Shown: positions 1 to 64,000 of the stretch, piece after piece
How positions within the stretch are numbered: the stretch's first letter is position 1
Layout of the letters: each line of letters opens with the position of its first letter
IMG/VR virus record: IMGVR_UViG_3300036820_000008
Location: 1-64,000 of that record
Length of the DNA stretch: 64,000 bases
Strand: one strand, 5' to 3'
DNA from: a virus
Notes under the pieces: generated by a model
What the model saw: only the letters and a program-made list of their open reading frames with translations
The model's database searches: none
What the model was told of the DNA's origin: nothing
Program-made: the position numbers and the translations under genes

Positions 1-2
1 TC

Positions 3-3000
3 TCTATCACGCGCGGGCGTCCGGACGAAACCCAGACGGTTACCGGTAACCCACAGCAGCAGACCATGACGCTGAACAATAGGAATGGAACATTCTCTCC
101 CAACAACACGAACAGCCCATTCTATCCCTACATCAACAGGAACACTCAGCTCCGCACCTCAATAGTCGGTGCTGCTGGCCTCATGAACGCCAGCTCGTAT
201 ACCGGCTACCGATTCTGCGGAGAGGTGAGTGAGTGGCCTCCTGCCTGGGACAATACTGGCACGGACGTATACGTCCAGATAACGGTATCAGGACCGCTTA
301 GGCGCTATGTGCGCGGCGCGGCGCTCGGGTCTCCTATGCGTCGATACTACACAGGATTGACCGGAGATTATGCGCCACTCGCGTACTGGCCATGCGAGGA
401 CCTGACGGCGGCCACAGAGATAGCCAATGGTCTTAATAGCGGAAACGCTATGTTCGTCAATGGTAGCCCAGAATTTGCATCAAACGTAGCGTTCCTTGGG
501 TCAGATCCTATACCACAGCCACTTAGTTCGATGTGGCATGGCCTTACTGGTGCAGCAACGTCTCCGTCTGGTTCTGGATCCCTATTCGAATTCACCCCTG
601 GGACATACACCTGGACCGCCCCTAACGGTGTTACTACTGTGCAGGCCATTCCTTCAGGTGGAGGCGGCGGTGGCGGAGACCTGAGCACCACTCGTGGTGG
701 CGGAGGCGGAGGAGGTGGCGGCTGTGCATTCAATGGCGGCGTCGCCGTAACTCCTGGGAAGACATACACGTACATAGTTCCACCGGGTGGATCTGCCGGA
801 TTCAATGGCGGCAATGGATCGGCGGGCGGGGACGCTACATTCACAGGAGACTCTTCTACAGTAACCGGATCAGGCGGCAAGGGCGGTAACAGCGGCGCTA
901 ACGGTGGCACCGGAGGGGCAGGAGGGTCCGCCAATACCGGAGGCCCCGGCAACGCTTTTGGCGGCGGTAGCGGTGGCAATGGGCAGCTATCGTCCAACTC
1001 TTCAGTCAGCGGGTCTTTGCAGGGAGGGTCCGGCCCAACAGGAACTGGCACAGGCCAGCCAACTACGGCAGTCCAAAAGCAAGTCACTATGGCAGATGGC
1101 GTAACTACTGTTGCCGTTAAGTCCGGTGGTGGCGGCGGAGGCGGGGGCGGAACTGGCCCTGATGTTGGGGCTGGTGGTGGAGGAGCGGGGGCATATTCTG
1201 CCGGCAATATTGATGTCACTGGCGGTAGCACATATACATTCAACGCCGGTAATGGTGGTGGCGGTGGAGAAATTGGGTTCAAGGGCAACTATGGCGGTAA
1301 CTCCTTCGTTAACGGAGACACCAGTAGCGTCCTGGCCACCGGCGGTATTGGTGGTGGTGCTGCTGGAGGTGGCGGTGGCGGTGGCACGCCAAACGCGGGC
1401 ACTGGGCATACCGGCGGTCGTGGCGGAGATGGCGCTGAATCCACCACAACCTATGGCGGTGGTGGCGGAGGCGGAGGATCCGGAGCTGGACCCAACTCTA
1501 ACGGCGGAGCCGGTACTGACGCCAGTGGCCGTTCTATGGGCGACGGCAATGGCAATGGTGGCAATGGTGGATGGGGCCAGATTAGATCTGGAACGGGTAC
1601 CGGCACAGGCCAGTCTAATCCACAGACAGGCGGGGCAGGATATAACGGAAATGGCGCTGGTATTGGCGGGGGTGGTGGCGGCGGAGCTGGTGCCCTCGGT
1701 GTCCTTGGCACAACACCGAGCGGAAAGTTCGGTGCTGGCGGAGGCGCTGGCTGGATAGCCTGGACTTACACGATACCTAACTCTCCCTCGGGCGGCGGTG
1801 GTGGCGGAGGGGCTGGCCCATCAGGAGCCGGAGGTGCCGGGCAGAACACTGGTGCAGGCGGCAACGCTGGATCCGGAACTGGTGTCGCTGGATCGATGGG
1901 CGGTGGTGTCGGAGGCACCGTGGGCGCTGGCCTACCGGCAGTCGCGGGCGGCGGCGGAGCTGGCGGTCTTCCTGACATAGGCAATGGCGTCCAGTCATCA
2001 CAGAATGGCGCACCAGGACAGGTCCAGCTCTCCTGGGATGGCGGGGCTATATCTCCTGTCGCTGCAAACATCATCAGGTTCGCGCTTGACATCGACCCTG
2101 ATGGCGAGACGAATGATGTTGAGCTTATGTCCATCGTCGGCTATGGCACAATATCGACCATGGAGCTGATATACCTAACCGGTGGTCACCTGGAGCTGAT
2201 AGGCTATAACGATGCTGCGGTACAGCAGTTTACCTCTGGCAGCATAGCATTCAATGCAGATGGCGTTCCACTGTACATGTCTATATCGCTGACGGCCGAC
2301 GGGAACAATGCCGACTGGGTGCTCACCGGAATGAATGCCCTTACCGGATCCATCGTGGCTACGGCTACCGGTACGGTTGATGGCGTGATCGTTGGCAATG
2401 TCTCCGATATTTACATCAACCCGGCATCGGCGACCCTAGCCGACAACACGGCCATAGGACAGATAACCGTCCAGCAGTACGCAGACTCCCTCGAAAACAT
2501 ATTCACCGTCGTGGACGGATATAACGGTGAGACCGTAGCAGCGCGGCTTATCCGACTCTGCGCCGAAGAGGAGATTGGATGCGAGATCGTTGGGAACGCC
2601 GGATACGATGTCACGGTATCTCCGGATGCTCCTGCTGCATGGTGGAAGCTAGCTGACGGAAGCGGCTCGACAGCGATTGACTCTAGCGGCGGTGGGTCAA
2701 CGGGTACTGCCGCTAATGTAACATTCGGCAATACAAACGAGGCAGTGGCCGGAGACACGAGCGCCGCGTTCAATGGCAGCACATCGACGATAACGACATC
2801 GTACAATCCTTCCGGCCTCACGGCGATGAGCGTAGAGGCCTGGGTAAATCTGAACAATCTATCACAGACCGGGAATCCGCGCGTCATATGCAATAGCCAC
2901 TCCGATGTAGACAATCTCGGATTCGAGCTGTTCCTCAATGGCGGCAATGTGCCTTGCGCGGTGTTCGGCAACGGCACCGGGCATTCATTCATAACAAACG

Positions 3001-3932
3001 CGGTAGCCGTACCGGCGACCGGATGGACGCACCTCGTGTCTACCTGGGATTCGGCCACCGGCATAACCAGCCTGTACATAAACGGACAGATAGCAACTGC
3101 GGGCTCCCTCGCGGGGATCGTAGCGGCTGGGGCCAACGGTACGTCGATAGGATTCAACGACACCACTGGCAACGACTATGTCAATGGCCTTATCGCTGAG
3201 TGTGCTGTGTACTCATATGCACTGACCCCAGCTCAGGTTCAAGCACATTATACGCAGGCGACTTTGTCTGATGATACCCCGCAGATGGGCCCGCAGATCG
3301 ACGATACATTCGCCAACCTGCTGCAGTACTGCGAGAGTGTTGATCTTGGGCTGTTGTTTGAGACAACAGATCAGCTTGGCATAGGATACCGCACGCGAGT
3401 TTCTATGCTCGGCCAGAACGTCGGGCTACAGATGGACTATTCCCTAAGTCAACTAGCCAATGCACTCACTCCTGTGTCTGACGACCAGTATCTCCGTAAC
3501 GATGTGACTATCACCCGTAATGGCGGAGCTAGTGCTGTATGGCAGGATACATCTGGCCCGTTGTCTCTGCAGGATCCTCCGAATGGCGTTGGCGACTATA
3601 CCTACGCGAACACCGTGTACTGTTACGCCGATGCGCAGCTCCTGCCGATGGCAACATGGATCGGAACCGTTGGCACCGTCGACGATTACCGGTATCCCCA
3701 GATCAATATAGACCTATCTCGTGCTGCTGCGGCCGGACTACTTGGCCAGGCTGGCGGCATGGAGATAGGAGACTTCCTCCAGGTGATAAACACACCTACA
3801 TTTTTGTCGGCCAGCCCAATAGCTCAACTTATGTTCGGGTACACAGAGACCATCAATGCGTTCAAGTGGACCATGAGCATCAACGCGGTGCCAGAGGCTC
3901 CGTATGGAGAGGGAAGCCCTCCCATATGGTGA
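3..3932 (+). CDS. Minor tail protein (5'-partial) with Gly-rich repeats and an inserted LamG/concanavalin-like domain
   Basis: The frame is open from position 3 (ITRGRPDE...). It has AYWPCED and AWWKLAD motifs, long GGGGGG tracts, a LamG-like segment (SVEAWV...WTHLVSTWD...LYING...IAECAVY) and a C-terminal RNDVTITR/RYPQINIDL segment typical of actinophage tail proteins. Confidence 0.8.
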   Translation, partial: SITRGRPDETQTVTGNPQQQTMTLNNRNGTFSPNNTNSPFYPYINRNTQLRTSIVGAAGLMNASSYTGYRFCGEVSEWPPAWDNTGTDVYVQITVSGPLRRYVRGAALGSPMRRYYTGLTGDYAPLAYWPCEDLTAATEIANGLNSGNAMFVNGSPEFASNVAFLGSDPIPQPLSSMWHGLTGAATSPSGSGSLFEFTPGTYTWTAPNGVTTVQAIPSGGGGGGGDLSTTRGGGGGGGGGCAFNGGVAVTPGKTYTYIVPPGGSAGFNGGNGSAGGDATFTGDSSTVTGSGGKGGNSGANGGTGGAGGSANTGGPGNAFGGGSGGNGQLSSNSSVSGSLQGGSGPTGTGTGQPTTAVQKQVTMADGVTTVAVKSGGGGGGGGGTGPDVGAGGGGAGAYSAGNIDVTGGSTYTFNAGNGGGGGEIGFKGNYGGNSFVNGDTSSVLATGGIGGGAAGGGGGGGTPNAGTGHTGGRGGDGAESTTTYGGGGGGGGSGAGPNSNGGAGTDASGRSMGDGNGNGGNGGWGQIRSGTGTGTGQSNPQTGGAGYNGNGAGIGGGGGGGAGALGVLGTTPSGKFGAGGGAGWIAWTYTIPNSPSGGGGGGGAGPSGAGGAGQNTGAGGNAGSGTGVAGSMGGGVGGTVGAGLPAVAGGGGAGGLPDIGNGVQSSQNGAPGQVQLSWDGGAISPVAANIIRFALDIDPDGETNDVELMSIVGYGTISTMELIYLTGGHLELIGYNDAAVQQFTSGSIAFNADGVPLYMSISLTADGNNADWVLTGMNALTGSIVATATGTVDGVIVGNVSDIYINPASATLADNTAIGQITVQQYADSLENIFTVVDGYNGETVAARLIRLCAEEEIGCEIVGNAGYDVTVSPDAPAAWWKLADGSGSTAIDSSGGGSTGTAANVTFGNTNEAVAGDTSAAFNGSTSTITTSYNPSGLTAMSVEAWVNLNNLSQTGNPRVICNSHSDVDNLGFELFLNGGNVPCAVFGNGTGHSFITNAVAVPATGWTHLVSTWDSATGITSLYINGQIATAGSLAGIVAAGANGTSIGFNDTTGNDYVNGLIAECAVYSYALTPAQVQAHYTQATLSDDTPQMGPQIDDTFANLLQYCESVDLGLLFETTDQLGIGYRTRVSMLGQNVGLQMDYSLSQLANALTPVSDDQYLRNDVTITRNGGASAVWQDTSGPLSLQDPPNGVGDYTYANTVYCYADAQLLPMATWIGTVGTVDDYRYPQINIDLSRAAAAGLLGQAGGMEIGDFLQVINTPTFLSASPIAQLMFGYTETINAFKWTMSINAVPEAPYGEGSPPIW

Positions 3933-3961
3933 TATTGTGGATGTTTGAAGGAGGGTGGTAA

Positions 3962-4192
3962 GTGGCATCCCTTATTCCGTACTTTGTGTCAGGCGGAGGG
4001 TTCGCAGGAATAGTCGCATTCTGTTTCGCAATGGGATGGATACATCCTCAATCTGCAATTGATGAGCGTGACAAGAGAATAGAGAAGCTAGAGCATCTTG
4101 TAGACCTGGAGCGGGCTCGAGCTGACACCGGTGCCCTCGCGGTAACGGTCATGAAAGACGTCATGACAGCGCTCCATAAGGAGATCCAGTGA
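3962..4192 (+). CDS. Small membrane protein, lysis cassette (holin-like)
   Basis: N-terminal TM helix followed by a coiled coil; GGAGG RBS; lies between the tail gene and the endolysin. Confidence 0.55.
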   Translation: MASLIPYFVSGGGFAGIVAFCFAMGWIHPQSAIDERDKRIEKLEHLVDLERARADTGALAVTVMKDVMTALHKEIQ

Positions 4193-4380
4193 GATTCTGG
4201 AAGAGAAGAGCAAGGGTGAAAGGAACGGTCAAGAACGACGACGAGCAACTAGAGGAAGCAAAAAGCAGGCTAGAGCAGGCCCAGAGGGAACTCAGTGAGC
4301 TACTGGCCCTCCACAGAGAGAATCACATAGAGCCGATGATCAGACAGGCGATCCAGAAGAGGGCGCGAGGAGAGAGATGA
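4189..4380 (+). CDS. Small coiled-coil protein of the lysis cassette
   Basis: GTGA/ATGA overlaps with both neighbours. Confidence 0.5.
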   Translation: MRFWKRRARVKGTVKNDDEQLEEAKSRLEQAQRELSELLALHRENHIEPMIRQAIQKRARGER

Positions 4381-4805
4381 CACAGCTCCAGTTTCTTCTG
4401 GACACGAGCAGTTGGCTTGTGCCAATCGTGTTCTGGATATCGATCACGATGATCCCGGCCGTGTCTGCCATATGGCCATGGTGGAAAACGTCATGGGGAT
4501 GGAACATCATGTCCATTCCTATGGTGATAGCGGCAACTCTGGTGTCTTCTGGCCTGCACTACACATTCGGCATCGACGCCCAGTCTCTGTGGTTCGATTG
4601 GCTTGTTATAATCGGTCTTACCATAGCTGGCGTGGCCGAGCTGCACAGACTGTTCCTTATCATTAGGGGACAGATATCAGAGCACAGGAAGACAGGAGCA
4701 ATCAGGATAAGTCCTGATGCTACTCCGGGTGCCGACAAGGAAACGAAAGTATTAGATAGGAGATGTAGTGCCTGTAGCAACCCAGATCGGGTACGACGCC
4801 ACTAG
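4377..4805 (+). CDS. Multi-TM membrane protein (putative holin)
   Basis: Three hydrophobic segments; directly upstream of the endolysin. Confidence 0.55.
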   Translation: MTQLQFLLDTSSWLVPIVFWISITMIPAVSAIWPWWKTSWGWNIMSIPMVIAATLVSSGLHYTFGIDAQSLWFDWLVIIGLTIAGVAELHRLFLIIRGQISEHRKTGAIRISPDATPGADKETKVLDRRCSACSNPDRVRRH

Positions 4806-5529
4806 CGTCAATCTGGACAATGTCCCCAAGGACGGGCGTATACGCGCCCTCTACACAACCGGCAGCAATGGGGTCGCGGCCACACCCGCTCAGTTTGCAG
4901 CGAACCCCGGCTGTCTGCGCATCGATCAGAGCCCGGACAACACGGCTCTAGACGAGACGGCAGACTTTCTCGACTATGAGAAAAGTGCGGCTACCCTAGC
5001 CGACCTTGCCCCCTGGGCTAAGGCTGCAAAGGCGAACTTCAAGAATGGCACGCGCCATGGTCAGCGTAGTCCTGCCATTTACGCCAGCGAGGACAACCTC
5101 ACGGCCGTAGCCAACGCGCTAGTCGCGGGAGGCGTCACATCGGGCGTGGGCCTTATCGTTGCTGGCTGGGGCATTACGCTGGCGCAGGCTGAAGCCAGGG
5201 TCTCCGTGGGCACCGGGCCGTTTCCGATTGTCGGCTGGCAGTACGAGGACGCTGGCTCGTACGATATCGACGTTTTCTCTACACCCTGGCTCATAAACGT
5301 CTCGAAGAAGGTGGCTCCTGTGCCAACGCCCACTCCTACGCCTAGCCCGACGGCCATGGTGTTCACTGCAATTCCCCTCAAGATCTGCGCTGCGTACACA
5401 GACGGCTCCGGCAATCTGTATGTAGTTGGGACCGACTCGTCCGGTGAACTGTGCGAGTCCAAGCGTACCAACCCGGCCGTAGCTGAGTGGACTGCCCCGT
5501 ACAAGATCGCTGGCAAGACAAGCAACTGA
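4768..5529 (+). CDS. Putative endolysin (glycoside-hydrolase-like domain, PT linker, C-terminal domain)
   Basis: GYD...LYTTG...DFLDYE...WQY...DID pattern resembling GH25/DUF1906 barrels; PTPTPTPSP linker; lysis-cassette position. Confidence 0.55.
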   Translation: MPVATQIGYDATSVNLDNVPKDGRIRALYTTGSNGVAATPAQFAANPGCLRIDQSPDNTALDETADFLDYEKSAATLADLAPWAKAAKANFKNGTRHGQRSPAIYASEDNLTAVANALVAGGVTSGVGLIVAGWGITLAQAEARVSVGTGPFPIVGWQYEDAGSYDIDVFSTPWLINVSKKVAPVPTPTPTPSPTAMVFTAIPLKICAAYTDGSGNLYVVGTDSSGELCESKRTNPAVAEWTAPYKIAGKTSN

Positions 5530-5543
5530 CACCGGGGCATAGA

Positions 5544-5581
5544 GAAGGCCGGTCACCCGGAAGGGTAGGTGACCGGCCTTC
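5544..5581. terminator. Bidirectional hairpin terminator between convergent genes
   Basis: Perfect 14-bp inverted repeat GAAGGCCGGTCACC/GGTGACCGGCCTTC. Confidence 0.8.
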
Positions 5582-5592
5582 AGTCTTGTGGA

Positions 5593-6396
5593 CTAGCAGC
5601 CGTCGTACGGTGCCCAGTCGGAAGTGCCGTCATCCCTTACCGTATTCCAGAAGATCTCGGTCTGGTATGCAGAGTCCGCATTGCCGAACAGTGCCGGATC
5701 GCCGCCGTGAGCAGCCCAGGTTTCCGCGCTGAACTGGTATAGCCCCCAGTGGCCAGAGGCGTTCCATATGTCAGGGTCGCCGCCAGATTCGGCCCGTATC
5801 ACGCATGCCTGGAATGAGGAGCTTACGCTGTATCCGCCGGACGAATGCGGAGCCTGGGTAGGCTGCGACGCTGTGTGCGGCGTAACGCTGGCTGCCATAA
5901 CGATAACCTTGGGAGCCGGGGGAGCGAGATTCTCTGGCGGCGCGGGGATTACACGCGGCATCGCAGGTATCTTCAGCTCCTGCCCGACGTAGATTATGTC
6001 GGCATACTTGATCGTGTTCTTATTGGCCCAGTAGATGACCGGCCATGCCTTGCTGTTATTGTACTCGATGCCCGCGATCTTCGCGAGGCTCTGCCCTGAC
6101 TTCACTCGGTATATGATCGGCAGGTGTACGGTTATTGGCCTGGACACGGCCGAGAGTTTCAGGCGCGCCATCGACATGGCGGATACCTGATCCGCGGTGT
6201 TCGTGACTGCCGTTGAAGATTGCGATGCATGCTGCGTGATCGCTGGTGCGACGATCTGAACCTGGGTCTCGCTAGCCGATGCAGGGCCGCTCATCGACAT
6301 GGCGCTAATAGATCCTACTGCCAGCATTGCCATGGTCGCTACAGATGCAACAGCGACCGAAGCAATCCCGGCAAAGTTCCTGATTCTCCTGCCCAT
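5593..6396 (-). CDS. Secreted LysM + Rpf-like lytic transglycosylase
   Basis: Signal peptide; LysM (YRVKSGQSLAKIA...IYVGQELKIP); C-terminal CVIRAESGG...GLYQF...TW...Q...W transglycosylase motif. Confidence 0.85.
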   Translation of the reverse strand: MGRRIRNFAGIASVAVASVATMAMLAVGSISAMSMSGPASASETQVQIVAPAITQHASQSSTAVTNTADQVSAMSMARLKLSAVSRPITVHLPIIYRVKSGQSLAKIAGIEYNNSKAWPVIYWANKNTIKYADIIYVGQELKIPAMPRVIPAPPENLAPPAPKVIVMAASVTPHTASQPTQAPHSSGGYSVSSSFQACVIRAESGGDPDIWNASGHWGLYQFSAETWAAHGGDPALFGNADSAYQTEIFWNTVRDDGTSDWAPYDGC

Positions 6397-6592
6397 TCTG
6401 TGTCCATTCTAAGAAGGAACGCGCTGACTCGTTACCGGGGCTGATGCCACTGCAGCGTGTCTTATCGGGAGTGACGCTACGCCTATCGTCGATAGTGCAG
6501 TATATCGTTTCGTTATACCGTTACCTAATCGTTACGATACGGCCGGGTACCGGCCGCCGGTCGCGCTCCGGGGAGCCCTGGAAAACCCTGTG

Positions 6593-6610
6593 GAGCTCGC
6601 ACGTACGGAG
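6593..6610 (+). repeat. Dispersed 18-bp motif GAGCTCGCACGTACGGAG
   Basis: Identical copy at 50204-50221; a 16-bp copy at 20647-20662; variants at 43451, 46192 and 46253 (reverse strand). Confidence 0.7.
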
Positions 6611-7661
6611 AGCGCGGACGGAACGGGTAAAACGGGTAGGGCGATAGTTACCGATCGGTATTTCGGAGCTCCCGGCTTCGCGTTACCGCTAGGTGACCGT
6701 CACTTACCATCGGCGATCAGGGAATTTGCTACAATCATGTCATTCGGATCTTCTCCGCGAACCTGCGCTAGCGTCCACCTGCCCTGAATCTCCGAAGACG
6801 TGACATCTTTGCATCGGCAGCGCCACAAGATCACAGTAAAGTCTGTGCTGGCCGATGCCATCACGAACACCTTGCGGCTATCGACGCCGATCGCCTCGTA
6901 ATCATGCTCATGCTTACGTCTGAACGTCATATATTGTCCCAGGGTGTCTCATGTTCGTGTGTGCCATTGAGTCGCAGCTCGTGTAGCTGATCGTGGAAAT
7001 GCCTTAGGGCCGCCATATGATCCGGAGTCTCGTACTTGACAAACCCTCCGCCAAAACTGTCGCGGTGACGTCTATTCATATGGTGAATAAAATCATCGTC
7101 GTCCATGGCATTGGCATCAACAACTATACGAATTTTACGAGGCGTCTCTCCACCCGTCTCCTGGTGCGCAGAAGTTGCACTCTTCACTACGTATGCCTGC
7201 TTCAACATGCTCCTTTGTGTGTTTAGCGTACATTGCCGCTTCATAGCGCTGTTGGAACCAGTAATCGTCATCCACTGGACATCAGCGTCTTCTTCATGAG
7301 AGCCCAGAACTCGTCGGCGTCGCAGTCTATGCATCGCTCGTCAACGTACCACTGGTTTGTTGCTGATTCGTGATAGAGTTCTGCGGCGTCCCTGACCCTT
7401 GCGACGAGTCGATCTGCCTCTTTTTCGTCCATGTAAGCGTCTCCTGATCGAATTCTTCGCCGGGGAATAGGTCATGGCATGACGTGTAATGGTAGTTGTA
7501 CCTCCCCATTGGCTCATAAAGCTCCCATGTGTTGTCGTATTTGTGGAACACACCGTGTACGTGATCTGACGTAACAAAACCAAGGTTGTATCCTCCGCCG
7601 CTCCATGCTCTGATCACGTCTAGCCCGGTGATACGGGCGATCTTCCGCGTGTTACGCGGGT

Positions 7662-8000
7662 TTAGCCTGGACGTACCCACTTGTTCCTCTCAGCCTGCAT
7701 TATAAACTCGATCATCTTGTCGACACGCCCTCGCTCGTGGAGCATATCCGATCTCACCAGGTGCATGTCGGGGGCACCCTCGTAGAAACGGACAAGAGCA
7801 GAGGTTAGAGCCTGCCCCTCCTCGCCCACAAGATAAAACGTTGGCCCTTCTATGATACCGGGGTCCGTGATCTCCTTCCAGCTTCTCATGTCACCCTCTA
7901 TCCTGAGAAGCTGCCTGTTGTGATTCTCGAATTTCTGCGAGACATAGACGGCGATTCCGTCCACCATCATGCTGTCTGTTATGTGTACCTGGACCGGCAT
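7662..8000 (-). CDS. Hypothetical protein
   Basis: RBS, and tight packing in a run of small leftward genes (6700-8790). Confidence 0.55.
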   Translation of the reverse strand: MPVQVHITDSMMVDGIAVYVSQKFENHNRQLLRIEGDMRSWKEITDPGIIEGPTFYLVGEEGQALTSALVRFYEGAPDMHLVRSDMLHERGRVDKMIEFIMQAERNKWVRPG

Positions 8001-8793
8001 CTTTACGGATGCCTCCTTCTCAGTTTGGCATTTGGGAATATACGGGCACTCTGTCTAGCTCGAGCTGCCCCTTCCAAGTCACCGGCGGCCTCGCGGATAC
8101 GGGCTATGTGGTACCATATTGACTTGGTATCGTATCGGTCACCCCTGAACGGGAATCCGTTCTTGAACACAGGAACACCCTGATACGTCCAGTGATCTAT
8201 CAATACGGCTTCTCCTCTGGCCATCCTAGGCGCTCGCGTATTATGTCAGCTAGAGCTTTCGACACTTCTCTTTGCACATCTTCTCTACTGCTTCCGTCCC
8301 ACTGACGGAAGCCTATCTTCTCTCCGTTCAGATACACCTCCATTCCTGTGTACGAGTCATCCACATCGGACTCAACTTCTACGATAATTGCTTTGTTGTC
8401 GCAATAAGACATTACACCCTCCTTATCGCCTTTCTGCCGCGAACGAATTCCTCAGCGAATGCGATTGGATCCATGCCGCCGCACTCGCAGTCTACCGCCA
8501 TCTGCGCAGCGGTATCGGCCGGAACGTTATCTGCGACCATGATGTCGTAGGCTTTGCCTACAGCTTCGCTGACTTTCAGTTCGTGGGCTATACCGTCAGC
8601 CGTAACGGCGAACCCTATGCGCACCTCCATAACCTTGGCGACCAAGGCACTATAGCACCGCGTCTCTCGGCGCGGCGAAGCCATAGGTACGACACAGGAT
8701 CATAATGCGCCCACCACTCCTTGAATTCACGCATCTTTCGCGCCTCATATTGGAATGGTGCCATTGCTGCCCTGAATCTATCTATGTCGAACA

Positions 8794-11127
8794 TCAGTCG
8801 TCCGGATCTATTATGTAAATCTCGTCTGCCATCACAGGAGTTCCGAATCCAGCGATACGCTGGCCAACACAGATCACTACATCACGGCCAACGGTTATTG
8901 ACTGGATCTTCTTCTTGACACGAGGGAACACAAAACGATTGACTCGGATATACACCTCCTCCTCGGTCGTATCGATACAGCGTAGCGAACAATAGCTGAG
9001 GAGGTCGGGCCGGTATAGACTGGCGAGGATATCTTCAGCCTCTTCACCGGTACGGGAACGACGGTTCTCTACGGCGTCCTGCATGTTGCGCTCCCGTACA
9101 ATCCCCATGTAGACAACGCGCGGTCCCTTGCCGTAGTTCTTCTTGGCATTGGCCCCATACTCCTCCTTGATATGGATTGCCGCTACCTCCGCACCGTTAT
9201 GCGTGGGGGTGGGGACGAAATGTTTGTCGCCAAGGCCAGTCACATTCCACTCCCTACGCATCGATTGATTCTCTTCAACGAACTTGCGTACCCGATCAAG
9301 ACGCTGTTCGGTTATCTTCAGGCCGAATGGATCCGAGGACGTAGCAAAGTCATACATCTTTTCTACGGTCTTAGGGCCAATGCCCCTTATCTCCTGCAAC
9401 TGCTGCCAGCTACGAAACTTACCATTCCGCTCGCGGAACTCGGCTATGTTGTGTGCAGTCTTCTCTCCTATACCCGGTATCTCACGCCAGCCCGCTACAA
9501 GGCCCAGACTAGGGACCGGTCGCCAGCTCGGCCCGCTCGCATTCAGGATCGGAGGCACGATGTTGATTCCGTGACTTAGTGCGTCCCTCATCAGCTTGAA
9601 TCGCTGCTCCGCGTCGTCCGTCTTTGCCAGGTGGGCCGCATAGAATTCTAGAGGGTGGTGAGCCTTGAGCCAGGCACACCATAGCCCCAGAATGCTGTAG
9701 CTTACCGAATGCGCGTATACGAATGCATAGGTCCCCGAAGTGACAAGTCTTTTCCATATCCTGTCCGCTGTGCTTTCGTCAATTCCGTGTAGTCTTGCAG
9801 CACCCTCTACGAATGCCCCCATCGAGACGCCGAACGCGGCCTCGCCCATTTTCTTGCTGATGATACGCCTGATCTCGACGGCGTGCGTCCAGTCGAATCC
9901 CCCGACGTCTCTGACGATCTGGAGGATTTGCTCCTGGTATATGATTTGACCCTTAGTGTGACTAGTGATTTGTGTGACGATAGGGTGGTATCGTTCTGGC
10001 TCTCGACGGCCATGCTTGACATCGCAATACTCCGCAGTCGTTCCGGAGAAAAGAGGACCCGGACGCGAGAGCGCGTTGATATCGGTGACCTCGGAGAAAT
10101 TATCAGGATGTACATCCCTATTGACGAGCCTTGTCGCCCGACCCTCGAACTGAAATATCCCCGTGACGTCCCCATTGCGAAATATTTCCAGTGCCTTATG
10201 GTCATCGTCAGGGATTGCATAAAGATCCTCCAGAGTTAGCCCGGTCATCTCGAGACAGTTGGCTATAACGCCCATCGTGCTTAGGCCCAGCAGGTCCATC
10301 TTAATCATGTTCGCATACTCTACGTCGTACTTGTCGATGCTAAGTACCTGGCGTATCTCCCCGGCGGACTCACGCTCGTATACAGCGCAGATATCTGTGA
10401 GTGGCGTAGGGGTCACTATCAGCCCGGCCGCGTGAACACTCATTCCGCGGACATTGCCCTCGAGGTGCGTTGCCTTCCAGAGCTTGGGGTATGCGTCGAA
10501 TATCTCTCTGGCCGCTGGGAACATATTGACGGTGTCCTCGAGCCCGGAGTCAAAACGTGAGTCTCCACCTGATCGCTCAATAATCAGGTTGCTCACGACC
10601 TCCTTCGCGTAGCTGGGGACATCGTACACCCGTGCTACGTCGGCAAGACTGTTCTTACCTCGGTATCTGACGAAGTTGGCCACCATGCCGACACAGTCAG
10701 ATCCGTACCGATTCGCCATGTAATCGCGGACTTCGTGCCTACGTTCATCAGATATGTCGAGATCGATGTCCGGCAGGTCAGATCTTGTGATGTCCAGAAA
10801 ACGCTCAAAAAGAAGATTCGGGTATCGTACAGGGTCCACCTCCGTGATTCGGAGCAGCCAGGCGACCACGCTAGCGGCTACGCTACCGCGCCCAGGACCG
10901 ACCGGGATGCCTGAGTCCTTCGCCCAGCGTACCATATCGCTAGTGGCCAGGAAGAAGTCTGCAAATCCCTTCCCGATTATCAGGCCGAGCTCATATTTGC
11001 GGCGCGATACGTACCAGTCCTGTTGCTCTTGCGGACGCTGGCTTATCTTGCGATACTTCCATCCAAATCGGCACCACTGCCAAAGAAGGTCTTCAGAAGA
11101 AACCGCAGTCGTCAGGTCCGTTGGCAT
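8794..11127 (-). CDS. dnaE: DNA polymerase III alpha-like, palm/fingers/HhH/OB part
   Basis: GPGRGS, FERFL, PDIDLD, HAAG, KMDLLGL, FQFE, RPGP, YQEQ, YAFVYAHS motifs. Confidence 0.95.
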   Translation of the reverse strand: MPTDLTTAVSSEDLLWQWCRFGWKYRKISQRPQEQQDWYVSRRKYELGLIIGKGFADFFLATSDMVRWAKDSGIPVGPGRGSVAASVVAWLLRITEVDPVRYPNLLFERFLDITRSDLPDIDLDISDERRHEVRDYMANRYGSDCVGMVANFVRYRGKNSLADVARVYDVPSYAKEVVSNLIIERSGGDSRFDSGLEDTVNMFPAAREIFDAYPKLWKATHLEGNVRGMSVHAAGLIVTPTPLTDICAVYERESAGEIRQVLSIDKYDVEYANMIKMDLLGLSTMGVIANCLEMTGLTLEDLYAIPDDDHKALEIFRNGDVTGIFQFEGRATRLVNRDVHPDNFSEVTDINALSRPGPLFSGTTAEYCDVKHGRREPERYHPIVTQITSHTKGQIIYQEQILQIVRDVGGFDWTHAVEIRRIISKKMGEAAFGVSMGAFVEGAARLHGIDESTADRIWKRLVTSGTYAFVYAHSVSYSILGLWCAWLKAHHPLEFYAAHLAKTDDAEQRFKLMRDALSHGINIVPPILNASGPSWRPVPSLGLVAGWREIPGIGEKTAHNIAEFRERNGKFRSWQQLQEIRGIGPKTVEKMYDFATSSDPFGLKITEQRLDRVRKFVEENQSMRREWNVTGLGDKHFVPTPTHNGAEVAAIHIKEEYGANAKKNYGKGPRVVYMGIVRERNMQDAVENRRSRTGEEAEDILASLYRPDLLSYCSLRCIDTTEEEVYIRVNRFVFPRVKKKIQSITVGRDVVICVGQRIAGFGTPVMADEIYIIDPDD

Positions 11128-11332
11128 ATGCCCTCTCCATCAGGTCGTCTCGAACGCCGGTAGCCCTACGCTCTAGCTTACCGTACACACCGATGTCGGA
11201 TAGCTGGCGTGATGTTACTGCGATCACCTTGAGAACAACGAGCGCAGTCATATCCATTGTCGGTTTCCCAAGCGGCCAGTTTCGGACTACCTCCCATGCA
11301 GAGTCTAGCTGCGGCTTAAGTACCTCCAGCAT
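11093..11332 (-). CDS. Hypothetical protein between the dnaE halves
   Basis: ORF overlapping both neighbours; start uncertain. Confidence 0.4.
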   Translation of the reverse strand: MLEVLKPQLDSAWEVVRNWPLGKPTMDMTALVVLKVIAVTSRQLSDIGVYGKLERRATGVRDDLMERAYANGPDDCGFF

Positions 11333-11678
11333 CTCCTCCGCTATCCCCGCCCTGATCTCCCTGTCCGAGGTAACGGTCCCTGGTTTTGGCGACAATGTCT
11401 TTGCTGAAGATGTCTTCATCAAAGGCAATTTCATCATCTCCTTCTGTGGCCAGGCCTCTGATTCTTTCCATGAAATCGTCGAAATTTACCACCCGAACAC
11501 GTATTTCATCGATGGCCATGATTGAGTGACAGTGTTCTCCTGTCTCTACCGTTCCGGCTATTCTGCAAGTCTCGCACAGAAGATCTTCCTGGTCAGCTTG
11601 CTCTGGACAAGGAACATTGAGAAAACAGCATCCTTCGCAATGACATGGCCCTGATTGTGGCCGAAGAAGCTCAGCCAT
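11316..11678 (-). CDS. Cys-rich (possibly Zn-binding) protein between the dnaE halves
   Basis: CHCEGCC...C...CETC...HCH. Confidence 0.5.
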   Translation of the reverse strand: MAELLRPQSGPCHCEGCCFLNVPCPEQADQEDLLCETCRIAGTVETGEHCHSIMAIDEIRVRVVNFDDFMERIRGLATEGDDEIAFDEDIFSKDIVAKTRDRYLGQGDQGGDSGGDAGGT

Positions 11679-11820
11679 GGAACCTTATCCAGTGCTTGTA
11701 GTAGTTCTTCAGGGTACGAAAGCGACTTCCGGAATAACGAGAGTGCACCATTCCGCACGAATCGTTCAGGGGACAGTACAGAAATGTACCGCCACGCTTG
11801 GGCTCGGGTATGGCCGTCAT
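11671..11820 (-). CDS. Small Cys/His protein (49 aa) between the dnaE halves
   Basis: ATGA overlap with the PHP gene stop; reads MTAIPEPKRGGTFLYCPLNDSCG...HWIRFHG. Confidence 0.45.
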   Translation of the reverse strand: MTAIPEPKRGGTFLYCPLNDSCGMVHSRYSGSRFRTLKNYYKHWIRFHG

Positions 11821-12755
11821 GTCCATGGTTTTAGGTCCTTTTCTTCTATGGGGTACTTGAGGCGTTCTGCCTTCGGCAGCGTAACGTTACACAGACTGGC
11901 TATGTACGCGGTGTTCTCTATTGCCTGCCATGCGTCGGTGCGGCCGAGTCCTGTCTTCATCAGACGAGCTGCGAGCTCTCGGTCTGTCGCTGGCAGCGTC
12001 AGTGGTACGTCGTAGTTCCACTTACGCATAGCGTCATCAACGCTGTCCCCTCCCCGTCGAGCCGTGTGGAGAATGGCCTGCATCTCGGCGTCCTCCATCC
12101 TTGGGTAGTGAACATCATGCGTTACAACTAGAGGTATGTCGAACTCACGGCTTAGCTGCACATATGACTTGTTCATCATACAGCTTCGCTCTAGCTCATA
12201 GAATGGCTGTATCTCTAGATAATATTTCTCCCCAAAGATGTTACTGAACGGCTCGATGACGGCCGACGCCGCCTCAAAGTCAGGAGTGTCGTTATGCTCT
12301 GGCGTGCCTTTTCCTCCAAGCATTGCACAAGCCAGCCTGCTCCCAGAGCATCCAGATAGGACAATGAGACCGTCACTGTTATCACGTAGCGAGGATCCGC
12401 TGACCGTTGGGTGATAGTAATAGTCTCGCCATGACTGAGTGACGATTCGATTGAGATTTCGGTACCCTCCGGTGTCCATGGCGAGGATGGTGAGGTGGTG
12501 TTTGAACTGCGTCCTAGTATCCGGCTCCACAGACCCACAATATGCCTCCAATCCAAAGATCGGCTTGATGCCAGCTTTGATCGCTGCCTTCTCAAGTTGG
12601 AAATGTGAGCTTACATTGCCATGCTCCGTAGCCGCAATTATCTTGTACCCGAGTTCAGCTGCACGCTGTACATGCTTGGTCGGGGTGGCGAATCCATCCC
12701 CGAATGAAAACGTTGTGTGATGGTGCATATTGCAAAACATCGGGGACTTGCTCAA
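11817..12755 (-). CDS. dnaE: PHP domain of DNA polymerase III alpha, as a stand-alone gene
   Basis: HHHTTFSFGDG, TEHG, FGLEAY, HHLTILA...GYRNL, LSGC, YLEIQ, THDVHY. Confidence 0.92.
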   Translation of the reverse strand: MSKSPMFCNMHHHTTFSFGDGFATPTKHVQRAAELGYKIIAATEHGNVSSHFQLEKAAIKAGIKPIFGLEAYCGSVEPDTRTQFKHHLTILAMDTGGYRNLNRIVTQSWRDYYYHPTVSGSSLRDNSDGLIVLSGCSGSRLACAMLGGKGTPEHNDTPDFEAASAVIEPFSNIFGEKYYLEIQPFYELERSCMMNKSYVQLSREFDIPLVVTHDVHYPRMEDAEMQAILHTARRGGDSVDDAMRKWNYDVPLTLPATDRELAARLMKTGLGRTDAWQAIENTAYIASLCNVTLPKAERLKYPIEEKDLKPWT

Positions 12756-13039
12756 TGCTTCTCCTGTACGTCATACTTCTTTCTGGCCATTACGTGACCG
12801 GTGCCCCGACAGGTATAGCATTCAACGCGATGTACGCTAACCATGCCAATATGGCTGTGGATAGTAACGATGCCGTCTACGCATCTTTTCTCTGGGCACT
12901 TAACCATTCCGTAGTTGGGGTCTGGAGCGGTCACTAGTGTCCACCTTGACCGGCTGAGCCTACGGGTAGCGACCGTAATCGCGGCTACCGCTACCCCTAC
13001 GACAGTCGCTACCGCGAGGATCGCGTATACGTAACCCAT
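12752..13039 (-). CDS. Membrane-anchored zinc-finger (DnaJ-type CxxCxGxG) protein
   Basis: TM segment MGYVYAILAVATVVGVAVAAI; CPEKRC and CYTCRGTG. Confidence 0.5.
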   Translation of the reverse strand: MGYVYAILAVATVVGVAVAAITVATRRLSRSRWTLVTAPDPNYGMVKCPEKRCVDGIVTIHSHIGMVSVHRVECYTCRGTGHVMARKKYDVQEKH

Positions 13040-13041
13040 TC

Positions 13042-13572
13042 TTACTCTTCGGACGTGAGATTGTCTAGATTCGGCGTCTCCCAGTCGCCAAATCCCTCTT
13101 TCTCGGAGCGCAGATAGAACCCGATGAAGTTGATCAGGTCGATAGCGGAGTCGTCGTGCTTCTTCCCCTTGATCCAGGCGCGCTCCCACAAACGCTCGAA
13201 CTTCTTCCTGACGTCCGACAGTGCGCCGAGTCGTCCGGACTTTTTCCAGGTACCTCCGTTCGGGTCGTACCCGCGCTGGCACATGATCGCCAGGCAAGGG
13301 AGGAAGACGTAGGTTAGCTGGTCTATGGCGTCCGGGGTCGGTACGAGTCCGCAATCGTCCATGAATTTCACGGAGGCTTCCATGGCTACCCTGATCTCTG
13401 CACCTGTCACCTGAGTAGATACCATCCTTTTGGACTGCTTCTCCCCTGGTTGTGTTAGATTGTCCTCACCATACCGCTGGCCACCAAGGACATCTGCTGC
13501 ATGCCGTACCGTGCTGTAAGCCCCGGTACCGTACCCTTGGTGCCCCATCTGACGTTGGTCTTGCTCAGACAT
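13042..13572 (-). CDS. Nmad1/DUF1599-like alpha-helical nucleotide-modification-associated protein
   Basis: Y...W...G..G....KKFERL...DSAIDLINF pattern. Confidence 0.6.
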   Translation of the reverse strand: MSEQDQRQMGHQGYGTGAYSTVRHAADVLGGQRYGEDNLTQPGEKQSKRMVSTQVTGAEIRVAMEASVKFMDDCGLVPTPDAIDQLTYVFLPCLAIMCQRGYDPNGGTWKKSGRLGALSDVRKKFERLWERAWIKGKKHDDSAIDLINFIGFYLRSEKEGFGDWETPNLDNLTSEE

Positions 13573-14200
13573 GGACCTTGGTTCCCTTCACAAGCTTAGT
13601 TACGAGTACGGAGTTGCGCTCGGTGAATGCCATGATCATGTTGAACTCTATCTCGAGAGACCACTGGGTATGGCCCTCGACGGCTTTGTGGTCGTAGTGG
13701 CGTGTACTAAAGATACTGCGCCATGTCTCGGTGCCGAACTGGCTGACATGCGTCAGGTCCGAGTGCCACAGCTCAGAATCATAGTGCGGCACTATATTGA
13801 CAAACCAGGCGTCGATGGCCAGGACACGCTGTATCTCCGCGAGGAGCGGGATAACGTTCTTGATGTGGTCTAGCGTGTGGTAACTGGCGATGCCATCGAT
13901 GCTGCCGTCTTCGAATGGCAGCGGCATCGTCTCGGCATCCCATTCCGGAAAGTCTAGGTTCACCCAGTCACGGATGAACTTCTTGCCGGCACCCAGCTGG
14001 ACATACCTTCCTTCTGGCGCACGGTTTGTGTCGCCGAATTCCATCGTCTTGGCCATAGCGATCGCGACGTGATCTTCTAGGCCACCTGGGTGCGGAAAGT
14101 GATACACTACATCTCCCATCGCGAGCAGGCGCGTCATAGCGCCGGGGTACAGGGAACCGCTTACATTGAAACTGAAGTCTGACACCAGGCCCAGTCTCAT
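13565..14200 (-). CDS. Class I SAM-dependent methyltransferase-like protein
   Basis: QLGAG...NLD...LPFEDGSIDGI...HTLDH...EIQRVL; the start may be the TTG near 14297. Confidence 0.75.
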   Translation of the reverse strand: MRLGLVSDFSFNVSGSLYPGAMTRLLAMGDVVYHFPHPGGLEDHVAIAMAKTMEFGDTNRAPEGRYVQLGAGKKFIRDWVNLDFPEWDAETMPLPFEDGSIDGIASYHTLDHIKNVIPLLAEIQRVLAIDAWFVNIVPHYDSELWHSDLTHVSQFGTETWRSIFSTRHYDHKAVEGHTQWSLEIEFNMIMAFTERNSVLVTKLVKGTKVHV

Positions 14201-14298
14201 GTCACTCGGCTGCCGCGTGTGGTGCCGTTCTGCATGTTCGTCTGCCCCGGCCGGATCTGGGCCGCACTGTGGGCAGACATATTCTTTGTCGGGCAATG

Positions 14299-14949
14299 CT
14301 ATCCGCCGATCTCGTTGGCACGCTTCATGGTCTGCAACCATGCAATGGCATTGCGCGGGTCGCTCTTTAGTCTGTCCGCATAATGCAGAAGTGCGTGAAG
14401 CAGGCGTCCCTGGCGGAGAGCATCGTCGACGGCTACGTGCGGAACGATATCGTCCAGCTTGACGTTGAACAGCTTGTACAGATCTCCCTCCTCCGGCCTC
14501 TCGTAGTACCCGGACACGGCGAGCAGCCCGTTCGCGTAGCTGCGGATGTCCATGCATGCGAACCCGAGTGGGTTCTTGCCGTAGTAGTTATGCATGTACC
14601 AGTTAATGAAGGTGAAGTCGAAGCCAGCGGGCCACGCTACCGCTACTAGCTTACCGTACGCCGCGAGGTCGATAAGCCATACAGCAAACTGCTCCATTGC
14701 CCTGCTGGCCTCGATCTGGTTCTCATTGACGATACGCCAAGCCTCCGGCTGAGTGCCCCACCAGTCCATGGTGTCGGTGTCCTCGAAGGAACCATCGATC
14801 GGAATGATGTTGCGAGAGAACGACATTCCCCTGCTCACCACAAGATCGTCGGCATTGAATGCTACGGCACCGACAGACAGCATGCTGTTGAGGCCAGGAG
14901 ACGGGCCGTTGGTCTCGATGTCTAGCGAAATGTAAACTTCCTGCCTCAT
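14299..14949 (-). CDS. DEDDh 3'-5' exonuclease
   Basis: SLDIETNGP, AGFDF, MDIRS, HVAVDDA. Confidence 0.85.
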   Translation of the reverse strand: MRQEVYISLDIETNGPSPGLNSMLSVGAVAFNADDLVVSRGMSFSRNIIPIDGSFEDTDTMDWWGTQPEAWRIVNENQIEASRAMEQFAVWLIDLAAYGKLVAVAWPAGFDFTFINWYMHNYYGKNPLGFACMDIRSYANGLLAVSGYYERPEEGDLYKLFNVKLDDIVPHVAVDDALRQGRLLHALLHYADRLKSDPRNAIAWLQTMKRANEIGG

Positions 14950-16121
14950 GCTTTCCGCGTCCTTATCTCTTCGATACGGATGACTGACACCTTCGGTCCG
15001 CCTGCTCCGGCGCTATACACATCAGGCTGCATCACAGCGCTCAGCTTCTCCTCAGCTCTTCTTACTGCATCAGCAAATGTTCCCGGGCCATCCAGCTCGA
15101 TGTACACCCTAGCCTCGAGAACAAAGTGATTGATGCGACCGCCAGTTGGCGGTTTGGCCTGCGAAAAGCTATGTTCTTCCATTCCTGTTATCCTCAGGCC
15201 ACAAGGCCATGTAGCGTTCGGTAGGGTTTGCGATCAGCTCGGCTAGCTTTGCCTCGACGGCACGGCGGCCGTACCTATTCAGGAGATGCCGGAGTTCCTT
15301 GGTCATCGTGTGCTGGTTCTGTGTCTTTGAAGCTGGCGCGAACAATCTCGTCGATGGCATCGTCACTCACCTCGTAGCCGGTACCGCTCTGATTGATGCT
15401 GACATCGTTAGGACCCCAGGACTTCAGGTCTGGTTCATCAGCGGGATTATCCCTTACCCACTGTTCCTTGAGGCGCAGATCTTCGGCGGCCATATCCGAC
15501 GTGTAGTAGACTATTGGCTCTTTCTTGGCCTCGGGCTCGGCCGTAGGCACGCCGATTATCTGGATGCCTTCCAGGGATGTGAAGACATCAAGAGCCTCCT
15601 GGGACGTGAACATCTCGACGTACATAATCGGCGGTCCATCCCACGGACAGTCTATGACCACCCTCCTGATGTTGTTCATCTGATCTTTGGTGAATACACC
15701 CCCTTTCACAAGAGCATTCGCGAACGCCCATTGATTCATTTTGGCCATCATGCCCTCCTGAGCATACTTGAAAGGGCGTCCATTCGCCTGGGCGTCCAGC
15801 ATCTGAACCTGAACTTGCTAAGCAGTTCTTCTGTCTCGTCATCGCACAGCATAACGTACGACAGAAGAAGTAGCCATTCTACGTCCACCCAGTTTATTTC
15901 GGAATGGTGAGATCCGCATCCACTGTTTGGCATGCTGGTTCCGAAGCATCCTACCCTGACAAGGGGATACGAGAACGCGCCGACCATTATATCGCAATTC
16001 TCGTGGTCGAGAATCCTATCGTCGCCAGAGCTCCATGCCCTGATGGCGGTCTCGATGACCATGTCAGATCCGATCGTCACCGCCGGATTGTGCGACATGC
16101 AGATAAGTCGGTATTTGCTGC

Positions 16122-16586
16122 TCATCCTGATCGTCCGGCCTTTCTGGCTGCTTCGTGCCTCTCAACATACCGAAGGCCGAGGTGCGTGCGCCAGTCGACA
16201 CCACCGCTTCCCTCCGGATAGAATCCCCATTCGCCACGGTCGGGGCCGGTGACGACCAGGGTCCAGAGAGGATGCTTGATCTTAGTGATTATGTGCGCTG
16301 CTTCTAGCGGCATGCCGTTAACAGAGAAGCGGCAGCGATTCCTGACGACCATCCTTCTTCTGTTATATTTGTCCGGCCACACCATCTCTGTGTACGCGCC
16401 ACACAGGACAATTGATGTGAAGAACCACGGGTGATCGTGAGGGTCTGCCTCGTGATCCGGGCGGTGAATGTGATGCAGAAATACCGAGAAGAACGGCGTC
16501 TCTATGAGACGGAGACGATCAAGATACGGATCACCCTCGACCGTTCCTATGTCTATGCCTGTCAGGAATCCCCACCTGTTACTCAA
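16122..16586 (-). CDS. Cupin (cysteine-dioxygenase-like) phage protein
   Basis: LHHIHRPD...PHDHPW...GAYTE...H.I...WTLV...WGF. Confidence 0.75.
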   Translation of the reverse strand: MSNRWGFLTGIDIGTVEGDPYLDRLRLIETPFFSVFLHHIHRPDHEADPHDHPWFFTSIVLCGAYTEMVWPDKYNRRRMVVRNRCRFSVNGMPLEAAHIITKIKHPLWTLVVTGPDRGEWGFYPEGSGGVDWRTHLGLRYVERHEAARKAGRSG

Positions 16587-16945
16587 CGGTACCCCTCAGG
16601 AATTCGAGAACGCATCTTGTCCATCTGCCGATCGATGACTTTCTGGGTTCCCTCCCGGTCTTTTGTGAAATGTTGAATGCACAGAAGACCCGTCATCACA
16701 ATGTCGCCGATCTCCATGAGCATTTCGGATCTGTCGACGGCACTTGAAGGTTTGTTCTGCTCTTTTCTTGGGTTCTGTCCTGTCGAGGATATCAGGAGGG
16801 AGATAGCCTCACCTAGCTCCTCGGCCACCTTGGATACCCTGGCCCAATCTTGGGCCAATGGCTGATCCTTGTACTTCTGGGACACTTCGCCATCGAGCCA
16901 TTTGTCTGCAGCCTCGATGACCTCCCAGTCGATGCTGTCGCTCAC
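16583..16945 (-). CDS. MazG-like nucleotide pyrophosphohydrolase
   Basis: KVAEELGE...EIGDIV (EExxE...ExxD). Confidence 0.75.
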   Translation of the reverse strand: MSDSIDWEVIEAADKWLDGEVSQKYKDQPLAQDWARVSKVAEELGEAISLLISSTGQNPRKEQNKPSSAVDRSEMLMEIGDIVMTGLLCIQHFTKDREGTQKVIDRQMDKMRSRIPEGYR

Positions 16946-17886
16946 ATAGCATCAGGCGCTAGGCGCGCGGCTCCCTCTCGGAGGGCCTCCTGCGGGTCGA
17001 TGTCCACCCATACCTTCGGACCTTCGCCCTTACGATGGTGATCCATAACGCGATCGCGGATGGCGCACCAGCGATCGGTCTCTGCCATGAACTCGCACTT
17101 CCCAGTGCGGTAACAGATTGGGAGGAAGATACTGGTGATCAGCTTCTGCTGCCACTTCTCAGACTCAGGGCCATAATTCTCTATTGCCCCGAGGAATCCA
17201 TACCAGACCATCTTCCATTCGTACTGTGCCTGGGAACACAGTCGCATTCCGGCGTGCTCCGCGAGGTTGCGGAGATTCGTCTTGTAGTGTATGCGCGTCG
17301 TTATGTTCGTGGGTAGCAGGCCACGGGCATCCTCCGCTGGTACCCCTCCGTCCACCATGGCATTGTAAGCCCACGAGTTCTCCTTGACGGCCTTGTCCCA
17401 TACCAGGCGCATCGGGTGGTCTTCCTTGAGGTCCCTGATCGAAGGAGGGTACGCCACCTCTAGCATCGCGTTGTCCTTCACGGCAAAGCGCTGTGACTCC
17501 TGCACGTAAACAGCCGTACGCTGCCGAACGAGTTGATGGGTAAAGGCACGGGTCACGCCCTCGATGAGGAAGTGAAGGTCGATGAACTCCAGCGGTGCCT
17601 GCAAAGCCGTCCTGGTCATGTCAGAGAACCACTTGCGAGCAGTCTCTTCTTCGATCTCGTCTGGGCTCTTTATGATGCGACCCGCATACAGTTCAGCTGC
17701 GGCGGCCATCACTCTCAGAGGATTCGCCGTCATGCTTACGAGATGCACTTGCGGAAGAACCATTTCGCCGCGGTCTGCCGCTTCGTTGTGCTGTGCCTGG
17801 TACATCGCGACGTCCGCGTACCTGACCACGTCTGTGCCGGGGTTGCGGCTGACGTTAACCTTCGATTTCGCGGGCTCGTGATTCAT
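16942..17886 (-). CDS. thyX: ThyX-like flavin-dependent thymidylate synthase (variant)
   Basis: PLEF, RAFTHQLVRQR-x7-SQR, EDARGLLP, NLR, RLC..AQ.E. Confidence 0.85.
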   Translation of the reverse strand: MNHEPAKSKVNVSRNPGTDVVRYADVAMYQAQHNEAADRGEMVLPQVHLVSMTANPLRVMAAAAELYAGRIIKSPDEIEEETARKWFSDMTRTALQAPLEFIDLHFLIEGVTRAFTHQLVRQRTAVYVQESQRFAVKDNAMLEVAYPPSIRDLKEDHPMRLVWDKAVKENSWAYNAMVDGGVPAEDARGLLPTNITTRIHYKTNLRNLAEHAGMRLCSQAQYEWKMVWYGFLGAIENYGPESEKWQQKLITSIFLPICYRTGKCEFMAETDRWCAIRDRVMDHHRKGEGPKVWVDIDPQEALREGAARLAPDAM

Positions 17887-18235
17887 CGATCCTCTTCTTC
17901 CTGTCTTCTTCGATCTCGTTGTCGGTTGATGGGATGATGTGGACGTACATATGCGGTATCATCCGGGCGGCCTCGCTGCCGACCGTCGTGGTTATGGTGC
18001 AAACAGGAGCAAGTACGGCTGCACGCATCGCGACCAACCTGAACACCTGCGCTGTTATGACTGGATTCATCAGGGCATTCCTGATGTGTATGCGAGGGGC
18101 GACTATTATGTGCCCCGGCTTGATCGCATTGTCAGGGACGAACAGGACCCCGTGCTCGTGGAGCTCGATATACTTCCGGTTAGCGATCAACTGGCATATC
18201 GAGCAGAACTGCTCCGTCGAATCCTGCGATGGCAT
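17855..18235 (-). CDS. HIT-family protein (variant motif)
   Basis: FCSIC, PGHIIVAP, HMYVHIIP. Confidence 0.75.
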   Translation of the reverse strand: MPSQDSTEQFCSICQLIANRKYIELHEHGVLFVPDNAIKPGHIIVAPRIHIRNALMNPVITAQVFRLVAMRAAVLAPVCTITTTVGSEAARMIPHMYVHIIPSTDNEIEEDRKKRIDESRAREIEG

Positions 18236-19007
18236 TTATCTTCTTCCTCTCGTCTTTGTGCATGATGCTATCTACGGCATTGTATGTGTCCCAGTAAGCT
18301 GTGTCAACCCACGTCTCGTTCTTCCACTTGCCGAATCGTCCGGTGCGGAGGACGTGAGGGAAACAGTCGCAATCCGTACTGATAGGCTTGCGGATAAGAT
18401 GAGCGCCTCTGGGGGCCTTGCCGACAGGCCATTCCGTCGACCCCACGCCGAATACAAGCGAACTACGAACCCAGTCCGGCTTCTGTCCGGCATTGAATAT
18501 CAGGGTGTTCTCAGGCTGCTCAGGGTATGATACGGCTGTCGTAACCTCGACAGCCTTGTACGCGAATTTGTGCGCTCGCATACAAAGAGACTCCGCATTT
18601 GCGGTACTAACGACTAGATCTGACCTCTCATGCATGGAGGCTAGCTCCGTAGCCCTCACACGACGGTCACAGACCAGATGCTGGTACATGTTCCATAGCT
18701 TGTCGTATGTCTCGCCATGCCTCCATGCGAAGTACTGCGGGACGAGCATGTCGCCGTTGATGCCGATGTTGATGTCGCCGTAAAGCTTGTATCGGTAGTC
18801 GAGGATACTACCACCTATCACCACCTGGTGAATCGTTCCGTCCGGGTGTCCGGTATTGATGCCCGGAATCGGACGCTGCATAAGTAGCGGCCCGCGTTGA
18901 GGAGTTTTTGCCTTTGGCGCATAGATCACGACATCAGCGCCTAGCCCTATGGCCGCATGCGCTGCAGCTAGGCCAGCAGGTCCGCATCCGATCACATCGA
19001 CGATCAC
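18180..19007 (-). CDS. FAD-dependent oxidoreductase
   Basis: N-terminal GCGPAG Rossmann motif; C-terminal GRFGKW reminiscent of UDP-galactopyranose-mutase-like flavoproteins. Confidence 0.7.
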   Translation of the reverse strand: MIVDVIGCGPAGLAAAHAAIGLGADVVIYAPKAKTPQRGPLLMQRPIPGINTGHPDGTIHQVVIGGSILDYRYKLYGDINIGINGDMLVPQYFAWRHGETYDKLWNMYQHLVCDRRVRATELASMHERSDLVVSTANAESLCMRAHKFAYKAVEVTTAVSYPEQPENTLIFNAGQKPDWVRSSLVFGVGSTEWPVGKAPRGAHLIRKPISTDCDCFPHVLRTGRFGKWKNETWVDTAYWDTYNAVDSIMHKDERKKINAIAGFDGAVLLDMPVDR

Positions 19008-19923
19008 TTAGCTATTCTCCATTGGGGTCGTTGTTTGCTTCAGTTGTCGGGTCTTCTGGCACCTCGGGAATGAATCCCGTGAAGTCAGTGATGTTCGGCG
19101 GTACCTCTATCTTCTGTCCTGTCATCTGCGCGAATGCCGCGTTATGCATATCGGCATGGGCCTGCTGCTGCGCCTGTCGCTCCTTCAGGTACAGCGGATC
19201 CAGCAATGCTTCCTGAACCGCCTCTGACATACGATTGGCGCACATGTCGCTCCAGTCAGACGAAGCGTATGCGAACAAAAATCCCAGCCATGCATGAGCC
19301 GGCAGTTCTATGGACACTTTCTCGTTCAGGTCCATCTTACGAAATTTCAGGTCTTCCATTCCATCGCTCCTTACATGCGGTCGTAGTGAGTGTCATACCA
19401 TAGGCCGAAAGCGTCCCATGCCTCACCGCTATCCACCCATTCTTGGTACGGTTCCTTGGCCTCAGGGTTCTCGTCGAAGCTAAGCACCAGTACAGGCGTC
19501 TTGTCGCTGTGCGTGATAACCGGCGGCTTCTCGGTGTCGAACATTTTGTGCCTAACCGTTGACGGAAAGATATATCACGAGGAATATGGCAACAACCAAA
19601 AATATGCATAGGACACCAGCCCAGCCATTAGCGGGCGGCTCGCGTACCCCGGCGGCTACGCCAACGGCCATCATCATCTTGCAGTGTTCACATGAAACGT
19701 CTGACGGATTAAGAGTGCTGAAACTGTGCAGGGCCGGAAGACCGCATAGAGTAAACTTCCTGCTTCCTCCAGACCACAAGGCTGACGCTAGTATGCCAGC
19801 AGGGCCAATAGGGCCAGGAACGTTGCTGCTCACGCTAAACATGACGTGGGACGAATCTTTTCCGTCTGTCCCTACTGCATAGTATGGCATGTTCATTCCT
19901 GCCCTATTGGCTATGGCCTTTTC

Positions 19924-20251
19924 TTACGGCTGACCGTGCTGGGTGGCCTTCTTGCCCTCCTGGGACGCACAGAACTTGTCCCATTCCGGCACGAGCCGGA
20001 TGGCACCAGCCGCGTCGCGCGTAGTGGTGGCGAAACCTGCGCCGTCGTAGCAGATCATACCGATATTCGGCATATTGTCGACATTGAGGATCGTCGACGA
20101 GTAGTTGGGGTATACGTTGGGTGAGTTGTTCAGGTCATCCAGCTGAGGCGTGCCAGATGCGCAGCCTGCGACAATTGCTGCAGCAGCGATGCCGGCGGAA
20201 GCGATGCTCGCCCATCCTGCATCACGTCGGTTGAGAGGACCGATCTTCACC
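19924..20251 (-). CDS. Putative lipoprotein
   Basis: Hydrophobic signal followed by a VAGC lipobox. Confidence 0.55.
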
Positions 20252-20252
20252 G

Positions 20253-20459
20253 TTATCTCCTGCTTCCTTTTGTGCGGTGACGCGTTCCGAATTCCCCTGC
20301 TTTGCAGCCGCCTATGAATGCTCCCCATTCGGCTGCCGTGAACTTGAGTGTGCCTTCTTCTGGTTTCTTGCTGTTGCGAACCCAGACTTCACCATTAGTC
20401 TGTAGTTCAACTTCGACGCAGTTGCCGTTGGCAAAGCTCAGGGAGCTCTTTATCCACAT
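20253..20459 (-). CDS. DUF397 (BldB-like) protein
   Basis: WIKSS...NCVEV...VRNSK.P...L.F...EW.AF....KAGEF. Confidence 0.9.
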   Translation of the reverse strand: MWIKSSLSFANGNCVEVELQTNGEVWVRNSKKPEEGTLKFTAAEWGAFIGGCKAGEFGTRHRTKGSRR

Positions 20460-20472
20460 AGCGTCTCCTGGG

Positions 20473-20511
20473 GTCCGGCCTGAGCCCCTGCGGCGGAAGC
20501 TCAGGCCGGAC
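20473..20511 (-). terminator. Hairpin after the SSB-like gene
   Basis: Perfect 13-bp inverted repeat GTCCGGCCTGAGC/GCTCAGGCCGGAC. Confidence 0.65.
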
Positions 20512-20540
20512 GTCTAGTAAGGGGTTGTGCTGCCAGCCGT

Positions 20541-21419
20541 TTAGAAGGGTGGCTCTTCGTCGTACCCGGCCGTGGACCGTCCCTTAACCCTACCGCGCGC
20601 TACCGGCTTAGCGGTAGCCTTTCGGGCGGTCGTCTTAACCGGAGCAGAGCTCGCACGTACGGGCTTAGCGGCCGTCGGCTTAGGGGTAGCGGGCTTCCCG
20701 GCCGCCGACCGCGTACCGGGCCGCTTAGCGGGCTTGACGGGAGGGGCAGGTTCCTCCTCTTCCTCCTCGTCCACGTAGTCCTCTAGGTCCTCCTCCTCAT
20801 CCTCCTCTCCATCTCCCAGATCCTCCTCGCCCTCATCCTCGTCCTCCTCAGAGTCCTCCTCTTCCTCGTCATCCTCCTCGTAGTCGTCATCGTCCTCGTC
20901 CTCCTCGTCTTCATCATCATCCAGTGGCTCGTACTCGAGCCAGGAGTCGACTCCGGTGACCCACTCGCCGTCGCGCCGCTCGCGCTTGGTCACGATCATG
21001 ACTGCGGTGCTGTCCTCGCCGACCACCCAGTCCTTGCCGATCTTCTTGATCGGGGACCCAATGTTGTCGTCGTCATCGCTGACGAATATGATCCTGTTCT
21101 TGATGGCCAGTAGCGTCAGGCCCGTTGCCTGCAGGAATGGGAACCACCGGAACTTGGTGTTGGTCTGGAATGCGATGTTGTCCCAGACACCCAGCCCTTC
21201 ATACTTGCCCGATTCCTCGCTGGCCTCGAAGATCACCTTGAGCATTGAAGCGCCAGCGCCGGACTCTGTCAGCCACGCCTTCTTGATCAGGCCGCGAAGG
21301 ATCGTCCCCTTCGGAGGCTGCTCGCCGGTGTACGGCTTGAACTGAGACTCTTCGTCGAACTCGGCATTCTCGAGCTCATCGATGTCCATCTGCTCATCTG
21401 GTACCTTGAACCTAGGCAA
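20541..21419 (-). CDS. Putative ssDNA-binding protein (DUF669-like) with acidic then basic tail
   Basis: Follows the Cas4-like and AAA genes; ends in DEEPPF, an SSB-type tip. Confidence 0.65.
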   Translation of the reverse strand: MPRFKVPDEQMDIDELENAEFDEESQFKPYTGEQPPKGTILRGLIKKAWLTESGAGASMLKVIFEASEESGKYEGLGVWDNIAFQTNTKFRWFPFLQATGLTLLAIKNRIIFVSDDDDNIGSPIKKIGKDWVVGEDSTAVMIVTKRERRDGEWVTGVDSWLEYEPLDDDEDEEDEDDDDYEEDDEEEEDSEEDEDEGEEDLGDGEEDEEEDLEDYVDEEEEEEPAPPVKPAKRPGTRSAAGKPATPKPTAAKPVRASSAPVKTTARKATAKPVARGRVKGRSTAGYDEEPPF

Positions 21420-21780
21420 ACTATCCTGCCTTTCTATCCTGTTACGCCAGACACAAAGTCCGGCTCCCATCGGTACAGTACGCTTCGCAGGCAATGGCCG
21501 TTAGCGTCCTGTGGGCCGAGATCGCTCTCGGAGATCTTGATGTACTTCCCGCCATTGTCAACAAGGAAACCGGGTGCTGGCCATGACAGGTCTGATTCAT
21601 GGAAAAGTCTGTCGCCCGGATGTGGGCCACCTTCTGTACGGAGAATGAAGGTCTCGACGTCACGGTCCGACTTCGCTCTCTGCTGCGACATCTCCGAACG
21701 ATCCGAATGCATCGTCACGATCTACCCTCCTTATCCACACGAGTTGGAACCTGGCGCTGGTGCATATAGCACCAGATGTT

Positions 21781-22692
21781 TTATGCAGGAGTCTTCGGCC
21801 GCCTCCGCGGACGACGATGCAGTTGTGCAGAGTGCACTTGACGTACTTCGTCTCCGTCTGGTCGCTCGTCGAGGCTTCCCTGAATTCGCTCAATGATGCC
21901 ACGCATAGCTCCGTAATCGCCGTCGACAACGTCCACATAATCGCCAAGACAGTTGAACCTGTCCTTAGCATGGAACGGAGGCTCAGGCTGGGCCAGAGCA
22001 CGCCGCACCCTCTTGCCCTTGCTGCTCGCCTCAGCCGAAACACTGTAATAGAGATTGACGTCAGTCTGGGCGCATACATACTCGGCTATTGCGCCCTTCT
22101 TACCCTGGATGGCGGGGAGCACCCGCTCCTCTCCCTCTTCATCTTCACTCATCATCTGAGTTGCGATCAGGATCGAATTGTATTGCGCGTCGACTATGTG
22201 ATCGACGAACCGCATGAAACCGTTCTGCCACTTCTGGTGATCCTGGATAGCCGGGATGTCCAGGTCACGAGAACCGTTCTTGATGTTGTTCATCCTAAGG
22301 ATCCACCGAATGTACAGCATCTGCATTTTCGGCAGGCTGTCTACAACCATCCAGTCCTCAGGACCAAGCCTATCGTCGGCTACCTTGAGGCCAGCGACAC
22401 AGTGCTCCCAGGTGGGAACCCGAATCAGACCTGCTTTGTGCCCCGCGCGCTTCGCGGCGACAACTCCCTTCTCTGTCGAGAAGAATGTGGCGTTGGGAGC
22501 ACCGCCTGCGAGCACTGTCTTGCCCACGCCGCTCGGTCCGAATAGGAGGATGTTCTTGCTCTCGTCAAAACTTGCGAGGTCCTCGATCTCAACTTCGACC
22601 TCATCAACCTCCATGCTCTCCGGCTCTTCACGCTGAGCCCTCGAGGTTGCGCGAGCACCGCGCCTAGCACCACGTCTTGCAGGAGGAGCCAT
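21781..22692 (-). CDS. AAA_24/Sak4-like ATPase (recombinase)
   Basis: GPSGVGKT Walker A, VVDS Walker B, AKDR. Confidence 0.8.
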   Translation of the reverse strand: MAPPARRGARRGARATSRAQREEPESMEVDEVEVEIEDLASFDESKNILLFGPSGVGKTVLAGGAPNATFFSTEKGVVAAKRAGHKAGLIRVPTWEHCVAGLKVADDRLGPEDWMVVDSLPKMQMLYIRWILRMNNIKNGSRDLDIPAIQDHQKWQNGFMRFVDHIVDAQYNSILIATQMMSEDEEGEERVLPAIQGKKGAIAEYVCAQTDVNLYYSVSAEASSKGKRVRRALAQPEPPFHAKDRFNCLGDYVDVVDGDYGAMRGIIERIQGSLDERPDGDEVRQVHSAQLHRRPRRRPKTPA

Positions 22693-22719
22693 TTACTATG
22701 TTCCCTTCGGTCACGCCTA

Positions 22720-22747
22720 ATTATACCGCGAGATAGCCGTAATGCAA
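22720..22747 (-). promoter_or_regulatory. Housekeeping-type promoter for the AAA gene
   Basis: TTGCAT-N16-TATAAT on the minus strand. Confidence 0.55.
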
Positions 22748-22969
22748 AATTGACAGAAGCTTCGGTCGAAAGCGGTAATATCTACCCCTTTGGCTCTTCT
22801 ATCGTCCATTGATACTCGTTGTTCTCTATTTCATTAGCCAACTCTGGGTGCATCTGCAGATAGACAAGCAGGTCCTTGGGGCTATCGAATTGGACTTGCC
22901 TCAAGGTCTTTCGATGAGCGATGCTAACCGCAACTGACGCGGGCATGTGTAGCCCTACCTTTATCGACA

Positions 22970-23962
22970 TTATGCTGCCTTCCGATAACGGTCGTATGGG
23001 TCCTGGTCACCATTGAACTGAGCCCTAGCGATCTGCCTCCATGCGTCACCACCGCGCTCGTGAGCCTTACACATGATGAAGAACTCGCAGAATGTGCAGT
23101 CTTTCATTGTGCTCTTGATGACAGGCATTGTCCCGTCACGCATGGCATTCATCCATGTGACCTCATTGGCCAGACGCTCAAGCTGGGTCCTGCGCTCAGC
23201 TCGGCTGCGTTCAATCGGCTCAGGCCTGACGAATCTTTCCGGCGGCTGACGCTTGCTGACAGATCCATTCTGATTCAGGTAAGCGCCGCTCGCATCCCGC
23301 GGACGTTCATCAGCCCGACTCTTGCGCAGGAAATTATACTGAATTCCGGCGATTTCCTCGCCGTCCTTCAGTGTACCGTCCTTGCGCAGGATAGCCCCGG
23401 CCAGCGCCCAGTAGACGCCGCCCTGATCGTCGAGCTCGAGGTAAGCTGGCTGTATCTGGGAGGCAGTCTTGTGCTCCATCAGATAGATACGGCCGTCCCT
23501 TCTGTCACGGTATACGCCGTCCCACGTGCTCCAGAAGTGAGCGACAGAAATGCCCCTATATTTAACAAGGACTTTGAATGGTCGCTCGATAGCAAGAACG
23601 TCCCAGTGGTCGTCATTGCCGTAATTCTCGACGTATCCTTCCAGCATGGATACACCGAGTTCTCTGGCGTCGTCAAACTTTGCACGCTCACCTTCGGCTC
23701 GTTCGTGATCAGCCGGGGACACGAGTATGTGACGCTGCTCATCGCCAAGCCATTCAAGAAAGGTGTCAGCGGGATGCGGGCCACGTTTCTTCCCCTTCAG
23801 GTACCAGGCAGCTAGTGCCTCGTGGACTCCGATGCCGAACCAAAGTGCGTCTGGCACATCACCCTTTGGCACAAGACCGTCCACGTACCGCCAGTACCAC
23901 TTCTGCGGGCAACGTCGGAAACAGGTACGCTCGCTTGTCGTGACGATGGGCAGCGTCAGCAT
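22970..23962 (-). CDS. Cas4/RecB-like PD-(D/E)xK exonuclease
   Basis: RCP, G...H, D...EHKT, C-terminal CTFC-x5-C. Confidence 0.85.
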   Translation of the reverse strand: MLTLPIVTTSERTCFRRCPQKWYWRYVDGLVPKGDVPDALWFGIGVHEALAAWYLKGKKRGPHPADTFLEWLGDEQRHILVSPADHERAEGERAKFDDARELGVSMLEGYVENYGNDDHWDVLAIERPFKVLVKYRGISVAHFWSTWDGVYRDRRDGRIYLMEHKTASQIQPAYLELDDQGGVYWALAGAILRKDGTLKDGEEIAGIQYNFLRKSRADERPRDASGAYLNQNGSVSKRQPPERFVRPEPIERSRAERRTQLERLANEVTWMNAMRDGTMPVIKSTMKDCTFCEFFIMCKAHERGGDAWRQIARAQFNGDQDPYDRYRKAA

Positions 23963-23967
23963 CTCGA

Positions 23968-24546
23968 CTATACCGCCGCGTGGATGTTGTACACGCTCAC
24001 CACGACATCATCGAGTTTCTTCCATGCTGGAAAGAACTCCCACTCCTGCTGCTTCTTCTCGGTCTTCGTTCCGATCGTGAAATTGACCGGGTATTTCCTC
24101 CCGGCTTTTAGGGTGGTCGGCACGGTAATGAAGTACGTGCTCTTTCCCTGCTTGATGTCCATAAGCCACCCTTTATCGAATGGCGTGAACTCGATTAGGC
24201 TGTTGTAGTCGCCCGGCTTGGTGCCATAGAATATCTGCACCGCTTTCCTGCTCTTGATACGGGCGACCACGGCGTCCGGGTAAGACGCCAGATTGATGCC
24301 GCCGTCGTACGGAAGCCGGTACGAGAACCAGATCTGTGCCCTGTCTCCGCCAAGACACTTCATCAGGATAACCGGAAGGCCAGTAATTATTCCGGTGGCT
24401 GTCATACACCATCCAGGATTCCCGTTCGGGTGAATGAGACCGGTGGTGGTGTATGCCGGAGGCGCTTCATACGGGGCTGCCTGGACAGCGACGGTCGGTG
24501 ACATAAGCGACGCTGCGAGCGCCCCTACAGTTAGGAACGAAAGCAT
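23968..24546 (-). CDS. Secreted ricin-B-lectin-like protein
   Basis: Signal peptide; GWCM...C....AQIW; QEW. Confidence 0.55.
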   Translation of the reverse strand: MLSFLTVGALAASLMSPTVAVQAAPYEAPPAYTTTGLIHPNGNPGWCMTATGIITGLPVILMKCLGGDRAQIWFSYRLPYDGGINLASYPDAVVARIKSRKAVQIFYGTKPGDYNSLIEFTPFDKGWLMDIKQGKSTYFITVPTTLKAGRKYPVNFTIGTKTEKKQQEWEFFPAWKKLDDVVVSVYNIHAAV

Positions 24547-24605
24547 TTGATTCTCCGTAACTGGAAGTGCCCCGCCCGGGAGGCTATCCCAGGCGAGGCG
24601 GGTGA

Positions 24606-24914
24606 TCAGGATTCGTGGTGCTCGATGGCGCTCAGGCCGTCCTTGAGGCCCTGCGCGAGCCAGGAGCGCAGGCCGGGGTTCTCTTCCTGGAACTTGTCGA
24701 TGAAGGCGATGGCATGCTCCAGCTTGATAACGACTGGCTTGGCGTCAGATTCGGCCTTGCTGACGTCGGTGGCCAAGTTCTCGGCCTCTGCCGTTTCAGG
24801 CTTGGTCTCTTCGTCCGCCCTAGAATCGGCAGTAACGGTAGTCGGCACCGGGTCCGGCCTGCTCGTGTCGTTGGGCTCCGGCGTGACGGGCTTGGTCTCG
24901 TCTGTGTCAGCCAC
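24606..24914 (-). CDS. Hypothetical acidic protein
   Basis: GAGGAG RBS; GC-rich third codon positions. Confidence 0.55.
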   Translation of the reverse strand: MADTDETKPVTPEPNDTSRPDPVPTTVTADSRADEETKPETAEAENLATDVSKAESDAKPVVIKLEHAIAFIDKFQEENPGLRSWLAQGLKDGLSAIEHHES

Positions 24915-24945
24915 TTCTGTCTCCTCGTTGGATATGATGGTTAGG

Positions 24946-24999
24946 TGGGGGTAGCGGGCCGGACTTGAACCGGCAACCCACGCCGCTCTCGCTACCCCC
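24946..24999 (-). ncRNA. Mini tRNA-like RNA (acceptor-like stem plus T-arm only)
   Basis: GGGGGTAGCG-N15-GCCGG TTCAAGT CCGGC-C-CGCTACCCCC-A(CC). Confidence 0.5.
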
Positions 25000-25115
25000 T
25001 TGGGATCCCTGCGGCATCATCACGGGAAGAAGCTCGCAGGCGTCGCCGCTGTGGTGCACGACACGCAAGACACGACACGGACTCTAGGTGCGCCCATCTA
25101 CGAACTCCTTCCCTG

Positions 25116-25189
25116 TGGGGAGACTGGGGCTCGAACCCAGGACCTGAGGATTATGAGTCCCCGGCTCTGACCAGCTGAGCTACCTCCCC
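25116..25189 (-). tRNA. tRNA with anticodon CAT (Ile2 or elongator Met)
   Basis: Full cloverleaf: GGGGAGG...GGGGA CTCATAA TCCTC...CTGGG TTCGAGC CCCAG TCTCCCC A. Confidence 0.9.
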
Positions 25190-25195
25190 GTGTCT

Positions 25196-25768
25196 TCACT
25201 TGCTACCTTCGTCCTCCTTCCATTCCGGGAATATCAGGGCCGTCGTGTAGTTCTTTGTGTTGGACTTAAGCCAGTGGAGGGATGCTGTGTGCCTGGCGAT
25301 GACATGGTTCGGGAACGAAAGCTGATACCCGTGATACCCCGGCAGCCGAACCGCCCAGTGTCCGTCCTTCAGCTCGATGTAGTTCAGGACGAACAAGGTT
25401 TCGCCAGGATTCTTGTCCGGGTCAACTGCGCGAACAAGGTTGAGCGTCCCCTTCTGCCCTATGTCCAGTGGCTCTTCCTTGGCGAGCAGGGCGCATTCCC
25501 CGAAACCCCGAAATCTAGTACAGAAGAATGTCTGGAAGGCATCCTTCGGCACGCACTGAGCAGCGACGAGCGGTGTCCCCTCCTCCACGGTGTGCGGTGC
25601 CGTTATGCACCATCCGGGGTGAACCGACGACCGAATGAATCCGGTAGCATTAACACCCCTTGGGCCAGGCTTGGTCGGTGCGTGTGTAGACTCTGCCGAT
25701 GCAGCAGATGTCGACCCTGTGAGCAAGATAGCGGCCACGACTGCGATTGCTGCTGTCCTTGCCTTCAT
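25196..25768 (-). CDS. Secreted ricin-B-lectin-like protein, paralog of 23968-24546
   Basis: Signal peptide; TGFIRSSVHPGWCITA aligns with TGLIHPNGNPGWCMTA; both end in FPxWK. Confidence 0.6.
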   Translation of the reverse strand: MKARTAAIAVVAAILLTGSTSAASAESTHAPTKPGPRGVNATGFIRSSVHPGWCITAPHTVEEGTPLVAAQCVPKDAFQTFFCTRFRGFGECALLAKEEPLDIGQKGTLNLVRAVDPDKNPGETLFVLNYIELKDGHWAVRLPGYHGYQLSFPNHVIARHTASLHWLKSNTKNYTTALIFPEWKEDEGSK

Positions 25769-25983
25769 AGTCCCTTCCTGAATTCGTTAAACAGCCGGGC
25801 GCTCGTTTCCCTTGCCAGAGGAAAACGACCCGCCCGGCCCCGGACTGGCATCCAGTTGCAGCCACCCAGCTTAGAGGCTCGGCGCTTACCATTGAAGGTT
25901 GCTAGCCACTCCCCGATCTCCGCAGTCCCACCCTCTCCCGTTTGCGGGGTCAGCTGCACCAGAGCGGACGGCTAGCAACCCGG

Positions 25984-26066
25984 TGGTGGGTGCAGGACTT
26001 GAACCTGCGTAGGCTATGCCGACGGCTTTACAGACCGTTCCCTTTGCGCATCTCGGGCAACCCACC
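25984..26066 (-). tRNA. tRNA-Tyr(GTA)
   Basis: GGTGGGT...ACGGT CTGTAAA GCCGT, long variable arm, GCAGG TTCAAGT CCTGC ACCCACC A. Confidence 0.9.
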
Positions 26067-26215
26067 GGGTCCCTGTCCACCCCGCGAGAGTGGACAGGAT
26101 TCAATTGTTTGTGAAATTGTTGTGGCAGGGCGGGGTTCAACCCCAGCCGGAAGCACGGCGTTTGCGCGCCCCACCTTGGAACTGCGGTCGATCGTTGCTG
26201 CAATTGCTTCATCCG

Positions 26216-26289
26216 TAGCGGGGGTCAGATTTGAACTGACGACCTCTGGATTATGAGTCCAGCGAGCTACCAAACTGCTCCACCCCGCC
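26216..26289 (-). tRNA. tRNA-Met(CAT) with an initiator-like body
   Basis: GGCGGGGTGGAGCAG...GGTAGCTCG CTGGA CTCATAA TCCAG...GTCAG TTCAAAT CTGAC CCCCGCT A. Confidence 0.9.
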
Positions 26290-26471
26290 ATGCTCCTCAG
26301 GGACCCAACCGAGCAAGCTTCTCGACGACCCGACCGTAGTCGAGCACAATATACTATTGCGTCGATACTATCCTGCACGGCAGCTCACCTCCCAGCTGTG
26401 CCCCAACCCTGAGGAACCCCGACCGACCATATCTTACGTCCGCATTGTATCAACGGCCGGTCGGGAGCTTG

Positions 26472-27053
26472 CTAGTCCTGGCTATACGGGAATGCTTCCC
26501 GCTCTGGTGTTACAGGACGGTTGGGCACGTACCCCTCGGGTCGCTCTTCGTCGTTCAGCACTGGTTGCGGGCCGGTCTCGTGTACGTGGGCCATGCCATC
26601 ATGTGCATGGCCAGAACGCTCGCTCAGAATATCAGCGACAGGATCCGTCGTGGAGTAGACTTCCGCCTCGCTAGGGTCCTGTACGTCTGCTGGCACACGG
26701 CGCGGCAGCTTCCCGCTCTCGTGCCTTCCGGCCATCTCTCGCGCGTCCGGGTCCATGGGGGTGTCAACCAGATTGTCGCCGGGTAGCGTGACATTCTGGT
26801 AGTATGGCGGCCTAGGAGCGGCCTCCTCGGCCTTTGTCTCCTGGAACCTTTCCGGATCGTAGTTGTGCCTCGCGCTGTAGTGCTGGGCCTCAACGATGTG
26901 CATCCCGTTGAGCATCTTGTGCGTGACGTGGACGCTGGCTCCAAGCCGATCCTCGTGCCCTCCGATGACGTACTCGCCGTCGGGCAGATCCCCGTTTACC
27001 TGGGGCTCTGACAGGTTCCCGTCCTTGACCCTGAATGCGAACGTGTAGCTCAC
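26472..27053 (-). CDS. Hypothetical protein
   Basis: 193-aa ORF with AAGGAG RBS. Confidence 0.6.
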   Translation of the reverse strand: MSYTFAFRVKDGNLSEPQVNGDLPDGEYVIGGHEDRLGASVHVTHKMLNGMHIVEAQHYSARHNYDPERFQETKAEEAAPRPPYYQNVTLPGDNLVDTPMDPDAREMAGRHESGKLPRRVPADVQDPSEAEVYSTTDPVADILSERSGHAHDGMAHVHETGPQPVLNDEERPEGYVPNRPVTPEREAFPYSQD

Positions 27054-27061
27054 AACACTCC

Positions 27062-27613
27062 TTACTGGAACTGGTTGTCGGTGATGAACTTGATCCAGTC
27101 CGCTGGCTGCACCAGCGGCTGTGCTACGTTCTTCGGGTACCCCAGAACAGCCCTTGCATATCCGATTACGGCAGCGCTAGAACAGACGACATGCCCGGCC
27201 ACCTCGCCACGCCACGTCTCGGACCACGGATCCGGTATGTGCAGGTCACGGAGTCCGTCGTCGAAGATGGCATCCCAGTCATACCCGACGCCAAGCAGGC
27301 TTTTCATCGTTGCGCACACCTGAGCGCGCTGGGCGTCGGTCTTTGGCTGGTTGCGATTGGTCACGGTGTAAACACTGCCGAGATACCCCGTCGCGTCCTG
27401 CCAGCCAACGCCTCCCGGCCGCCCCTCTATGCACCACCATGTTCCCTTGGCATCCTGGTGGTCTAGAACGGCTATATGGTTTGCCGCGCATGCCTCGTCG
27501 ATAAGTGACGCGCCGATACGTATGAGTTCAGCGCCAGCACCGTCTGTGTGAATGGCCAGGACATCTCCGGCCTTTACGCCCTCTGTATTGAGGTGCCCTA
27601 TAGTCTCGGTCAT
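27062..27613 (-). CDS. Permuted papain-like (YiiX/NlpC-P60) amidase
   Basis: GDVL...HIAV...IE...G...YD...VCSS, with His preceding Cys. Confidence 0.7.
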   Translation of the reverse strand: MTETIGHLNTEGVKAGDVLAIHTDGAGAELIRIGASLIDEACAANHIAVLDHQDAKGTWWCIEGRPGGVGWQDATGYLGSVYTVTNRNQPKTDAQRAQVCATMKSLLGVGYDWDAIFDDGLRDLHIPDPWSETWRGEVAGHVVCSSAAVIGYARAVLGYPKNVAQPLVQPADWIKFITDNQFQ

Positions 27614-27878
27614 GTCCGGCCCTTTCGCATTAACGTTTTGTGGGTGGTGGCCCTGGTCCGTAGTCGCTCTTCACAGCCTACAACCCCTAAGAAGAGGCTG
27701 CTCGTCACGAGCCCAGCAGTCATAGTTCTCGATCAGATGGTCCCAGGTGTTACCCTGCGACTCGGCCACCACTATTCAATTGTTCGGTATGGTCCGGGTC
27801 CCAGCGTTCGCTTTGTCCGCTACGGCTGCATTGGAGATGGCTTAACGCCAGGACCCGGAGTATGCCGTCCGTCGCTAC

Positions 27879-29093
27879 TTAGCCGACGGTGTATGTGATG
27901 GTGATGGTGGATCCTATAACAGCCGGGGAGCCGCCAGCCGGTGTCTGGGCCGTAACGCTGCCCAGGTTGCCCGTACCGGAAGAGCTACCCGCCGCCACCT
28001 TGGGGACGAACCCGGCCGCCGTGATCAGGCTCTCGGCGTAGGCTAGGTCCTTGCGGCCGATCTCGTTGGGGGCCTTGACGGTCCCAACAGGAACGGTGTA
28101 TGTCAGCGACACAGTCGAGCCGGGGACTACCGCTGTGCCGGCCGCCGGGAACTGACTGGTGACCGTGCCCAGGTTGCCGACACCGGAGTTGCCCTTGTCC
28201 GCCGCCACTAGCCCCGCCGAGGTAACAGCGGCATTGGCGGTAGCCAGGTCGTGACGCCCGATCTCGTTGGGCACCGTGGCCGTCTTGGCCGGCATTGTGT
28301 TCACGAGGTTCTGGCCGTCGACGCTGGTCACGTAACCGGTGCCGCCGGGCGTCTGCCCGTCGCCGATGCCGATCCACGCCCAGACCTCTGGATCCTTGGT
28401 TCCGTTGTCCGTGCGATTGTTGAAGAACGCGAGGACCTGCTCCATGGTGAAGCTGTCGGTGTCCTCACCGGCGCAGGGGGTCTCGCTGGTGTTCGGGATG
28501 ACTGCGGTGCTCTGGCCCGACCAGACGCTGTTGAAGTCCGCGCAGTCGTCAGTGTTGTTGATCGCGCCCATGGCGGCCTTGTTGGTGCCGTCGTACGCCA
28601 CCGGAGTGTCACTGGAGCCGTGGTCGAGGAAAACGCTGTCGTTGGTCGGATCGTTGATGAACGGGAACCCCAGGTACGTTCCGGAGCCGTCCGTGCCGAA
28701 GTAGAGGTTGTACCCCTCCAGGTCCACGCCGTTGATGACCGGCGGGACGAACTGCCCATTGGTGTTGTACAGAGAATCGAGCGTTCCCAGCGGCACGACC
28801 ACGCCGACGTCAGCGCCGTCGGTGGTACTCACAGTGAAGTCCACGCCGTCAGCTCCCAGCGTCTGGCTGGCGTCGTGGTAGTCCAGCGGGGCATTGCTGA
28901 ACTCGTTGTGGGCGGACACGAATGCGCTGCTGGCGGCGAACTGGTAGTTGAACGCCTTGACATATGAGGTGTGCGGCGCGGCGACGGCCGCGTTCGCGAG
29001 CGAGGGCAGCGCAACAAGCCCGAGTGCGCATGTGGCAGTGACCACGAGGCCCACCAGCAACGCACGGATCTTACTGAACCTAGACATCTGCAT
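27879..29093 (-). CDS. Secreted protein with two C-terminal PASTA domains
   Basis: Signal peptide; two repeats of PNEIG...A...AG...G.V..Q.P..G.....GST. Confidence 0.8.
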   Translation of the reverse strand: MQMSRFSKIRALLVGLVVTATCALGLVALPSLANAAVAAPHTSYVKAFNYQFAASSAFVSAHNEFSNAPLDYHDASQTLGADGVDFTVSTTDGADVGVVVPLGTLDSLYNTNGQFVPPVINGVDLEGYNLYFGTDGSGTYLGFPFINDPTNDSVFLDHGSSDTPVAYDGTNKAAMGAINNTDDCADFNSVWSGQSTAVIPNTSETPCAGEDTDSFTMEQVLAFFNNRTDNGTKDPEVWAWIGIGDGQTPGGTGYVTSVDGQNLVNTMPAKTATVPNEIGRHDLATANAAVTSAGLVAADKGNSGVGNLGTVTSQFPAAGTAVVPGSTVSLTYTVPVGTVKAPNEIGRKDLAYAESLITAAGFVPKVAAGSSSGTGNLGSVTAQTPAGGSPAVIGSTITITYTVG

Positions 29094-29387
29094 CCTTCTC
29101 GGTTGAAACACTCGCCTCAGACGAGGGGAGCGGGAGGATCGGTCCTCCGGCGGGCTGCAGCGAACTTGAGCCAGCGCTGCAGCCTGCCGAGCGGCCGGTT
29201 TCTCCATTCAGAATGCTCCTTGCGGAGCACATACAGTTGGTCGCTGCTCTGAGTCTGCGCTATATCCGCCAGCACGTGTATGCCGTCCATCTGGCTCCTC
29301 TGTTCGGGGTCAGATCGAAAGTCGTATGGCTCAGTTGGCACGCCAGTCATGAGTGTTATGTGCTCTTTCACTTAGGGGTTGTGAAAT

Positions 29388-29497
29388 TGGACCCGGTCCG
29401 CAGGCAACAGCGTTGACTTACGCCGAGTGGCCGCCCCAGAGGAAATTTGGAGTTTCGGCCAGAAGGCTTCTCGTTCTCGCGTCACGTGCGGACCGGG
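29388..29497 (-). ncRNA. Candidate 110-nt structured RNA with 11-bp closing stem and 3' TCCA
   Basis: CCCGGTCCGCA...TGCGGACCGGG-TCCA; intergenic. Confidence 0.4.
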
Positions 29498-29656
29498 GGT
29501 TTCCGCCCTCCGGGAAGCAGAAGGTGGAGATTTTGTGGTCCCGACCCCACGGCCAGCGCGGAGCCGGGACCTATCGCCCTGCTGGTCGGAGTCCAGCTGA
29601 GCGGCGCTGGCTTTCAGGGTGTCCGCACGACCGCACTCCCCTTAGCCAGCACGTTC

Positions 29657-30427
29657 CTAGTAGGGAGCGACACCCTTGGTACGGGTGACCTTTCGGCCGC
29701 CGGTCGCAGCCTTGGCGGGCGTAGCCTTGCCCTTGGCGGGGGCAGCCTTGGCAGGCGGGGTTGCAGCAGAACGGGTGCCCGGCGTCTTGGCGGGAGTGGC
29801 GGGCTTCGCGGCAGCCTTGCCCTTGACAGGAGCGGCAGCCTTGACCGGAGCCTTGCCCTTGACGGCCTTGACCGGGGTCTCTGTCTTCGGTGCCTTGGCG
29901 GCCTTGGCCTTGGCGGCGGCGACAGCGGCTGCCTTCTCGTTCTTGCGTGCTTCGCGCCGGTCGATGTTGAACTGCGACCGCTGGAACTCCATGCGCGCGG
30001 TGCCGGCGATGGCAACCAGACGAACCGGGTCCTCAGCGCCGCACTGCTCGATCGAGGAACCGACAGGCTCGAAGATCTCCTGGTTCATCCAGGCGGCGAA
30101 GTCCTCCATCGTGGGGGTGATCGCCTTGGTCGCGTAGGGGGTGTAGTCAACGGCGTCGGAGTCCTCCTCGTCGTCGTCTTCCTCCTCGTCCTCCTCGTCC
30201 TCGTCGTCACCCTCCTCCTCGTCCTCGTCTTCGTCGTCATCGTCGTCGTCTTCGTCGTCCTCAGACTCGTCGTCCTCGTCCTCTTCGGACTCGTCCTCGT
30301 CGTCCAGGTCCTCGTCGTCGACGTCCTCGTCGAGCTCGTCGTCCAGTTCCTCCTCGACCTCCGGCTCCGGCTCGGTGACCTTGGCGGCCTTGGTGGCCCT
30401 GGACTTAGTGGCTCCACGGGGCGGCAT
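29657..30427 (-). CDS. Acidic/basic histone-H1-like protein
   Basis: AAGGAG RBS; long D/E tract, a small globular core, then a K/A/P-rich tail. Confidence 0.7.
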   Translation of the reverse strand: MPPRGATKSRATKAAKVTEPEPEVEEELDDELDEDVDDEDLDDEDESEEDEDDESEDDEDDDDDDEDEDEEEGDDEDEEDEEEDDDEEDSDAVDYTPYATKAITPTMEDFAAWMNQEIFEPVGSSIEQCGAEDPVRLVAIAGTARMEFQRSQFNIDRREARKNEKAAAVAAAKAKAAKAPKTETPVKAVKGKAPVKAAAPVKGKAAAKPATPAKTPGTRSAATPPAKAAPAKGKATPAKAATGGRKVTRTKGVAPY

Positions 30428-30475
30428 AACTTGCTCCTTATGTGCAGGGATAATTCGTACTTCATCGAGAGCCCT

Positions 30476-30504
30476 ACTATACCGGCTCTTAGGGGTCCGC
30501 GCTA
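30476..30504 (-). promoter_or_regulatory. Phage promoter TAGCGC-N17-TATAGT
   Basis: Matches the recurrent consensus; lies upstream of the 30427 start. Confidence 0.6.
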
Positions 30505-30885
30505 CCCTAACGGTCCGATCACCTAGAATTTCTTCTCCGATTTTACCTGATCTTTCCGTGTGGTCCTCAACGCGGTACATAACCTTATACTTACCGCGCC
30601 TCAACTTTCTGCAAGTTACCGTGTAGTAACCGTCGGCAACGGACTGCCCTGATATTCCATACTGGTATGCAATCTCCAAAGTACGTCTCGCTGTCTTGGC
30701 CGGATCGCCAGTTCCCAGTCCAACAAGCTCCGGCTCACCATAATTTTTCGCCAGGTAGTCTAGGGTGTCCTGCCCAGTCATTGGTTCTGTCAGGATGTGC
30801 TTCCCCATAATTCTCTCCGCCTCGACATACCATGATCCCCTGATATACGATGATGACACAAATGTAAGGCTTGGACCAAGATACC

Positions 30886-32871
30886 TTACCTGTCTGGGTT
30901 TGTCTTGTGCCACCTGGCGGCCTCCAGGGCCATTCTCCTTCTTGCCTTTGGCTTGTTTGCCTCAATGACGGCACGCTGCTCGTCAGCATACGCCGCCATC
31001 CATCCATCAACAGAGTTGCGGCTGAACAGACGGTGCACCATAACCTGATGTATACGGCTGACGCGATGGATGCGGGAGACGAGCTGTGTCTCTTCATCAG
31101 AGGTCCATAGAGGGTCCATGATAACAAGATCACTGCAGCAGGCGTCTAGGGTGATTGCTTCGCCGCCAGTCTTGCTCTGTACGATAAGCACCCTCGCGTC
31201 ATCATCAGGATCATTGAACCTCTCCTTGATTTCGACGCGCCCTCTGTCGCTCGTAGCGCCAGTCAGGCGTAGCACAGGTGTCTTGAACTCCTGCTCTATG
31301 CACACAGACAAGAGATGGACGATCTGCGTGAAGTTGGATGCAACAAGCACCTTCTCGGGATGCCCTTCCCTCTCTAGCAAGAATTGCAGAATCCAATCTA
31401 CCTTGTTCGAAGGAAGGCCCGGAACAAATGTGTTGCCTTCCATGTATCCGTGTGCCGTAGAAAACTGTCGTAGCCTCGTGATCTCCGCGAGCGTCCCGTT
31501 GGCCGTGAGCAGGCCGCCCCTAAGTTTGGCCTCGGCGAGAGCTGCCATGCTATTGTATGATTTGGTCTGTTTGGGGTCCATGTCAAGCCATATGCCGTTC
31601 ATGCCATCGGGATCATTCTCTGGCGGCACCCCTACGTACAGAATTGGAGGCAGGTCAGGGGCGGCCATCTCCTTGGTGCGAGCTAGATAATACGGCCGAA
31701 TGGCTGCATCAAATCCTTCCTGGTTCAGTGGCTTTGGAACCTTAGCTCCTCCTGCCACCACTTTACCGTATCTCCCTTCCTCGACCCCAAAGTGATTGCC
31801 GGCAAAATTCCAGTAAGACCCAAAAACATCAGGACGACACCAGTTGAGGGTGCCCCAGCTCTTGGTCAGCTTGGATCGGAACGGCGTGCCGCTCAGAGCT
31901 ATCGCAAGTCCCTGTGGCCGAAGCTGGTGACGTAGTTTCATAGCACCATAGCGCCCCTGGGTGATGCTTTTGCTACCAACGTTGTACGTAGATGCAAGTA
32001 GATTGTGGGACTCGTCGATGACAATTGCATCCCACTTGCGTTTGAATAGGAATGGCCATTCGTACTCGGGCACAACTCTGTGAGGGTGATCCTGCTTGCA
32101 CTTTCCGTACTGGAGCTTGGCCGTCCACCTTCCGCTGAAGTTGCCATCCTTGCTCCAGTCCTTGTATTCCTTGCACTGCTGGAAACGCTTGGCCCTGATC
32201 ATCTCGTTGTTTATAATGAGCATGCACTGCACCTCAGGCCAGTTCTTACGGAACGCCGCGTATCCGTCCATAGCGTCCTCGCGCTCAGCACGGGAACCCT
32301 GCGCCACAAACACCTGCACGTTCGGTGCCCAGCGCCTCGTCTCCCTTTCCCAGACATTACGGGTGGCTGTGCGCGGACAGCCAACGAGGATGTCTTTACA
32401 GTCAGCCTCTATCAGGGCGGCCAATGTCTGCAGGGTTTTCCCGAGTCCTGGTTCGTCCCCTAGTATACACTGCCCTGCAAGCGCGATGAAGGCTGCGCCA
32501 GCTGGCTGATAACTCCTGTCCATCATAGCGGCGTGAAGAAATGGCGACTCCGACTCAACACGGGGGAGCCGGGCTATCGCGCCGTCGCGTAGCTGTTCAA
32601 GTGCCTCTCCTGCAGCTATGGCGGCACGAGCCCATATCGATAGGGCGGGTTCTACCTGCAGCTCGGACCCGAAAACACGCCGGAATGTTCGGCATGTGTC
32701 CATTGTTAGCGGATAACGCCAGTAGAGGAACATGTCTTTCTCTCTACCCTCTACATGCTCATACACCGGCTTGGAGCCGGGTATCTTTTTTGCCCACTCA
32801 GGTCCCTCCCCTCGAGCGTACGGTATGTCCGCAAGTACGTGATTGCCATCAGTCGTTATTCTTGCGCGCAC
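30886..32871 (-). CDS. SNF2-like SF2 helicase
   Basis: DEPGLGKT, DESH, LSGTP, Q...RIHR. Confidence 0.9.
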   Translation of the reverse strand: MRARITTDGNHVLADIPYARGEGPEWAKKIPGSKPVYEHVEGREKDMFLYWRYPLTMDTCRTFRRVFGSELQVEPALSIWARAAIAAGEALEQLRDGAIARLPRVESESPFLHAAMMDRSYQPAGAAFIALAGQCILGDEPGLGKTLQTLAALIEADCKDILVGCPRTATRNVWERETRRWAPNVQVFVAQGSRAEREDAMDGYAAFRKNWPEVQCMLIINNEMIRAKRFQQCKEYKDWSKDGNFSGRWTAKLQYGKCKQDHPHRVVPEYEWPFLFKRKWDAIVIDESHNLLASTYNVGSKSITQGRYGAMKLRHQLRPQGLAIALSGTPFRSKLTKSWGTLNWCRPDVFGSYWNFAGNHFGVEEGRYGKVVAGGAKVPKPLNQEGFDAAIRPYYLARTKEMAAPDLPPILYVGVPPENDPDGMNGIWLDMDPKQTKSYNSMAALAEAKLRGGLLTANGTLAEITRLRQFSTAHGYMEGNTFVPGLPSNKVDWILQFLLEREGHPEKVLVASNFTQIVHLLSVCIEQEFKTPVLRLTGATSDRGRVEIKERFNDPDDDARVLIVQSKTGGEAITLDACCSDLVIMDPLWTSDEETQLVSRIHRVSRIHQVMVHRLFSRNSVDGWMAAYADEQRAVIEANKPKARRRMALEAARWHKTNPDR

Positions 32872-33745
32872 GCTTACGTCCTCTTCTGGGTGTTCCTTCG
32901 CCGAGTGTAGACACGAGAAGCCCTAGTCTATGCCTTGTCCAGTACAACCTATTGTATGCGTTTTCCATCGATTCTTGGCCAGCGGAGAAGTCCGAGTCAA
33001 AACGAACAGCGTGTGCTATTATCCTGATCTCGTCTGCTATAGACTCGGCCTCTGTGGCAGCGACAAGAAGGCGTTCGCGGTAACTCACTTCATTTTCTCG
33101 ATGCGGGTGATATGGTGGCCCATTCCTTCCGGGCCATACATCATCTCGACGACCGCTTGTTCGCTGGCAGATACGATGCCGGTGTGGTGTTCACCGGTAC
33201 TGTCAGTACACTCGTCCGAGAATGGGCAGCGGCCGACGATCTTGTTCTGTGGGTTATGCTTCGGGTTTCTCGGAAGCTTGATGGTCACCAGGAATACGTT
33301 GCTCACTTCGGTTCTTCTTTCTCGGGTATCAGCGTGAAGCCGTCAGGGAATGGTATCTCCATCCTCTTCGGGAAGTACCCGGCTCTCGGATAGTTAACTG
33401 GAAACACTCTTAGGTCCGCCCAGGACCCGTCCTCGGCAACTCTCTGGACTAGGCACCTGAGGCCGTTCCAGTTCCACTTCTGTCCCTTTATCACCGGGTC
33501 ATACTTAGAGGGCATCTTCACTCTCCATGCACTTGTGCGGGATAGCTAGCGGAGGCATGCTATTGCATCCATCCTGGCTGCCGGGGTGATGATCTTTGCA
33601 GAACCTGCAATAGCGCAGAAGGATTACGCTGGCGTTTATGGCATTGGCTACCGTAGACAGGCTGTGGATGTCCATGCCCCATGCAGTCTTGCCATTAAGG
33701 TTTTGCATGAGGCTGCCGTTAGGCAGCCAGTATCCGTACCTCGGA

Positions 33746-34102
33746 TTAGGTACTTGCAGAGCCATCATTTCCATCCTCTTGCTCTGGAGGTGAAACAAAT
33801 GTGACCCCGATGATGTACTCGGCGATGATGCCTGCTGTCGTGCGCATGCCGTGAAGATCCCAGAATCCTCGGCAGGAAGCTGGCTGATAGTTATCGTCCT
33901 TGGGCATGCCAGGTAGCGTGGCGTGGCATGTGAGTAGCGAGCTAGCTCGCAGGTTGCCCTGTACAACCTCGTGCATCCTACGGGTGCCGAGGCTCATTAT
34001 GTCGCCAGGCCGAAAGATGCAAGTTTTGCACTGTTCATTCAGCACCCTGACCATACCAGAGTCCTTGTCTATCACGTCCGACCAGACGTATCTAGCCTGC
34101 AC
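33746..34102 (-). CDS. Cys/His metal-binding hypothetical protein
   Basis: CKTCIFR...CH...CRGF. Confidence 0.5.
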   Translation of the reverse strand: MQARYVWSDVIDKDSGMVRVLNEQCKTCIFRPGDIMSLGTRRMHEVVQGNLRASSLLTCHATLPGMPKDDNYQPASCRGFWDLHGMRTTAGIIAEYIIGVTFVSPPEQEDGNDGSAST

Positions 34103-34435
34103 AGTCTTGCTCCTGTATTGCGACAGCCTGATCTACCAAGTCGTCCAGGAAACCGGTAGCCGCCAGAAACATAAGCGACTTTTCGGCCATACGTCCCTGG
34201 TAAACGTACTTACTACCGTCCTCCAGCGTGACGGTGATTATGTCAGGCACGGGTTGCCTGGAAGTAATATGGAGCGACATCTCTGTAGATCACACGGACC
34301 TGAAGATTAGCCTCAGACTTGCCAACGACCTGAATAGCCATCGGATTGTCCGGCAGGATATTACCGTCGATGATTTCATGCCTGAGTATTCTTTCCGAGA
34401 TGTCAGACATGATCATCCTTTTGGTATCAGATAGG

Positions 34436-35290
34436 CTAGTCATGGTTACCTGTCGTCCCATTCACGCCAGCGATACCGTTTTCTAGTATTGCTGGCGGCA
34501 GGAACTGAAGGTCCGGGGAGCCTGCGGTCATAAAGTCGACCTTCGTCGCCTTAGCCTCGTCCTGTCTGATGACTGTCTCCCAGCAAGCATGGCAAGCACC
34601 GGCGAACCTACGGCGCGTACCGTGCTCGCGAGCGTCGCACATCGTCTTGGCTTTGCGTGCCAGGGGATGAGATGGATTAAACGCATCCGGCTCCCAGCCT
34701 ATATCGACCGGCTTTTTGCCGGTTTTCTTCCTGTCCTTGGCACGATGGGACTTAACCGCATCGACCGCCTTGTCTACGGAAAGCTTGCCGGACACGACAA
34801 GCCCCCGTGACTGGTCTGACAGTTCGAGCAGGGATAGATATCGGCTGATTGTCGTCTGCGTCACACCTAGTTGCTTCGCTATGTCCGTCTGGGACATACC
34901 GAATTCGTCTCGCATCCTGCCGAATGCATCAGCCTTCTCCAGAGCCGTTAGGTCCAGCTTGTGGATGGAGGTGATTAGTCCGGTGAATAGTGCGCTCTGA
35001 ACCGGATCCTCGTCTTCACGGAGATACCGAATGGAGCATTCGAGGGAGCGGACAACGGTCCTGCCTGCGACCCAGCGACGATAGCCATCGAGGATCATGA
35101 AGTGATCTCCGCCGAATTGCGGTGATGGCGTGACCAGGAGCGGCTGCTCGAGGGCTGGCCTCCCCTGGTCTACCAGGACCTTAATGGAGCGTGCGAGATC
35201 TGACACGTCCCCGGCCTCGTGGCGTGGGTTGTTTGGGTTGGGATGTATCTGGGCTACAGGAATCATCCTGTGCTGATTCATCGTGGCCAT
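34436..35290 (-). CDS. ParB/Spo0J-like protein (ParBc + HTH)
   Basis: PNPNNPR...L..SI...QPLLV...DGYRR...DLTALEKA; HTH SQTDIAKQLGVTQTTISRYL. Confidence 0.85.
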   Translation of the reverse strand: MATMNQHRMIPVAQIHPNPNNPRHEAGDVSDLARSIKVLVDQGRPALEQPLLVTPSPQFGGDHFMILDGYRRWVAGRTVVRSLECSIRYLREDEDPVQSALFTGLITSIHKLDLTALEKADAFGRMRDEFGMSQTDIAKQLGVTQTTISRYLSLLELSDQSRGLVVSGKLSVDKAVDAVKSHRAKDRKKTGKKPVDIGWEPDAFNPSHPLARKAKTMCDAREHGTRRRFAGACHACWETVIRQDEAKATKVDFMTAGSPDLQFLPPAILENGIAGVNGTTGNHD

Positions 35291-37050
35291 GTCTTGCTCC
35301 TCTGGGGTCGGGGTTGTTTCCCTGTCTGTCGTTTTCTGGAAAACGGGGCGGGGTGTTTTGGAGAAAACCCTACTGTTACGGCCGGAATTACCCGGATTCC
35401 TTGCGAGAGGATGTGTGCTCTTCGCAGTTACCCTGTTTGTCGGTGGGATAGATGTAAAGGACATTAGCCACGACGGACCTTCCGTCCTCGGCCTGATACT
35501 TAACCTTCTTGTTGTTCTGCACAGATCGCAGAAAACCCATAGCCGTACCATCGGACACATCGAGGGCGATCACGAACATCTTGCTCATTTGTACCACTCC
35601 GCGTGTTTCCAGATGACCTTGGGGTTACGCACGTAGTCGCTCTGATGGTCGTACCGGTCTAGCATGTTCTTTGCGGCTTCGATCTCGTACACGACGCCGA
35701 ACAGAGTCTCTCCGATCAGGTTGGTGTACTCGACGATCCTTACGACAGGACCGGTGAAGCTGTCCTCGTCTCCAGGGTAGACGCCGCAATTGTTGATCAG
35801 GATGTCTACGTCTGCCCTATTGCTTATTGTAGCCATCCCTGCTCCACATCAAGATGCTCGTACTGCTTCTCGTACGCCCTCTGCTCTGCCTTACGAAAGT
35901 GCTCCTGCACGGCATTCTTCGCGAATAGGGCTGCGAGACCCAATGCTGAAGCGCCGAGTATTACGACTGATGAGATGACGACGGTTTCCATGCCCTTGGG
36001 TCGCCTCCCTCCTCGTTGTGCAGAGCGATCTTCCTCTGCGGGAGTGGCTGGCATATCGCGCAACGTTCCTTTCCGTGAGCATGCGCTCGGCCGGGCTCCT
36101 TTGTTTTCTTGTTTAGCTTGATTATTCGGCGCAGAAGTTTAATGCTCGTTGCGCCACTGATGTCTCGCTTTTCCTGGTCGTTCCCGTTACGCTTGTGCCT
36201 GGCTCTGCGCGCCTGTGCGCCCGGCTTCACGTCGTCCCGGCCGGTCTGCGCCGTGTAGTTGGCGATTCTTTGCTCCAGAAGCACTTCTTGTCATCCCAAT
36301 CAGTTCTGTGTTGTACCGTTGCTTCGCTTTGGCCGCAGCCCTGCAAAAGCTGCCGAACTCTGCAGTCGTCATGCCATATGCGAGCCACTCTGGCAGGAAT
36401 ATGCCCAGATCTTGAAGGTCAGAAGTTATGTGTGCCTTCTGTTCCAGGGTGATCTGGCTATCTGAAATCAATTGCCCAACCTCCTTCCAGAGCCCGGCTC
36501 GCACCCTTTGGGACTGCTGCCCGTCGGACAGTAAGAATGCGAGCCGGACGTCTGGCCGGAGGTGCCGGCTAGATCAGGTTGAAAAAGGACTGCCTGTTCT
36601 GGAAGACGAGATCCATCTCCCAGTTGTTGCCGGCCTGGTCAGGGCCGTTCTGCCAGCATTGCATGCCGTGGGTCCCGACGTACTGGCCCTTGCGATCCAT
36701 ATTCATCTCCTTGCATCACCAGCGCTGTTGTTGAGCTGGTCTGCGGTCTATTTCCGTATTCAGTTGTATTCAGATCACTCCGCGTAGCTCGCTTCTATGC
36801 GCCGAGCCTACGCGGACTTGCCGGCCGCGCCGAGGTGCATTCACATGTTCACGTTGAAGTAGTAGAACCCAATCAATTGAATCACCTCCTCTTGCTGTAG
36901 TTAAGTTTGGATCCGGCCCGTGCTTGGGGGTATTGGCGCCATCTACCTAGCCGAGTTGACGCAGCACGGGCCGGAAGTTTGCAGAGACTTTAACTGGCGC
37001 TGTCCCAGTATGCGGAGTCGCTTCCATCATGCCAGACCATCTCGCACAGC

Positions 37051-37842
37051 TCAAGCAGCGCGGGTTCGCCTACCGGACCGAGTAGGTCGGCGACTCGCTG
37101 GTACTGTGCCTTTGCCTCTTCTGGCAGCAGGAACTTGTTGAACGCCATCGCTTTCCTCTCCGGCTTCCGCCTGTATGCGATCCCATAGCTCACCCTTGCC
37201 AACCTTACCGGCGCAGGTTCGCCCCATCTTCAACACGCGGCTCGCGTACTTGGTCAGGTGAATGTTACATTTGTAGCAGTTGCCGACTTCTTTGCCATAC
37301 AGCTCACCGGCGGCCTCGGGTCCTGCTTCTGATATGGCCAGTATGGCTGACCTAGCTTGCATGCCACGGACATTCTCGTCCGCGTGGCCCCCGATGACGC
37401 GCTTGACGAAAGTGTGTCCGGCCCACTTGCCTCTGTCAGGGTGATCGATTCGGAAGAAGTCAAAGTCATTGTTCCCGGTAATCGATTTGACGGCATAGTA
37501 CCCTTCCGGGATGCCGTACCCCATGGCGTGGTATCCGACAGGAAGATTGCCATTGCCGGTCACCATATCGCTGGCTGCTTCAGCGGTAGGCTCCATGGTA
37601 ACAGATACCCTGATGAGTAGAAGACGAGATATCTCTGCACTAGCCTCAGACAGTGTCATGTTGGCACGCGGAACGTCAGGATCGCTGCCGTCCGGCAGGA
37701 GGGTCATGTCCCTCTCCGCGAGGAGGGTGTTGATCAGATAAAGCTGCGGGTCGGTCATGCTACGCTCAGGTGCTGCCATATAGCAGCGCCTGGCCTCAGC
37801 GACCTTCTTGTGCTTCCCTTTGCAGTTTCCGCATGTGAACAC
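37051..37842 (-). CDS. DUF6011-like protein
   Basis: PEGYYA...FFRI; C-terminal CYKC...LT...S...G..C. Confidence 0.6.
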   Translation of the reverse strand: MFTCGNCKGKHKKVAEARRCYMAAPERSMTDPQLYLINTLLAERDMTLLPDGSDPDVPRANMTLSEASAEISRLLLIRVSVTMEPTAEAASDMVTGNGNLPVGYHAMGYGIPEGYYAVKSITGNNDFDFFRIDHPDRGKWAGHTFVKRVIGGHADENVRGMQARSAILAISEAGPEAAGELYGKEVGNCYKCNIHLTKYASRVLKMGRTCAGKVGKGELWDRIQAEAGEESDGVQQVPAARRGKGTVPASRRPTRSGRRTRAA

Positions 37843-37876
37843 TGGAGGACTCCTACTCTACGCGGGCACTAAGCTA

Positions 37877-37905
37877 AGCGTACCGCGTTCCCGGCTCGCG
37901 CGCTA
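37877..37905 (-). promoter_or_regulatory. Phage promoter TAGCGC-N17-TACGCT
   Basis: Recurrent consensus; shares CCGTTAGGGTAGCGCG with the 30476 promoter. Confidence 0.6.
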
Positions 37906-39616
37906 CCCTAACGGCGAAAACCGCTTTACCGGCTAGAACACCCGAACTTGTGATTCGGGTATCGTACATTGCAATACGCGCAACTGCCGTTTATGGCATG
38001 CCAGAGTCTGGTCCAATTCCAAGTTGGCCAGATAGAGATGTATTTTTAGCCTTTCTCGCGGTGCCAGTTTCCTGTTGTGTACCAGCGCTCGAAGTTTTCG
38101 GGGAACTCCTGGTATGCTTTCCTGATCTTGCGCCAGCGACGCTTCCAGGCCCACCTATCGAAGTTGTACACCCACGTAGCGTACAGCATAGCGTAGACCT
38201 CCCTGATGTGCTGCATCATCATCCTTCTCCTCTCGTTCTCCATCTGAGATCGTTCAGGGCCAGCGAGAATGGAATGGCGGCATAAACCCATTCGCTGTTT
38301 CCTGCCCTGGCCTGCGAAAGCCTGAGCGACAGGAACCTAGCCGTGTTCACGCCTACGTGCGTAAGCTTGTTTCCCTCGACCAGGTTCCTGTTGTTCTCTG
38401 CCAGGTTCCTGCGCATCAGAACGAACTCGACCCTTTGGCGATCTTGCGGAATCTGTCGGCGAGTGTTCGCTCTCCCATTGGCCTTGGGACGGGCACTGAC
38501 GTCAATTGTCTTGTCCTAGCGTTGTATCCTGCGTTGGTGACAGCCTTGGCTGCAGTTACTGGTGCGCTCGCCCCTCCGGTGAGCACAAAAGCGAACAAGT
38601 GCCATCCTTTGTGGAGACGCTTGTCCTTGCGTGCGATAGCTACCTGAACGTTGCCGCCCATCTCTTTCTCCCTAGAACGATATCGCCCTTATCCAACCGT
38701 CTTCTCGTATGGTGTAGTATCCTGCTATGCTGACGTACGGTTGTTCGCACATCAGCTCGTGGAAAAGGCATTCTTCCAAATCAATTCCTGATCCACGCTC
38801 ATCGTCTGTATGCGCCATCCAAAACCCGGAATTGGGGTCGATGTACACGACATGAAGCTTGCCGAGGCCAAGATCAGCCTGGATTTTCTTCACCTGATCT
38901 ATTGTCAAGTATGGCCTCTTTTAACGCAATCATTCCCCGAGAAACTCCCCGAGGATCCTGTGCACAATCGCTATCTCAGCGCGCGTAAGGTCTGTTATGG
39001 TGAATCCGTGGCTCGGGCCGTGCTTGTAGAATGTTACTCCATATCCCTGTCTTATGCTGTGCGGTTCTGGCTTGATAGTGACGTCGAAGCCATCCGTTAC
39101 CTCTGGCTGTATTACGGGCTTCGGCTTGACTCTGCTCTTGCGAACCGGACGCGTTACCTTTGGCATGATTACTTCTTGTCCAGTGTTGCATGGTGCCTTA
39201 CCGGACACTCGTCGTTTGCGTGTATCGCCCCGATCAGCGAGTCGAGGCGGTCATAGTACATGTCATCTGTGATCACCTCAGAGTTGAAGTCATTGTCGAT
39301 GCGCTTCCCTGATTCCGTAGATAGCGCGTACTCCTCGCATTCGGTTTCATGCTGGGGAATACGCAGTTTTCTCTCTGCCTTTTTCTTAAGGCCAGCTTCG
39401 ACATCTATGTTAGCCCATTCTGCAATCAGCGCCTTGAGGTTGAAAGCTTCTTGCTGGACATCTTCCGCTGACCTGTATATCTGGAGAAGAGTCTCCTTCT
39501 TCTTGTCTTCGGTTTCATCCATGTAGCTGCCGTAACGCCATGATGTCTGTATATTGCGCAGACCAGACCGGATCTTCCGGATATGGGCTGACATGGCACG
39601 ATCTTTCTCGGTCACA

Positions 39617-39952
39617 TCACGAGATCGTCTGTAGGGCATTATTCCTCGCCTGCTCTCTGCATATTGGACATCGACGGCTTGCACCACCCTGGTTCTTAAG
39701 CTGTCTCTCTCGGTTACGGTCTCCGGGTTCAGTCTTGGCTACCGTCCATCCTATTCCTCGCTGCACCGCCACCGAAAGCATTCTTGCTCCTGTGCCTCCT
39801 GCGTGATGGGATAGTCTTGACTCTAGTGACTTTGCCCATCCTGTATAGTGCCTTGCGCGCTGTCGGACATGAATTGGTGAATCTAGGTGCAGCAGGTAAA
39901 CTACGCCCATTTCGCCAGTATTCGGCTCGCCCCGTAGCGCACGATACGTCAC
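39617..39952 (-). CDS. GIY-YIG-like nuclease
   Basis: VVYLL...HYTG...RL..H...E..LK; leaderless GTG start. Confidence 0.75.
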   Translation of the reverse strand: MTYRALRGEPNTGEMGVVYLLHLDSPIHVRQRARHYTGWAKSLESRLSHHAGGTGARMLSVAVQRGIGWTVAKTEPGDRNRERQLKNQGGASRRCPICREQARNNALQTIS

Positions 39953-39958
39953 GGCCCT

Positions 39959-39988
39959 ATCGTACCTTATGCAACGGGAATAGCGCTA
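39959..39988 (-). promoter_or_regulatory. Phage promoter TAGCGC-N18-TACGAT
   Basis: Recurrent consensus; the -10 lies 6 nt from the GTG. Confidence 0.6.
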
Positions 39989-40132
39989 CCCTATCTTACG
40001 AGCATTTTACGTGAAGGGTACTACTAATGTAACACCATACAGCCAGGAATATACCTACACCTTAGCCTCCGGTGCATGGCAACATGGCCATAGTGGCACG
40101 GTATGTCTTTGCGGTACCGTTTACCCATGCAC

Positions 40133-42277
40133 CTATTTGTATAACTCATAATCGCTAACCCCCTGCTTTACGTCCATGACCCAGTTCCAACCCTGGGTTC
40201 CCGGCTTCCCCCGTTCGCGAATGGCGACAGATTTAATACCGAGTGACTTCTTCGCTTTGTTTATGGTACCATGATTGGCAGTCACGCCAGACGCCTTGAT
40301 CTCCCTGATGGCATCAGCAGCATCCCAAACTTCTTGGTGCTCGAACATGGACAGGAGTACCTCTATAATTTCCTCCTGCACTATTGGCGCTGGGCCACGG
40401 CGCGTCTTTACCTCGGAGCCAGCTAGCTCGTCGGCGCTTAGCGTCAGTTCGCCTAGCCATTTGATGCATGGCGCCATATTGCCGTCAGTGTCGGCAACGA
40501 CACTACTATCCTGGATCGTATACGCGAGGGTGTATCCAGGACGACGACTTAGATGGTTGTTCTTTACCTGGGTGATGCCGAACACCCTGCCGTCGCAGTC
40601 GAACTTGGTCGCCTTCTCCTCGGGTACCTCACCGCTGACAAGCTGTATACGTGATACAGCACCGAATGCGATCGAGCCACCTCCACGATGCGCAGCCTTG
40701 AGTGTTGTGTCCTTGTTGTAATGTCTCACGAATACGGCGCTACACCCTACGTCAGAGAGCATAGCGCTTAGCGGCGCTAGCGCCTGGCGGACGCTCGCGT
40801 CGTTGTTGCTGTTCACCTTCTCACCGAGAAATGCAGAGATAGGGTCGACAATAACTAGCTGTATGCGGTAAGCTACGATCCAGTTCCTTAGTTTCTGAAC
40901 ACTCCTGGGGAAGCTTACCAGTTCATCGCCAGAGTAGGCGAGGGCATCCCTTCCCTTTTTCTTTTTCAGGGTCAGAGCCGGTCGGTACACACGACTCATA
41001 TCAGCTCCGGCAGCCTCTAGGCGTCCGGCCGTTACACGATCGCTGTCCTCGGGAGCTAGCAGCAGAACTGATATCGCTCCCTGTGTACTGTCAGAGTCAT
41101 CTGGCATATCTCTGCCGCGCGTCATCCTTGCCCCTACATCTAGGGTAACAAGGGACTTACCGTTACCAGCGTCACCATCAAGGATTGTTATGTCCCCTAC
41201 TGCTATATACCTGCTCCATAGCCAGCTGCTAAGGCCACGATCTATTTCAGAGAATGGGGTAAGGCCCATTGGCACGGCACGAGCTACGCTAGGACCCTCT
41301 AGGATAGACAGCTCTTCATCTGTTGCGTCTGGGATCACCCGTCCGCTGCGATGAAAGAGTGTAAGAAGCTCTCTGTCCGGGTTCCTTCCGCGAACCGGAT
41401 ACCATGGTCGTTTTGCGTCGTACACCGGCATATCAGCAGCGAGTTGCCTCAGCAGCACGAGTATGTCAGGCTTGTCGTAACCCTTGCGCTCGAGCTCGTG
41501 GACGTACCGGAGAAGACTTGACCTCTGTTCCCCTGACTCAGCCTTTATGCACTCAGCTCTGAGCTTGTCTGTAGAAGCTCTGTTCCCGTGAACACCAGTC
41601 TGTCTCGTAGATCGTTGTGACTCTATCGCAGCAAGAATGTACGATGATATTTCCTCTGACGATGGATCGCCGTCAGGTGCCTTTATTGGCTCTATCCACT
41701 TGTAGGTGCCCATTCGTATGCCTTTGTCGGCATATCCTCCGGGAAGAATTCCATTCTCTCCCTCGGCCCCCTTGACTGGCCTTATCGTCGGAGGGATGAA
41801 TACGAACCCACGACCACTACCCTCTGGATTGCCGCCCTTCAGGTCGATGCCCGGCATAAATCCGTTGTGGCTACCTATCCCAAGAGCTGCGATATACAGG
41901 TGCGTGCCGCCACTTGGGGTCTTGGCCATTCCGTATACTTTCGGGGCCGACTCTCCAAGTTCCTCCGACATTCTGTTGAAAGAGAACTTGCCGCCGTTCC
42001 TCGGGTCGATGTCTATGACATCAAACGTTATGCCGCAGACCGCGGCCATCGCGTCCCCCGGCCGATAGCCTGCGATAACATCGTAGTCAGCGGGGTAACG
42101 CTGCCAGCGCGCCCATCTCGTATCGTTCCTGTCAGGGTTTCCATCTTCATCTACTCTTGCCGGGAAAACAGGCATTCCGAATCGAACTAGTCTTCTTGCC
42201 GCGAGGAGCGCAGCGTCACGGCGCTCCTCCGAATCGGCCGAAATCGCGCGGTTTCCGGGACGATCGGCTATAATCAT
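40133..42277 (-). CDS. Bifunctional primase-polymerase fused to an AAA_25/RepA-like helicase
   Basis: DVIDID, TPSGGTHLY; GDAGNGKS, VIVDP, RHYNK, GGSIAF. Confidence 0.9.
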   Translation of the reverse strand: MIIADRPGNRAISADSEERRDAALLAARRLVRFGMPVFPARVDEDGNPDRNDTRWARWQRYPADYDVIAGYRPGDAMAAVCGITFDVIDIDPRNGGKFSFNRMSEELGESAPKVYGMAKTPSGGTHLYIAALGIGSHNGFMPGIDLKGGNPEGSGRGFVFIPPTIRPVKGAEGENGILPGGYADKGIRMGTYKWIEPIKAPDGDPSSEEISSYILAAIESQRSTRQTGVHGNRASTDKLRAECIKAESGEQRSSLLRYVHELERKGYDKPDILVLLRQLAADMPVYDAKRPWYPVRGRNPDRELLTLFHRSGRVIPDATDEELSILEGPSVARAVPMGLTPFSEIDRGLSSWLWSRYIAVGDITILDGDAGNGKSLVTLDVGARMTRGRDMPDDSDSTQGAISVLLLAPEDSDRVTAGRLEAAGADMSRVYRPALTLKKKKGRDALAYSGDELVSFPRSVQKLRNWIVAYRIQLVIVDPISAFLGEKVNSNNDASVRQALAPLSAMLSDVGCSAVFVRHYNKDTTLKAAHRGGGSIAFGAVSRIQLVSGEVPEEKATKFDCDGRVFGITQVKNNHLSRRPGYTLAYTIQDSSVVADTDGNMAPCIKWLGELTLSADELAGSEVKTRRGPAPIVQEEIIEVLLSMFEHQEVWDAADAIREIKASGVTANHGTINKAKKSLGIKSVAIRERGKPGTQGWNWVMDVKQGVSDYELYK

Positions 42278-42889
42278 AAGTGGGCAGGACCTCCGGGCTC
42301 GGGCTTAGCTAGCGGTAACCTTACCGCTCCGATCGGGGGTCCGCCCGAGAAACCCTAATACGCAGAAAGGGAGCAATTGTCTCCGTCGTATTCACCGCCG
42401 TTCTGCGAGATTCATGGTACTGAAATGTACTACGACAATGTGCGTGACGAGATCCGATGCCCCGCTGACCGGCTATGTAACGGACTGTCACTTCCCGAGA
42501 TCCTCATCATGCTGGAGCACACAATCAGCTACGTGACGCTTCCGACACAGACCCTCGCGGGGAGCCTGTGATTTCCATCGTAGAGGATGTCGTCCCGATA
42601 GTGTTCGCCGTCATATTCCTCCTTCTCATCCTTGCCAATTACGGTGACTCTGCAAAGCGTAGGAAGTGGGAAGACAGCCACCCCGGTATGAGCTGGGAGC
42701 AGTGGAAAGAATTCCAGAAAGGCAATCGCAAGTGAATATATACGAACTAGAGAACAGGATAGTAAGGCTGGCAAGGTTCCTGTTCGGGAACAGCATCACA
42801 CCTGCCTGCGGAGGCCTCCTCGTGGGCGTGTTCATGTGTACACTGGCGTCCCTTCTTACATGTCTTACTGTGATGATAGCGGTAACGTC

Positions 42890-43450
42890 TTGACACCTCC
42901 ACACCTGAACATGATAGCCCTCGACCCCGGAGGGACAACTGGTATCTGTATAGCCCAGGTACCGCGCATGTCTGTTTACGGAAGCAAGCCAGGACGCTGG
43001 CTCCGGCTTGAGTGCCGAGAGGTTACCGGAGACGAGGACGTGCAGGTCGACAGTATCTGCCGTATCATCCGAGAGGTACAGAGTCTCGACTATGGGATCG
43101 GGCCAGCTGTCGTAGGAGAGCAGTTCGACAACGATAGTCCGTTCAACGACGACGACGTATTCTCGCCTGTAAGGATTATGGCCAAGCTCGAGTACGCACG
43201 TCACCTCGGCAAGACGGGTGATTCTAAGATTGTCTACCAGACGCGCGGAATGGCCAAGAGCACAGCTACCGATGATCGTCTGCGAGCCTGGGGTCTGTAC
43301 GAGGAGACCGTAGGAAGCATGCACAAACGAGACGCCACTCGACATCTCATAACCATGCTTCGGAGGGCGCGTAAGTCGGCCAGACTACGCGACCGGCTCT
43401 GGAATTCGATGGACGACGGCATGATGGCGAGGGGGTATACGGTCGTCTAG
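42890..43450 (+). CDS. RuvC-like Holliday junction resolvase
   Basis: IALDPGGTTG...GEQF...HKRDATRH; TTG start overlaps the upstream stop. Confidence 0.75.
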   Translation: MTPPHLNMIALDPGGTTGICIAQVPRMSVYGSKPGRWLRLECREVTGDEDVQVDSICRIIREVQSLDYGIGPAVVGEQFDNDSPFNDDDVFSPVRIMAKLEYARHLGKTGDSKIVYQTRGMAKSTATDDRLRAWGLYEETVGSMHKRDATRHLITMLRRARKSARLRDRLWNSMDDGMMARGYTVV

Positions 43451-45390
43451 GCTCGCACGTACCGAGCGCGGCTAGGGCCGGTAGCCTACGGGCTACCGGC
43501 CTCTTCCGTCCCCGTAGGGGAGAGCTCCACATCCGGATTAACGTGCCATCCTATCTGGCACGGGATGCACCACAGCCCTGAATCGCCGGTTGTTCTCGTG
43601 CGACACAGGGGGCATATTCCTTCTGACAGCGCAGCAAGATACATTGCCTCATCCTTCGGGATAAGGATGGTCTCATGCTGAGCGGTTATGTTTTGGCCCG
43701 ACCAGACCCAGTGCGTCTTGTATCCCGAAACTCTACCGTTCAATATCTGCATCTTCCCCTGCTCCTCGGATCAGCGGCGCGGATATCTTCATGCTAATGT
43801 ACCAGGTCGACTTTACGTCACCCCGCTTTGTGCCGTAGTCATGCCACTGGACGCCGTCCCATATAGGCGTGCCATCCGTACCTGTGATATGCGCAAAGCC
43901 TTTGAGCGCGCCCTCGGCCTCATGTCCCATTCTGGCCTCGATAATCATGTCTCCGCCTACGAATGTGATGGATTCGATATCACCGGATGCATCGCCAATC
44001 GTCAGTGTGCCTATGCCACTCATATCTCACCAGCCTCTTTCTTCGCTTTCTCTGTGGCCGTCATTATCTTCCTGCGCCATTCAACCCAGTAAAGCATCCA
44101 TCCGTACATTGGGCCGTACAGAATGAGCACCAATGTACAGCATACCATCACAAGCCATCCAAAGCCGTTGAGCTGGTTGCCATGGACGTGCGTGAATGCC
44201 ATGATGTCACCGACTATAAATCCCATAGTAGATAGTCCGATAAAGAAGTACCGGACGGCATCCTCTGCCCAGGAACAGTCTGCCTCCAGGGTTGAGATCT
44301 GCTTATACCGAAGTGTTCTTTTCTGCAGGCGGGCAATCTTGTCTTTCTTATTCTTCACCATTCTTCTTGCCCTATCGTCTGATATCTCGGCCTTTGATTT
44401 CTTCCTGCTATTGTAATCGAACGGCATAATTCCCCTGTGTGATCATCACCTTCGTCATCTGGCTGATCCATCGGTTCCTCACATGATGCCCTTGGAATGC
44501 TGCGCCGTATATGCATGGGCATGGTACATACGGCGTACGTGATCAGACGGGCACTTGCTGCTGTTGAAGTGGCAGCCGCACCGAGTGCATATATGGATGG
44601 CTAGCCCGAGCATGTCAGGGGTTGAATAGTCGCACCATTCCTTGCCGATCAGCCTAAGCCAAGGTCGCCGATGAATCCATTCTCTTGTCTTTTGCATTGC
44701 TCGCCCCTCTCGGCGGTGCCAGTATCGCCTCTCCGGACAGTGTTGTGCCTATCCGTGCACCAGGAAGCAGGAACAAGTTGCCGGTTGACTGTCCTCCGGG
44801 ACAGCCACAGCAATTGTCCTTGGCATGCCTACCATGCTCACAGCGATCGAGGTCCTCTAGAAGAGGCTTCATGATGGCCATCTCTTTTCCTGTTCGGGTG
44901 ACGGAACTGAGTGTCCATTTACGAATGGGGCAATTAGATCCTTGTAACCTTTCGGCGGGTCCTCGCGGCCGTCGGATGCTGCTGACCTTGCTATCGCAAG
45001 AGCATCCTCTACACTTAGGCCTCCGATGTCCATGCAATGATCGTAAACGGCATCAAGGGCATTCTGGTACATATCAGAAGCACTTACGCCCTTGTCTGCG
45101 TCTTCCATCATGGACTTCTCGGCAATCGATATTGCCTGCTCTAGGACCGGATGCATGATCTTCCCCTGTCTACCCGCGCCTAGGGCTAGGGTACCGGCTA
45201 GTCGGTAGTCGCGCTAGTCTCGGTATTCGGCGGCTCCTGGTGGGATACGTACTCGTAGTAGATCGCCATTCCGCCCGGAAGAACAGGATCTACTGGCATC
45301 GTCTTCACGGCAATAGTGATGATGGAGCCAGCCGGTATGTCTTCTGGCATATTGCAAAGAATTCTGCGTACTTTGTTCACTATTCCCCTC

Positions 45391-45984
45391 CTAGTGGCTG
45401 CAGAGACATGTTCCGTTGAATGCGCAACAGCAGGCACCTTCGGCACAGCATGGTACGTCCTTGAAGATGCTGGCCACCTCAGGATGGTCATGCATGTCTG
45501 TGCGGTTGCACCATGCACAAAGGCCCCAGATGGCACGGATCATGCGGATCTCTGGGCTGCGCGGGTCGGCCGGAGGCATGCAGAACTGATCGTGCTCGCC
45601 GTAGCCATGGGCCGGGTTGCCGCAGTAAGTGTCTGGCCTCTTGGGCCAGCCAGTTCCCTCGTATTTGCGCGGCTCGCGCTTCATGTCTGTGTCTGATCCG
45701 GGGACAGGGCAGAAGCCGAGCCTCTTGTACCAGTTGCGTAGGCGGTCCTCGTCCATGTTTGGGTTAAGTATGTAGTCTGGCTCGATAGCCAGCATAAGGG
45801 TGACACCCTCTCTATCGGCGTCCTCTAGAACCTGCGCCATGAGCCGAGTAGCCGCACCACGTCCCTGGCGGCGCACTGCGATGCTGGACATGAGCGCCCA
45901 ATTCTTGCTTGGCCAGAGCATCATGTCGATGGTAGCCCATGTCTCAGTCTCGAAGTATATGTGTCTCACCCGGATGTCACGCAT
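45391..45984 (-). CDS. GNAT acetyltransferase with Cys-rich C-terminal extension
   Basis: RRQGRGAATRLM...WYKRLGF; CAWC...CC...CCC..C.C tail. Confidence 0.7.
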   Translation of the reverse strand: MRDIRVRHIYFETETWATIDMMLWPSKNWALMSSIAVRRQGRGAATRLMAQVLEDADREGVTLMLAIEPDYILNPNMDEDRLRNWYKRLGFCPVPGSDTDMKREPRKYEGTGWPKRPDTYCGNPAHGYGEHDQFCMPPADPRSPEIRMIRAIWGLCAWCNRTDMHDHPEVASIFKDVPCCAEGACCCAFNGTCLCSH

Positions 45985-46830
45985 TTCTTCTTGGCCTGGA
46001 GTACGAGAACTTCTCGTCCCCAATGTATATTTGGCGTCTTATCTTGAACCATGAGTGGCATCGGTCGCACATTGCCGACAACATGAGACCTGTTGATACA
46101 TGTCCCCTTACTCTGCATGTTGTGTGTTTGTGCAGGAATGCCCTTACCCTGATTATCCACATGATAATTATGCCATTTCTCTGTCGCCCTGGAGCTCGCC
46201 CGTAACGAGCGCTAGCCCTAGCGTAGCCGGTACGCGGTAGACCGGCTAGCGGCTCCGTACGGGCGATCTCCACCGGCTCGCCGGTACCGGCTACCGCTCC
46301 TTACTGCGGCTCGCGGGTGGGCGGGTTCGCCCTACGCTCCCGGATCCGATCTCTGTAGTATGCGGCCTCTCTGTGCACCAGACCGGTCAGTTCCTCTACG
46401 ACACGGCCGTTGACGAACACAGCCCAGCTCTGGCTGTCATCGCCATTGTACTTGCGAATCGTGATCTTGTCAGCTTTCGCCATTGCCATTCTCATTCCGA
46501 TTGCAAGAGTCGCCTGTTTTGGCGATGGCATGTACCGGACACTTCTCCCGATAGTTCGGGCATGCCATGAAGGCGCAGTGCGTGCCTTCCTCGATAGCTC
46601 CGACCGGACCGATCTTGCTGTGGTCACATCCTCTGTTCACATTTCCTCCTATATGGTCAGCAGGATCTCGTTCGGTTCGCAGAGTCCGCTCTCCGTGTTT
46701 ACGGTCCCGCTCCATATGTTGATGCAGTCGCATCCCTGCAGCACAACAACCTTGCCTCTGTCCAGCTTACGCAGAGCCTCGATCAGGTCTGCCACTGTGT
46801 TCTTCTCTTCATCTTCCGGCATGCATGCTC

Positions 46831-48054
46831 CTAGTCGAAGAATGTATCGTACTCGTCAGGCTCGGGCAGCTCTTCCTCTGCCTCATCGAACAGTTCCTCC
46901 TGCGCCCGGACTGTCTCCATCACGTCGCATACATGCCACCCCTTGTGGGTGCTACGATCCGGGAACGTCAGGACGCTGCTCTTGCCGAGACCCATTGCCA
47001 TCAGTTTCGCGATCTTGTAATCGGTCAGCTTCGGGTACATCTTCTCGTCCACGGTACGCAGGTGATCGAGCAGCGTCCGGCTCGTGAGATAGACCGGCTC
47101 AGGCTCGGCCGGTAGCGACCTCAGATATGCCCCGGCGTCCCGTACGATTTTCTGCTCGGGGAGCAGGACAGCCTTGTTGGCCGAGTCGAGCGCCAGAGCC
47201 TCGAATGCCCGCTTCCACCTCGCTGGCCACTCACCGCCCGCTGCCTTGGCGATGGACCACATTGGCCCCCATATCTGGGCCTTGCGGGATGTGAGCCTCG
47301 GGTGGATGCCGCGCAGCTGCTTGTTGTACTTCTTCAGGTCCTCGATGTTCGACCGGACCCAGGCATGCAGGCAGTCCTGAAGCTCCCGAGCCTCAGCCTC
47401 AACATCCTCGTCCAGGATGTCCTCGAGCACTACGCCCTCTGGCTTGGGGCGCATCTCCCCGATAACGCACCGGGACCTGAGATCATCTGGGGCTGCCTTG
47501 CGGAGTCCCGCGAAGAAGGCTACTCCGTAGCAGCTGATGTCCTGGGCCGTTCCGTTGCTCAGGCTCAGCGTTCCCTTCACTGAGTATCCGTCGCATGCTA
47601 TCTGGTATATCGGGTTGGTCTGGCCTCGCAGCCCGTTCTCGCCGAACACCTTGCTGATCTCATGGAAGCACAGGGTCACCGGACCCTCGATGTACTTGGC
47701 CCTGAGAGCAAACGAGGTCGGATTGGATGACCAGCCATTCAGACTTAGGTCCTCCGCGAAGTAAAGGACCGTTGACTTGCCGCACTCCTTGAATGGACTT
47801 GTGATCAGAAAGCGCGGTACCGTCCGGCTCGCGTCTAGCGCGTGGCTGACTGCTGCGCCCATGATCACCGCATCCTTCAGCTCTCGGGATGCGTAGATCG
47901 TTCTGTCGGCCAGTTCGCTGATCCTGTCCAGCGGCTGCGGCACATTCTTCTTTACTCGCTCTTTCCGTGGCCCTGGGGTCATCGGCTCTCTTGTCGCCGC
48001 GTACTCAGACGCGACCCCGACCGCCATAGCGGCTAGCCTAACTGCTGATGCCAT
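46831..48054 (-). CDS. DUF3631-like P-loop protein
   Basis: PRFLITSP..ECGKST, L.SR, W.P...IA..AGG.WP. Confidence 0.7.
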   Translation of the reverse strand: MASAVRLAAMAVGVASEYAATREPMTPGPRKERVKKNVPQPLDRISELADRTIYASRELKDAVIMGAAVSHALDASRTVPRFLITSPFKECGKSTVLYFAEDLSLNGWSSNPTSFALRAKYIEGPVTLCFHEISKVFGENGLRGQTNPIYQIACDGYSVKGTLSLSNGTAQDISCYGVAFFAGLRKAAPDDLRSRCVIGEMRPKPEGVVLEDILDEDVEAEARELQDCLHAWVRSNIEDLKKYNKQLRGIHPRLTSRKAQIWGPMWSIAKAAGGEWPARWKRAFEALALDSANKAVLLPEQKIVRDAGAYLRSLPAEPEPVYLTSRTLLDHLRTVDEKMYPKLTDYKIAKLMAMGLGKSSVLTFPDRSTHKGWHVCDVMETVRAQEELFDEAEEELPEPDEYDTFFD

Positions 48055-48095
48055 GATCTGTACCTTACCCCTCCGACGGGTCGTACCTTACCCCT

Positions 48096-48125
48096 AGTCT
48101 ACCGTATGCACCCGGTAGCTCGCTA
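48096..48125 (-). promoter_or_regulatory. Phage promoter TAGCGA-N18-TAGACT
   Basis: Recurrent consensus; GTGCATACGG before the -10 is shared with the 49164 promoter. Confidence 0.6.
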
Positions 48126-49127
48126 CCGTAGCGCGTCCGGGGTCTTGCTGCCGACCCCGGTGCTGAGGTCTGCGGTGTTAGCGTGCCGGACTCCAACGCC
48201 ATACGCCTGCTCGTTGAACGAGAATGTTGGTGCCTTCCGCCTGCGAGCAGGCTTGCTGTTCTTGGGGTCTTCCTCTGGCACCTCCAGGAACATCTCGGGG
48301 TTGTCATCGCGGAATAGCGCGTCCAGATCATCGACCCTCGAGGCTAGGAGGATCTCGGTTCCTGCCTGTCGGTTGCTCTCGACCTGGCGGAGACGCTGCG
48401 TAAGCCGGGACGTGTACCCATACGCGGCGCTCTTGCGATAGGTGGCCGTTCCCCCGGCAGAGATCTTGGTCGGCTGCTCGCCCCGCTCCTTCGTCGCCTG
48501 GTAGTAAGCGCGCTTGTAGATGCCGCCGACGTGGAACTTGGTCTTGTCGTTCCCCTCGCTGTCCCGCCACATCTCGGTGCCCTCTCGCAGGCCAACCTTC
48601 GACCACCCGTACATGCGAGCGATCTCCAGCCAGTTGTACCCTGCGTTGTGGAGGCGATAGCAGTTCTCGCTCAGTGAGCTGTTCCTGTCGATGCGCGGGA
48701 TCAGCACACCGAGCATGTGCAGGCGGATGGTTGTGTACAGCAGCTCGAAGTAGCGCGCGTCCGACTCGAAGCCGTACACCTTTGCCACCCACACGCCATC
48801 CCTCCAAGCGGTGTACAGGAGAGCGCGGCACCGGCAGTGCCTGGCCACCATGTCGCACAGCGACCCGAAGTAGCCGATAATGTCAGAGTCGCCGCCGATC
48901 TCGACCGTTATGATGATTGGCCTCGTGCGCTGCTCGGCTGGCCGGGAGGCCTCGGCCTGAGTCTCGTCGACTGCGTGCTTGAGCATCAGCGCGTCGGCCA
49001 TCTCGCGATACGATGTGGCCACCTTGGGGTCGGTGTTCGGGTCCTCGGCTACTGCGATCAGCTTGCGGACCTTGCTGAGGACACTGTCGAGTGACATCTC
49101 TCGCCTGTTGTTATCCTGATCGGACAT
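48123..49127 (-). CDS. DUF2786-domain protein
   Basis: KVRKLIAVAED...A..LM.KH. Confidence 0.75.
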   Translation of the reverse strand: MSDQDNNRREMSLDSVLSKVRKLIAVAEDPNTDPKVATSYREMADALMLKHAVDETQAEASRPAEQRTRPIIITVEIGGDSDIIGYFGSLCDMVARHCRCRALLYTAWRDGVWVAKVYGFESDARYFELLYTTIRLHMLGVLIPRIDRNSSLSENCYRLHNAGYNWLEIARMYGWSKVGLREGTEMWRDSEGNDKTKFHVGGIYKRAYYQATKERGEQPTKISAGGTATYRKSAAYGYTSRLTQRLRQVESNRQAGTEILLASRVDDLDALFRDDNPEMFLEVPEEDPKNSKPARRRKAPTFSFNEQAYGVGVRHANTADLSTGVGSKTPDALR

Positions 49128-49163
49128 TTCCTGCTCCTCTGTCGTGTGCGGGGCTATACCCCT

Positions 49164-49192
49164 ATCCTACCGTATGCACGCCACTAGGGCTA
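49164..49192 (-). promoter_or_regulatory. Phage promoter TAGCCC-N17-TAGGAT
   Basis: Recurrent consensus. Confidence 0.55.
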
Positions 49193-50133
49193 GGGGTCGG
49201 CGGGGTCCGGGTGGACGCGCTATAGGGTCGGCGTCCACCCGGTAGTCTCGGTATTCGCGGTAGTCGTCAGGATTCGGCTGCCTTTGTCTTATCGGGGCAC
49301 CGGCTGCACGGGGCAGACGGCATTCCAGACAGGCGGCCGCATCCTTCGCATCTTTCTGGCTCCTGTGTCCAGGGCCAGATGTCCTCCTTGAGGCCTCTGT
49401 AGAGGAGGCGGGCCATCTCGGTCTCGGTTGTGCGATAGCCTCCTATGCTTGCCTGCCGGAATAGCTCAGCGCAGGCCTCTTGCTCGCTTCCGGTACGTGC
49501 ATGGCTCTGCAGGATGGACAGGAGCTTGTAAGCCATGCTGTGGTGCTCAGCGTTGGCCAGCGGTGCGCTGTTCGGCATTTTGCGGAGGGGAATCCCCTGC
49601 CTCATGTTTCTGGCAAGCTGCTCATGTCCGCCTACCTCGCGGAAGCGACGCCTGTCCTCCTCGCTCATGGCCGCCACTGCCTCCTTGCCCTGTCATATGC
49701 CTGCGGGGTTACTGGAGGCCAGACCGAAATCGCTGGAGGATCTCCCTCCGTGACATACGTCTCTCCGTGCTGGGAGCAGCTGGCCGGGTCGCCAGTCTGC
49801 ATGGGGCGTGGTGAGTCAAGCTCGTGCCCGCAGCTCATGGGGTAGACGTAGTTGTCCTCGGCCTGGCCGGGGCCGGGTCGAGCTGTGGTATCTCCCTCGT
49901 CCTCTTCTTTGTTATTGTAGAAGATCTGGGCGACTCCTCTTCCGAGGAACTCCTCCATCTCAACCATCGTCAGCGGGTTGGTGTACATCGGGAGGCGCTG
50001 GATGACCCTGCGCCAGTTACCGTCGTTGTCCCAGCGCTCGATCTCAGTGCCGTCCCGCAGGACGATCCTGAATGCGCCCTCTGTTAGTCTATTGTCCATC
50101 GTCTTTGCCTCTCGGTTTGCTCGGGTAGCTATT

Positions 50134-50163
50134 AGCCTACTCCACTTGGAGTGCTAGCCGCTA
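50134..50163 (-). promoter_or_regulatory. Phage promoter TAGCGG-N18-TAGGCT
   Basis: Recurrent consensus. Confidence 0.55.
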
Positions 50164-50394
50164 GGGCTTAGCGGTAGCGCGTAGCACTCCCGTAAAGCGG
50201 GCAGAGCTCGCACGTACGGAGATTAGAATCGGGGTTAGGTAGCCCGGTAGGGTCGGGCTTCCGTAGGGCCTTAGCTCGGAGCTACGGGCCGTTTATGGGA
50301 GTGCTGAATTTTGCCCCCTAAAGCCGGGAGAGCCCGGCACCTGACATGGGTGCCGGGCTTCTCGGTGTGGACGGGTGGACGGGCGGTGTGCGGG

Positions 50395-51399
50395 TCACTC
50401 GTCCGTGGTGTCCTGTGTGGTGTCTTCGCTCGCGGTGTCCTGTGTGGCGTCGGTGGGGGTGTCGTCGGTTGCCTCCGCGTCCGTGGGGGCCTCCGTGAGG
50501 CCTGCGGCAGTTTCGGACTCGGTGAGCCAGTCACTTCTCTGCGGCCGGGGGAGGTGCTTCAGCCACTCGTCACGGTCGGCCGGGAAGTGGTGGATCCACT
50601 GGGCCGCGCACTGCCGGGCCTCAGCGAGCCCGCCGATGCCGGCCAGGATGCCGTTGGGGTCGGAGCCGGTAGGGTCGGCCGGGTTATCGAGGCTGTGGAT
50701 TGCCGCACCGATGGCCTCGACGAGAACGAGTGCGAGGTCACGCTTGGCCTGCCGGGATGCGGACTTGCCAGTGCCTTTGCCCGATCCTGTGCCCTTGGCC
50801 GTGGCCCAGACTCCACCGAGTTTGGCGACGCAGGTGTGGATGTGGACCGCGCCGGTGTATCCGTTCTCGGCCAGCCAGGCGTCGCTGGGGTCGGGGTCGG
50901 TCATCTCCGTGCTGGGGTCCGCTGGGTCGGCCTTGGGGTGCACGGGCTGGGGAGGGGTGCCGCTGGGGTCGTCCTCCTGGGTCCAGGACTCGCGGATCTG
51001 GTCATCCCACAGCTGGCAGATGAGGTCGTGCGGATCCTCCACCAGTGCGGAGCCGGGACGCTCGTAGTCGGACTTCCGCGTGTCACGCTTGAGTATGGGG
51101 CACTTGGGGGTTTCCTCGTCGCCGGTGACGTGAACCTGGAAGTCTCCGTCCTTGAGAACGAAGCTGAGCAGGTCGCGCGGGTCCTCCACTTCGTGGGCCG
51201 GGATCTTGGCCGGGGAGAGCTTGCCGTTCTTGCGGGAGACCCGGATCTTCAGATCCTTGGCCGTGAGCCCGCACTCCGGGCAGCCAGGAAGGCTCGAGGT
51301 TGCTGCTGTGTTCGTCCTTGGGTCCGTGGAGTCACCTTCTGTCTGGGGGATGTAGACCCAGGCCTGGTTCTCACCGGCGCACTCAATGATGGTTGACAT
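50395..51399 (-). CDS. Hypothetical protein with C-terminal QWxHHFPADR domain
   Basis: 334 aa; strong codon bias; paralogous to 57868-58302. Confidence 0.75.
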   Translation of the reverse strand: MSTIIECAGENQAWVYIPQTEGDSTDPRTNTAATSSLPGCPECGLTAKDLKIRVSRKNGKLSPAKIPAHEVEDPRDLLSFVLKDGDFQVHVTGDEETPKCPILKRDTRKSDYERPGSALVEDPHDLICQLWDDQIRESWTQEDDPSGTPPQPVHPKADPADPSTEMTDPDPSDAWLAENGYTGAVHIHTCVAKLGGVWATAKGTGSGKGTGKSASRQAKRDLALVLVEAIGAAIHSLDNPADPTGSDPNGILAGIGGLAEARQCAAQWIHHFPADRDEWLKHLPRPQRSDWLTESETAAGLTEAPTDAEATDDTPTDATQDTASEDTTQDTTDE

Positions 51400-51665
51400 G
51401 ACTGCCTGCTTTCCTCTGGGGTTGCTGTTTGTTTGCTTTCGGTTGGTTTTCCGGGGGTTTGCTTTTGTTCTTTCGGTTCCTGCTGGTTTCTCGTCAGCCC
51501 GGCGGCTCTTACCTCGTCCCGGGCGGGACGCTAGTCAAACTATACCCTGTGATCGGCCGGTATGGGTAGGGTAGGGGGAGGATTCTTAGGCTCTATTTTC
51601 GACTACTTTGAGTTAGCATACCATGCGGTCTGCCTACGTGCAGTAACGGGTGGCTCCTGGCTGGG

Positions 51666-51706
51666 GTGTGCCGGTGTGTGCCGGTGTGTGCCGGTGTGTG
51701 CCGGTG
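51666..51706. repeat. Tandem 10-bp repeat, about 4 copies of GTGTGCCGGT
   Basis: Visible directly in the sequence. Confidence 0.85.
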
Positions 51707-51716
51707 CTGGGGTATC

Positions 51717-52310
51717 CTACTGCTCGTACTGGATGTAGTCACGCTTGTGATCGCTCCATCCATCGCGGAGTGTGATCTCGTCCGGCGGGATACAGGTGTG
51801 GCAGAACTTTGTGTGTCGTATGTAGCCGTGTTCCTTTAGCCACTTCTTCGTGGGGACGAGCCAGTATCCTGGGTAGTCTGGATCTGTATGGTCTATGCGC
51901 CATCCCCTGGGTCCTGGCTCGCTCCTGTTTATCTCGCTCCTGTTTCTTTTGTTGCCATTTCTGCTCGCCCTTCTCTCCTCCTCGGCCCATGCGAGCTTGA
52001 TGCTTTCCTGCCAGACCTGGACTATTGCGTCCTTGCGCGTGAATGCCCAGAGGAGATGAATGAATGGCTCTGCCTCTGTTCTCTTGGGCCGACCTGCTCG
52101 GGCATAGTCTCGTTTGATGCCAGGACATCCGGGTAGGTGGATCTTGTATGTGTTCTCGTCGTAGTCTGTGTAGATCATCTGGAGCTCGGGGTATGGGGCT
52201 ATTCGCTGGGCTGGTAGCTCTCCGTTCATTATTGCTATCTCACGGAGGGTGGGGATCATGTTGGCGGTTGATCCGACCTTTTGCTTGAATTCTCTTGATC
52301 CTCTAGGCAT
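51717..52310 (-). CDS. Hypothetical protein (leaderless)
   Basis: TATAAT lies 7 nt before the ATG. Confidence 0.6.
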   Translation of the reverse strand: MPRGSREFKQKVGSTANMIPTLREIAIMNGELPAQRIAPYPELQMIYTDYDENTYKIHLPGCPGIKRDYARAGRPKRTEAEPFIHLLWAFTRKDAIVQVWQESIKLAWAEEERRASRNGNKRNRSEINRSEPGPRGWRIDHTDPDYPGYWLVPTKKWLKEHGYIRHTKFCHTCIPPDEITLRDGWSDHKRDYIQYEQ

Positions 52311-53045
52311 AGGCGGTATTATACCTCGTCCCGTCCGGGGTCTCGTGCAACGTCTTGTGCATGTTGCGTCCTGCGTTCCCCTCCCTGCCTTCCCCGCTCT
52401 CGCGCGCGTAGGCGCGCGTATATCCCTACCCTAGGGAATTCTACGACTTCTAAACCGTTACAGTAACTTCTCACCTCCTGCAGGAGCGGGTGCTGTGTGG
52501 GGATTGGATGGGGATTGAGCGGGGGTGGAGAGGGGGCTAAATTTCCGTCCGGGCTTGTGGGAGTGTTGATGGGTCCCTTATCATATATTGAGAATATATA
52601 GTAGGTACGTAAGAAGCTATTGAAGCTAGCGGGTATAGGGTATAGTAACTCACCCGTGCAGTCGTTTTCTGGCACGCAACAGCCGGAAAATTTCCGAAGG
52701 GGTATTCAGGGGTATTCAGGGGGTATTTCAGTGGTATTTACTGTTATTTCACGTGCTTCGAGGCAGTATAAGCCGTCTTTCGGCTGTTTCGAGGTCGTTT
52801 CCAGCCATAATTAACCGTGGAAACGACCCCTGCACACATGAAAAGTGCATGATTTCAGCGATTTTCGGACGGCTGCACCGCCCACATCGCCGCAGCGTAC
52901 GGGTAGAAATCGTAGGTAGTTTTCGGCCTTTTCGGGAGAAAGCTGTAATCAGTGCCGCAAACCATGTGTGCGCATCTAAATTCGCCCATTTTCAGCACTA
53001 AATCGCCATCTCGAGGGCATAATCTGTCTCAGCAGCAGGCGAGAT

Positions 53046-53077
53046 CGTTAGCGGCGCTAAATAAGAGCCATATGCAT
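53046..53077 (+). repeat. 32-bp repeat with palindromic TTAGCG-N-CGCTAA core; other copies at 53377-53408 and 54146-54177 (minus strand)
   Basis: Consensus CGTTAGCGSCGSTAAWTAAG-N4-WTATGCAT, three copies. Confidence 0.8.
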
Positions 53078-53115
53078 CGGAATCATGGCTGTATTGCATA
53101 CGGTATAATAGGGAC

Positions 53116-53338
53116 ATGAGCGCCTATGTCAACTTCGATTTTGTACGGCAAACATCACGAGAAACTGGTTTGCCTCAGGATCCAGGCAATTGTACGGCCT
53201 CCAGAAGAGGCTGCCGAATGGCTCCTCGGCGAATTTTATCCTGGTGCAGAGCTCATCAGGGTGAAGCGTGTGGCTGCTGGCGGCAAGCCAGTCAAGATGA
53301 AAGGGCTGCAGAACAGGCCGATTCGCAGACGATCGTAG
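53116..53338 (+). pseudogene. Frameshifted paralog of 53840-54076
   Basis: Removing one T of the TTTT at about 53139-53142 gives MSAYVNFDLYGK..., collinear with MSALADYEIHGK... Confidence 0.55.
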
Positions 53339-53839
53339 GGGCTCGGGATGTCCGTCCACCGGGTTCTCAGAAACGAATGCATAACGTTCTTAATTAGCGG
53401 CGCTAACGGCTGTACCAGAGAATGGAACGACGAGCCTGCTAACGATATCGCCGCAGGCCCGCCGCCGTTTTCGGTTTTTCGGGGTTGTCTATTCAGGTGC
53501 TATTTTTGGCCTATTCAGGCTCCTCGCCCATGTCCTCGAGCTGAGCGTAGGCCTCCTCGAGGTCGTCTGCGAGGCCAAAGTCGACGAGTGCCTGGGCCTT
53601 GTCGTCGAATGATAGATCCTTGCCGAGATCGGACATTTTGCCCTACTTTCTTGTTATCTCTAGTGCGATTTTCTCTCTGGTGTGGAGATGCCACTCGTCT
53701 CGAATGGCATCAATGGCGTGATTCTCGTCCAGATTCGTCAGTGCGAACCGGAGAATCTTGTCCAGTCCCTCCTCGTTCAGGAGACCATTGGACGTGATGC
53801 CCTGTAGGTTGTCGATGAGTGCGTCGACCTCATTCTCGG

Positions 53840-54076
53840 TCACCGCTTTGCCCTCCTTACGGGCTTGGCGTCCAGCTTGCGCGCGTCCACCTTGCCGATC
53901 TTCTTTGTGGGGCTGTATGCCGCGCGCTTCGTCAGTAGGAACTCCGCGGAGGGGTACCGCTCGTGTAGGATGTAGGCTGCGACCTCGGGGGTGGGGGTTG
54001 CCACTGCCCGCATGTTAACGATCACAGGTCCACGCTTAGTCTTGCCGTGTATCTCGTAGTCTGCAAGCGCGCTCAT
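53840..54076 (-). CDS. Small basic protein (leaderless)
   Basis: TATAAT lies 6 nt before the ATG; has a paralog at 53116. Confidence 0.65.
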   Translation of the reverse strand: MSALADYEIHGKTKRGPVIVNMRAVATPTPEVAAYILHERYPSAEFLLTKRAAYSPTKKIGKVDARKLDAKPVRRAKR

Positions 54077-56190
54077 AGCTCTATTATACCTCCTGCACGA
54101 GCGTATGGATAGCTTATATAAGTTCGTTATGCAGTATCCGGGTGTATGCATAAGAGCCTTAATTACCGGCGCTAACGAAGTGCATGCCACTGAGAGCATA
54201 TCGTTCCTCGCCGAACGAGCCTCGCGGAGACGCACCACCTCGTGTGGCTGTCAGGCCTGGCACTCGCTTATTTCGTGCATCAGACGGGTGCCGTCGATGA
54301 CCGCTTGGTACCACTCTTCGGTACCCCATGTCAGGCCTGCTGTGTCAAGTCGACCGTCGGAGGTGGTCAGGAAGTATGCCTCGCAGGCAGCGTTGGTGTA
54401 AGGTGATCCATACCACTCGGCCGCTGGGCATTCTTCCGGAATGTGCTCTACTGGGCTTGGGCACTCTGAGCATCCTGCCATGGCTATCTCCTAGTCGTTG
54501 AATATGATGACGCGCCAGTCCAGCTTGGTGTCCACTGGCTTGAGGACCCACCACTGGGTGTCATTATCGTTGTCGACTTCGACGCTGTCCAGGACACATA
54601 CAACCTGGTCTTTGCCGTCGTACTGAGACTCCATTGTGAAGCCCTCGTCGCAGGCATCGTCGTACACGCGGCCGAACTGGAAGCCAGCTCGCAGACCAAG
54701 GTCGGATGCCTCGGCGACGTATGATTTGTCCTTCTTGCTCCACGTGAATTTCTTGGAGCTCAGGATGGGCTGTGGCCTGAGTACTGTCATGTCACACCAT
54801 CGGGATTCCGCGTCGGCGCTGCTGCTCGTAGTCAGCCTCCTGGACTGTGCCGGGAGTGAACTGCTCCGGATTGGCCGCGATGTACTCGAGACTGGCGTCC
54901 GACATGTCGTATATCTCACGATATGTTTTGCTCTGCATTACTGTGCCTTCCTGATCATCTTGACGTACATCCGGTATACGTACTCGCTGTCGTCGAACTC
55001 GAATGACGTATCTGTGTCGGTGCCGACTACGATTGTGGTGTCTATGTCCTCGAATATCGGATGGCCCTGAATCGTCTGTGCAATGGCCCTAGCCTGCGGC
55101 GATGTGGGGTCCACGAATTCCACCTTGCCATCGAGAATGTCCTCGAGGTAGATGTCCTTGCCGGTGTCTTCCATTGTGCTCCTTTTTATTTGGCTGTTAT
55201 TCTGGAATCGGGTAGCTGGCATCCAGCTGCTCTTTGGACGCTCCTAGCGCCCAGTATGCTGCGCGAGCCCTCAGAACGCGCTGTAGGTATTCGTCTGGCG
55301 GAATCTGTCGGTTCATGGCCTCCTTGATCCTTGTGACAGTAGCATCGTCCAGATGCTCGCCATCAGGAATGGAGAAAACATATAGGTGATCGCCATCGGG
55401 GGTGTCGGATTGGCTAGGCATTGTTCTCCTCTGGGATTGTCCGCTTCCTGTGGACACCATCCTCGCCGGTACTCAGCAACCGGCGGGATGGAATCAACAG
55501 GTCAGCCGTGTAGCTGGCTAAGGGTTCTGTCGTAGATCGGGGACATATCCTCGGCACAGTCCTGGGTGCGGATAGCCTCGGCCAGGCTGTGAAGGAGGGC
55601 TGCGACTGTTTCTCGATCGATGCCTTCGCCGAGAGCCATCTTGGCGGCGACGGTAGTGTTGTAGCTGAACATGTCCATGGCGAGGTGTACGTCGCAATCG
55701 TGATCTTCGTTGACACCCATCCACAGAGCGCAGTGGTGACACCACCTGCTTTCGCCGTTGATCTGATGTGGGACGTTCATGACGTCGACGGTATTGTTCT
55801 TGCCGTTTGACATTATCGGTTCCTCGCAGCCTCGGAGTCGGCCATGTCGCTGTCGTAAGTATCCTCGGCTCGAACACATGTGCCAGGCACGGGGTTGGGC
55901 CCCATCGTGACGGCGTCGGACAGCCGACAGATGCGCTCTATGGTGGCGTCGTCTTCGGCGTACTCGACATTCATGATCTCGGATCCGTTGAGCTGGACGC
56001 CTGTCTCGCCATACGTGATTACGACAGCTACGTCGGATGGCTGACAGCGATAATTGTGGACGAGCTCTCTGGTGACCAGGACGGTCGTCGTGATCTGATC
56101 AGCATCAAAGCTGATCAGAGTGACCATCACCGGCTCGTTCAGGAGCCATGCTGGAATGGACATTTCATTCTCCCTCTGAGCTACTATCGT

Positions 56191-56249
56191 GGTAGCTCCC
56201 CCGGTCGTCCCGCAGGGAAGTCGGGACGGCCAGAGCAGCTCGCCGCTAG
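56191..56249 (-). repeat. Conserved intergenic stem-loop element; second copy at 57251-57307
   Basis: Shared flanks GGTAGCTCCCCCG...GGCCAGRGCAGCTCGCMGCTAG around inner hairpins that differ but still pair. Confidence 0.7.
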
Positions 56250-56603
56250 AGATCTCCGCAGGGTCCGTCCTGAAGGCCAGGGGTCTCGTCCTCGTCTTCG
56301 TACGGACAGGAGATGTACTGTTCCCAGAGCTCACGCTCTCCGTCGATCTCCATCTCATCGAACATTGAGACGAATGGCATGAAGTCATCGCCGACATCGA
56401 CGAACTGGCCATTGAGCCACATCTTGCCGTCTGGGAAGAAGGTGATGAGCATCACGTCCCTGCCATTCTCAGGGAATCGCAGTGCTAGGTACTGTCCATC
56501 GCCGATCCTGCTCAGGGCAATCTTCTCGGTGATTACCCAGTCGTACTCGGGGGTCGGGAATTCCATCTTGTTGGTTTCCTTTCGGAGCGCCGGTACTGCT
56601 ACT

Positions 56604-56633
56604 AGTCTACCCTACCGGGCAGCCTGCCCGCTA
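56604..56633 (-). promoter_or_regulatory. Phage promoter TAGCGG-N18-TAGACT
   Basis: Recurrent consensus. Confidence 0.6.
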
Positions 56634-57867
56634 CCCCTAGCCGACGGCAATATCGGCGTTGGGGTATCAGGCTAGTCAACCGCTAGCTTGGCGGCTCGAT
56701 CTCATCGGTGATCGTGAAGCGCAGCTCCCCGATGAGGAACTCCTCTTCAGCCTCGACCGTGAATGGCCCGAACTGCTTCTTCTCGTATCCGTACACGGGA
56801 AGGGCAGATAGGGCCGTGAACATGTCCTGGCCCTCAGGGCCGCTGTAATTGTTGACCAGGAACATGGCCGTCTGCGTGGACGTCAGGTTGTCGAACTTGG
56901 GCATCAGCCGAACTCCCCGTCGTTGATCGTCGAGCGGGCTCGGATCAGCCCGTTGTAGGAGTCATGCCCGTACTGTTCGGCAGTGCACTTCTGGGCGATG
57001 ACGTAGTAGCCGAAGTTCTGCGCCTGCTCGGCGGTGAACAGCGTCCACTCGGTGCCGACCACCGTGAATGGCTCCGGCTTGATGGGGTGTTTCTCTCGCC
57101 AGCGGTCGATGTCGGCGAGATAGCTGTCGAACTCTTCAGGGGTCATGTCCCCGATGTTCGGCATCAGAAGATCACGATGATCAGGATGATGATCACGGCG
57201 ACCCAGAACAGCTTCTTCATGAGGCTTCCTCTCCTCTGGCTACCTACCTTGGTAGCTCCCCCGAGCCATCCGTATAGGCACGGATGGCCAGGGCAGCTCG
57301 CAGCTAGGAACTACAGGAACCTGATCGGGATGTAATTGTCGCATGCCTGACAGTATGCTGTCGGATTGTCACCGGCGAACACGCCGGGGTGCTCGCATTC
57401 GCTACTGGCTCTGGGTGCTGGGCTGTTGACGTGGAGGGCGTCGTACGCGACCCTGAGAGCCGTCATGGCATCCTGCAGCCGGTCGAACGGAAGAGACACC
57501 ACGCTCTCGTTGAAGCGCACATACCAGCGCTTGGATTTGGGGTTGCTGATGATGTCCCACTTGGCGTCCGCCTTCAGCACGTAGTGCCGGCTGGCGAACC
57601 TGCGGGTCATGTCGTACGGCAGGTGACTGTCCAGGCGAAAGTACCTGCCGTACGGCGGGATTGCTCCGGTCATGGCTCAGTAGCCCCAGCCCATGGCCAG
57701 CATGGCCACGCACAGCATGATGGTCCAGATCGTGCCTACGATGATGCTCTTGGTGCTCATTTGACGTACCCTCTCTCGGAACGGCATCCCAACGGGCTGC
57801 CTCCCCGGCATCCGCGCCTCGGCGTGAGGCGCGGCTACCAGGGGGACGGACCGGCGTGACCTAGCGC

Positions 57868-58302
57868 CTAGGCGGTCTCGGCCTCGGTGTTCCAGCCAGC
57901 GCGCTGCGGCACGGGCAGGAAGTTCTTCCACGTCTTGCGATCGGCGGGGAAGTGGTGCACCCACTGGGCGACGATCTGGTCACGCTCTTCGGTCGTACCG
58001 ACAGCGTTGGCCGGGTGGTCGGCGGGGAGCGCCTTGAGGGCGGAGCCCATGGCCTCGATCATCGCCGTGGCCAGGGCAGCCTTGGCCGCGCGCTTAACGG
58101 CGGGCGACGGCTTGGTCAGTTCGGCGGTAAGGGCGGCCATCTTGGCCTCGTACTTGGCCGTGATCTCGGCCGTCACGCGGGCCTCGATCTCAGCCGGGGT
58201 CTCCCGCTTGCTGTTCTTGGCCGGGCTGGGAACGGCCGCCAGCTTGACGGGCGCGCCCTCAGTGCTCTCGGTACCGGCCGGGGTGGGGTTGGTCTCAGGC
58301 AT
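57868..58302 (-). CDS. Hypothetical protein with QWxHHFPADR domain
   Basis: First gene of the leftward early block; paralogous to 50395-51399. Confidence 0.75.
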   Translation of the reverse strand: MPETNPTPAGTESTEGAPVKLAAVPSPAKNSKRETPAEIEARVTAEITAKYEAKMAALTAELTKPSPAVKRAAKAALATAMIEAMGSALKALPADHPANAVGTTEERDQIVAQWVHHFPADRKTWKNFLPVPQRAGWNTEAETA

Positions 58303-58955
58303 TTTCTTCTTCTTCCTCTGGGTTAGGTCCCTATCTGGGGCCTCTAACGTCCTAGCCGGGTAGATTACCGCAGCCCGCCTAGGGCGAAAGAGGTCATAGG
58401 GTAGCGCCGCCACAACAGCGCTAGCTATGGCCTTACAATTGGTTGGGGTCCTAGTCGTTGGTCTAGGCGTCCCCCGGCGTCAGTAGCCTTACTAGAGTCC
58501 TCTCCCTAGCGGTTCTACAATCCGGCCCGTCAGCACGGGCGTCGTTATTAGGTAGGCGTCGGTCGCTCTGATTTCTCAGTGGGAGTCATGTCTCCTAGCC
58601 GCACGTGCCGCTTTCTACAGCAGCCTTTACGCGCTAGGGGCTCGGACCAAACCGCCCAGTTCTTAAGTTTTGGAGTAGGATCGGCGCGCGTCACGCACGC
58701 CCCCGCGCACCCCGCGCGGCCCCGGCCTTACCCTTTTTCCTTTTTCGCTTACAGCTTAAGCTTACCGTACCGGGGTGGTAAAACCTAGGAAATGCAGTAA
58801 CGGAATGGTAACGTTACACTGTAACTTTAGGTAGTGCACGACTACCTGCAGTAGCGCCCTGCCCTGGGGTTAACGTGCGCGTTAACTAACAGCGCTAGTA
58901 TTATGGTAACCAAGGCGTCTGGAAGAACAGCGCTAGCGCTTAAAGTGTCCTAGAA

Positions 58956-59047
58956 ATACTGGAGAACGATTTTACACTTTCCAGCAAAGTGCACTCCGAA
59001 TTCATATACTGGAGAACAATTTTACAGTTTTGGAAGGACTGCACTCC
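58956..59047. repeat. Two imperfect direct repeats with a 50-bp period
   Basis: ATACTGGAGAACRATTTTACA...TGCACTCC at 58956 and 59006. Confidence 0.75.
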
Positions 59048-59260
59048 ATCGCTATCACTTTTGCAGAATTTCCAGCCGCTTGTCAGGGCAATTCCTGGAA
59101 TAGCGCGGACAATGGAAATGTGTTTCCAGGGGAGTGTAGGAAGATAGCCGCCCAAGAGAGGAGGGAGTGGAGGGGAGAATGGCGCAAGAGAGGGCCGGGC
59201 TCCCCGATGAGGAAGCCCGGCCCGAGAGATGCGGCAGGCGATAAGAGGAGCGATAAAGGA

Positions 59261-59836
59261 CTAGGAGTCGGTCCGATTCCACTTCTGGTACGAGGCAGGC
59301 ACAGAGCCAGTTTTCAGCCCGATCACCCAGGCTCCATTGAACTGGCCGCCGTAGTCATCCGTCATTACTTCGCAGAGATCTCCGCCAGAGGCCTCATTGC
59401 AGATGAAGCCGCCAGTTCCGCCGTACATAAGCCACTGCTGGTCGCTATCGCCATCGCACGGGGCCATGTCGAGGTGAATGTTGTCGTCACCGCCTGAGTC
59501 GTCGACGCATTTGCCGGACGCCTCAGAGACGATCGTTCCCCAGTTGCCGATGCCCCCGGACATCGCCCATTCCTGGGAGCTCTGTCCTCCACAGCCCTGT
59601 AGATCGAGGTCTCCGGCATTGTTCTGTATACAGTACGCGGGGTTCGCGTTCAGCGCGAGGTGATGGTATGTTACGGCAGAGGCACTGGAGACGCCAGCCG
59701 AGCTAGTTCCGGCGGAGACGCCGAGTCCAGCCAGGAGGACGCCAACAGCGAGCAGTACGGTCAGGCCAAAGAATCTTCCGCGAGATCTGAGTCTCTTGAA
59801 TCCCATGCTACGTGAATTCCTTTCTAGAGAGGACAT
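59261..59836 (-). CDS. Secreted ricin-B lectin protein
   Basis: Signal/TM segment; YCI...C...SQEW, KCVD...C...DQQW, QKW (three QxW repeats). Confidence 0.8.
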   Translation of the reverse strand: MSSLERNSRSMGFKRLRSRGRFFGLTVLLAVGVLLAGLGVSAGTSSAGVSSASAVTYHHLALNANPAYCIQNNAGDLDLQGCGGQSSQEWAMSGGIGNWGTIVSEASGKCVDDSGGDDNIHLDMAPCDGDSDQQWLMYGGTGGFICNEASGGDLCEVMTDDYGGQFNGAWVIGLKTGSVPASYQKWNRTDS

Positions 59837-59903
59837 GGAAGAGATGCACGGGATAGTATACCGTACGCTATAATACCGATCACGACCGAGTCAGGGAGAG
59901 GAC

Positions 59904-60383
59904 ATGGAAGAGATGCAGGGAGAAGACCCGAGGCCATACAGGACCTTCAGCGAGGTGCTGGAGGAGACGGTGGCCCAGATCGACAGGAGCTTTCCGGCGG
60001 CGGCAAGTTTTCCCGAAACCGTGCAGTGGGCGGCCAATGATGTGGCGAAGGTTGTGTGGAGCGAGCAGTGCTCCTATGACCACGACTCCGTTAGGGAGGC
60101 GGAGGACCCGCTATACCCTGGCAGGATATGTGTAGAGTGGAGAAGAGACCAGGGATATCTGGGCGATTACGGCATGGACAAGGTGGAGGTGAGGGAGCTT
60201 ATCGTTCAGCTGAATAATGCGCTGGGCGATGACGCCTTCCTCCTCGCGGAGGTGAAGGGGCCGGTGGATCCGGCTGGCGTGATGGCAAGGTCCAGGATGG
60301 CAAGGGATCGTGCGAGGATCACGCGAATAGCAGATGACGGGAAGCTCGAGAACGCTACCGGCCCGGACCCGGACACGGTATAA
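59904..60383 (+). CDS. Hypothetical protein, paralog of the next gene
   Basis: Shares YR...FPA.A.FPE...W..QC.Y.HD.V with 60391-61269. Confidence 0.65.
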   Translation: MEEMQGEDPRPYRTFSEVLEETVAQIDRSFPAAASFPETVQWAANDVAKVVWSEQCSYDHDSVREAEDPLYPGRICVEWRRDQGYLGDYGMDKVEVRELIVQLNNALGDDAFLLAEVKGPVDPAGVMARSRMARDRARITRIADDGKLENATGPDPDTV

Positions 60384-60390
60384 TACCGCT

Positions 60391-61269
60391 ATGACCGAGA
60401 CATCAGGGGATAAGGCAGAGCGCAGGTCCGGCGAGTACGGCGAGTACGGCGAGTACCGTTCATATGAGCAGGTGTTCAGCGATGTTGGTGAGCGGATTAG
60501 GGCGGACTTCCCGGCGACCGCGGCTTTCCCAGAGATCATGGAGCGCCTACGGGTCGAGATGGCGAACGCTGAGTGGAAGATGCAGTGTGCATACAACCAC
60601 GATACGGTAACCCCCGACAGCTGTAAGGACGGCATCCTGGCCATTTACTGGTATGAGGCGCAGAACAACGGCAAGGGGAGTACGGGTGCCAGAAAGGATG
60701 GCCAGCGGGATAGACCGGATATTCCTATCACAAGAGATGGCGCACCGATCGGACGTGACTTTATTGTCACCACGATCACCCGCAAGGAGGCGCGAGAGCT
60801 GGCCCACCAGATCCTCTATGCGATAGGGGATCCCGTCCCTCTTCGTGTCAGCGATACCGGCGACGTGTATACGGCAGGCATGGTGACAGCAAGCCAGACA
60901 GGCATGGTGTCGCCAGATCCGTCTGGCTTGCTGTATTCGTTCTCCGATCCTCCGGTTAAGATCGTTGACGCTCCGTCTGGCATGCGGCCGGGGTATCAGG
61001 GCGATATCGAGGTCGACACCAGACAGAAATTGTCTAGGGCCGAGGCAGAGGATCTCCTGGCTAGTGCTGAGGCCGATGATTCGGGCGGCGGCATATGCCG
61101 TGGGGCGGGCCTGTCTGGGGCCGAGAAGGACGCAGATGCAGGTCAGCATAGCATGTCTCTGTCAGAGTCCGTCCAGGCCCGGGTTACTCGAGACAGAGAG
61201 GATCGCGCCACCCTCGCACAGCGTCGTCAGCTGGCCCGTATCGAGGGCCGTCCAGAGCCGAGGTACTGA
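60391..61269 (+). CDS. Hypothetical protein (leaderless)
   Basis: TATAAT at 60379-60384, 6 nt before the ATG. Confidence 0.65.
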   Translation: MTETSGDKAERRSGEYGEYGEYRSYEQVFSDVGERIRADFPATAAFPEIMERLRVEMANAEWKMQCAYNHDTVTPDSCKDGILAIYWYEAQNNGKGSTGARKDGQRDRPDIPITRDGAPIGRDFIVTTITRKEARELAHQILYAIGDPVPLRVSDTGDVYTAGMVTASQTGMVSPDPSGLLYSFSDPPVKIVDAPSGMRPGYQGDIEVDTRQKLSRAEAEDLLASAEADDSGGGICRGAGLSGAEKDADAGQHSMSLSESVQARVTRDREDRATLAQRRQLARIEGRPEPRY

Positions 61270-61271
61270 CG

Positions 61272-61502
61272 ATGCCATTCATTCCTGATGAGTATGACGG
61301 TACGGGCGGCAAGGACGCCTCAGAGGAGCCGGTGCCTGCTCTGATACAAAATGCCGCTGAGGCGCACGAGCTATTCACGGCTTATGCCCATGTCGGATTC
61401 ACGCGCGACGAGGCGCTCAAGATCGTCATTGCGATTACGCTCGAGAACATGCGGTTCAACCTCAACAGGCGAGCGGCCGAGCAGGAGCGGGGCAACGACT
61501 GA
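61272..61502 (+). CDS. Small conserved phage protein
   Basis: HELF.AY...GFT..EAL pattern. Confidence 0.55.
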   Translation: MPFIPDEYDGTGGKDASEEPVPALIQNAAEAHELFTAYAHVGFTRDEALKIVIAITLENMRFNLNRRAAEQERGND

Positions 61503-61744
61503 TGGCTGAGGTAAGGGTGACACCAGCGATCGCCGAAGGGCTGTCGATAGTCTTCGATGACGATCACATCAAGGGCATCGAGATGTCACGCGGGATCATC
61601 CGGGACAGCGTAACAGACAATCCTGAGTTCGACGGCACGTTTCGACTAGTCCTCCGTTTTGCTGCGGAGCAGGCTCCGCACTGGGCTGATAGCAATGGCA
61701 GGCAGATCGAAACGAGCCAGGACTAGACTGCAGAGGCGGATGGT

Positions 61745-62944
61745 ATGGAGCAGATAAACAAGAAGCTGTTTAACTGGGCTTCTATTCTCGAGGATGGTGC
61801 CCGGGAACAGACGATCCGAACAGCAAGCATGCCGTTCATACACCCGCATGTGGCCGTCATGGCCGATGCTCACTGGGGCAGAGGAGCAACCGTAGGGTCG
61901 GTTATTCCGACGGTCGGGGCGATCATTCCAGCGGCCGTGGGAGTAGATATCGGGTGCGGGATGATAGCGCACAGGACATCGCTGACGGCCGAAGATCTGG
62001 CCGATCCTGTGATTCGCCGCAGGATCCGCGAGGAGATCGAGCGCTGTATCCCGCTGTCTATGGGGATGTACAATCAGAGCCTCTGGGATCACAAGACAGA
62101 GCGTCGCGTCCAGGAGCTCGAGTCGATATCTGGGGCGGCGGATGCGAATGAGATCGCAGATTGGACCATGCAGATTGGATCTCTCGGGTCAGGTAACCAC
62201 TTCATCGAGATCAGCATCGACGAAGAGGACCGTATCTGGCTGTTTCTGCACTCAGGTTCCAGGGGCGTCGGCAACAAGCTGGCGATGAGGCACATCAAGA
62301 TCGCCCAGGAGTTCTGCGAACGGTACTGGATTGATCTTCCTGATCCCGACCTTGCGTATCTGGTCGAGGGGACGCCTGAGTTCGACAACTATCTGAGGTG
62401 TCTCACCTGGGCGCAGCATTTCGCTCTGCTCAATCGGGAGGAGATGATGCACAGGGTAGAGGAATCTGTCTATCACGTCACCGGCAGGAACTGGTTCGTC
62501 GACGAGCGCGTCAACTGCCACCACAACTACACCGAGCAGATGAGCGGCGAGCTGATCGCCAAGTGGAAGTACCCCAAGGGGCGTAAGGGGCACATATGGC
62601 TCTCCCGTAAGGGTGCCATCGATGCCACCGAAGGCAGGCCGGGGCTGATTCCTGGATCGATGGGGACGCGCTCGTATGTCGTCGAGGGCAAGGGGAACCT
62701 GCTCTCGCTCAACTCGTCTCCGCACGGGGCGGGGCGTGAGTACAGCCGTTCTGCGGCCAAGAAGACGTTCACACGCGCGCAGCTCGACGAGGCGATGATC
62801 GGCATCGAGTGGCGGCATAGCGATGCCTTCCTGGACGAGATTCCACAGGCATACAAGGACATCGACGTAGTGATGAATGATGCATCGGATCTAGTCCGCA
62901 TCAGGCACACTTTGCGTCAGATCATCAATGTCAAAGGAGACTGA
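61745..62944 (+). CDS. rtcB: RtcB RNA 3'-phosphate ligase
   Basis: MADAH.G.G..VG, VGVDIGCG, GSLGSGNHFIE, LHSGSRG, HHNY, RKGA, IPGSMG, HGAGR, DEIP.AYK. Confidence 0.97.
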   Translation: MEQINKKLFNWASILEDGAREQTIRTASMPFIHPHVAVMADAHWGRGATVGSVIPTVGAIIPAAVGVDIGCGMIAHRTSLTAEDLADPVIRRRIREEIERCIPLSMGMYNQSLWDHKTERRVQELESISGAADANEIADWTMQIGSLGSGNHFIEISIDEEDRIWLFLHSGSRGVGNKLAMRHIKIAQEFCERYWIDLPDPDLAYLVEGTPEFDNYLRCLTWAQHFALLNREEMMHRVEESVYHVTGRNWFVDERVNCHHNYTEQMSGELIAKWKYPKGRKGHIWLSRKGAIDATEGRPGLIPGSMGTRSYVVEGKGNLLSLNSSPHGAGREYSRSAAKKTFTRAQLDEAMIGIEWRHSDAFLDEIPQAYKDIDVVMNDASDLVRIRHTLRQIINVKGD

Positions 62945-63133
62945 TATGACCAGCAAAGAGGCGACGGAGTTTCTCGTCGAGCACGGGGAGTCTTTCACCT
63001 GGGCGCTGGCCGTCGTCAGCGACGCCCGGTTCGACGGCACCGCCAACCTGCTCAAGTGGGACATCGCGTACGACGATGAGAAACAGTTCACGATAACCCC
63101 ACGCGAATACGCCGTGAGAGATGGTGCCAGAGA

Positions 63134-63643
63134 ATGAACATTCAACCACAGCCATATGTAGATCCGGAGCTATTCATTACGCAGCGGTTCGCGGAGGAAG
63201 AGTATCTCATCAATCGATGCGGTGGCCTGCTCGACTCCGGAACGATATACGAGCTTGTAGATGATCTGCGCCACTTCCTATGGCGTGGCAAGCCGATATC
63301 CGAAGATAGCATCCTGTACATTTCGCATTTCCGGCCGCATCGTATGGCGCTTGAATATGAGGCCAAGAAGGCGCTGATGCGTCGTCACGAGATGCGTCTG
63401 GTCGATCGTAATCCGGCGAAGCGAATGTGCTCTCACTGTACGATTCTGCACGATGCTCATGGCGATGGCGGGTGGGAGCCGTGGCCCTGCGAAGACATTC
63501 GGATCATGATGTCCGTATGGTCTGATCACCCCGACTATCGCAAGATGATGATGTCGGTCGGCGCTATTCGTGCAGAGGACCCCGTGAGGCCAGAGAATCC
63601 TGCCCAGAGTCGTATGAAATGGAACGGGAGCGGAGTAACGTGA
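63134..63643 (+). CDS. DUF6221-like protein
   Basis: EAK...RRH...CxxC...WPC....HPDYR. Confidence 0.55.
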   Translation: MNIQPQPYVDPELFITQRFAEEEYLINRCGGLLDSGTIYELVDDLRHFLWRGKPISEDSILYISHFRPHRMALEYEAKKALMRRHEMRLVDRNPAKRMCSHCTILHDAHGDGGWEPWPCEDIRIMMSVWSDHPDYRKMMMSVGAIRAEDPVRPENPAQSRMKWNGSGVT

Positions 63644-64000
63644 GTCTACGGGGCTTCATGTTCGAGCCTGTCTGTGTTGTGCACGGCCCGATGAGATTCA
63701 AGATCGAGGGCTGCTGGTTTTTGTGCAATGGGTGGGATGGATCCCCCTGCTGTGCGCTGTCGTCTGAACAGGTAGCAGATAACCCGGCCGCCTATGCCAG
63801 AGTCAGGCCTTCTGCGGATAGTCACCGGTCTATTCACGGTTACGTTATGGCGATACCAGAAGAATCACCTGCAGGACTTTCCGCTGATATGTACACGGAG
63901 GGTTCTGCGCACCCATAACTTTCAGCTAATTACCGCTATTTACCTGCGGAAATAATTCTGGCCTTATACCTTGCACGCCCTTTCGGCTGACCGCTTAGCT

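Follow-up and report, generated by a model that had tools for sequence, protein, structure and literature searches.

The window analysed here comprises the first 64 kb of the 94.6-kb genome of an uncultured soil phage. Dispersed over 6.5–56.7 kb, with one further example at 77 kb, are discrete islands of 70–200 bp in which the dinucleotide CA and its complement TG are absent or nearly so. They are placed at selected gene junctions, either 0–200 nt upstream of gene starts or directly after stop codons, and the CA/TG ban consists of a dozen or more short islands throughout the early and middle region and not of a single contiguous block.

Islands along the early and middle region

Unless stated otherwise, the islands are on the minus strand. 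A composite island at 6497–6701, which is 84% identical to positions 69726–69929 of the relative G001, joins two elements: a boxed part running from GGAGCTCCGAAATA at 6669 to CCGTACGTGCGAGCTCC at 6595 follows the stop of the gene at 6927–7205, and a -10-like TATACT near 6500 comes next, upstream of a transglycosylase-like gene (5593–6396). Promoter-type islands occupy 30446–30548 and 37844–37949. In the former, which is 87% identical to G001 48824–48914, the word GGTAGCG (30506) is followed after 18 nt by TATAGT and then by a leader; the ribosome-binding site AAGGAG comes next and precedes the ATG at 30428. In the latter, GGTAGCG (37907), 18 nt, TACGCT and a leader precede an AGGAG adjoining the GTG start at 37842. 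A promoter-like GGTAGCG separated by 19 nt from TAGACT is also found in the near-free island at 56567–56682 (GGTAGCG at 56635), upstream of the gene at 56246–56566, and next to a short island at 48055–48122, which is located downstream of its motif (GGTAGCG at 48127) and adjoins the start of the gene at 46831–48054. A leader island with GGTACCCTAGCC-type words (45157–45241) adjoins the ATG at 45156, and an island at 52373–52472, overlooked by the first-pass annotation, lies 63 nt upstream of the gene at 51717–52310. The divergent control region at 42212–42374, assigned to neither strand, separates a primase-helicase gene (ATG 42277, minus strand) from a plus-strand operon (TTG at about 42378); it reaches 58 nt into the coding sequence of the primase and is 94% identical to G001.

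Other islands are associated with gene ends. The island at 12956–13037 is rich in GGTAGCG/GGTAGGG words and directly follows the stop of the gene at 13042–13425, while that at 46183–46305 directly follows the stop of the gene at 46301–46531 and has a closing stem with 13 of 14 positions paired (folding z of about -2.5). A boxed element running from GTAGCTCCGAGCTA to CCGTACGTGCGAGCTC is located at 50203–50302 between the genes at 50395–51399 and 49665–50099; the 334-aa protein encoded by the former gene (50395–51399) gave no usable atlas match. Finally, a boxed element with a 9-bp GC-rich hairpin (43426–43530, no strand assigned) lies between two convergent genes, i.e. a plus-strand gene (43040–43450) kept in 5/5 relatives and a minus-strand ORF ending at 43486.

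At 20551–20747 the ban covers coding DNA, namely the K/P/A/T-rich C-terminal tail of a gene for 282–292 aa ending at 20541, which contains no CA/TG. This island carries a GCTCGCACGTAC box and GGTAGCG words, the next gene follows 92 nt downstream, and the G001 counterpart (58037–58236) is likewise CA/TG-free. The earlier claim that islands extend into coding sequence was borne out by such islands, but the example offered for it, an "SSB tail" at 30149–30208, had no SSB match and belongs to an acidic D/E codon run without TA (30143–30376), a trivial low-complexity stretch outside the phenomenon.

Occurrence and composition of the islands

All ten CA/TG-free runs listed by the first-pass annotation were present with coordinates within 1 nt, and its near-free runs at about 12960, 30470, 48060, 49150 and 56580 were confirmed; two runs had been missed (52387–52461, 75 nt; 42218–42275, 58 nt). 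CA/TG-free runs of at least 60 nt numbered 12 in the window, as compared to 0.49 expected (maximum 3) from 100 first-order Markov simulations, and the longest run measured 94 nt versus a simulated mean of 59 nt. Within the CA/TG-free runs, TA reached about 3 times its expectation. Observed/expected ratios in the pooled non-coding islands of this genome and G001 were 2.68 for TA, 0.10 for CA and 0.23 for TG, the genome-wide values for the same dinucleotides being 0.84–0.90 and 1.05–1.11. With 0.58–0.73, the GC content of the islands equals or exceeds that of the genome as a whole (mean 0.57).

Outside the islands, CA/TG usage in the genome is at or above expectation, and intergenic DNA taken as a whole showed no CA/TG depletion. 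Only about 10% of the genes having an upstream gap carry an island. The islands are therefore discrete elements, and we rejected the view that they reflect a general trait of intergenic DNA or of gene starts. The ban is strand-symmetric and applies to coding as much as to non-coding DNA, with sense-strand CA avoided no less strictly than TG; its symmetry indicates that the target is DNA and not RNA. Short palindromes such as GAGCTC, GGTACC, GCTAGC and CTAG are frequent in the islands, and words of the type S-TA-S (GGTAGC, CCTAGC, GGTACC, GGTAGG) are 6–13 times enriched and common to 9–12 islands. No published description of such CA/TG bans was found in the literature.

Three simple explanations were discarded. 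Structured RNA is disfavored by folding energies, which for most islands fell within the range of dinucleotide shuffles, and Rfam returned three tRNAs only. Hidden coding does not apply to most islands, which contain stops in all three sense frames. A repeat or mobile-element family was not evident, as a direct-repeat search retrieved only coding low-complexity families.

Motifs and conservation in relatives

Some islands contain a newly recognised promoter-like motif, GGTAGCG-N18-19-TAnnnT. The TAnnnT box occurred 18–19 nt after GGTAGCG at 5/35, 5/46, 5/42 and 7/40 sites in four genomes, whereas about 0.6–0.7 were expected, as computed for two of them. All matches but one are on the sense strand, which is that of the early and middle gene block. 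An upstream box at fixed spacing to TAnnnT, on the sense strand and upstream of genes, was thus found, and the motif may define a promoter-like, clade-specific class. Position and motif together back the earlier placement of the islands at promoters and operon junctions. No sigma-70-like site was detectable inside an island in a scan of 37–53.5 kb.

The second island type carries GGAGCTCC boxes directly after stop codons. These boxed islands are likely terminators, judged by their position after stops or between convergent genes, and the element at 43426–43530 would likely act as a bidirectional one. No island matched a scan for intrinsic terminators consisting of a GC-rich hairpin plus T run, and folding z-scores of the islands ranged from -2.7 to +0.9, mostly within the shuffled range. 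A scan of viral contigs with the 14-mer box yielded chance matches, except for the relative G001.

No close cultured relatives were found. A metagenome scan using a 13-sequence alignment succeeded in retrieving relatives, while an earlier scan had remained without result. Islands are present at the same junctions in the relatives, and syntenic islands are 77–94% identical as compared to 65–81% for neighbouring genes. Random change over the 185 island substitutions would have added about 51 CA/TG (minimum 27 in 2000 simulations), but the observed net difference is 6, which indicates that selection maintains the ban. Among these substitutions, C<->G transversions account for 37% and transitions for 28%. 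In the zone corresponding to 42212–42374, the primase leader and the first 55–70 nt of its coding sequence are CA/TG-free in seven diverged relatives with differing sequences. In the relative L047 a block of 1.5 kb with three whole genes is under the ban; the exceptions there are the start codons, a single stop codon and isolated codons for C, W, M, Q and L.

The island-poor relative G003 behaves differently. It possesses the promoter motif and ThyX but no islands, and its promoters each contain 3–7 CA/TG. Its GC content is 0.64, and its host is therefore probably a different one. A ParB/Noc-type DNA-binding protein is encoded by G000, G001 and G002 and was not found in G003. Taken together, comparison of these genomes shows that the islands are conserved elements placed as transcription-control DNA would be, in which purifying selection keeps both strands free of CA/TG.

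Possible causes of the ban

Since the relatives keep the ban by selection, something must read the CA/TG step in infected cells. It comes close to an even call, in our view, that the agent is either a new kind of phage mark, written by enzymes that have no relation to the 5-hmdU pathway, or a host factor that recognises a dinucleotide step, and that the phages answered by writing their most critical DNA, here promoters, leaders and gene-end signals, without this step.

Our leading guess, held tentatively, is that the phage marks its own DNA. The DNA would be modified on T in TG context, by which both strands of every CA/TG step would be marked, and the DNA read by RNA polymerase and regulators would be written without any modifiable site. 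TG-context thymidine hypermodification is, to our knowledge, unique among documented phage processes in its specificity for the TG/CA step on both DNA strands. It is known from Pbunavirus F8 and 14-1, SH-Ab 15599, M6, ViI and PhiW-14 and proceeds via 5-hmdU, 5-HMUDK and aGPT-Pplase2. Published work has described this thymine hypermodification in other phages and reported the preference TG > TC > TT/TA (PMC12191111, PMC13458397, PMC6449724). The 3' neighbour of T in the islands follows the inverse order, with TA at 2.96, TT at 1.23, TC at 0.88 and TG at 0. Moreover, avoidance of six-base palindromes is stronger for those lacking TG/CA than for those containing it in G000, G001 and G005, though not in G003, and F8 and M6 display the same bias as the former three. 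The best sigma-70-like promoter of the 37–53.5 kb scan, near 53.1 kb, contains both TG and CA, which speaks against a mark of this kind.

The first-pass annotation had already proposed base modification in CA/TG context and had pointed to candidate enzymes at 13–19 kb. The published precedent and the order of T contexts agree with this proposal, but the enzymes do not: the genes at 13–19 kb encode an ordinary ThyX, MazG, a HIT protein, an exonuclease, a small-molecule-type methyltransferase and a flavoprotein. Searches with Pfam, PHROGs and NCBIfam did not reproduce "Nmad1" or "variant ThyX" as labels, and "Cupin" found support only as a PHROG "cysteine dioxygenase" match. ThyX passes the NCBI equivalog cut-off, so the phage would make ordinary dTMP. 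A ThyA-family dUMP hydroxymethylase was not detected, as PF00303 was without match in the six-frame translated genome. When six genomes of the clade were searched by tblastn, neither the Tonitrus TET/JBP dioxygenase nor the M6 ThyA-like enzyme gave a significant match, and no homologue of the 5-hmU DNA kinase (M6 gp54, Tonitrus gp7) was found. Homologues of the aGPT-Pplase transferase (M6 gp51, Tonitrus gp6; aGPT-Pplase2) were likewise not found in the six clade genomes. A partial aGPT-Pplase3 match was dropped, as it scored 13.8–15.8 bits against a cut-off of 25 and concerned an orphan 133-aa ORF without homologues. No small P-loop kinase was detectable among the full-length Walker-A proteins, which comprise an AAA_24 ATPase, the primase-helicase and a 479-aa protein (67194–68633) regarded as the terminase. 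The Walker-A motif is also present in a 55-aa ORF.

A mark on the phage DNA would accordingly have to be written by one or more enzymes other than those of the known 5-hmdU pathway. The only candidates, none of them convincing, would be the small methyltransferase, the ParB-like protein and several unknown genes limited to island-bearing relatives. As a DNA writer the methyltransferase was rejected, since it is of the small-molecule type and lacks a DPPY/NPPY or PCQ motif. Comparison of relatives with and without the ThyX/Nmad1/oxidoreductase cluster, also suggested by the first-pass annotation, gave a divided answer: G003 bears ThyX and has no islands, but it lacks the methyltransferase part of the cluster, which counts in favor of a phage-borne mark.

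The proven TG-modifying phages provide a further comparison. F8 resembles the present phage in having a DnaE-type polymerase, ThyX and MazG, but the pathway enzymes of the TG-hypermodified phages were undetected here. PhiW-14 has 0 CA/TG-free runs of at least 45 nt and no islands, which also weighs against modification as the cause. F8 has 15 runs versus 9.2 expected, mostly coding repeats, and M6 has 12 versus 11.3 expected, with only two small TA-rich intergenic elements. Unlike in our phage, control regions are not kept CA/TG-free in these three. TA-rich islands are also missing from Tonitrus, an actinophage predicted to modify thymine, and homologues of its enzymes were not found in this phage.

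It is possible, albeit rather unlikely, that CA/TG is read by an agent that does not come from the phage, such as a host defence enzyme (nuclease or nickase), a silencer that binds DNA or a small molecule with affinity for DNA produced by the host community, and that the phage purged the step from the DNA where a hit would cost it most. This would agree with a strand-symmetric ban that selection maintains in coding and non-coding DNA, with the failure to find a writer gene, with proven TG-modifying phages that lack islands, and with G003, which probably infects a different host and uses the same promoters without the ban. However, we know of no nuclease, silencer or ligand specific for the CA/TG step that spares TA and CG. 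The remaining genome uses CA/TG normally, so the effect of such an agent would have to be limited to control DNA.

A third explanation, which we consider unlikely, is that selection strips accidental expression signals from both strands of control regions. TG occurs in the start codons ATG, GTG and TTG, in the stop codon TGA, in the -35 box TTGACA and in the TGn of extended -10 elements. TTGACA contains both TG and CA, and no sigma-70-like site turned up in islands between 37 and 53.5 kb. The abundant TAG/TAA would halt stray ribosomes, and in several cases the island stops precisely where the true start codon begins, making the first NTG past the island the initiator; the island at 42282–42374 is a divergent leader on both strands. 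Such cleansing does not explain why only about a tenth of the gene starts preceded by a gap are provided with an island, nor why the ban runs 55–70 nt into the primase gene, through the coding tail and across the three L047 genes, where translation is intended. It also conflicts with the strict avoidance of sense-strand CA and with the G003 promoters, which belong to the same class and tolerate CA/TG.

Quite improbable, too, are arrays for a phage DNA-binding protein, e.g. the ParB-like protein or an activator, a possibility raised earlier as selection on DNA shape. The S-TA-S words would be bound, and CA/TG would be selected against as non-cognate forms one transition away. The enrichment of these words across islands and the occurrence of the ParB/Noc-type protein in G000, G001 and G002, but not in island-poor G003, fit this explanation. 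However, most A residues of the islands are not part of TA, and GA remains close to expectation (148) whereas CA is nearly missing (16), from which it follows that the ban extends beyond the S-TA-S words. Island sequences diverge freely among relatives whereas the ban holds, no periodic TA spacing was evident when the sequences were judged by eye, and in L047 whole genes are under the ban.

Hypermutation without selection, in which a CpA-preferring cytosine deaminase turns CA/TG into TA as in fungal RIP, was another earlier proposal and can practically be dismissed: the depleted and enriched dinucleotides do fit CpA>TpA, as in RIP, and surplus TA matches about 60% of the missing CA/TG, but between G000 and G001 the CpA context has the lowest rate of C<->T differences among four contexts (0.103 per site), with no genome-wide CpA excess, the islands are conserved as much as or more than neighbouring genes, transversions dominate over transitions, GC is not lowered, and the islands are neither duplicated sequence nor decaying as in RIP.

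Two other systems bear comparison with a phage that removes a step read by some agent. In the first-step-transfer region of T5/BF23 and in restriction-site avoidance, selection likewise purges a short word from a defined part of the genome. Here, in contrast, the word is a dinucleotide step, other palindromes are abundant and the purged DNA is not confined to one genome end; a T5-like leading region, i.e. one contiguous first-entering block at a genome end, was not found, the islands being scattered. The genome assembled either as a circle or with terminal repeats. By analogy only, vertebrate CpG islands are also associated with promoters, differ from bulk DNA in dinucleotide content and are tied to a dinucleotide-specific mark. 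However, CpG islands retain the target dinucleotide by escaping methylation-driven decay, whereas in the phage selection removes the putative target.

A ban that covers control regions, leaders, first codons and, in relatives, whole genes implies a reader of CA/TG with strong effects on fitness. If this reader is a mark on the phage DNA, hypermodified genomes need unmarked windows for gene control, and the islands would allow modified phage DNA and its sequence context to be predicted computationally from metagenomes. A host factor as the reader would represent a new defence principle. Should an agent indeed read the step, the islands would be a phage counterpart of the promoter islands in marked eukaryotic genomes and reveal a new axis of phage-host conflict. 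Either way, they mark where promoters and gene-end signals lie in a clade of uncultured phages, and the run-length statistic is simple and can be used on any phage genome.

Genomic setting and statistics of the islands

The window covers the first 64 kb of one phage genome (G000), which is 94,579 bp long with 57% GC, has overlapping ends and is classed in IMG/VR as carrying direct terminal repeats. Genes were called with a simple codon model of our own. A minus-strand block at ~5.6–59.8 kb comprises genes for replication and nucleotide metabolism along with many small genes, while the plus-strand remainder is taken to hold the structural genes. Within this block, a short plus-strand operon (42378–43450) diverges from the primase gene, and its last gene (43040–43450) is kept beside primase in 5/5 relatives. 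Three tRNA genes detected by Rfam (25116–26289, minus strand) lie in a 700-nt stretch lacking any called protein gene. The 1288-aa protein encoded at 66–3932 (plus strand) contains many glycine-rich GGX repeat blocks and is probably a tail fibre or collagen-like protein. Two minus-strand genes (20541–21419 and 29657–30808) encode proteins that both possess a long acidic D/E run as well as a basic region rich in lysine, alanine and proline, resembling histone-like or nucleoid-type tails. No close cultured relative was found. The DnaE-type polymerase shares 48% identity with Mycobacterium phage polymerases, and the predicted Rpf-like transglycosylase, PASTA, DUF3631, DUF2786 and DUF6011 domains point to an actinobacterial-type host.

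All CA/TG-free runs listed in the first-pass annotation are present, and the depletion is clearly beyond that of Markov-simulated controls (12 runs of at least 60 nt versus 0.49 expected, maximum 3). The islands are discrete elements of 70–200 nt with a GC content of 0.58–0.73 and 6–13 TA steps each; pooled observed/expected ratios are 2.68 for TA, 0.10 for CA, 0.23 for TG and 1.23 for CG. Intergenic DNA overall is not depleted of CA/TG, and only ~1/10 of the gene starts with an upstream gap carry an island. Low-complexity coding sequence accounts for two CA/TG-free runs: the acidic one at 30143–30376 lacks TA and was dismissed as trivial, whereas in the K/P/A tail at 20551–20747 codons are chosen so as to avoid CA/TG. 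The protein previously designated SSB has no SSB match.

Conservation and substitution pattern

Relative G001 (88 kb; 65–81% nucleotide identity in genes) is syntenic with G000 and carries islands at the same junctions. Syntenic islands are 77–94% identical and thus conserved at least as well as the flanking genes. The 185 substitutions separating them changed the CA/TG count by a net 6, whereas random substitution (2000 trials) added ~51 (minimum 27). C<->G transversions were commonest (37%) and transitions accounted for 28% only; a filter against CA/TG predicts this spectrum, whereas deamination would give the opposite. Across the genome, C<->T differences show no enrichment ahead of A. Therefore, the earlier suggestion of RIP-like CpA>TpA hypermutation was rejected, and it is most improbable that local hypermutation made the islands. 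We are highly confident that selection excludes CA/TG from the islands and that these are conserved elements with the placement of transcription-control DNA.

Further relatives were recovered by primase-helicase alignment. Runs of at least 55 nt are in excess in G001 (14 versus 1.7 expected), G002 (11 versus 1.6) and G005 (12 versus 2.1), but neither in relative G003 (3 versus 1.6) nor in a set of distant loci. The primase leader and the first 55–70 nt of coding sequence keep the ban in seven relatives with differing sequences. In G005, an almost CA/TG-free block of 1.5 kb (locus L047, IMGVR_UViG_3300036821_000059, 11910–13451) holds three ORFs of 75, 116 and 149 aa with ribosome-binding sites and coding-type GC periodicity, one of them including a transmembrane segment; two have the ribosome-binding site GAAAGGAAGATCGAAA(A)TG in common. 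Inside these ORFs, CA/TG is rare and occurs only as part of a start codon, of one TGA or of single codons for Cys, Trp, Met, Gln and Leu, and the proteins are nearly devoid of His, Gln, Cys, Trp and Met.

Island architecture

Read along transcription, the islands form at least two classes. In those of promoter type, GGTAGCG is followed after 18–19 nt by TAnnnT (TATAGT, TATACT, TACGCT, TACGAT or TAGACT). Of the GGTAGCG sites, 5 of 35 in G000 (~0.6 expected) and 5 of 46 in G001 (~0.7 expected) show this arrangement, which is also present five times in G002 and seven times in G003. In these four genomes, all matches but one are located upstream of a gene on the early/middle-gene strand; those in the window (30506, 37907, 39990, 48127 and 56635, minus strand) always lie upstream of genes on the sense strand. 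The motif is promoter-like and clade-wide. Its -35-like box does not resemble TTGACA, suggesting recognition by a sigma factor that is alternative or phage-specific, or by an activator. The two clearest examples (30446–30548 and 37844–37949) are CA/TG-free from ~-70 to +2 of the inferred start site.

Boxed islands have a GGAGCTCCGA(A/G)ATA box on the 5' side and a CCGTACGTGCGAGCTCC box on the 3' side of a variable core, in which a GC-rich hairpin is often present. They are positioned directly 3' of stop codons; one, at 43426–43530, is situated between convergent genes and adjoins the plus-strand gene conserved in 5/5 relatives. From position alone they are read as terminators; no T run is present, and they fold with energies just slightly below those of shuffled controls. 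Several leader islands run right up to the start codon (37842, 42277, 45156). Two divergent genes are separated by nothing but the island at 42282–42374, and the initial 58 nt of primase coding sequence come under the ban as well.

Possible causes of the CA/TG ban

The ban is strand-symmetric and covers coding as well as non-coding sequence, pointing to DNA as its target and away from RNA or translation. Predicted promoters of the same class in G003 contain 3–7 CA/TG each; therefore, the promoter machinery can do without CA/TG-free DNA, and the ban must be the work of a lineage-specific factor.

Tentatively, this factor could be a TG-context mark on the phage's own DNA. Pbunaviruses F8 and 14-1 carry hypermodified thymine within a TG motif (PMC12191111), phage SH-Ab 15599 modifies TG predominantly, TC less and TT or TA rarely (PMC13458397), and M6, ViI and PhiW-14 modify TG/TC, credited by the authors to a 5-hmU DNA kinase (PMC6449724). 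In the islands, the 3' neighbours of T rank inversely to the SH-Ab 15599-type preference (TA 2.96 > TT 1.23 > TC 0.88 > TG 0), and TC remains ~two-fold low once the missing TG is allowed for. Moreover, avoidance of six-base palindromes is stronger for those lacking TG/CA (0.86) than for those containing it (0.99) in G000, likewise in G001 and G005, and in the same direction in F8 (0.73 versus 0.96) and M6 (0.35 versus 0.79); G003 shows no such contrast (0.85 versus 0.88). However, the defining enzymes of the known thymine-hypermodification pathway were not found in G000, ThyX is an ordinary thymidylate synthase, and the candidate modification cluster proposed at 13–19 kb contains no recognisable DNA-modifying enzyme. 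In addition, PhiW-14 lacks any CA/TG-free run of at least 45 nt, and the pattern is at most faint in F8 and M6.

Across the PhiW-14 genome (L124-L130), CA and TG are strongly over-represented (1.35, 1.32) and TA strongly under-represented (0.42), as if modifiable sites were maximised. In M6 (L110), for which TG/TC thymine modification is proven, two intergenic, TA-rich, CA/TG-free elements (3489–3553 and 29629–29707) sharing the repeat GGTAAGTAAGTTAAGTAAGTTAAG mark the two main module junctions.

Comparison of island-bearing genomes with G003, a single phylogenetic contrast, leaves as the only candidate writers the genes that G000, G001 and G002 share and G003 lacks: a small class-I methyltransferase, a ParB/Noc-type protein, DUF3631 and several unknowns, none convincing. 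The run at 13042–19359 encodes an unknown 127-aa protein, the small class-I methyltransferase, an Rv2179c-like exonuclease, a cupin ('cysteine dioxygenase' PHROG), MazG, standard ThyX, HIT and a flavoprotein of unknown PHROG; of these, G003 has kept the 127-aa protein, ThyX and the flavoprotein and none of the others. The ParB/Noc-type protein (34436–35290, minus strand) of G000, G001 and G002 scores above the NCBIfam parB_part cut-off and was not found in G003; a ParB-like gene also heads a predicted thymine-modification cluster in Rhodococcus phage Tonitrus.

Somewhat less probable than such an own mark is an external reader of the CA/TG step. Removal of stray expression signals appears unlikely, and protein-binding arrays slightly more so. 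We found no paper on such islands in phages; in G000, the ban extends over at least a dozen predicted promoters, leaders and gene ends.

Follow-up and report, generated by a model that had tools for sequence, protein, structure and literature searches.

The tRNA region and its folded modules

The window analysed here is a 64,000-nt stretch of DNA, positions 1-64,000 of the 94.6-kb genome of an uncultivated soil phage (IMG/VR record IMGVR_UViG_3300036820_000008). On its minus strand lies an island in which three tRNA genes and a handful of small genes are interspersed with about 12 unrelated folded RNA modules, each with self-paired ends; the features of the island described below all lie on this strand. 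The tRNA genes, detected by both ARAGORN and Rfam, are tRNA-Met (CAU) at 26215-26289 (68.4 bits), tRNA-Tyr (GUA) at 25982-26066 (50.2 bits), whose gene encodes A-CC and not a complete CCA, and a second tRNA-Met (CAU) at 25115-25189 (63.6 bits). The island is a variable accessory region, with whole genes differing between relatives, of which the closest is the phage L006, represented by a record that is 93% complete.

A sequence-only reading of this DNA had placed six closed-stem elements (E1 to E6) among the tRNA genes, and each of them folds where it was put and with the closing stem given for it. All six fold below shuffled controls (z from -2.3 to -5.2). Most of them are more stable as minus-strand folds, and the genes and tRNAs of the island lie on that strand as well; the difference from the plus strand is 4-12 kcal/mol in five of the six, with E5 symmetric. 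The non-Watson-Crick positions of the stems had been described as G-U on the minus strand, which holds, and 8 of 10 island elements are clearly more stable on this strand, with G-U pairs in their stems. The further idea that these RNAs form a family was not borne out: no element resembles another in sequence, and none is repeated in the genome. Having no common sequence, E1 to E6 are a class by architecture only. Moreover, helices of at least 9 bp at 30-170 nt spacing number about 500 per strand across the genome, so that a closing helix of 8-9 bp alone means little; E2 and E3 are therefore argued from the whole fold, from strand asymmetry and, for E3, from conservation.

E1 (25897-25980; z -3.7) is a rod-like closed-stem domain with a closing stem of 11-12 bp and the tail UUCA, which starts 1-3 nt past tRNA-Tyr and folds 8.2 kcal/mol better on the minus than on the plus strand. 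It has no counterpart in L006, and no other copy was found in IMG/VR. E2 (26295-26414; z -2.3) is a multi-branch domain closed by 8 Watson-Crick bp, or 11 with flanking pairs, and tailed by AGCA; it ends 5 nt before tRNA-Met, contains nine G-U pairs and folds 12.4 kcal/mol better on the minus than on the plus strand. Compared with L006 it is a clean 124-nt indel, and there the neighbouring E2a runs directly into the tRNA. E2a (26420-26468), an addition to the set noted originally, is a hairpin after a 193-aa gene; of its 18 pairs, 2 are compensatory and 0 broken in L006, and its loop is conserved. Because E1 and E2 touch tRNA genes, tRNA-processing enzymes would set one end of each.

The tRNA-Met/tRNA-Tyr spacer (26072-26175) comprises a small closed stem (26124-26175), linkers (26099-26119) and a hairpin (26072-26098), the linkers being CAATTTCACAA and ACAATTGAAT in tandem. 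These two motifs had been reported as recurring, and each does have exactly two copies, those of CAATTTCACAA counted in the window and those of ACAATTGAAT lying at the places reported. With one mismatch allowed, CAATTTCACAA gives 3 matches against 0.48 expected, whereas the recurrence of ACAATTGAAT is not significant (7 matches against 4.05). One of the two exact copies of the AU-rich CAATTTCACAA is at 29379-29389. Another linker, ACAATTGAATAG (27773-27784), lies directly 5' of E3 and is identical in L006, and ACAAYTNAAYAG-like linkers are found in the own RNA islands of L004, L006 and L011. In L006, the tRNA-Met/tRNA-Tyr spacer holds a gene of about 260 aa between two copies of the linker motif.

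Outside the range noted originally, between the second tRNA-Met and E8, lies E7 (25024-25113), which is the best-supported member of the closed-stem class. It folds 18 kcal/mol better on the minus than on the plus strand and has a 28-nt apical block that is 96% identical in L006. For E7 and E8 together, 54 of 54 pairs are kept in L006, with 9 compensatory, against at most 1 in slid controls. E8 (24947-24999) is a 53-nt mini tRNA-like element with a canonical T-arm, the tail A-CC-U and a 10-bp end stem that has three compensatory pairs relative to L006; a T-arm scan of the 94.6-kb genome gave only four matches, the three tRNAs and E8. An E8-like element is also present in L008.

Domains and hairpins between protein-coding genes

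E3 (27644-27772; z -2.5) is a multi-branch domain closed by a 9-bp helix and tailed by CCA, and ends about 28 nt ahead of the start of a 183-aa gene. It is the sole element of E1 to E6 with a sequence homologue, located in L006, and a covariance-model search gave no homologue beyond that phage. Between the two, loop blocks of 41 and 23 nt are 97.6% and 100% identical, respectively, and 31 of 31 predicted pairs are kept (3 changed on both sides, 3 changed to G-U types, 0 broken). Covariation across relatives had been suggested as a check of the folds, and for E3 the stems are indeed maintained by compensatory and G-U changes. Coding is ruled out for E3 because the gaps relative to L006 are of 1 and 2 nt. 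The second domain ahead of a gene, E5 (29388-29497; z -4.6), is rod-like, with an 11-bp closing helix and the tail UCCA, and stops about 38 nt short of the start of an 84-aa gene. At its position, L006 has a closed-stem domain of other sequence (z -3.7) without CCA, and no other copy of the E5 stem was found in IMG/VR.

Plain hairpins are found at gene ends. E4 (27793-27859; z -5.2), with a 15-16-bp stem and the tail (A)CCA, begins 20 nt past the stop codon of a PASTA-domain gene, and its position in L006 is taken by a shorter hairpin of other sequence without CCA. E6 (29537-29571; z -4.9), with a 15-bp stem that includes three G-U pairs and the tail ACA, sits about 85 nt downstream of a stop codon and folds 10.4 kcal/mol better on the minus than on the plus strand; L006 has only a positional analogue of different sequence. 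Sequence homologues of E1, E2, E4, E5 and E6 were absent everywhere searched, so that the case for their folds comes solely from thermodynamics and strand asymmetry. E0 (29606-29650), also an addition to the original set, is a hairpin directly after the stop of a gene for a Lys-rich/acidic protein (-24.1 kcal/mol on the minus versus -19.0 on the plus strand), and in L004, L011 and L015, too, the homologous gene has a hairpin at this position. E9 (25793-25855), situated about 25 nt ahead of the next gene, combines a small hairpin with a long one that is rich in G+C and continues into UGUUUAA. L006 and L004 both conserve it, both sides having changed in 8 of its 25 pairs, and it probably serves as terminator for the tRNA unit. 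A terminator scan made minus-strand calls in the island only beside E9, with the T-run inside the E9 stem; it calls none of E1 to E6, and none of these has a U-tract. E4 and E6 may be ordinary transcript-end hairpins, and may act as terminators that lack a U-tract. Other intergenic regions of the same genome also hold stable hairpins and are equally structured, so that part of the set may be generic transcript punctuation with no tie to tRNAs.

The 3' tails claimed for E1 to E6 (TTCA, AGCA, CCA, ACCA, TCCA and ACA) read as claimed. E3, E4 and E5 end in N-CCA at the helix end, while [N]CCA follows 2.9% of comparable helices in the genome; against this background, its presence on 3 of 6 elements has a post hoc p of about 5e-4. 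In L006, however, the tail of E3 is ACU and CCA is missing from the positional analogues of E4 and E5, and an ACCA-tailed stem of L004 has a counterpart in L011 that ends in CUUU. The tRNA-like tail proposed as a shared feature is thus not conserved, no L006 counterpart keeping NCCA. Of the pattern expected for a minihelix-type substrate of RNase P (a helix of about 12 bp or more, then a conserved 3' N-CCA), the N-CCA is present in E3, E4 and E5 but absent from their L006 counterparts. The view of the elements as minus-strand RNA structures is upheld. That they are not tRNAs was also correctly proposed, as ARAGORN and Rfam find only three tRNAs in the window. As candidates for tRNAs, E1 to E6 were rejected, with nothing detected even at E up to 10 and no T-arm match, and the Rfam scan, another suggested check, gave no family match for them at E up to 10. 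They were also rejected as YrlA or Y RNAs, on the grounds that there is no Rfam match, no T-arm and no Ro60/TROVE (PF05731) in the 94.6-kb genome.

Related phages and known stable RNAs

In a sister lineage, L004 and L011 have a closed-stem domain of their own, in which the closing helix is 15 bp long and 8 pairs are compensatory, and L008 carries two closed stems directly after tRNA-Arg (z -4.5 and -3.1). Also retained in the clade are tRNA-like RNAs that are aberrant or have no anticodon (E8, L006 8034-8103 and L004 14241-14347). Whole modules are present or absent between relatives, E2 being absent in L006 and E1 having no counterpart; this is directly supported, as are the folds, their strand and the compensatory conservation of E3, E7, E8, E2a and E9. 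Judged from the sequence conserved in L006, part of this type of element is under selection, namely E3 together with its neighbours E7, E8, E2a and E9.

The nearest known analogues are the stable RNAs from the tRNA regions of T5 and T4, as an analogy of kind and not a homology family. In the T5 record (GenBank AY543070), RNAI, RNAIII, RNAIV, RNA2H and RNAX are annotated as "stable RNA with unknown functions" and RNA1 to RNA3 as tRNA-like, and these RNAs abut tRNAs among small ORFs. Six T5 RNAs were folded here, and most are closed by a helix between their two ends and have the tails GCCA, CA, ACA and UACCA, which resemble those listed in the sequence-only reading; paired ends followed by a short 3' tail are common to E1 to E6 and T5 RNAIII, RNAI, RNAIV, RNA2 and RNA3. 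Like this island, the T5 region has RNAs (70-170 nt) that are co-oriented with tRNAs and often abut them, with small ORFs between, and both regions mix tRNA-like and non-tRNA-like members. This placement is found for E1, E2, E7 and the Met-Tyr spacer stem, but not for E3 to E6, which lie 1.3-3.3 kb off, between protein-coding genes. The T5 RNAs also differ in being A+T-rich, from a coliphage and dissimilar in sequence to the elements here, and according to their record they were seen experimentally as stable, whereas the present elements are known from sequence alone. In T4, rnaC and rnaD, each a "small, stable RNA", lie right after tRNA-Arg in the tRNA cluster, and rnaC has a T-arm, as does E8. 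Both T4 RNAs are processed from a tRNA precursor. Their predicted closing stems are weak, and they have no sequence similarity to the elements here. Their roles are unknown (PMC3014915) and are given as such for the species 1 and species 2 RNAs (rnaC, rnaD) in the legend to Figure 1 of PMC2330249. The likeness to the T5 and T4 RNAs is one of architecture and context only, with no sequence homology.

Other known RNAs share particular features. YrlA-type Y RNAs of bacteria and phages have a long stem formed by their ends and are often found in RtcB or Ro60 loci (PMC4201824). They are firmly linked to enzymes of tRNA processing, the YrlA of M. smegmatis being cut by RNase P and gaining CCA in vivo (Chen et al. 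2014, PMC4201824). A long stem made from the RNA ends is also seen in E1 to E6, but these have no D-arm or T-arm, and the genome has no Ro60/TROVE. Precursor 4.5S RNA and the C4 antisense RNA of P1/P7 are non-tRNA substrates of RNase P with a stem and a 3' CCA-type tail. The 3' helix strand of E3, E4 and E5 similarly runs directly into N-CCA, although this tail is not conserved in relatives. Processing and stabilising hairpins in polycistronic phage mRNAs, such as the early RNase III sites of T7, and intrinsic terminators are comparable as stable coding-strand hairpins between cistrons, E0, E4, E6 and E9 lying after stops, but E1 to E6 have no U-tract, and E1, E2, E3 and E5, 84-130 nt in length, form rods or branched structures. 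Altogether, the modules do not appear to form a novel family of tRNA-tailed RNAs and instead resemble the "stable RNAs" of T5 and T4, which are themselves little understood.

A proposed leftward tRNA-mRNA transcript and its alternatives

We give roughly even odds (about 0.5) to the reading that the elements are independent self-closing RNA domains, in three groups, of a leftward tRNA-mRNA transcript. Besides several small accessory genes, this polycistronic transcript would include the three tRNAs and a single mini tRNA-like element, all presumably transcribed as one unit. The group touching tRNAs or the tRNA-like element (E1, E2, E7 and the Met-Tyr spacer stem) would obtain one or both ends from tRNA maturation: at the predicted cleavage sites, RNase P would cut where the downstream tRNA begins (its 5' end), and RNase Z or RNase E where the upstream tRNA stops (its 3' end). 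With both termini paired, these RNAs should resist exonucleases, so that they probably persist as small stable RNAs, and they would be of the same kind as those of the T5 and T4 tRNA regions. The plain hairpins past stop codons (E0, E4, E6 and E9) are probably signals for termination or 3'-end protection. E3 and E5, which contain several helices and lie 25-40 nt ahead of the next gene, are probably leader domains, acting in 5'-end protection or gene regulation. As E3 to E6 touch no tRNA, nothing in evidence would release them.

Alternatively, all elements could be stable ncRNAs acting in trans, for example as decoys or sponges whose targets would be RNases of the host, defence nucleases directed at tRNA, or RNA-binding proteins; we regard this as rather unlikely. 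The closing stem and NCCA tail would then let RNase P and the CCA-adding enzyme handle them like tRNA minihelices, with M. smegmatis YrlA, cut by RNase P and given CCA, as a precedent (PMC4201824). The N-CCA at the helix end of E3, E4 and E5 (p about 5e-4 post hoc over the 2.9% background) and the retention of anticodon-less or aberrant tRNA-like RNAs in the clade agree with this, and the loop blocks of E3 and E7 are near-invariant while their stems co-vary, which suggests sequence-specific contacts. However, the CCA tails are missing from E3 of L006, from the L006 analogues of E4 and E5 and from the L011 counterpart of the L004 stem, the phage lacks a CCA-adding enzyme, its genome contains no complementary target of at least 14 nt, and E4 and E6 are plain gene-end hairpins. 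The position of the latter, 20 and about 85 nt past stops, would fit a mostly ordinary set with no discrete RNA product: terminators (intrinsic or without a U-tract), hairpins that stabilise mRNA, and some fortuitous pairing of ends in spacers rich in G+C. The chance frequency of 8-9-bp helices (about 500 per strand), the modest z-scores of E2 and E3, the equal structure of other intergenic regions and the unconserved sequences at the E4, E5 and E6 positions in L006 point the same way. Such an explanation is nevertheless unlikely: E1, E2, E3 and E5, at 84-130 nt and rod-like or branched, are unlike terminator hairpins, no U-tract or terminator call is associated with E1 to E6, and E3, E7 and E8 combine conserved loop sequence with compensatory changes.

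A role at the DNA level, in which the elements would be inverted-repeat borders of cassettes or miniature mobile elements driving accessory-gene gain and loss, like the promoter/stem-loop cassettes of T4-type phages, is improbable. It would account for the clean indel of E2, the missing counterpart of E1 in L006, the variable gene content of the island and the extra L006 gene flanked on both sides by the ACAAYTNAAY linker, whose two copies are in tandem in the window. Against it, every element is single-copy in the genome, a second copy of E1 or E5 was not found in IMG/VR, and target-site duplications are not seen. In addition, the folds differ between the strands, and their G-U pairs would turn into A-C mismatches on the opposite one. 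A miniature inverted-repeat mobile element or dispersed repeat was itself rejected as a candidate, since related copies with terminal inverted repeats were not found. Sealing or circularisation by the phage RtcB ligase, also raised in the sequence-only reading, is not supported and is highly improbable. The ligase is encoded in the genome (61808-62938, plus strand), and paired termini would juxtapose both ends of each element, but the gene is 33 kb distant, on the opposite strand and in a separate transcription unit, and it was not found in the 93% complete L006, which keeps E3, E7 and E8. No bulge-helix-bulge motif or nuclease making cyclic-phosphate ends is evident, and ends made by RNase P and RNase Z are not joined by RtcB.

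Beyond the reading preferred here, of self-closing domains in a tRNA-mRNA transcript, a broader generalization is conceivable, though we consider it doubtful: stem-closed cassettes might be a general class of phage small RNAs, gained and lost whole, released by the tRNA-processing machinery of the host and, in this clade, acting in trans together with anticodon-less tRNA mimics. If this were true, their roles in trans might include titrating host RNases or tRNA-directed defence nucleases, or masking ribosome-binding sites.

Structured elements of the tRNA island

The window covers the first 64 kb of an IMG/VR phage genome of 94.6 kb, which has direct terminal repeats and a G+C content of 57%. 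From about 59 kb to about 6 kb its genes lie on the minus strand, and at 24.9-29.7 kb this strand carries three tRNA genes, tRNA-Met (25115-25189), tRNA-Tyr (25982-26066) and another tRNA-Met (26215-26289), surrounded by small accessory genes for an acidic/Lys-rich protein, an 84-aa protein, a secreted PASTA-domain protein and proteins of 183, 193, 190 and 102 aa. The family of the 183-aa protein is named NlpC-family hydrolase by one source. In near and distant DNA searches of GenBank phages, the island region matched at its tRNAs only.

Six minus-strand elements of this island, E1 (25897-25980), E2 (26295-26414), E3 (27644-27772), E4 (27793-27859), E5 (29388-29497) and E6 (29537-29571), had been proposed in a sequence-only reading to form a family of processed non-tRNA phage RNAs with paired ends and tRNA-like 3' tails. 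The proposed closing stem is present in the folds of all six, the 3' tails read as described, the G-U pairs of the stems fall on the minus strand, and both recurring spacer motifs are found where they were said to be. Compared with dinucleotide shuffles, z-scores are -3.7 (E1), -2.3 (E2), -2.5 (E3), -5.2 (E4), -4.6 (E5) and -4.9 (E6), and the minus-strand fold is more stable than the plus-strand fold by 4-12 kcal/mol in five of the six, E5 being symmetric. Bare end pairing of 8-9 bp is common (about 500 cases per strand of this genome), and E2 and E3 therefore rest on their whole fold, together with conservation for E3.

Further minus-strand elements were recognized in the same island. The Lys-rich gene is followed by a hairpin, E0 (29606-29650); E2a lies at 26420-26468; the Met-Tyr spacer holds a hairpin and a small closed stem; and E9 (25793-25855) consists of a twin hairpin with UGUUUAA after it. 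Immediately 3' of the second tRNA-Met is E7 (25024-25113), a closed-stem RNA whose apical block is nearly invariant, and beyond it comes E8 (24947-24999), a tRNA-like mini element of 53 nt that has an end stem of 10 bp and a canonical T-arm and ends in A-CC; only four T-arm matches exist in the whole genome, one of them in E8. Very stable intergenic hairpins also occur elsewhere in the genome (36472-36568, 57761-57867 and 20473-20511), so structured spacers extend beyond the tRNA island. A twin-hairpin element of the form GAGCUGCYCUGGCC-hairpin-GGGGGAGCUACC is present in two intergenic copies within 56170-57310 (minus strand).

An A+U-rich linker of the form ACAAYTNAAYAG closely precedes structured RNA units in four lineages and is on the coding strand in every case (window 26099-26119, 27773-27784 and 29379-29389; related loci L004:14149 and 14500, L006:5819, 7114, 7968 and 7980, and L011:6698, 7296 and 7526). 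Two copies that stand in tandem in the window are separated by an additional gene in L006. The linker might serve RNases as an entry site, act as a promoter of a non-sigma-70 kind or mark a recombination joint; for the ACAATTGAAT linker, a sigma-70 promoter was rejected, as the consensus is not matched and the promoter scan calls nothing there. No T7-type RNA polymerase was found, in a search that had no positive control.

Conservation and turnover among related phages

Relatives were reached through two proteins, the 183-aa protein and an SNF2 helicase encoded in the flank. The close relative, IMGVR_UViG_3300036792_000176 (loci L006 and L031), shows 76% protein identity; distant relatives comprise the L004 group, the L011 group, L008/L032 and L015, and closer relatives at 60-63% identity appear in the protein search. 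In 80 more distant IMG/VR loci, reached through the 183-aa protein, tRNAs are few and none of the elements has a DNA homologue.

E3 is conserved in L006, with a 41-nt block 97.6% identical and a 23-nt block 100% identical in a region of about 70% overall identity, and all 31 of its predicted pairs are kept, with three double-sided changes and three changes to G-U types. E7 and E8 are conserved as well: 54 of 54 pairs are kept, with nine compensatory changes versus at most one in slid controls, and the apical block of E7 is nearly invariant. Because 1-nt and 2-nt indels separate them from their L006 counterparts, E3 and E7 are non-coding. E2a and E9 are also conserved in L006 with compensatory changes, and E9 is found in L004 too. 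E2 is cleanly missing from L006, where E2a directly abuts the tRNA, and E1 has no counterpart there. At the places of E4, E5 and E6, L006 carries structures of their type that are unrelated in sequence and lack CCA. Most elements are without a homologue, and E1, E2, E4, E5 and E6 are without comparators among the relatives examined. An E3 covariance model applied to 20 sources recovered no homologue besides L006; the GGTGGCC...GGCCACC stems of L004 and L011, a pair compared by eye only, did not score.

Sister lineages carry their own closed-stem domains with compensatory evolution. L004 and L011 share a 15-bp closing helix with eight compensatory pairs across the whole domain, and L008 has two closed stems immediately 3' of tRNA-Arg. 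Taken element by element and across sister lineages, these comparisons indicate that the architecture is selected, that sequences turn over fast, and that modules come and go. At the place of tRNA-Tyr, aberrant tRNA-like genes are present in L006 (8034-8103), L004 (14241-14347) and L011 (6789-6901). That of L006 has an anticodon arm reduced to a 4-bp stem and tetraloop, with no anticodon; those of L004 and L011 have a 30-40-nt insertion in this arm, and the L004 gene scores 46.6 bits with the Rfam tRNA model and is not called by ARAGORN.

An [N]CCA sequence follows 2.9% of comparable helices in the genome, so that three of six gives p ~5e-4 in what is a post hoc count. None of the three CCA tails (E3, E4 and E5) is kept in L006, that of E3 being replaced by ACU, and in another lineage the ACCA tail of L004 corresponds to CUUU in L011. 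The palindrome GGWCC, which builds the stems of E3 to E6 and makes GGWCC-rich stems common to E4, E5 and E6, reaches 8.5 per kb in the spacers of the island (intergenic, 24915-29656) versus 2.0 per kb genome-wide, a fourfold enrichment that partly accounts for the GGWCCA endings; genome-wide, 189 occurrences were observed versus 266 expected from base composition. The tRNA-like nature of the tails is regarded as unproven.

Alternative identities

Several known classes of RNA were considered. Rfam searches of the window, at the gathering threshold and at E up to 10, and of four relatives at E up to 1, returned tRNAs only, and tRNA searches detect only the three tRNAs, so E1-E6 are not tRNAs. 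The YrlA RNA of Mycolicibacterium smegmatis has a tRNA-like stem that is cut by RNase P and receives CCA (PMC4201824). A Y RNA identity was rejected, as E1-E6 lack tRNA-like arms and no Ro60 gene was found in the phage genome. A CCA-adding enzyme was not found in the phage either. A ribozyme or riboswitch was also rejected: no Rfam match was obtained, and the hammerhead-core-like CUGAUCGAG in E3 is not conserved in L006. All of E1-E6 lack a U-tract, and the only minus-strand calls of the terminator scan in the island adjoin E9.

The elements are mutually dissimilar when compared within the genome, so the idea of a single family does not hold; dispersed repeats were likewise rejected, as no element matches another element or any other genome site, and stem-pattern scans of IMG/VR with E1 and E5 found no second copy. 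The proposal that the elements are substrates of the phage RtcB RNA ligase is also disfavoured. The RtcB gene (61808-62938, plus strand) heads a rightward unit, in an operon starting near 59.9 kb, and lies 33 kb from the elements. The L032 record (G003) has RtcB, and the L006, L004, L033 and L034 records yielded none; L006, which is 93% complete, keeps E3, E7 and E8, yet no RtcB was found there.

Likeness to coliphage stable RNAs and possible processing

In phage T5, RNAI, RNAIII, RNAIV, RNA2H and RNAX are annotated as 'stable RNA with unknown functions' and RNA1 to RNA3 as tRNA-like (AY543070). These RNAs abut tRNAs amid small ORFs (AY543070), and most of the six T5 RNAs folded here close through their own ends, leaving tails such as GCCA, CA, ACA and UACCA, the same picture as in the window. 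In T4, rnaC and rnaD adjoin tRNA-Arg; their closing stems are weak when folded here, rnaC has a T-arm, and no role has been assigned to them (PMC3014915). Stable RNAs of the T4 and T5 tRNA regions have been known for decades, yet neither PMC3014915 nor the AY543070 annotation assigns them a function.

The elements are best read as RNA domains that close on themselves within a leftward transcript of tRNAs and mRNA, which would form a single transcription unit. E1, E2, E7 and the spacer stem, which touch tRNAs or E8, may have their ends set by RNase P and by RNase Z or RNase E at putative cleavage sites, and E7, flanked by a tRNA and the tRNA-like E8, would be precisely cut out by RNase Z and RNase P. 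These four are the best candidates for T5-like RNAs, presumably stable. On the same reading, E0, E4, E6 and E9 are gene-end hairpins, and E3 and E5, whose ends lie 28-38 nt ahead of the following start codon, are probably leader domains.

That the loops of E3 and E7 hardly vary points to putative sequence-specific partners. No complementary target for the elements was found in the phage genome. A 22-nt block of the E7 loop has one exact match, in Actinokineospora inagensis (NZ_AXWW01000053.1; L113:4047-4068), where it runs antisense to an acetyltransferase-like ORF at the 3' end of the latter, with no similarity outside the block. This is the only bacterial match in the genome collection and is probably due to chance, roughly 0.1 chance matches being expected in 596 Gb by our own arithmetic. 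The sequence UCCUCUGG is found in or close to the apical loops of E5 (29436-29443) and E9 (25815-25822) and in the loops of their analogues in L006 (about 4465-4480) and L004 (about 14293-14300). In several early genes of the minus strand (e.g. near 57239, 55434 and 51419) the ribosome-binding site is formed by CCAGAGGA, to which UCCUCUGG is exactly complementary; anti-RBS pairing in trans is conceivable.

The best-supported members, E3 and the tRNA-Met-E7-E8 unit, are concrete candidates for functional study, although an uncultivated phage and the lack of homologues for most elements limit the value of these findings. The architecture of the T4 and T5 stable RNAs is also seen in a G+C-rich, actinophage-like soil phage, here with compensatory evolution, nearly invariant loops, and gain and loss of whole modules among relatives, which suggests that the design is widespread and under selection and is not a coliphage quirk.
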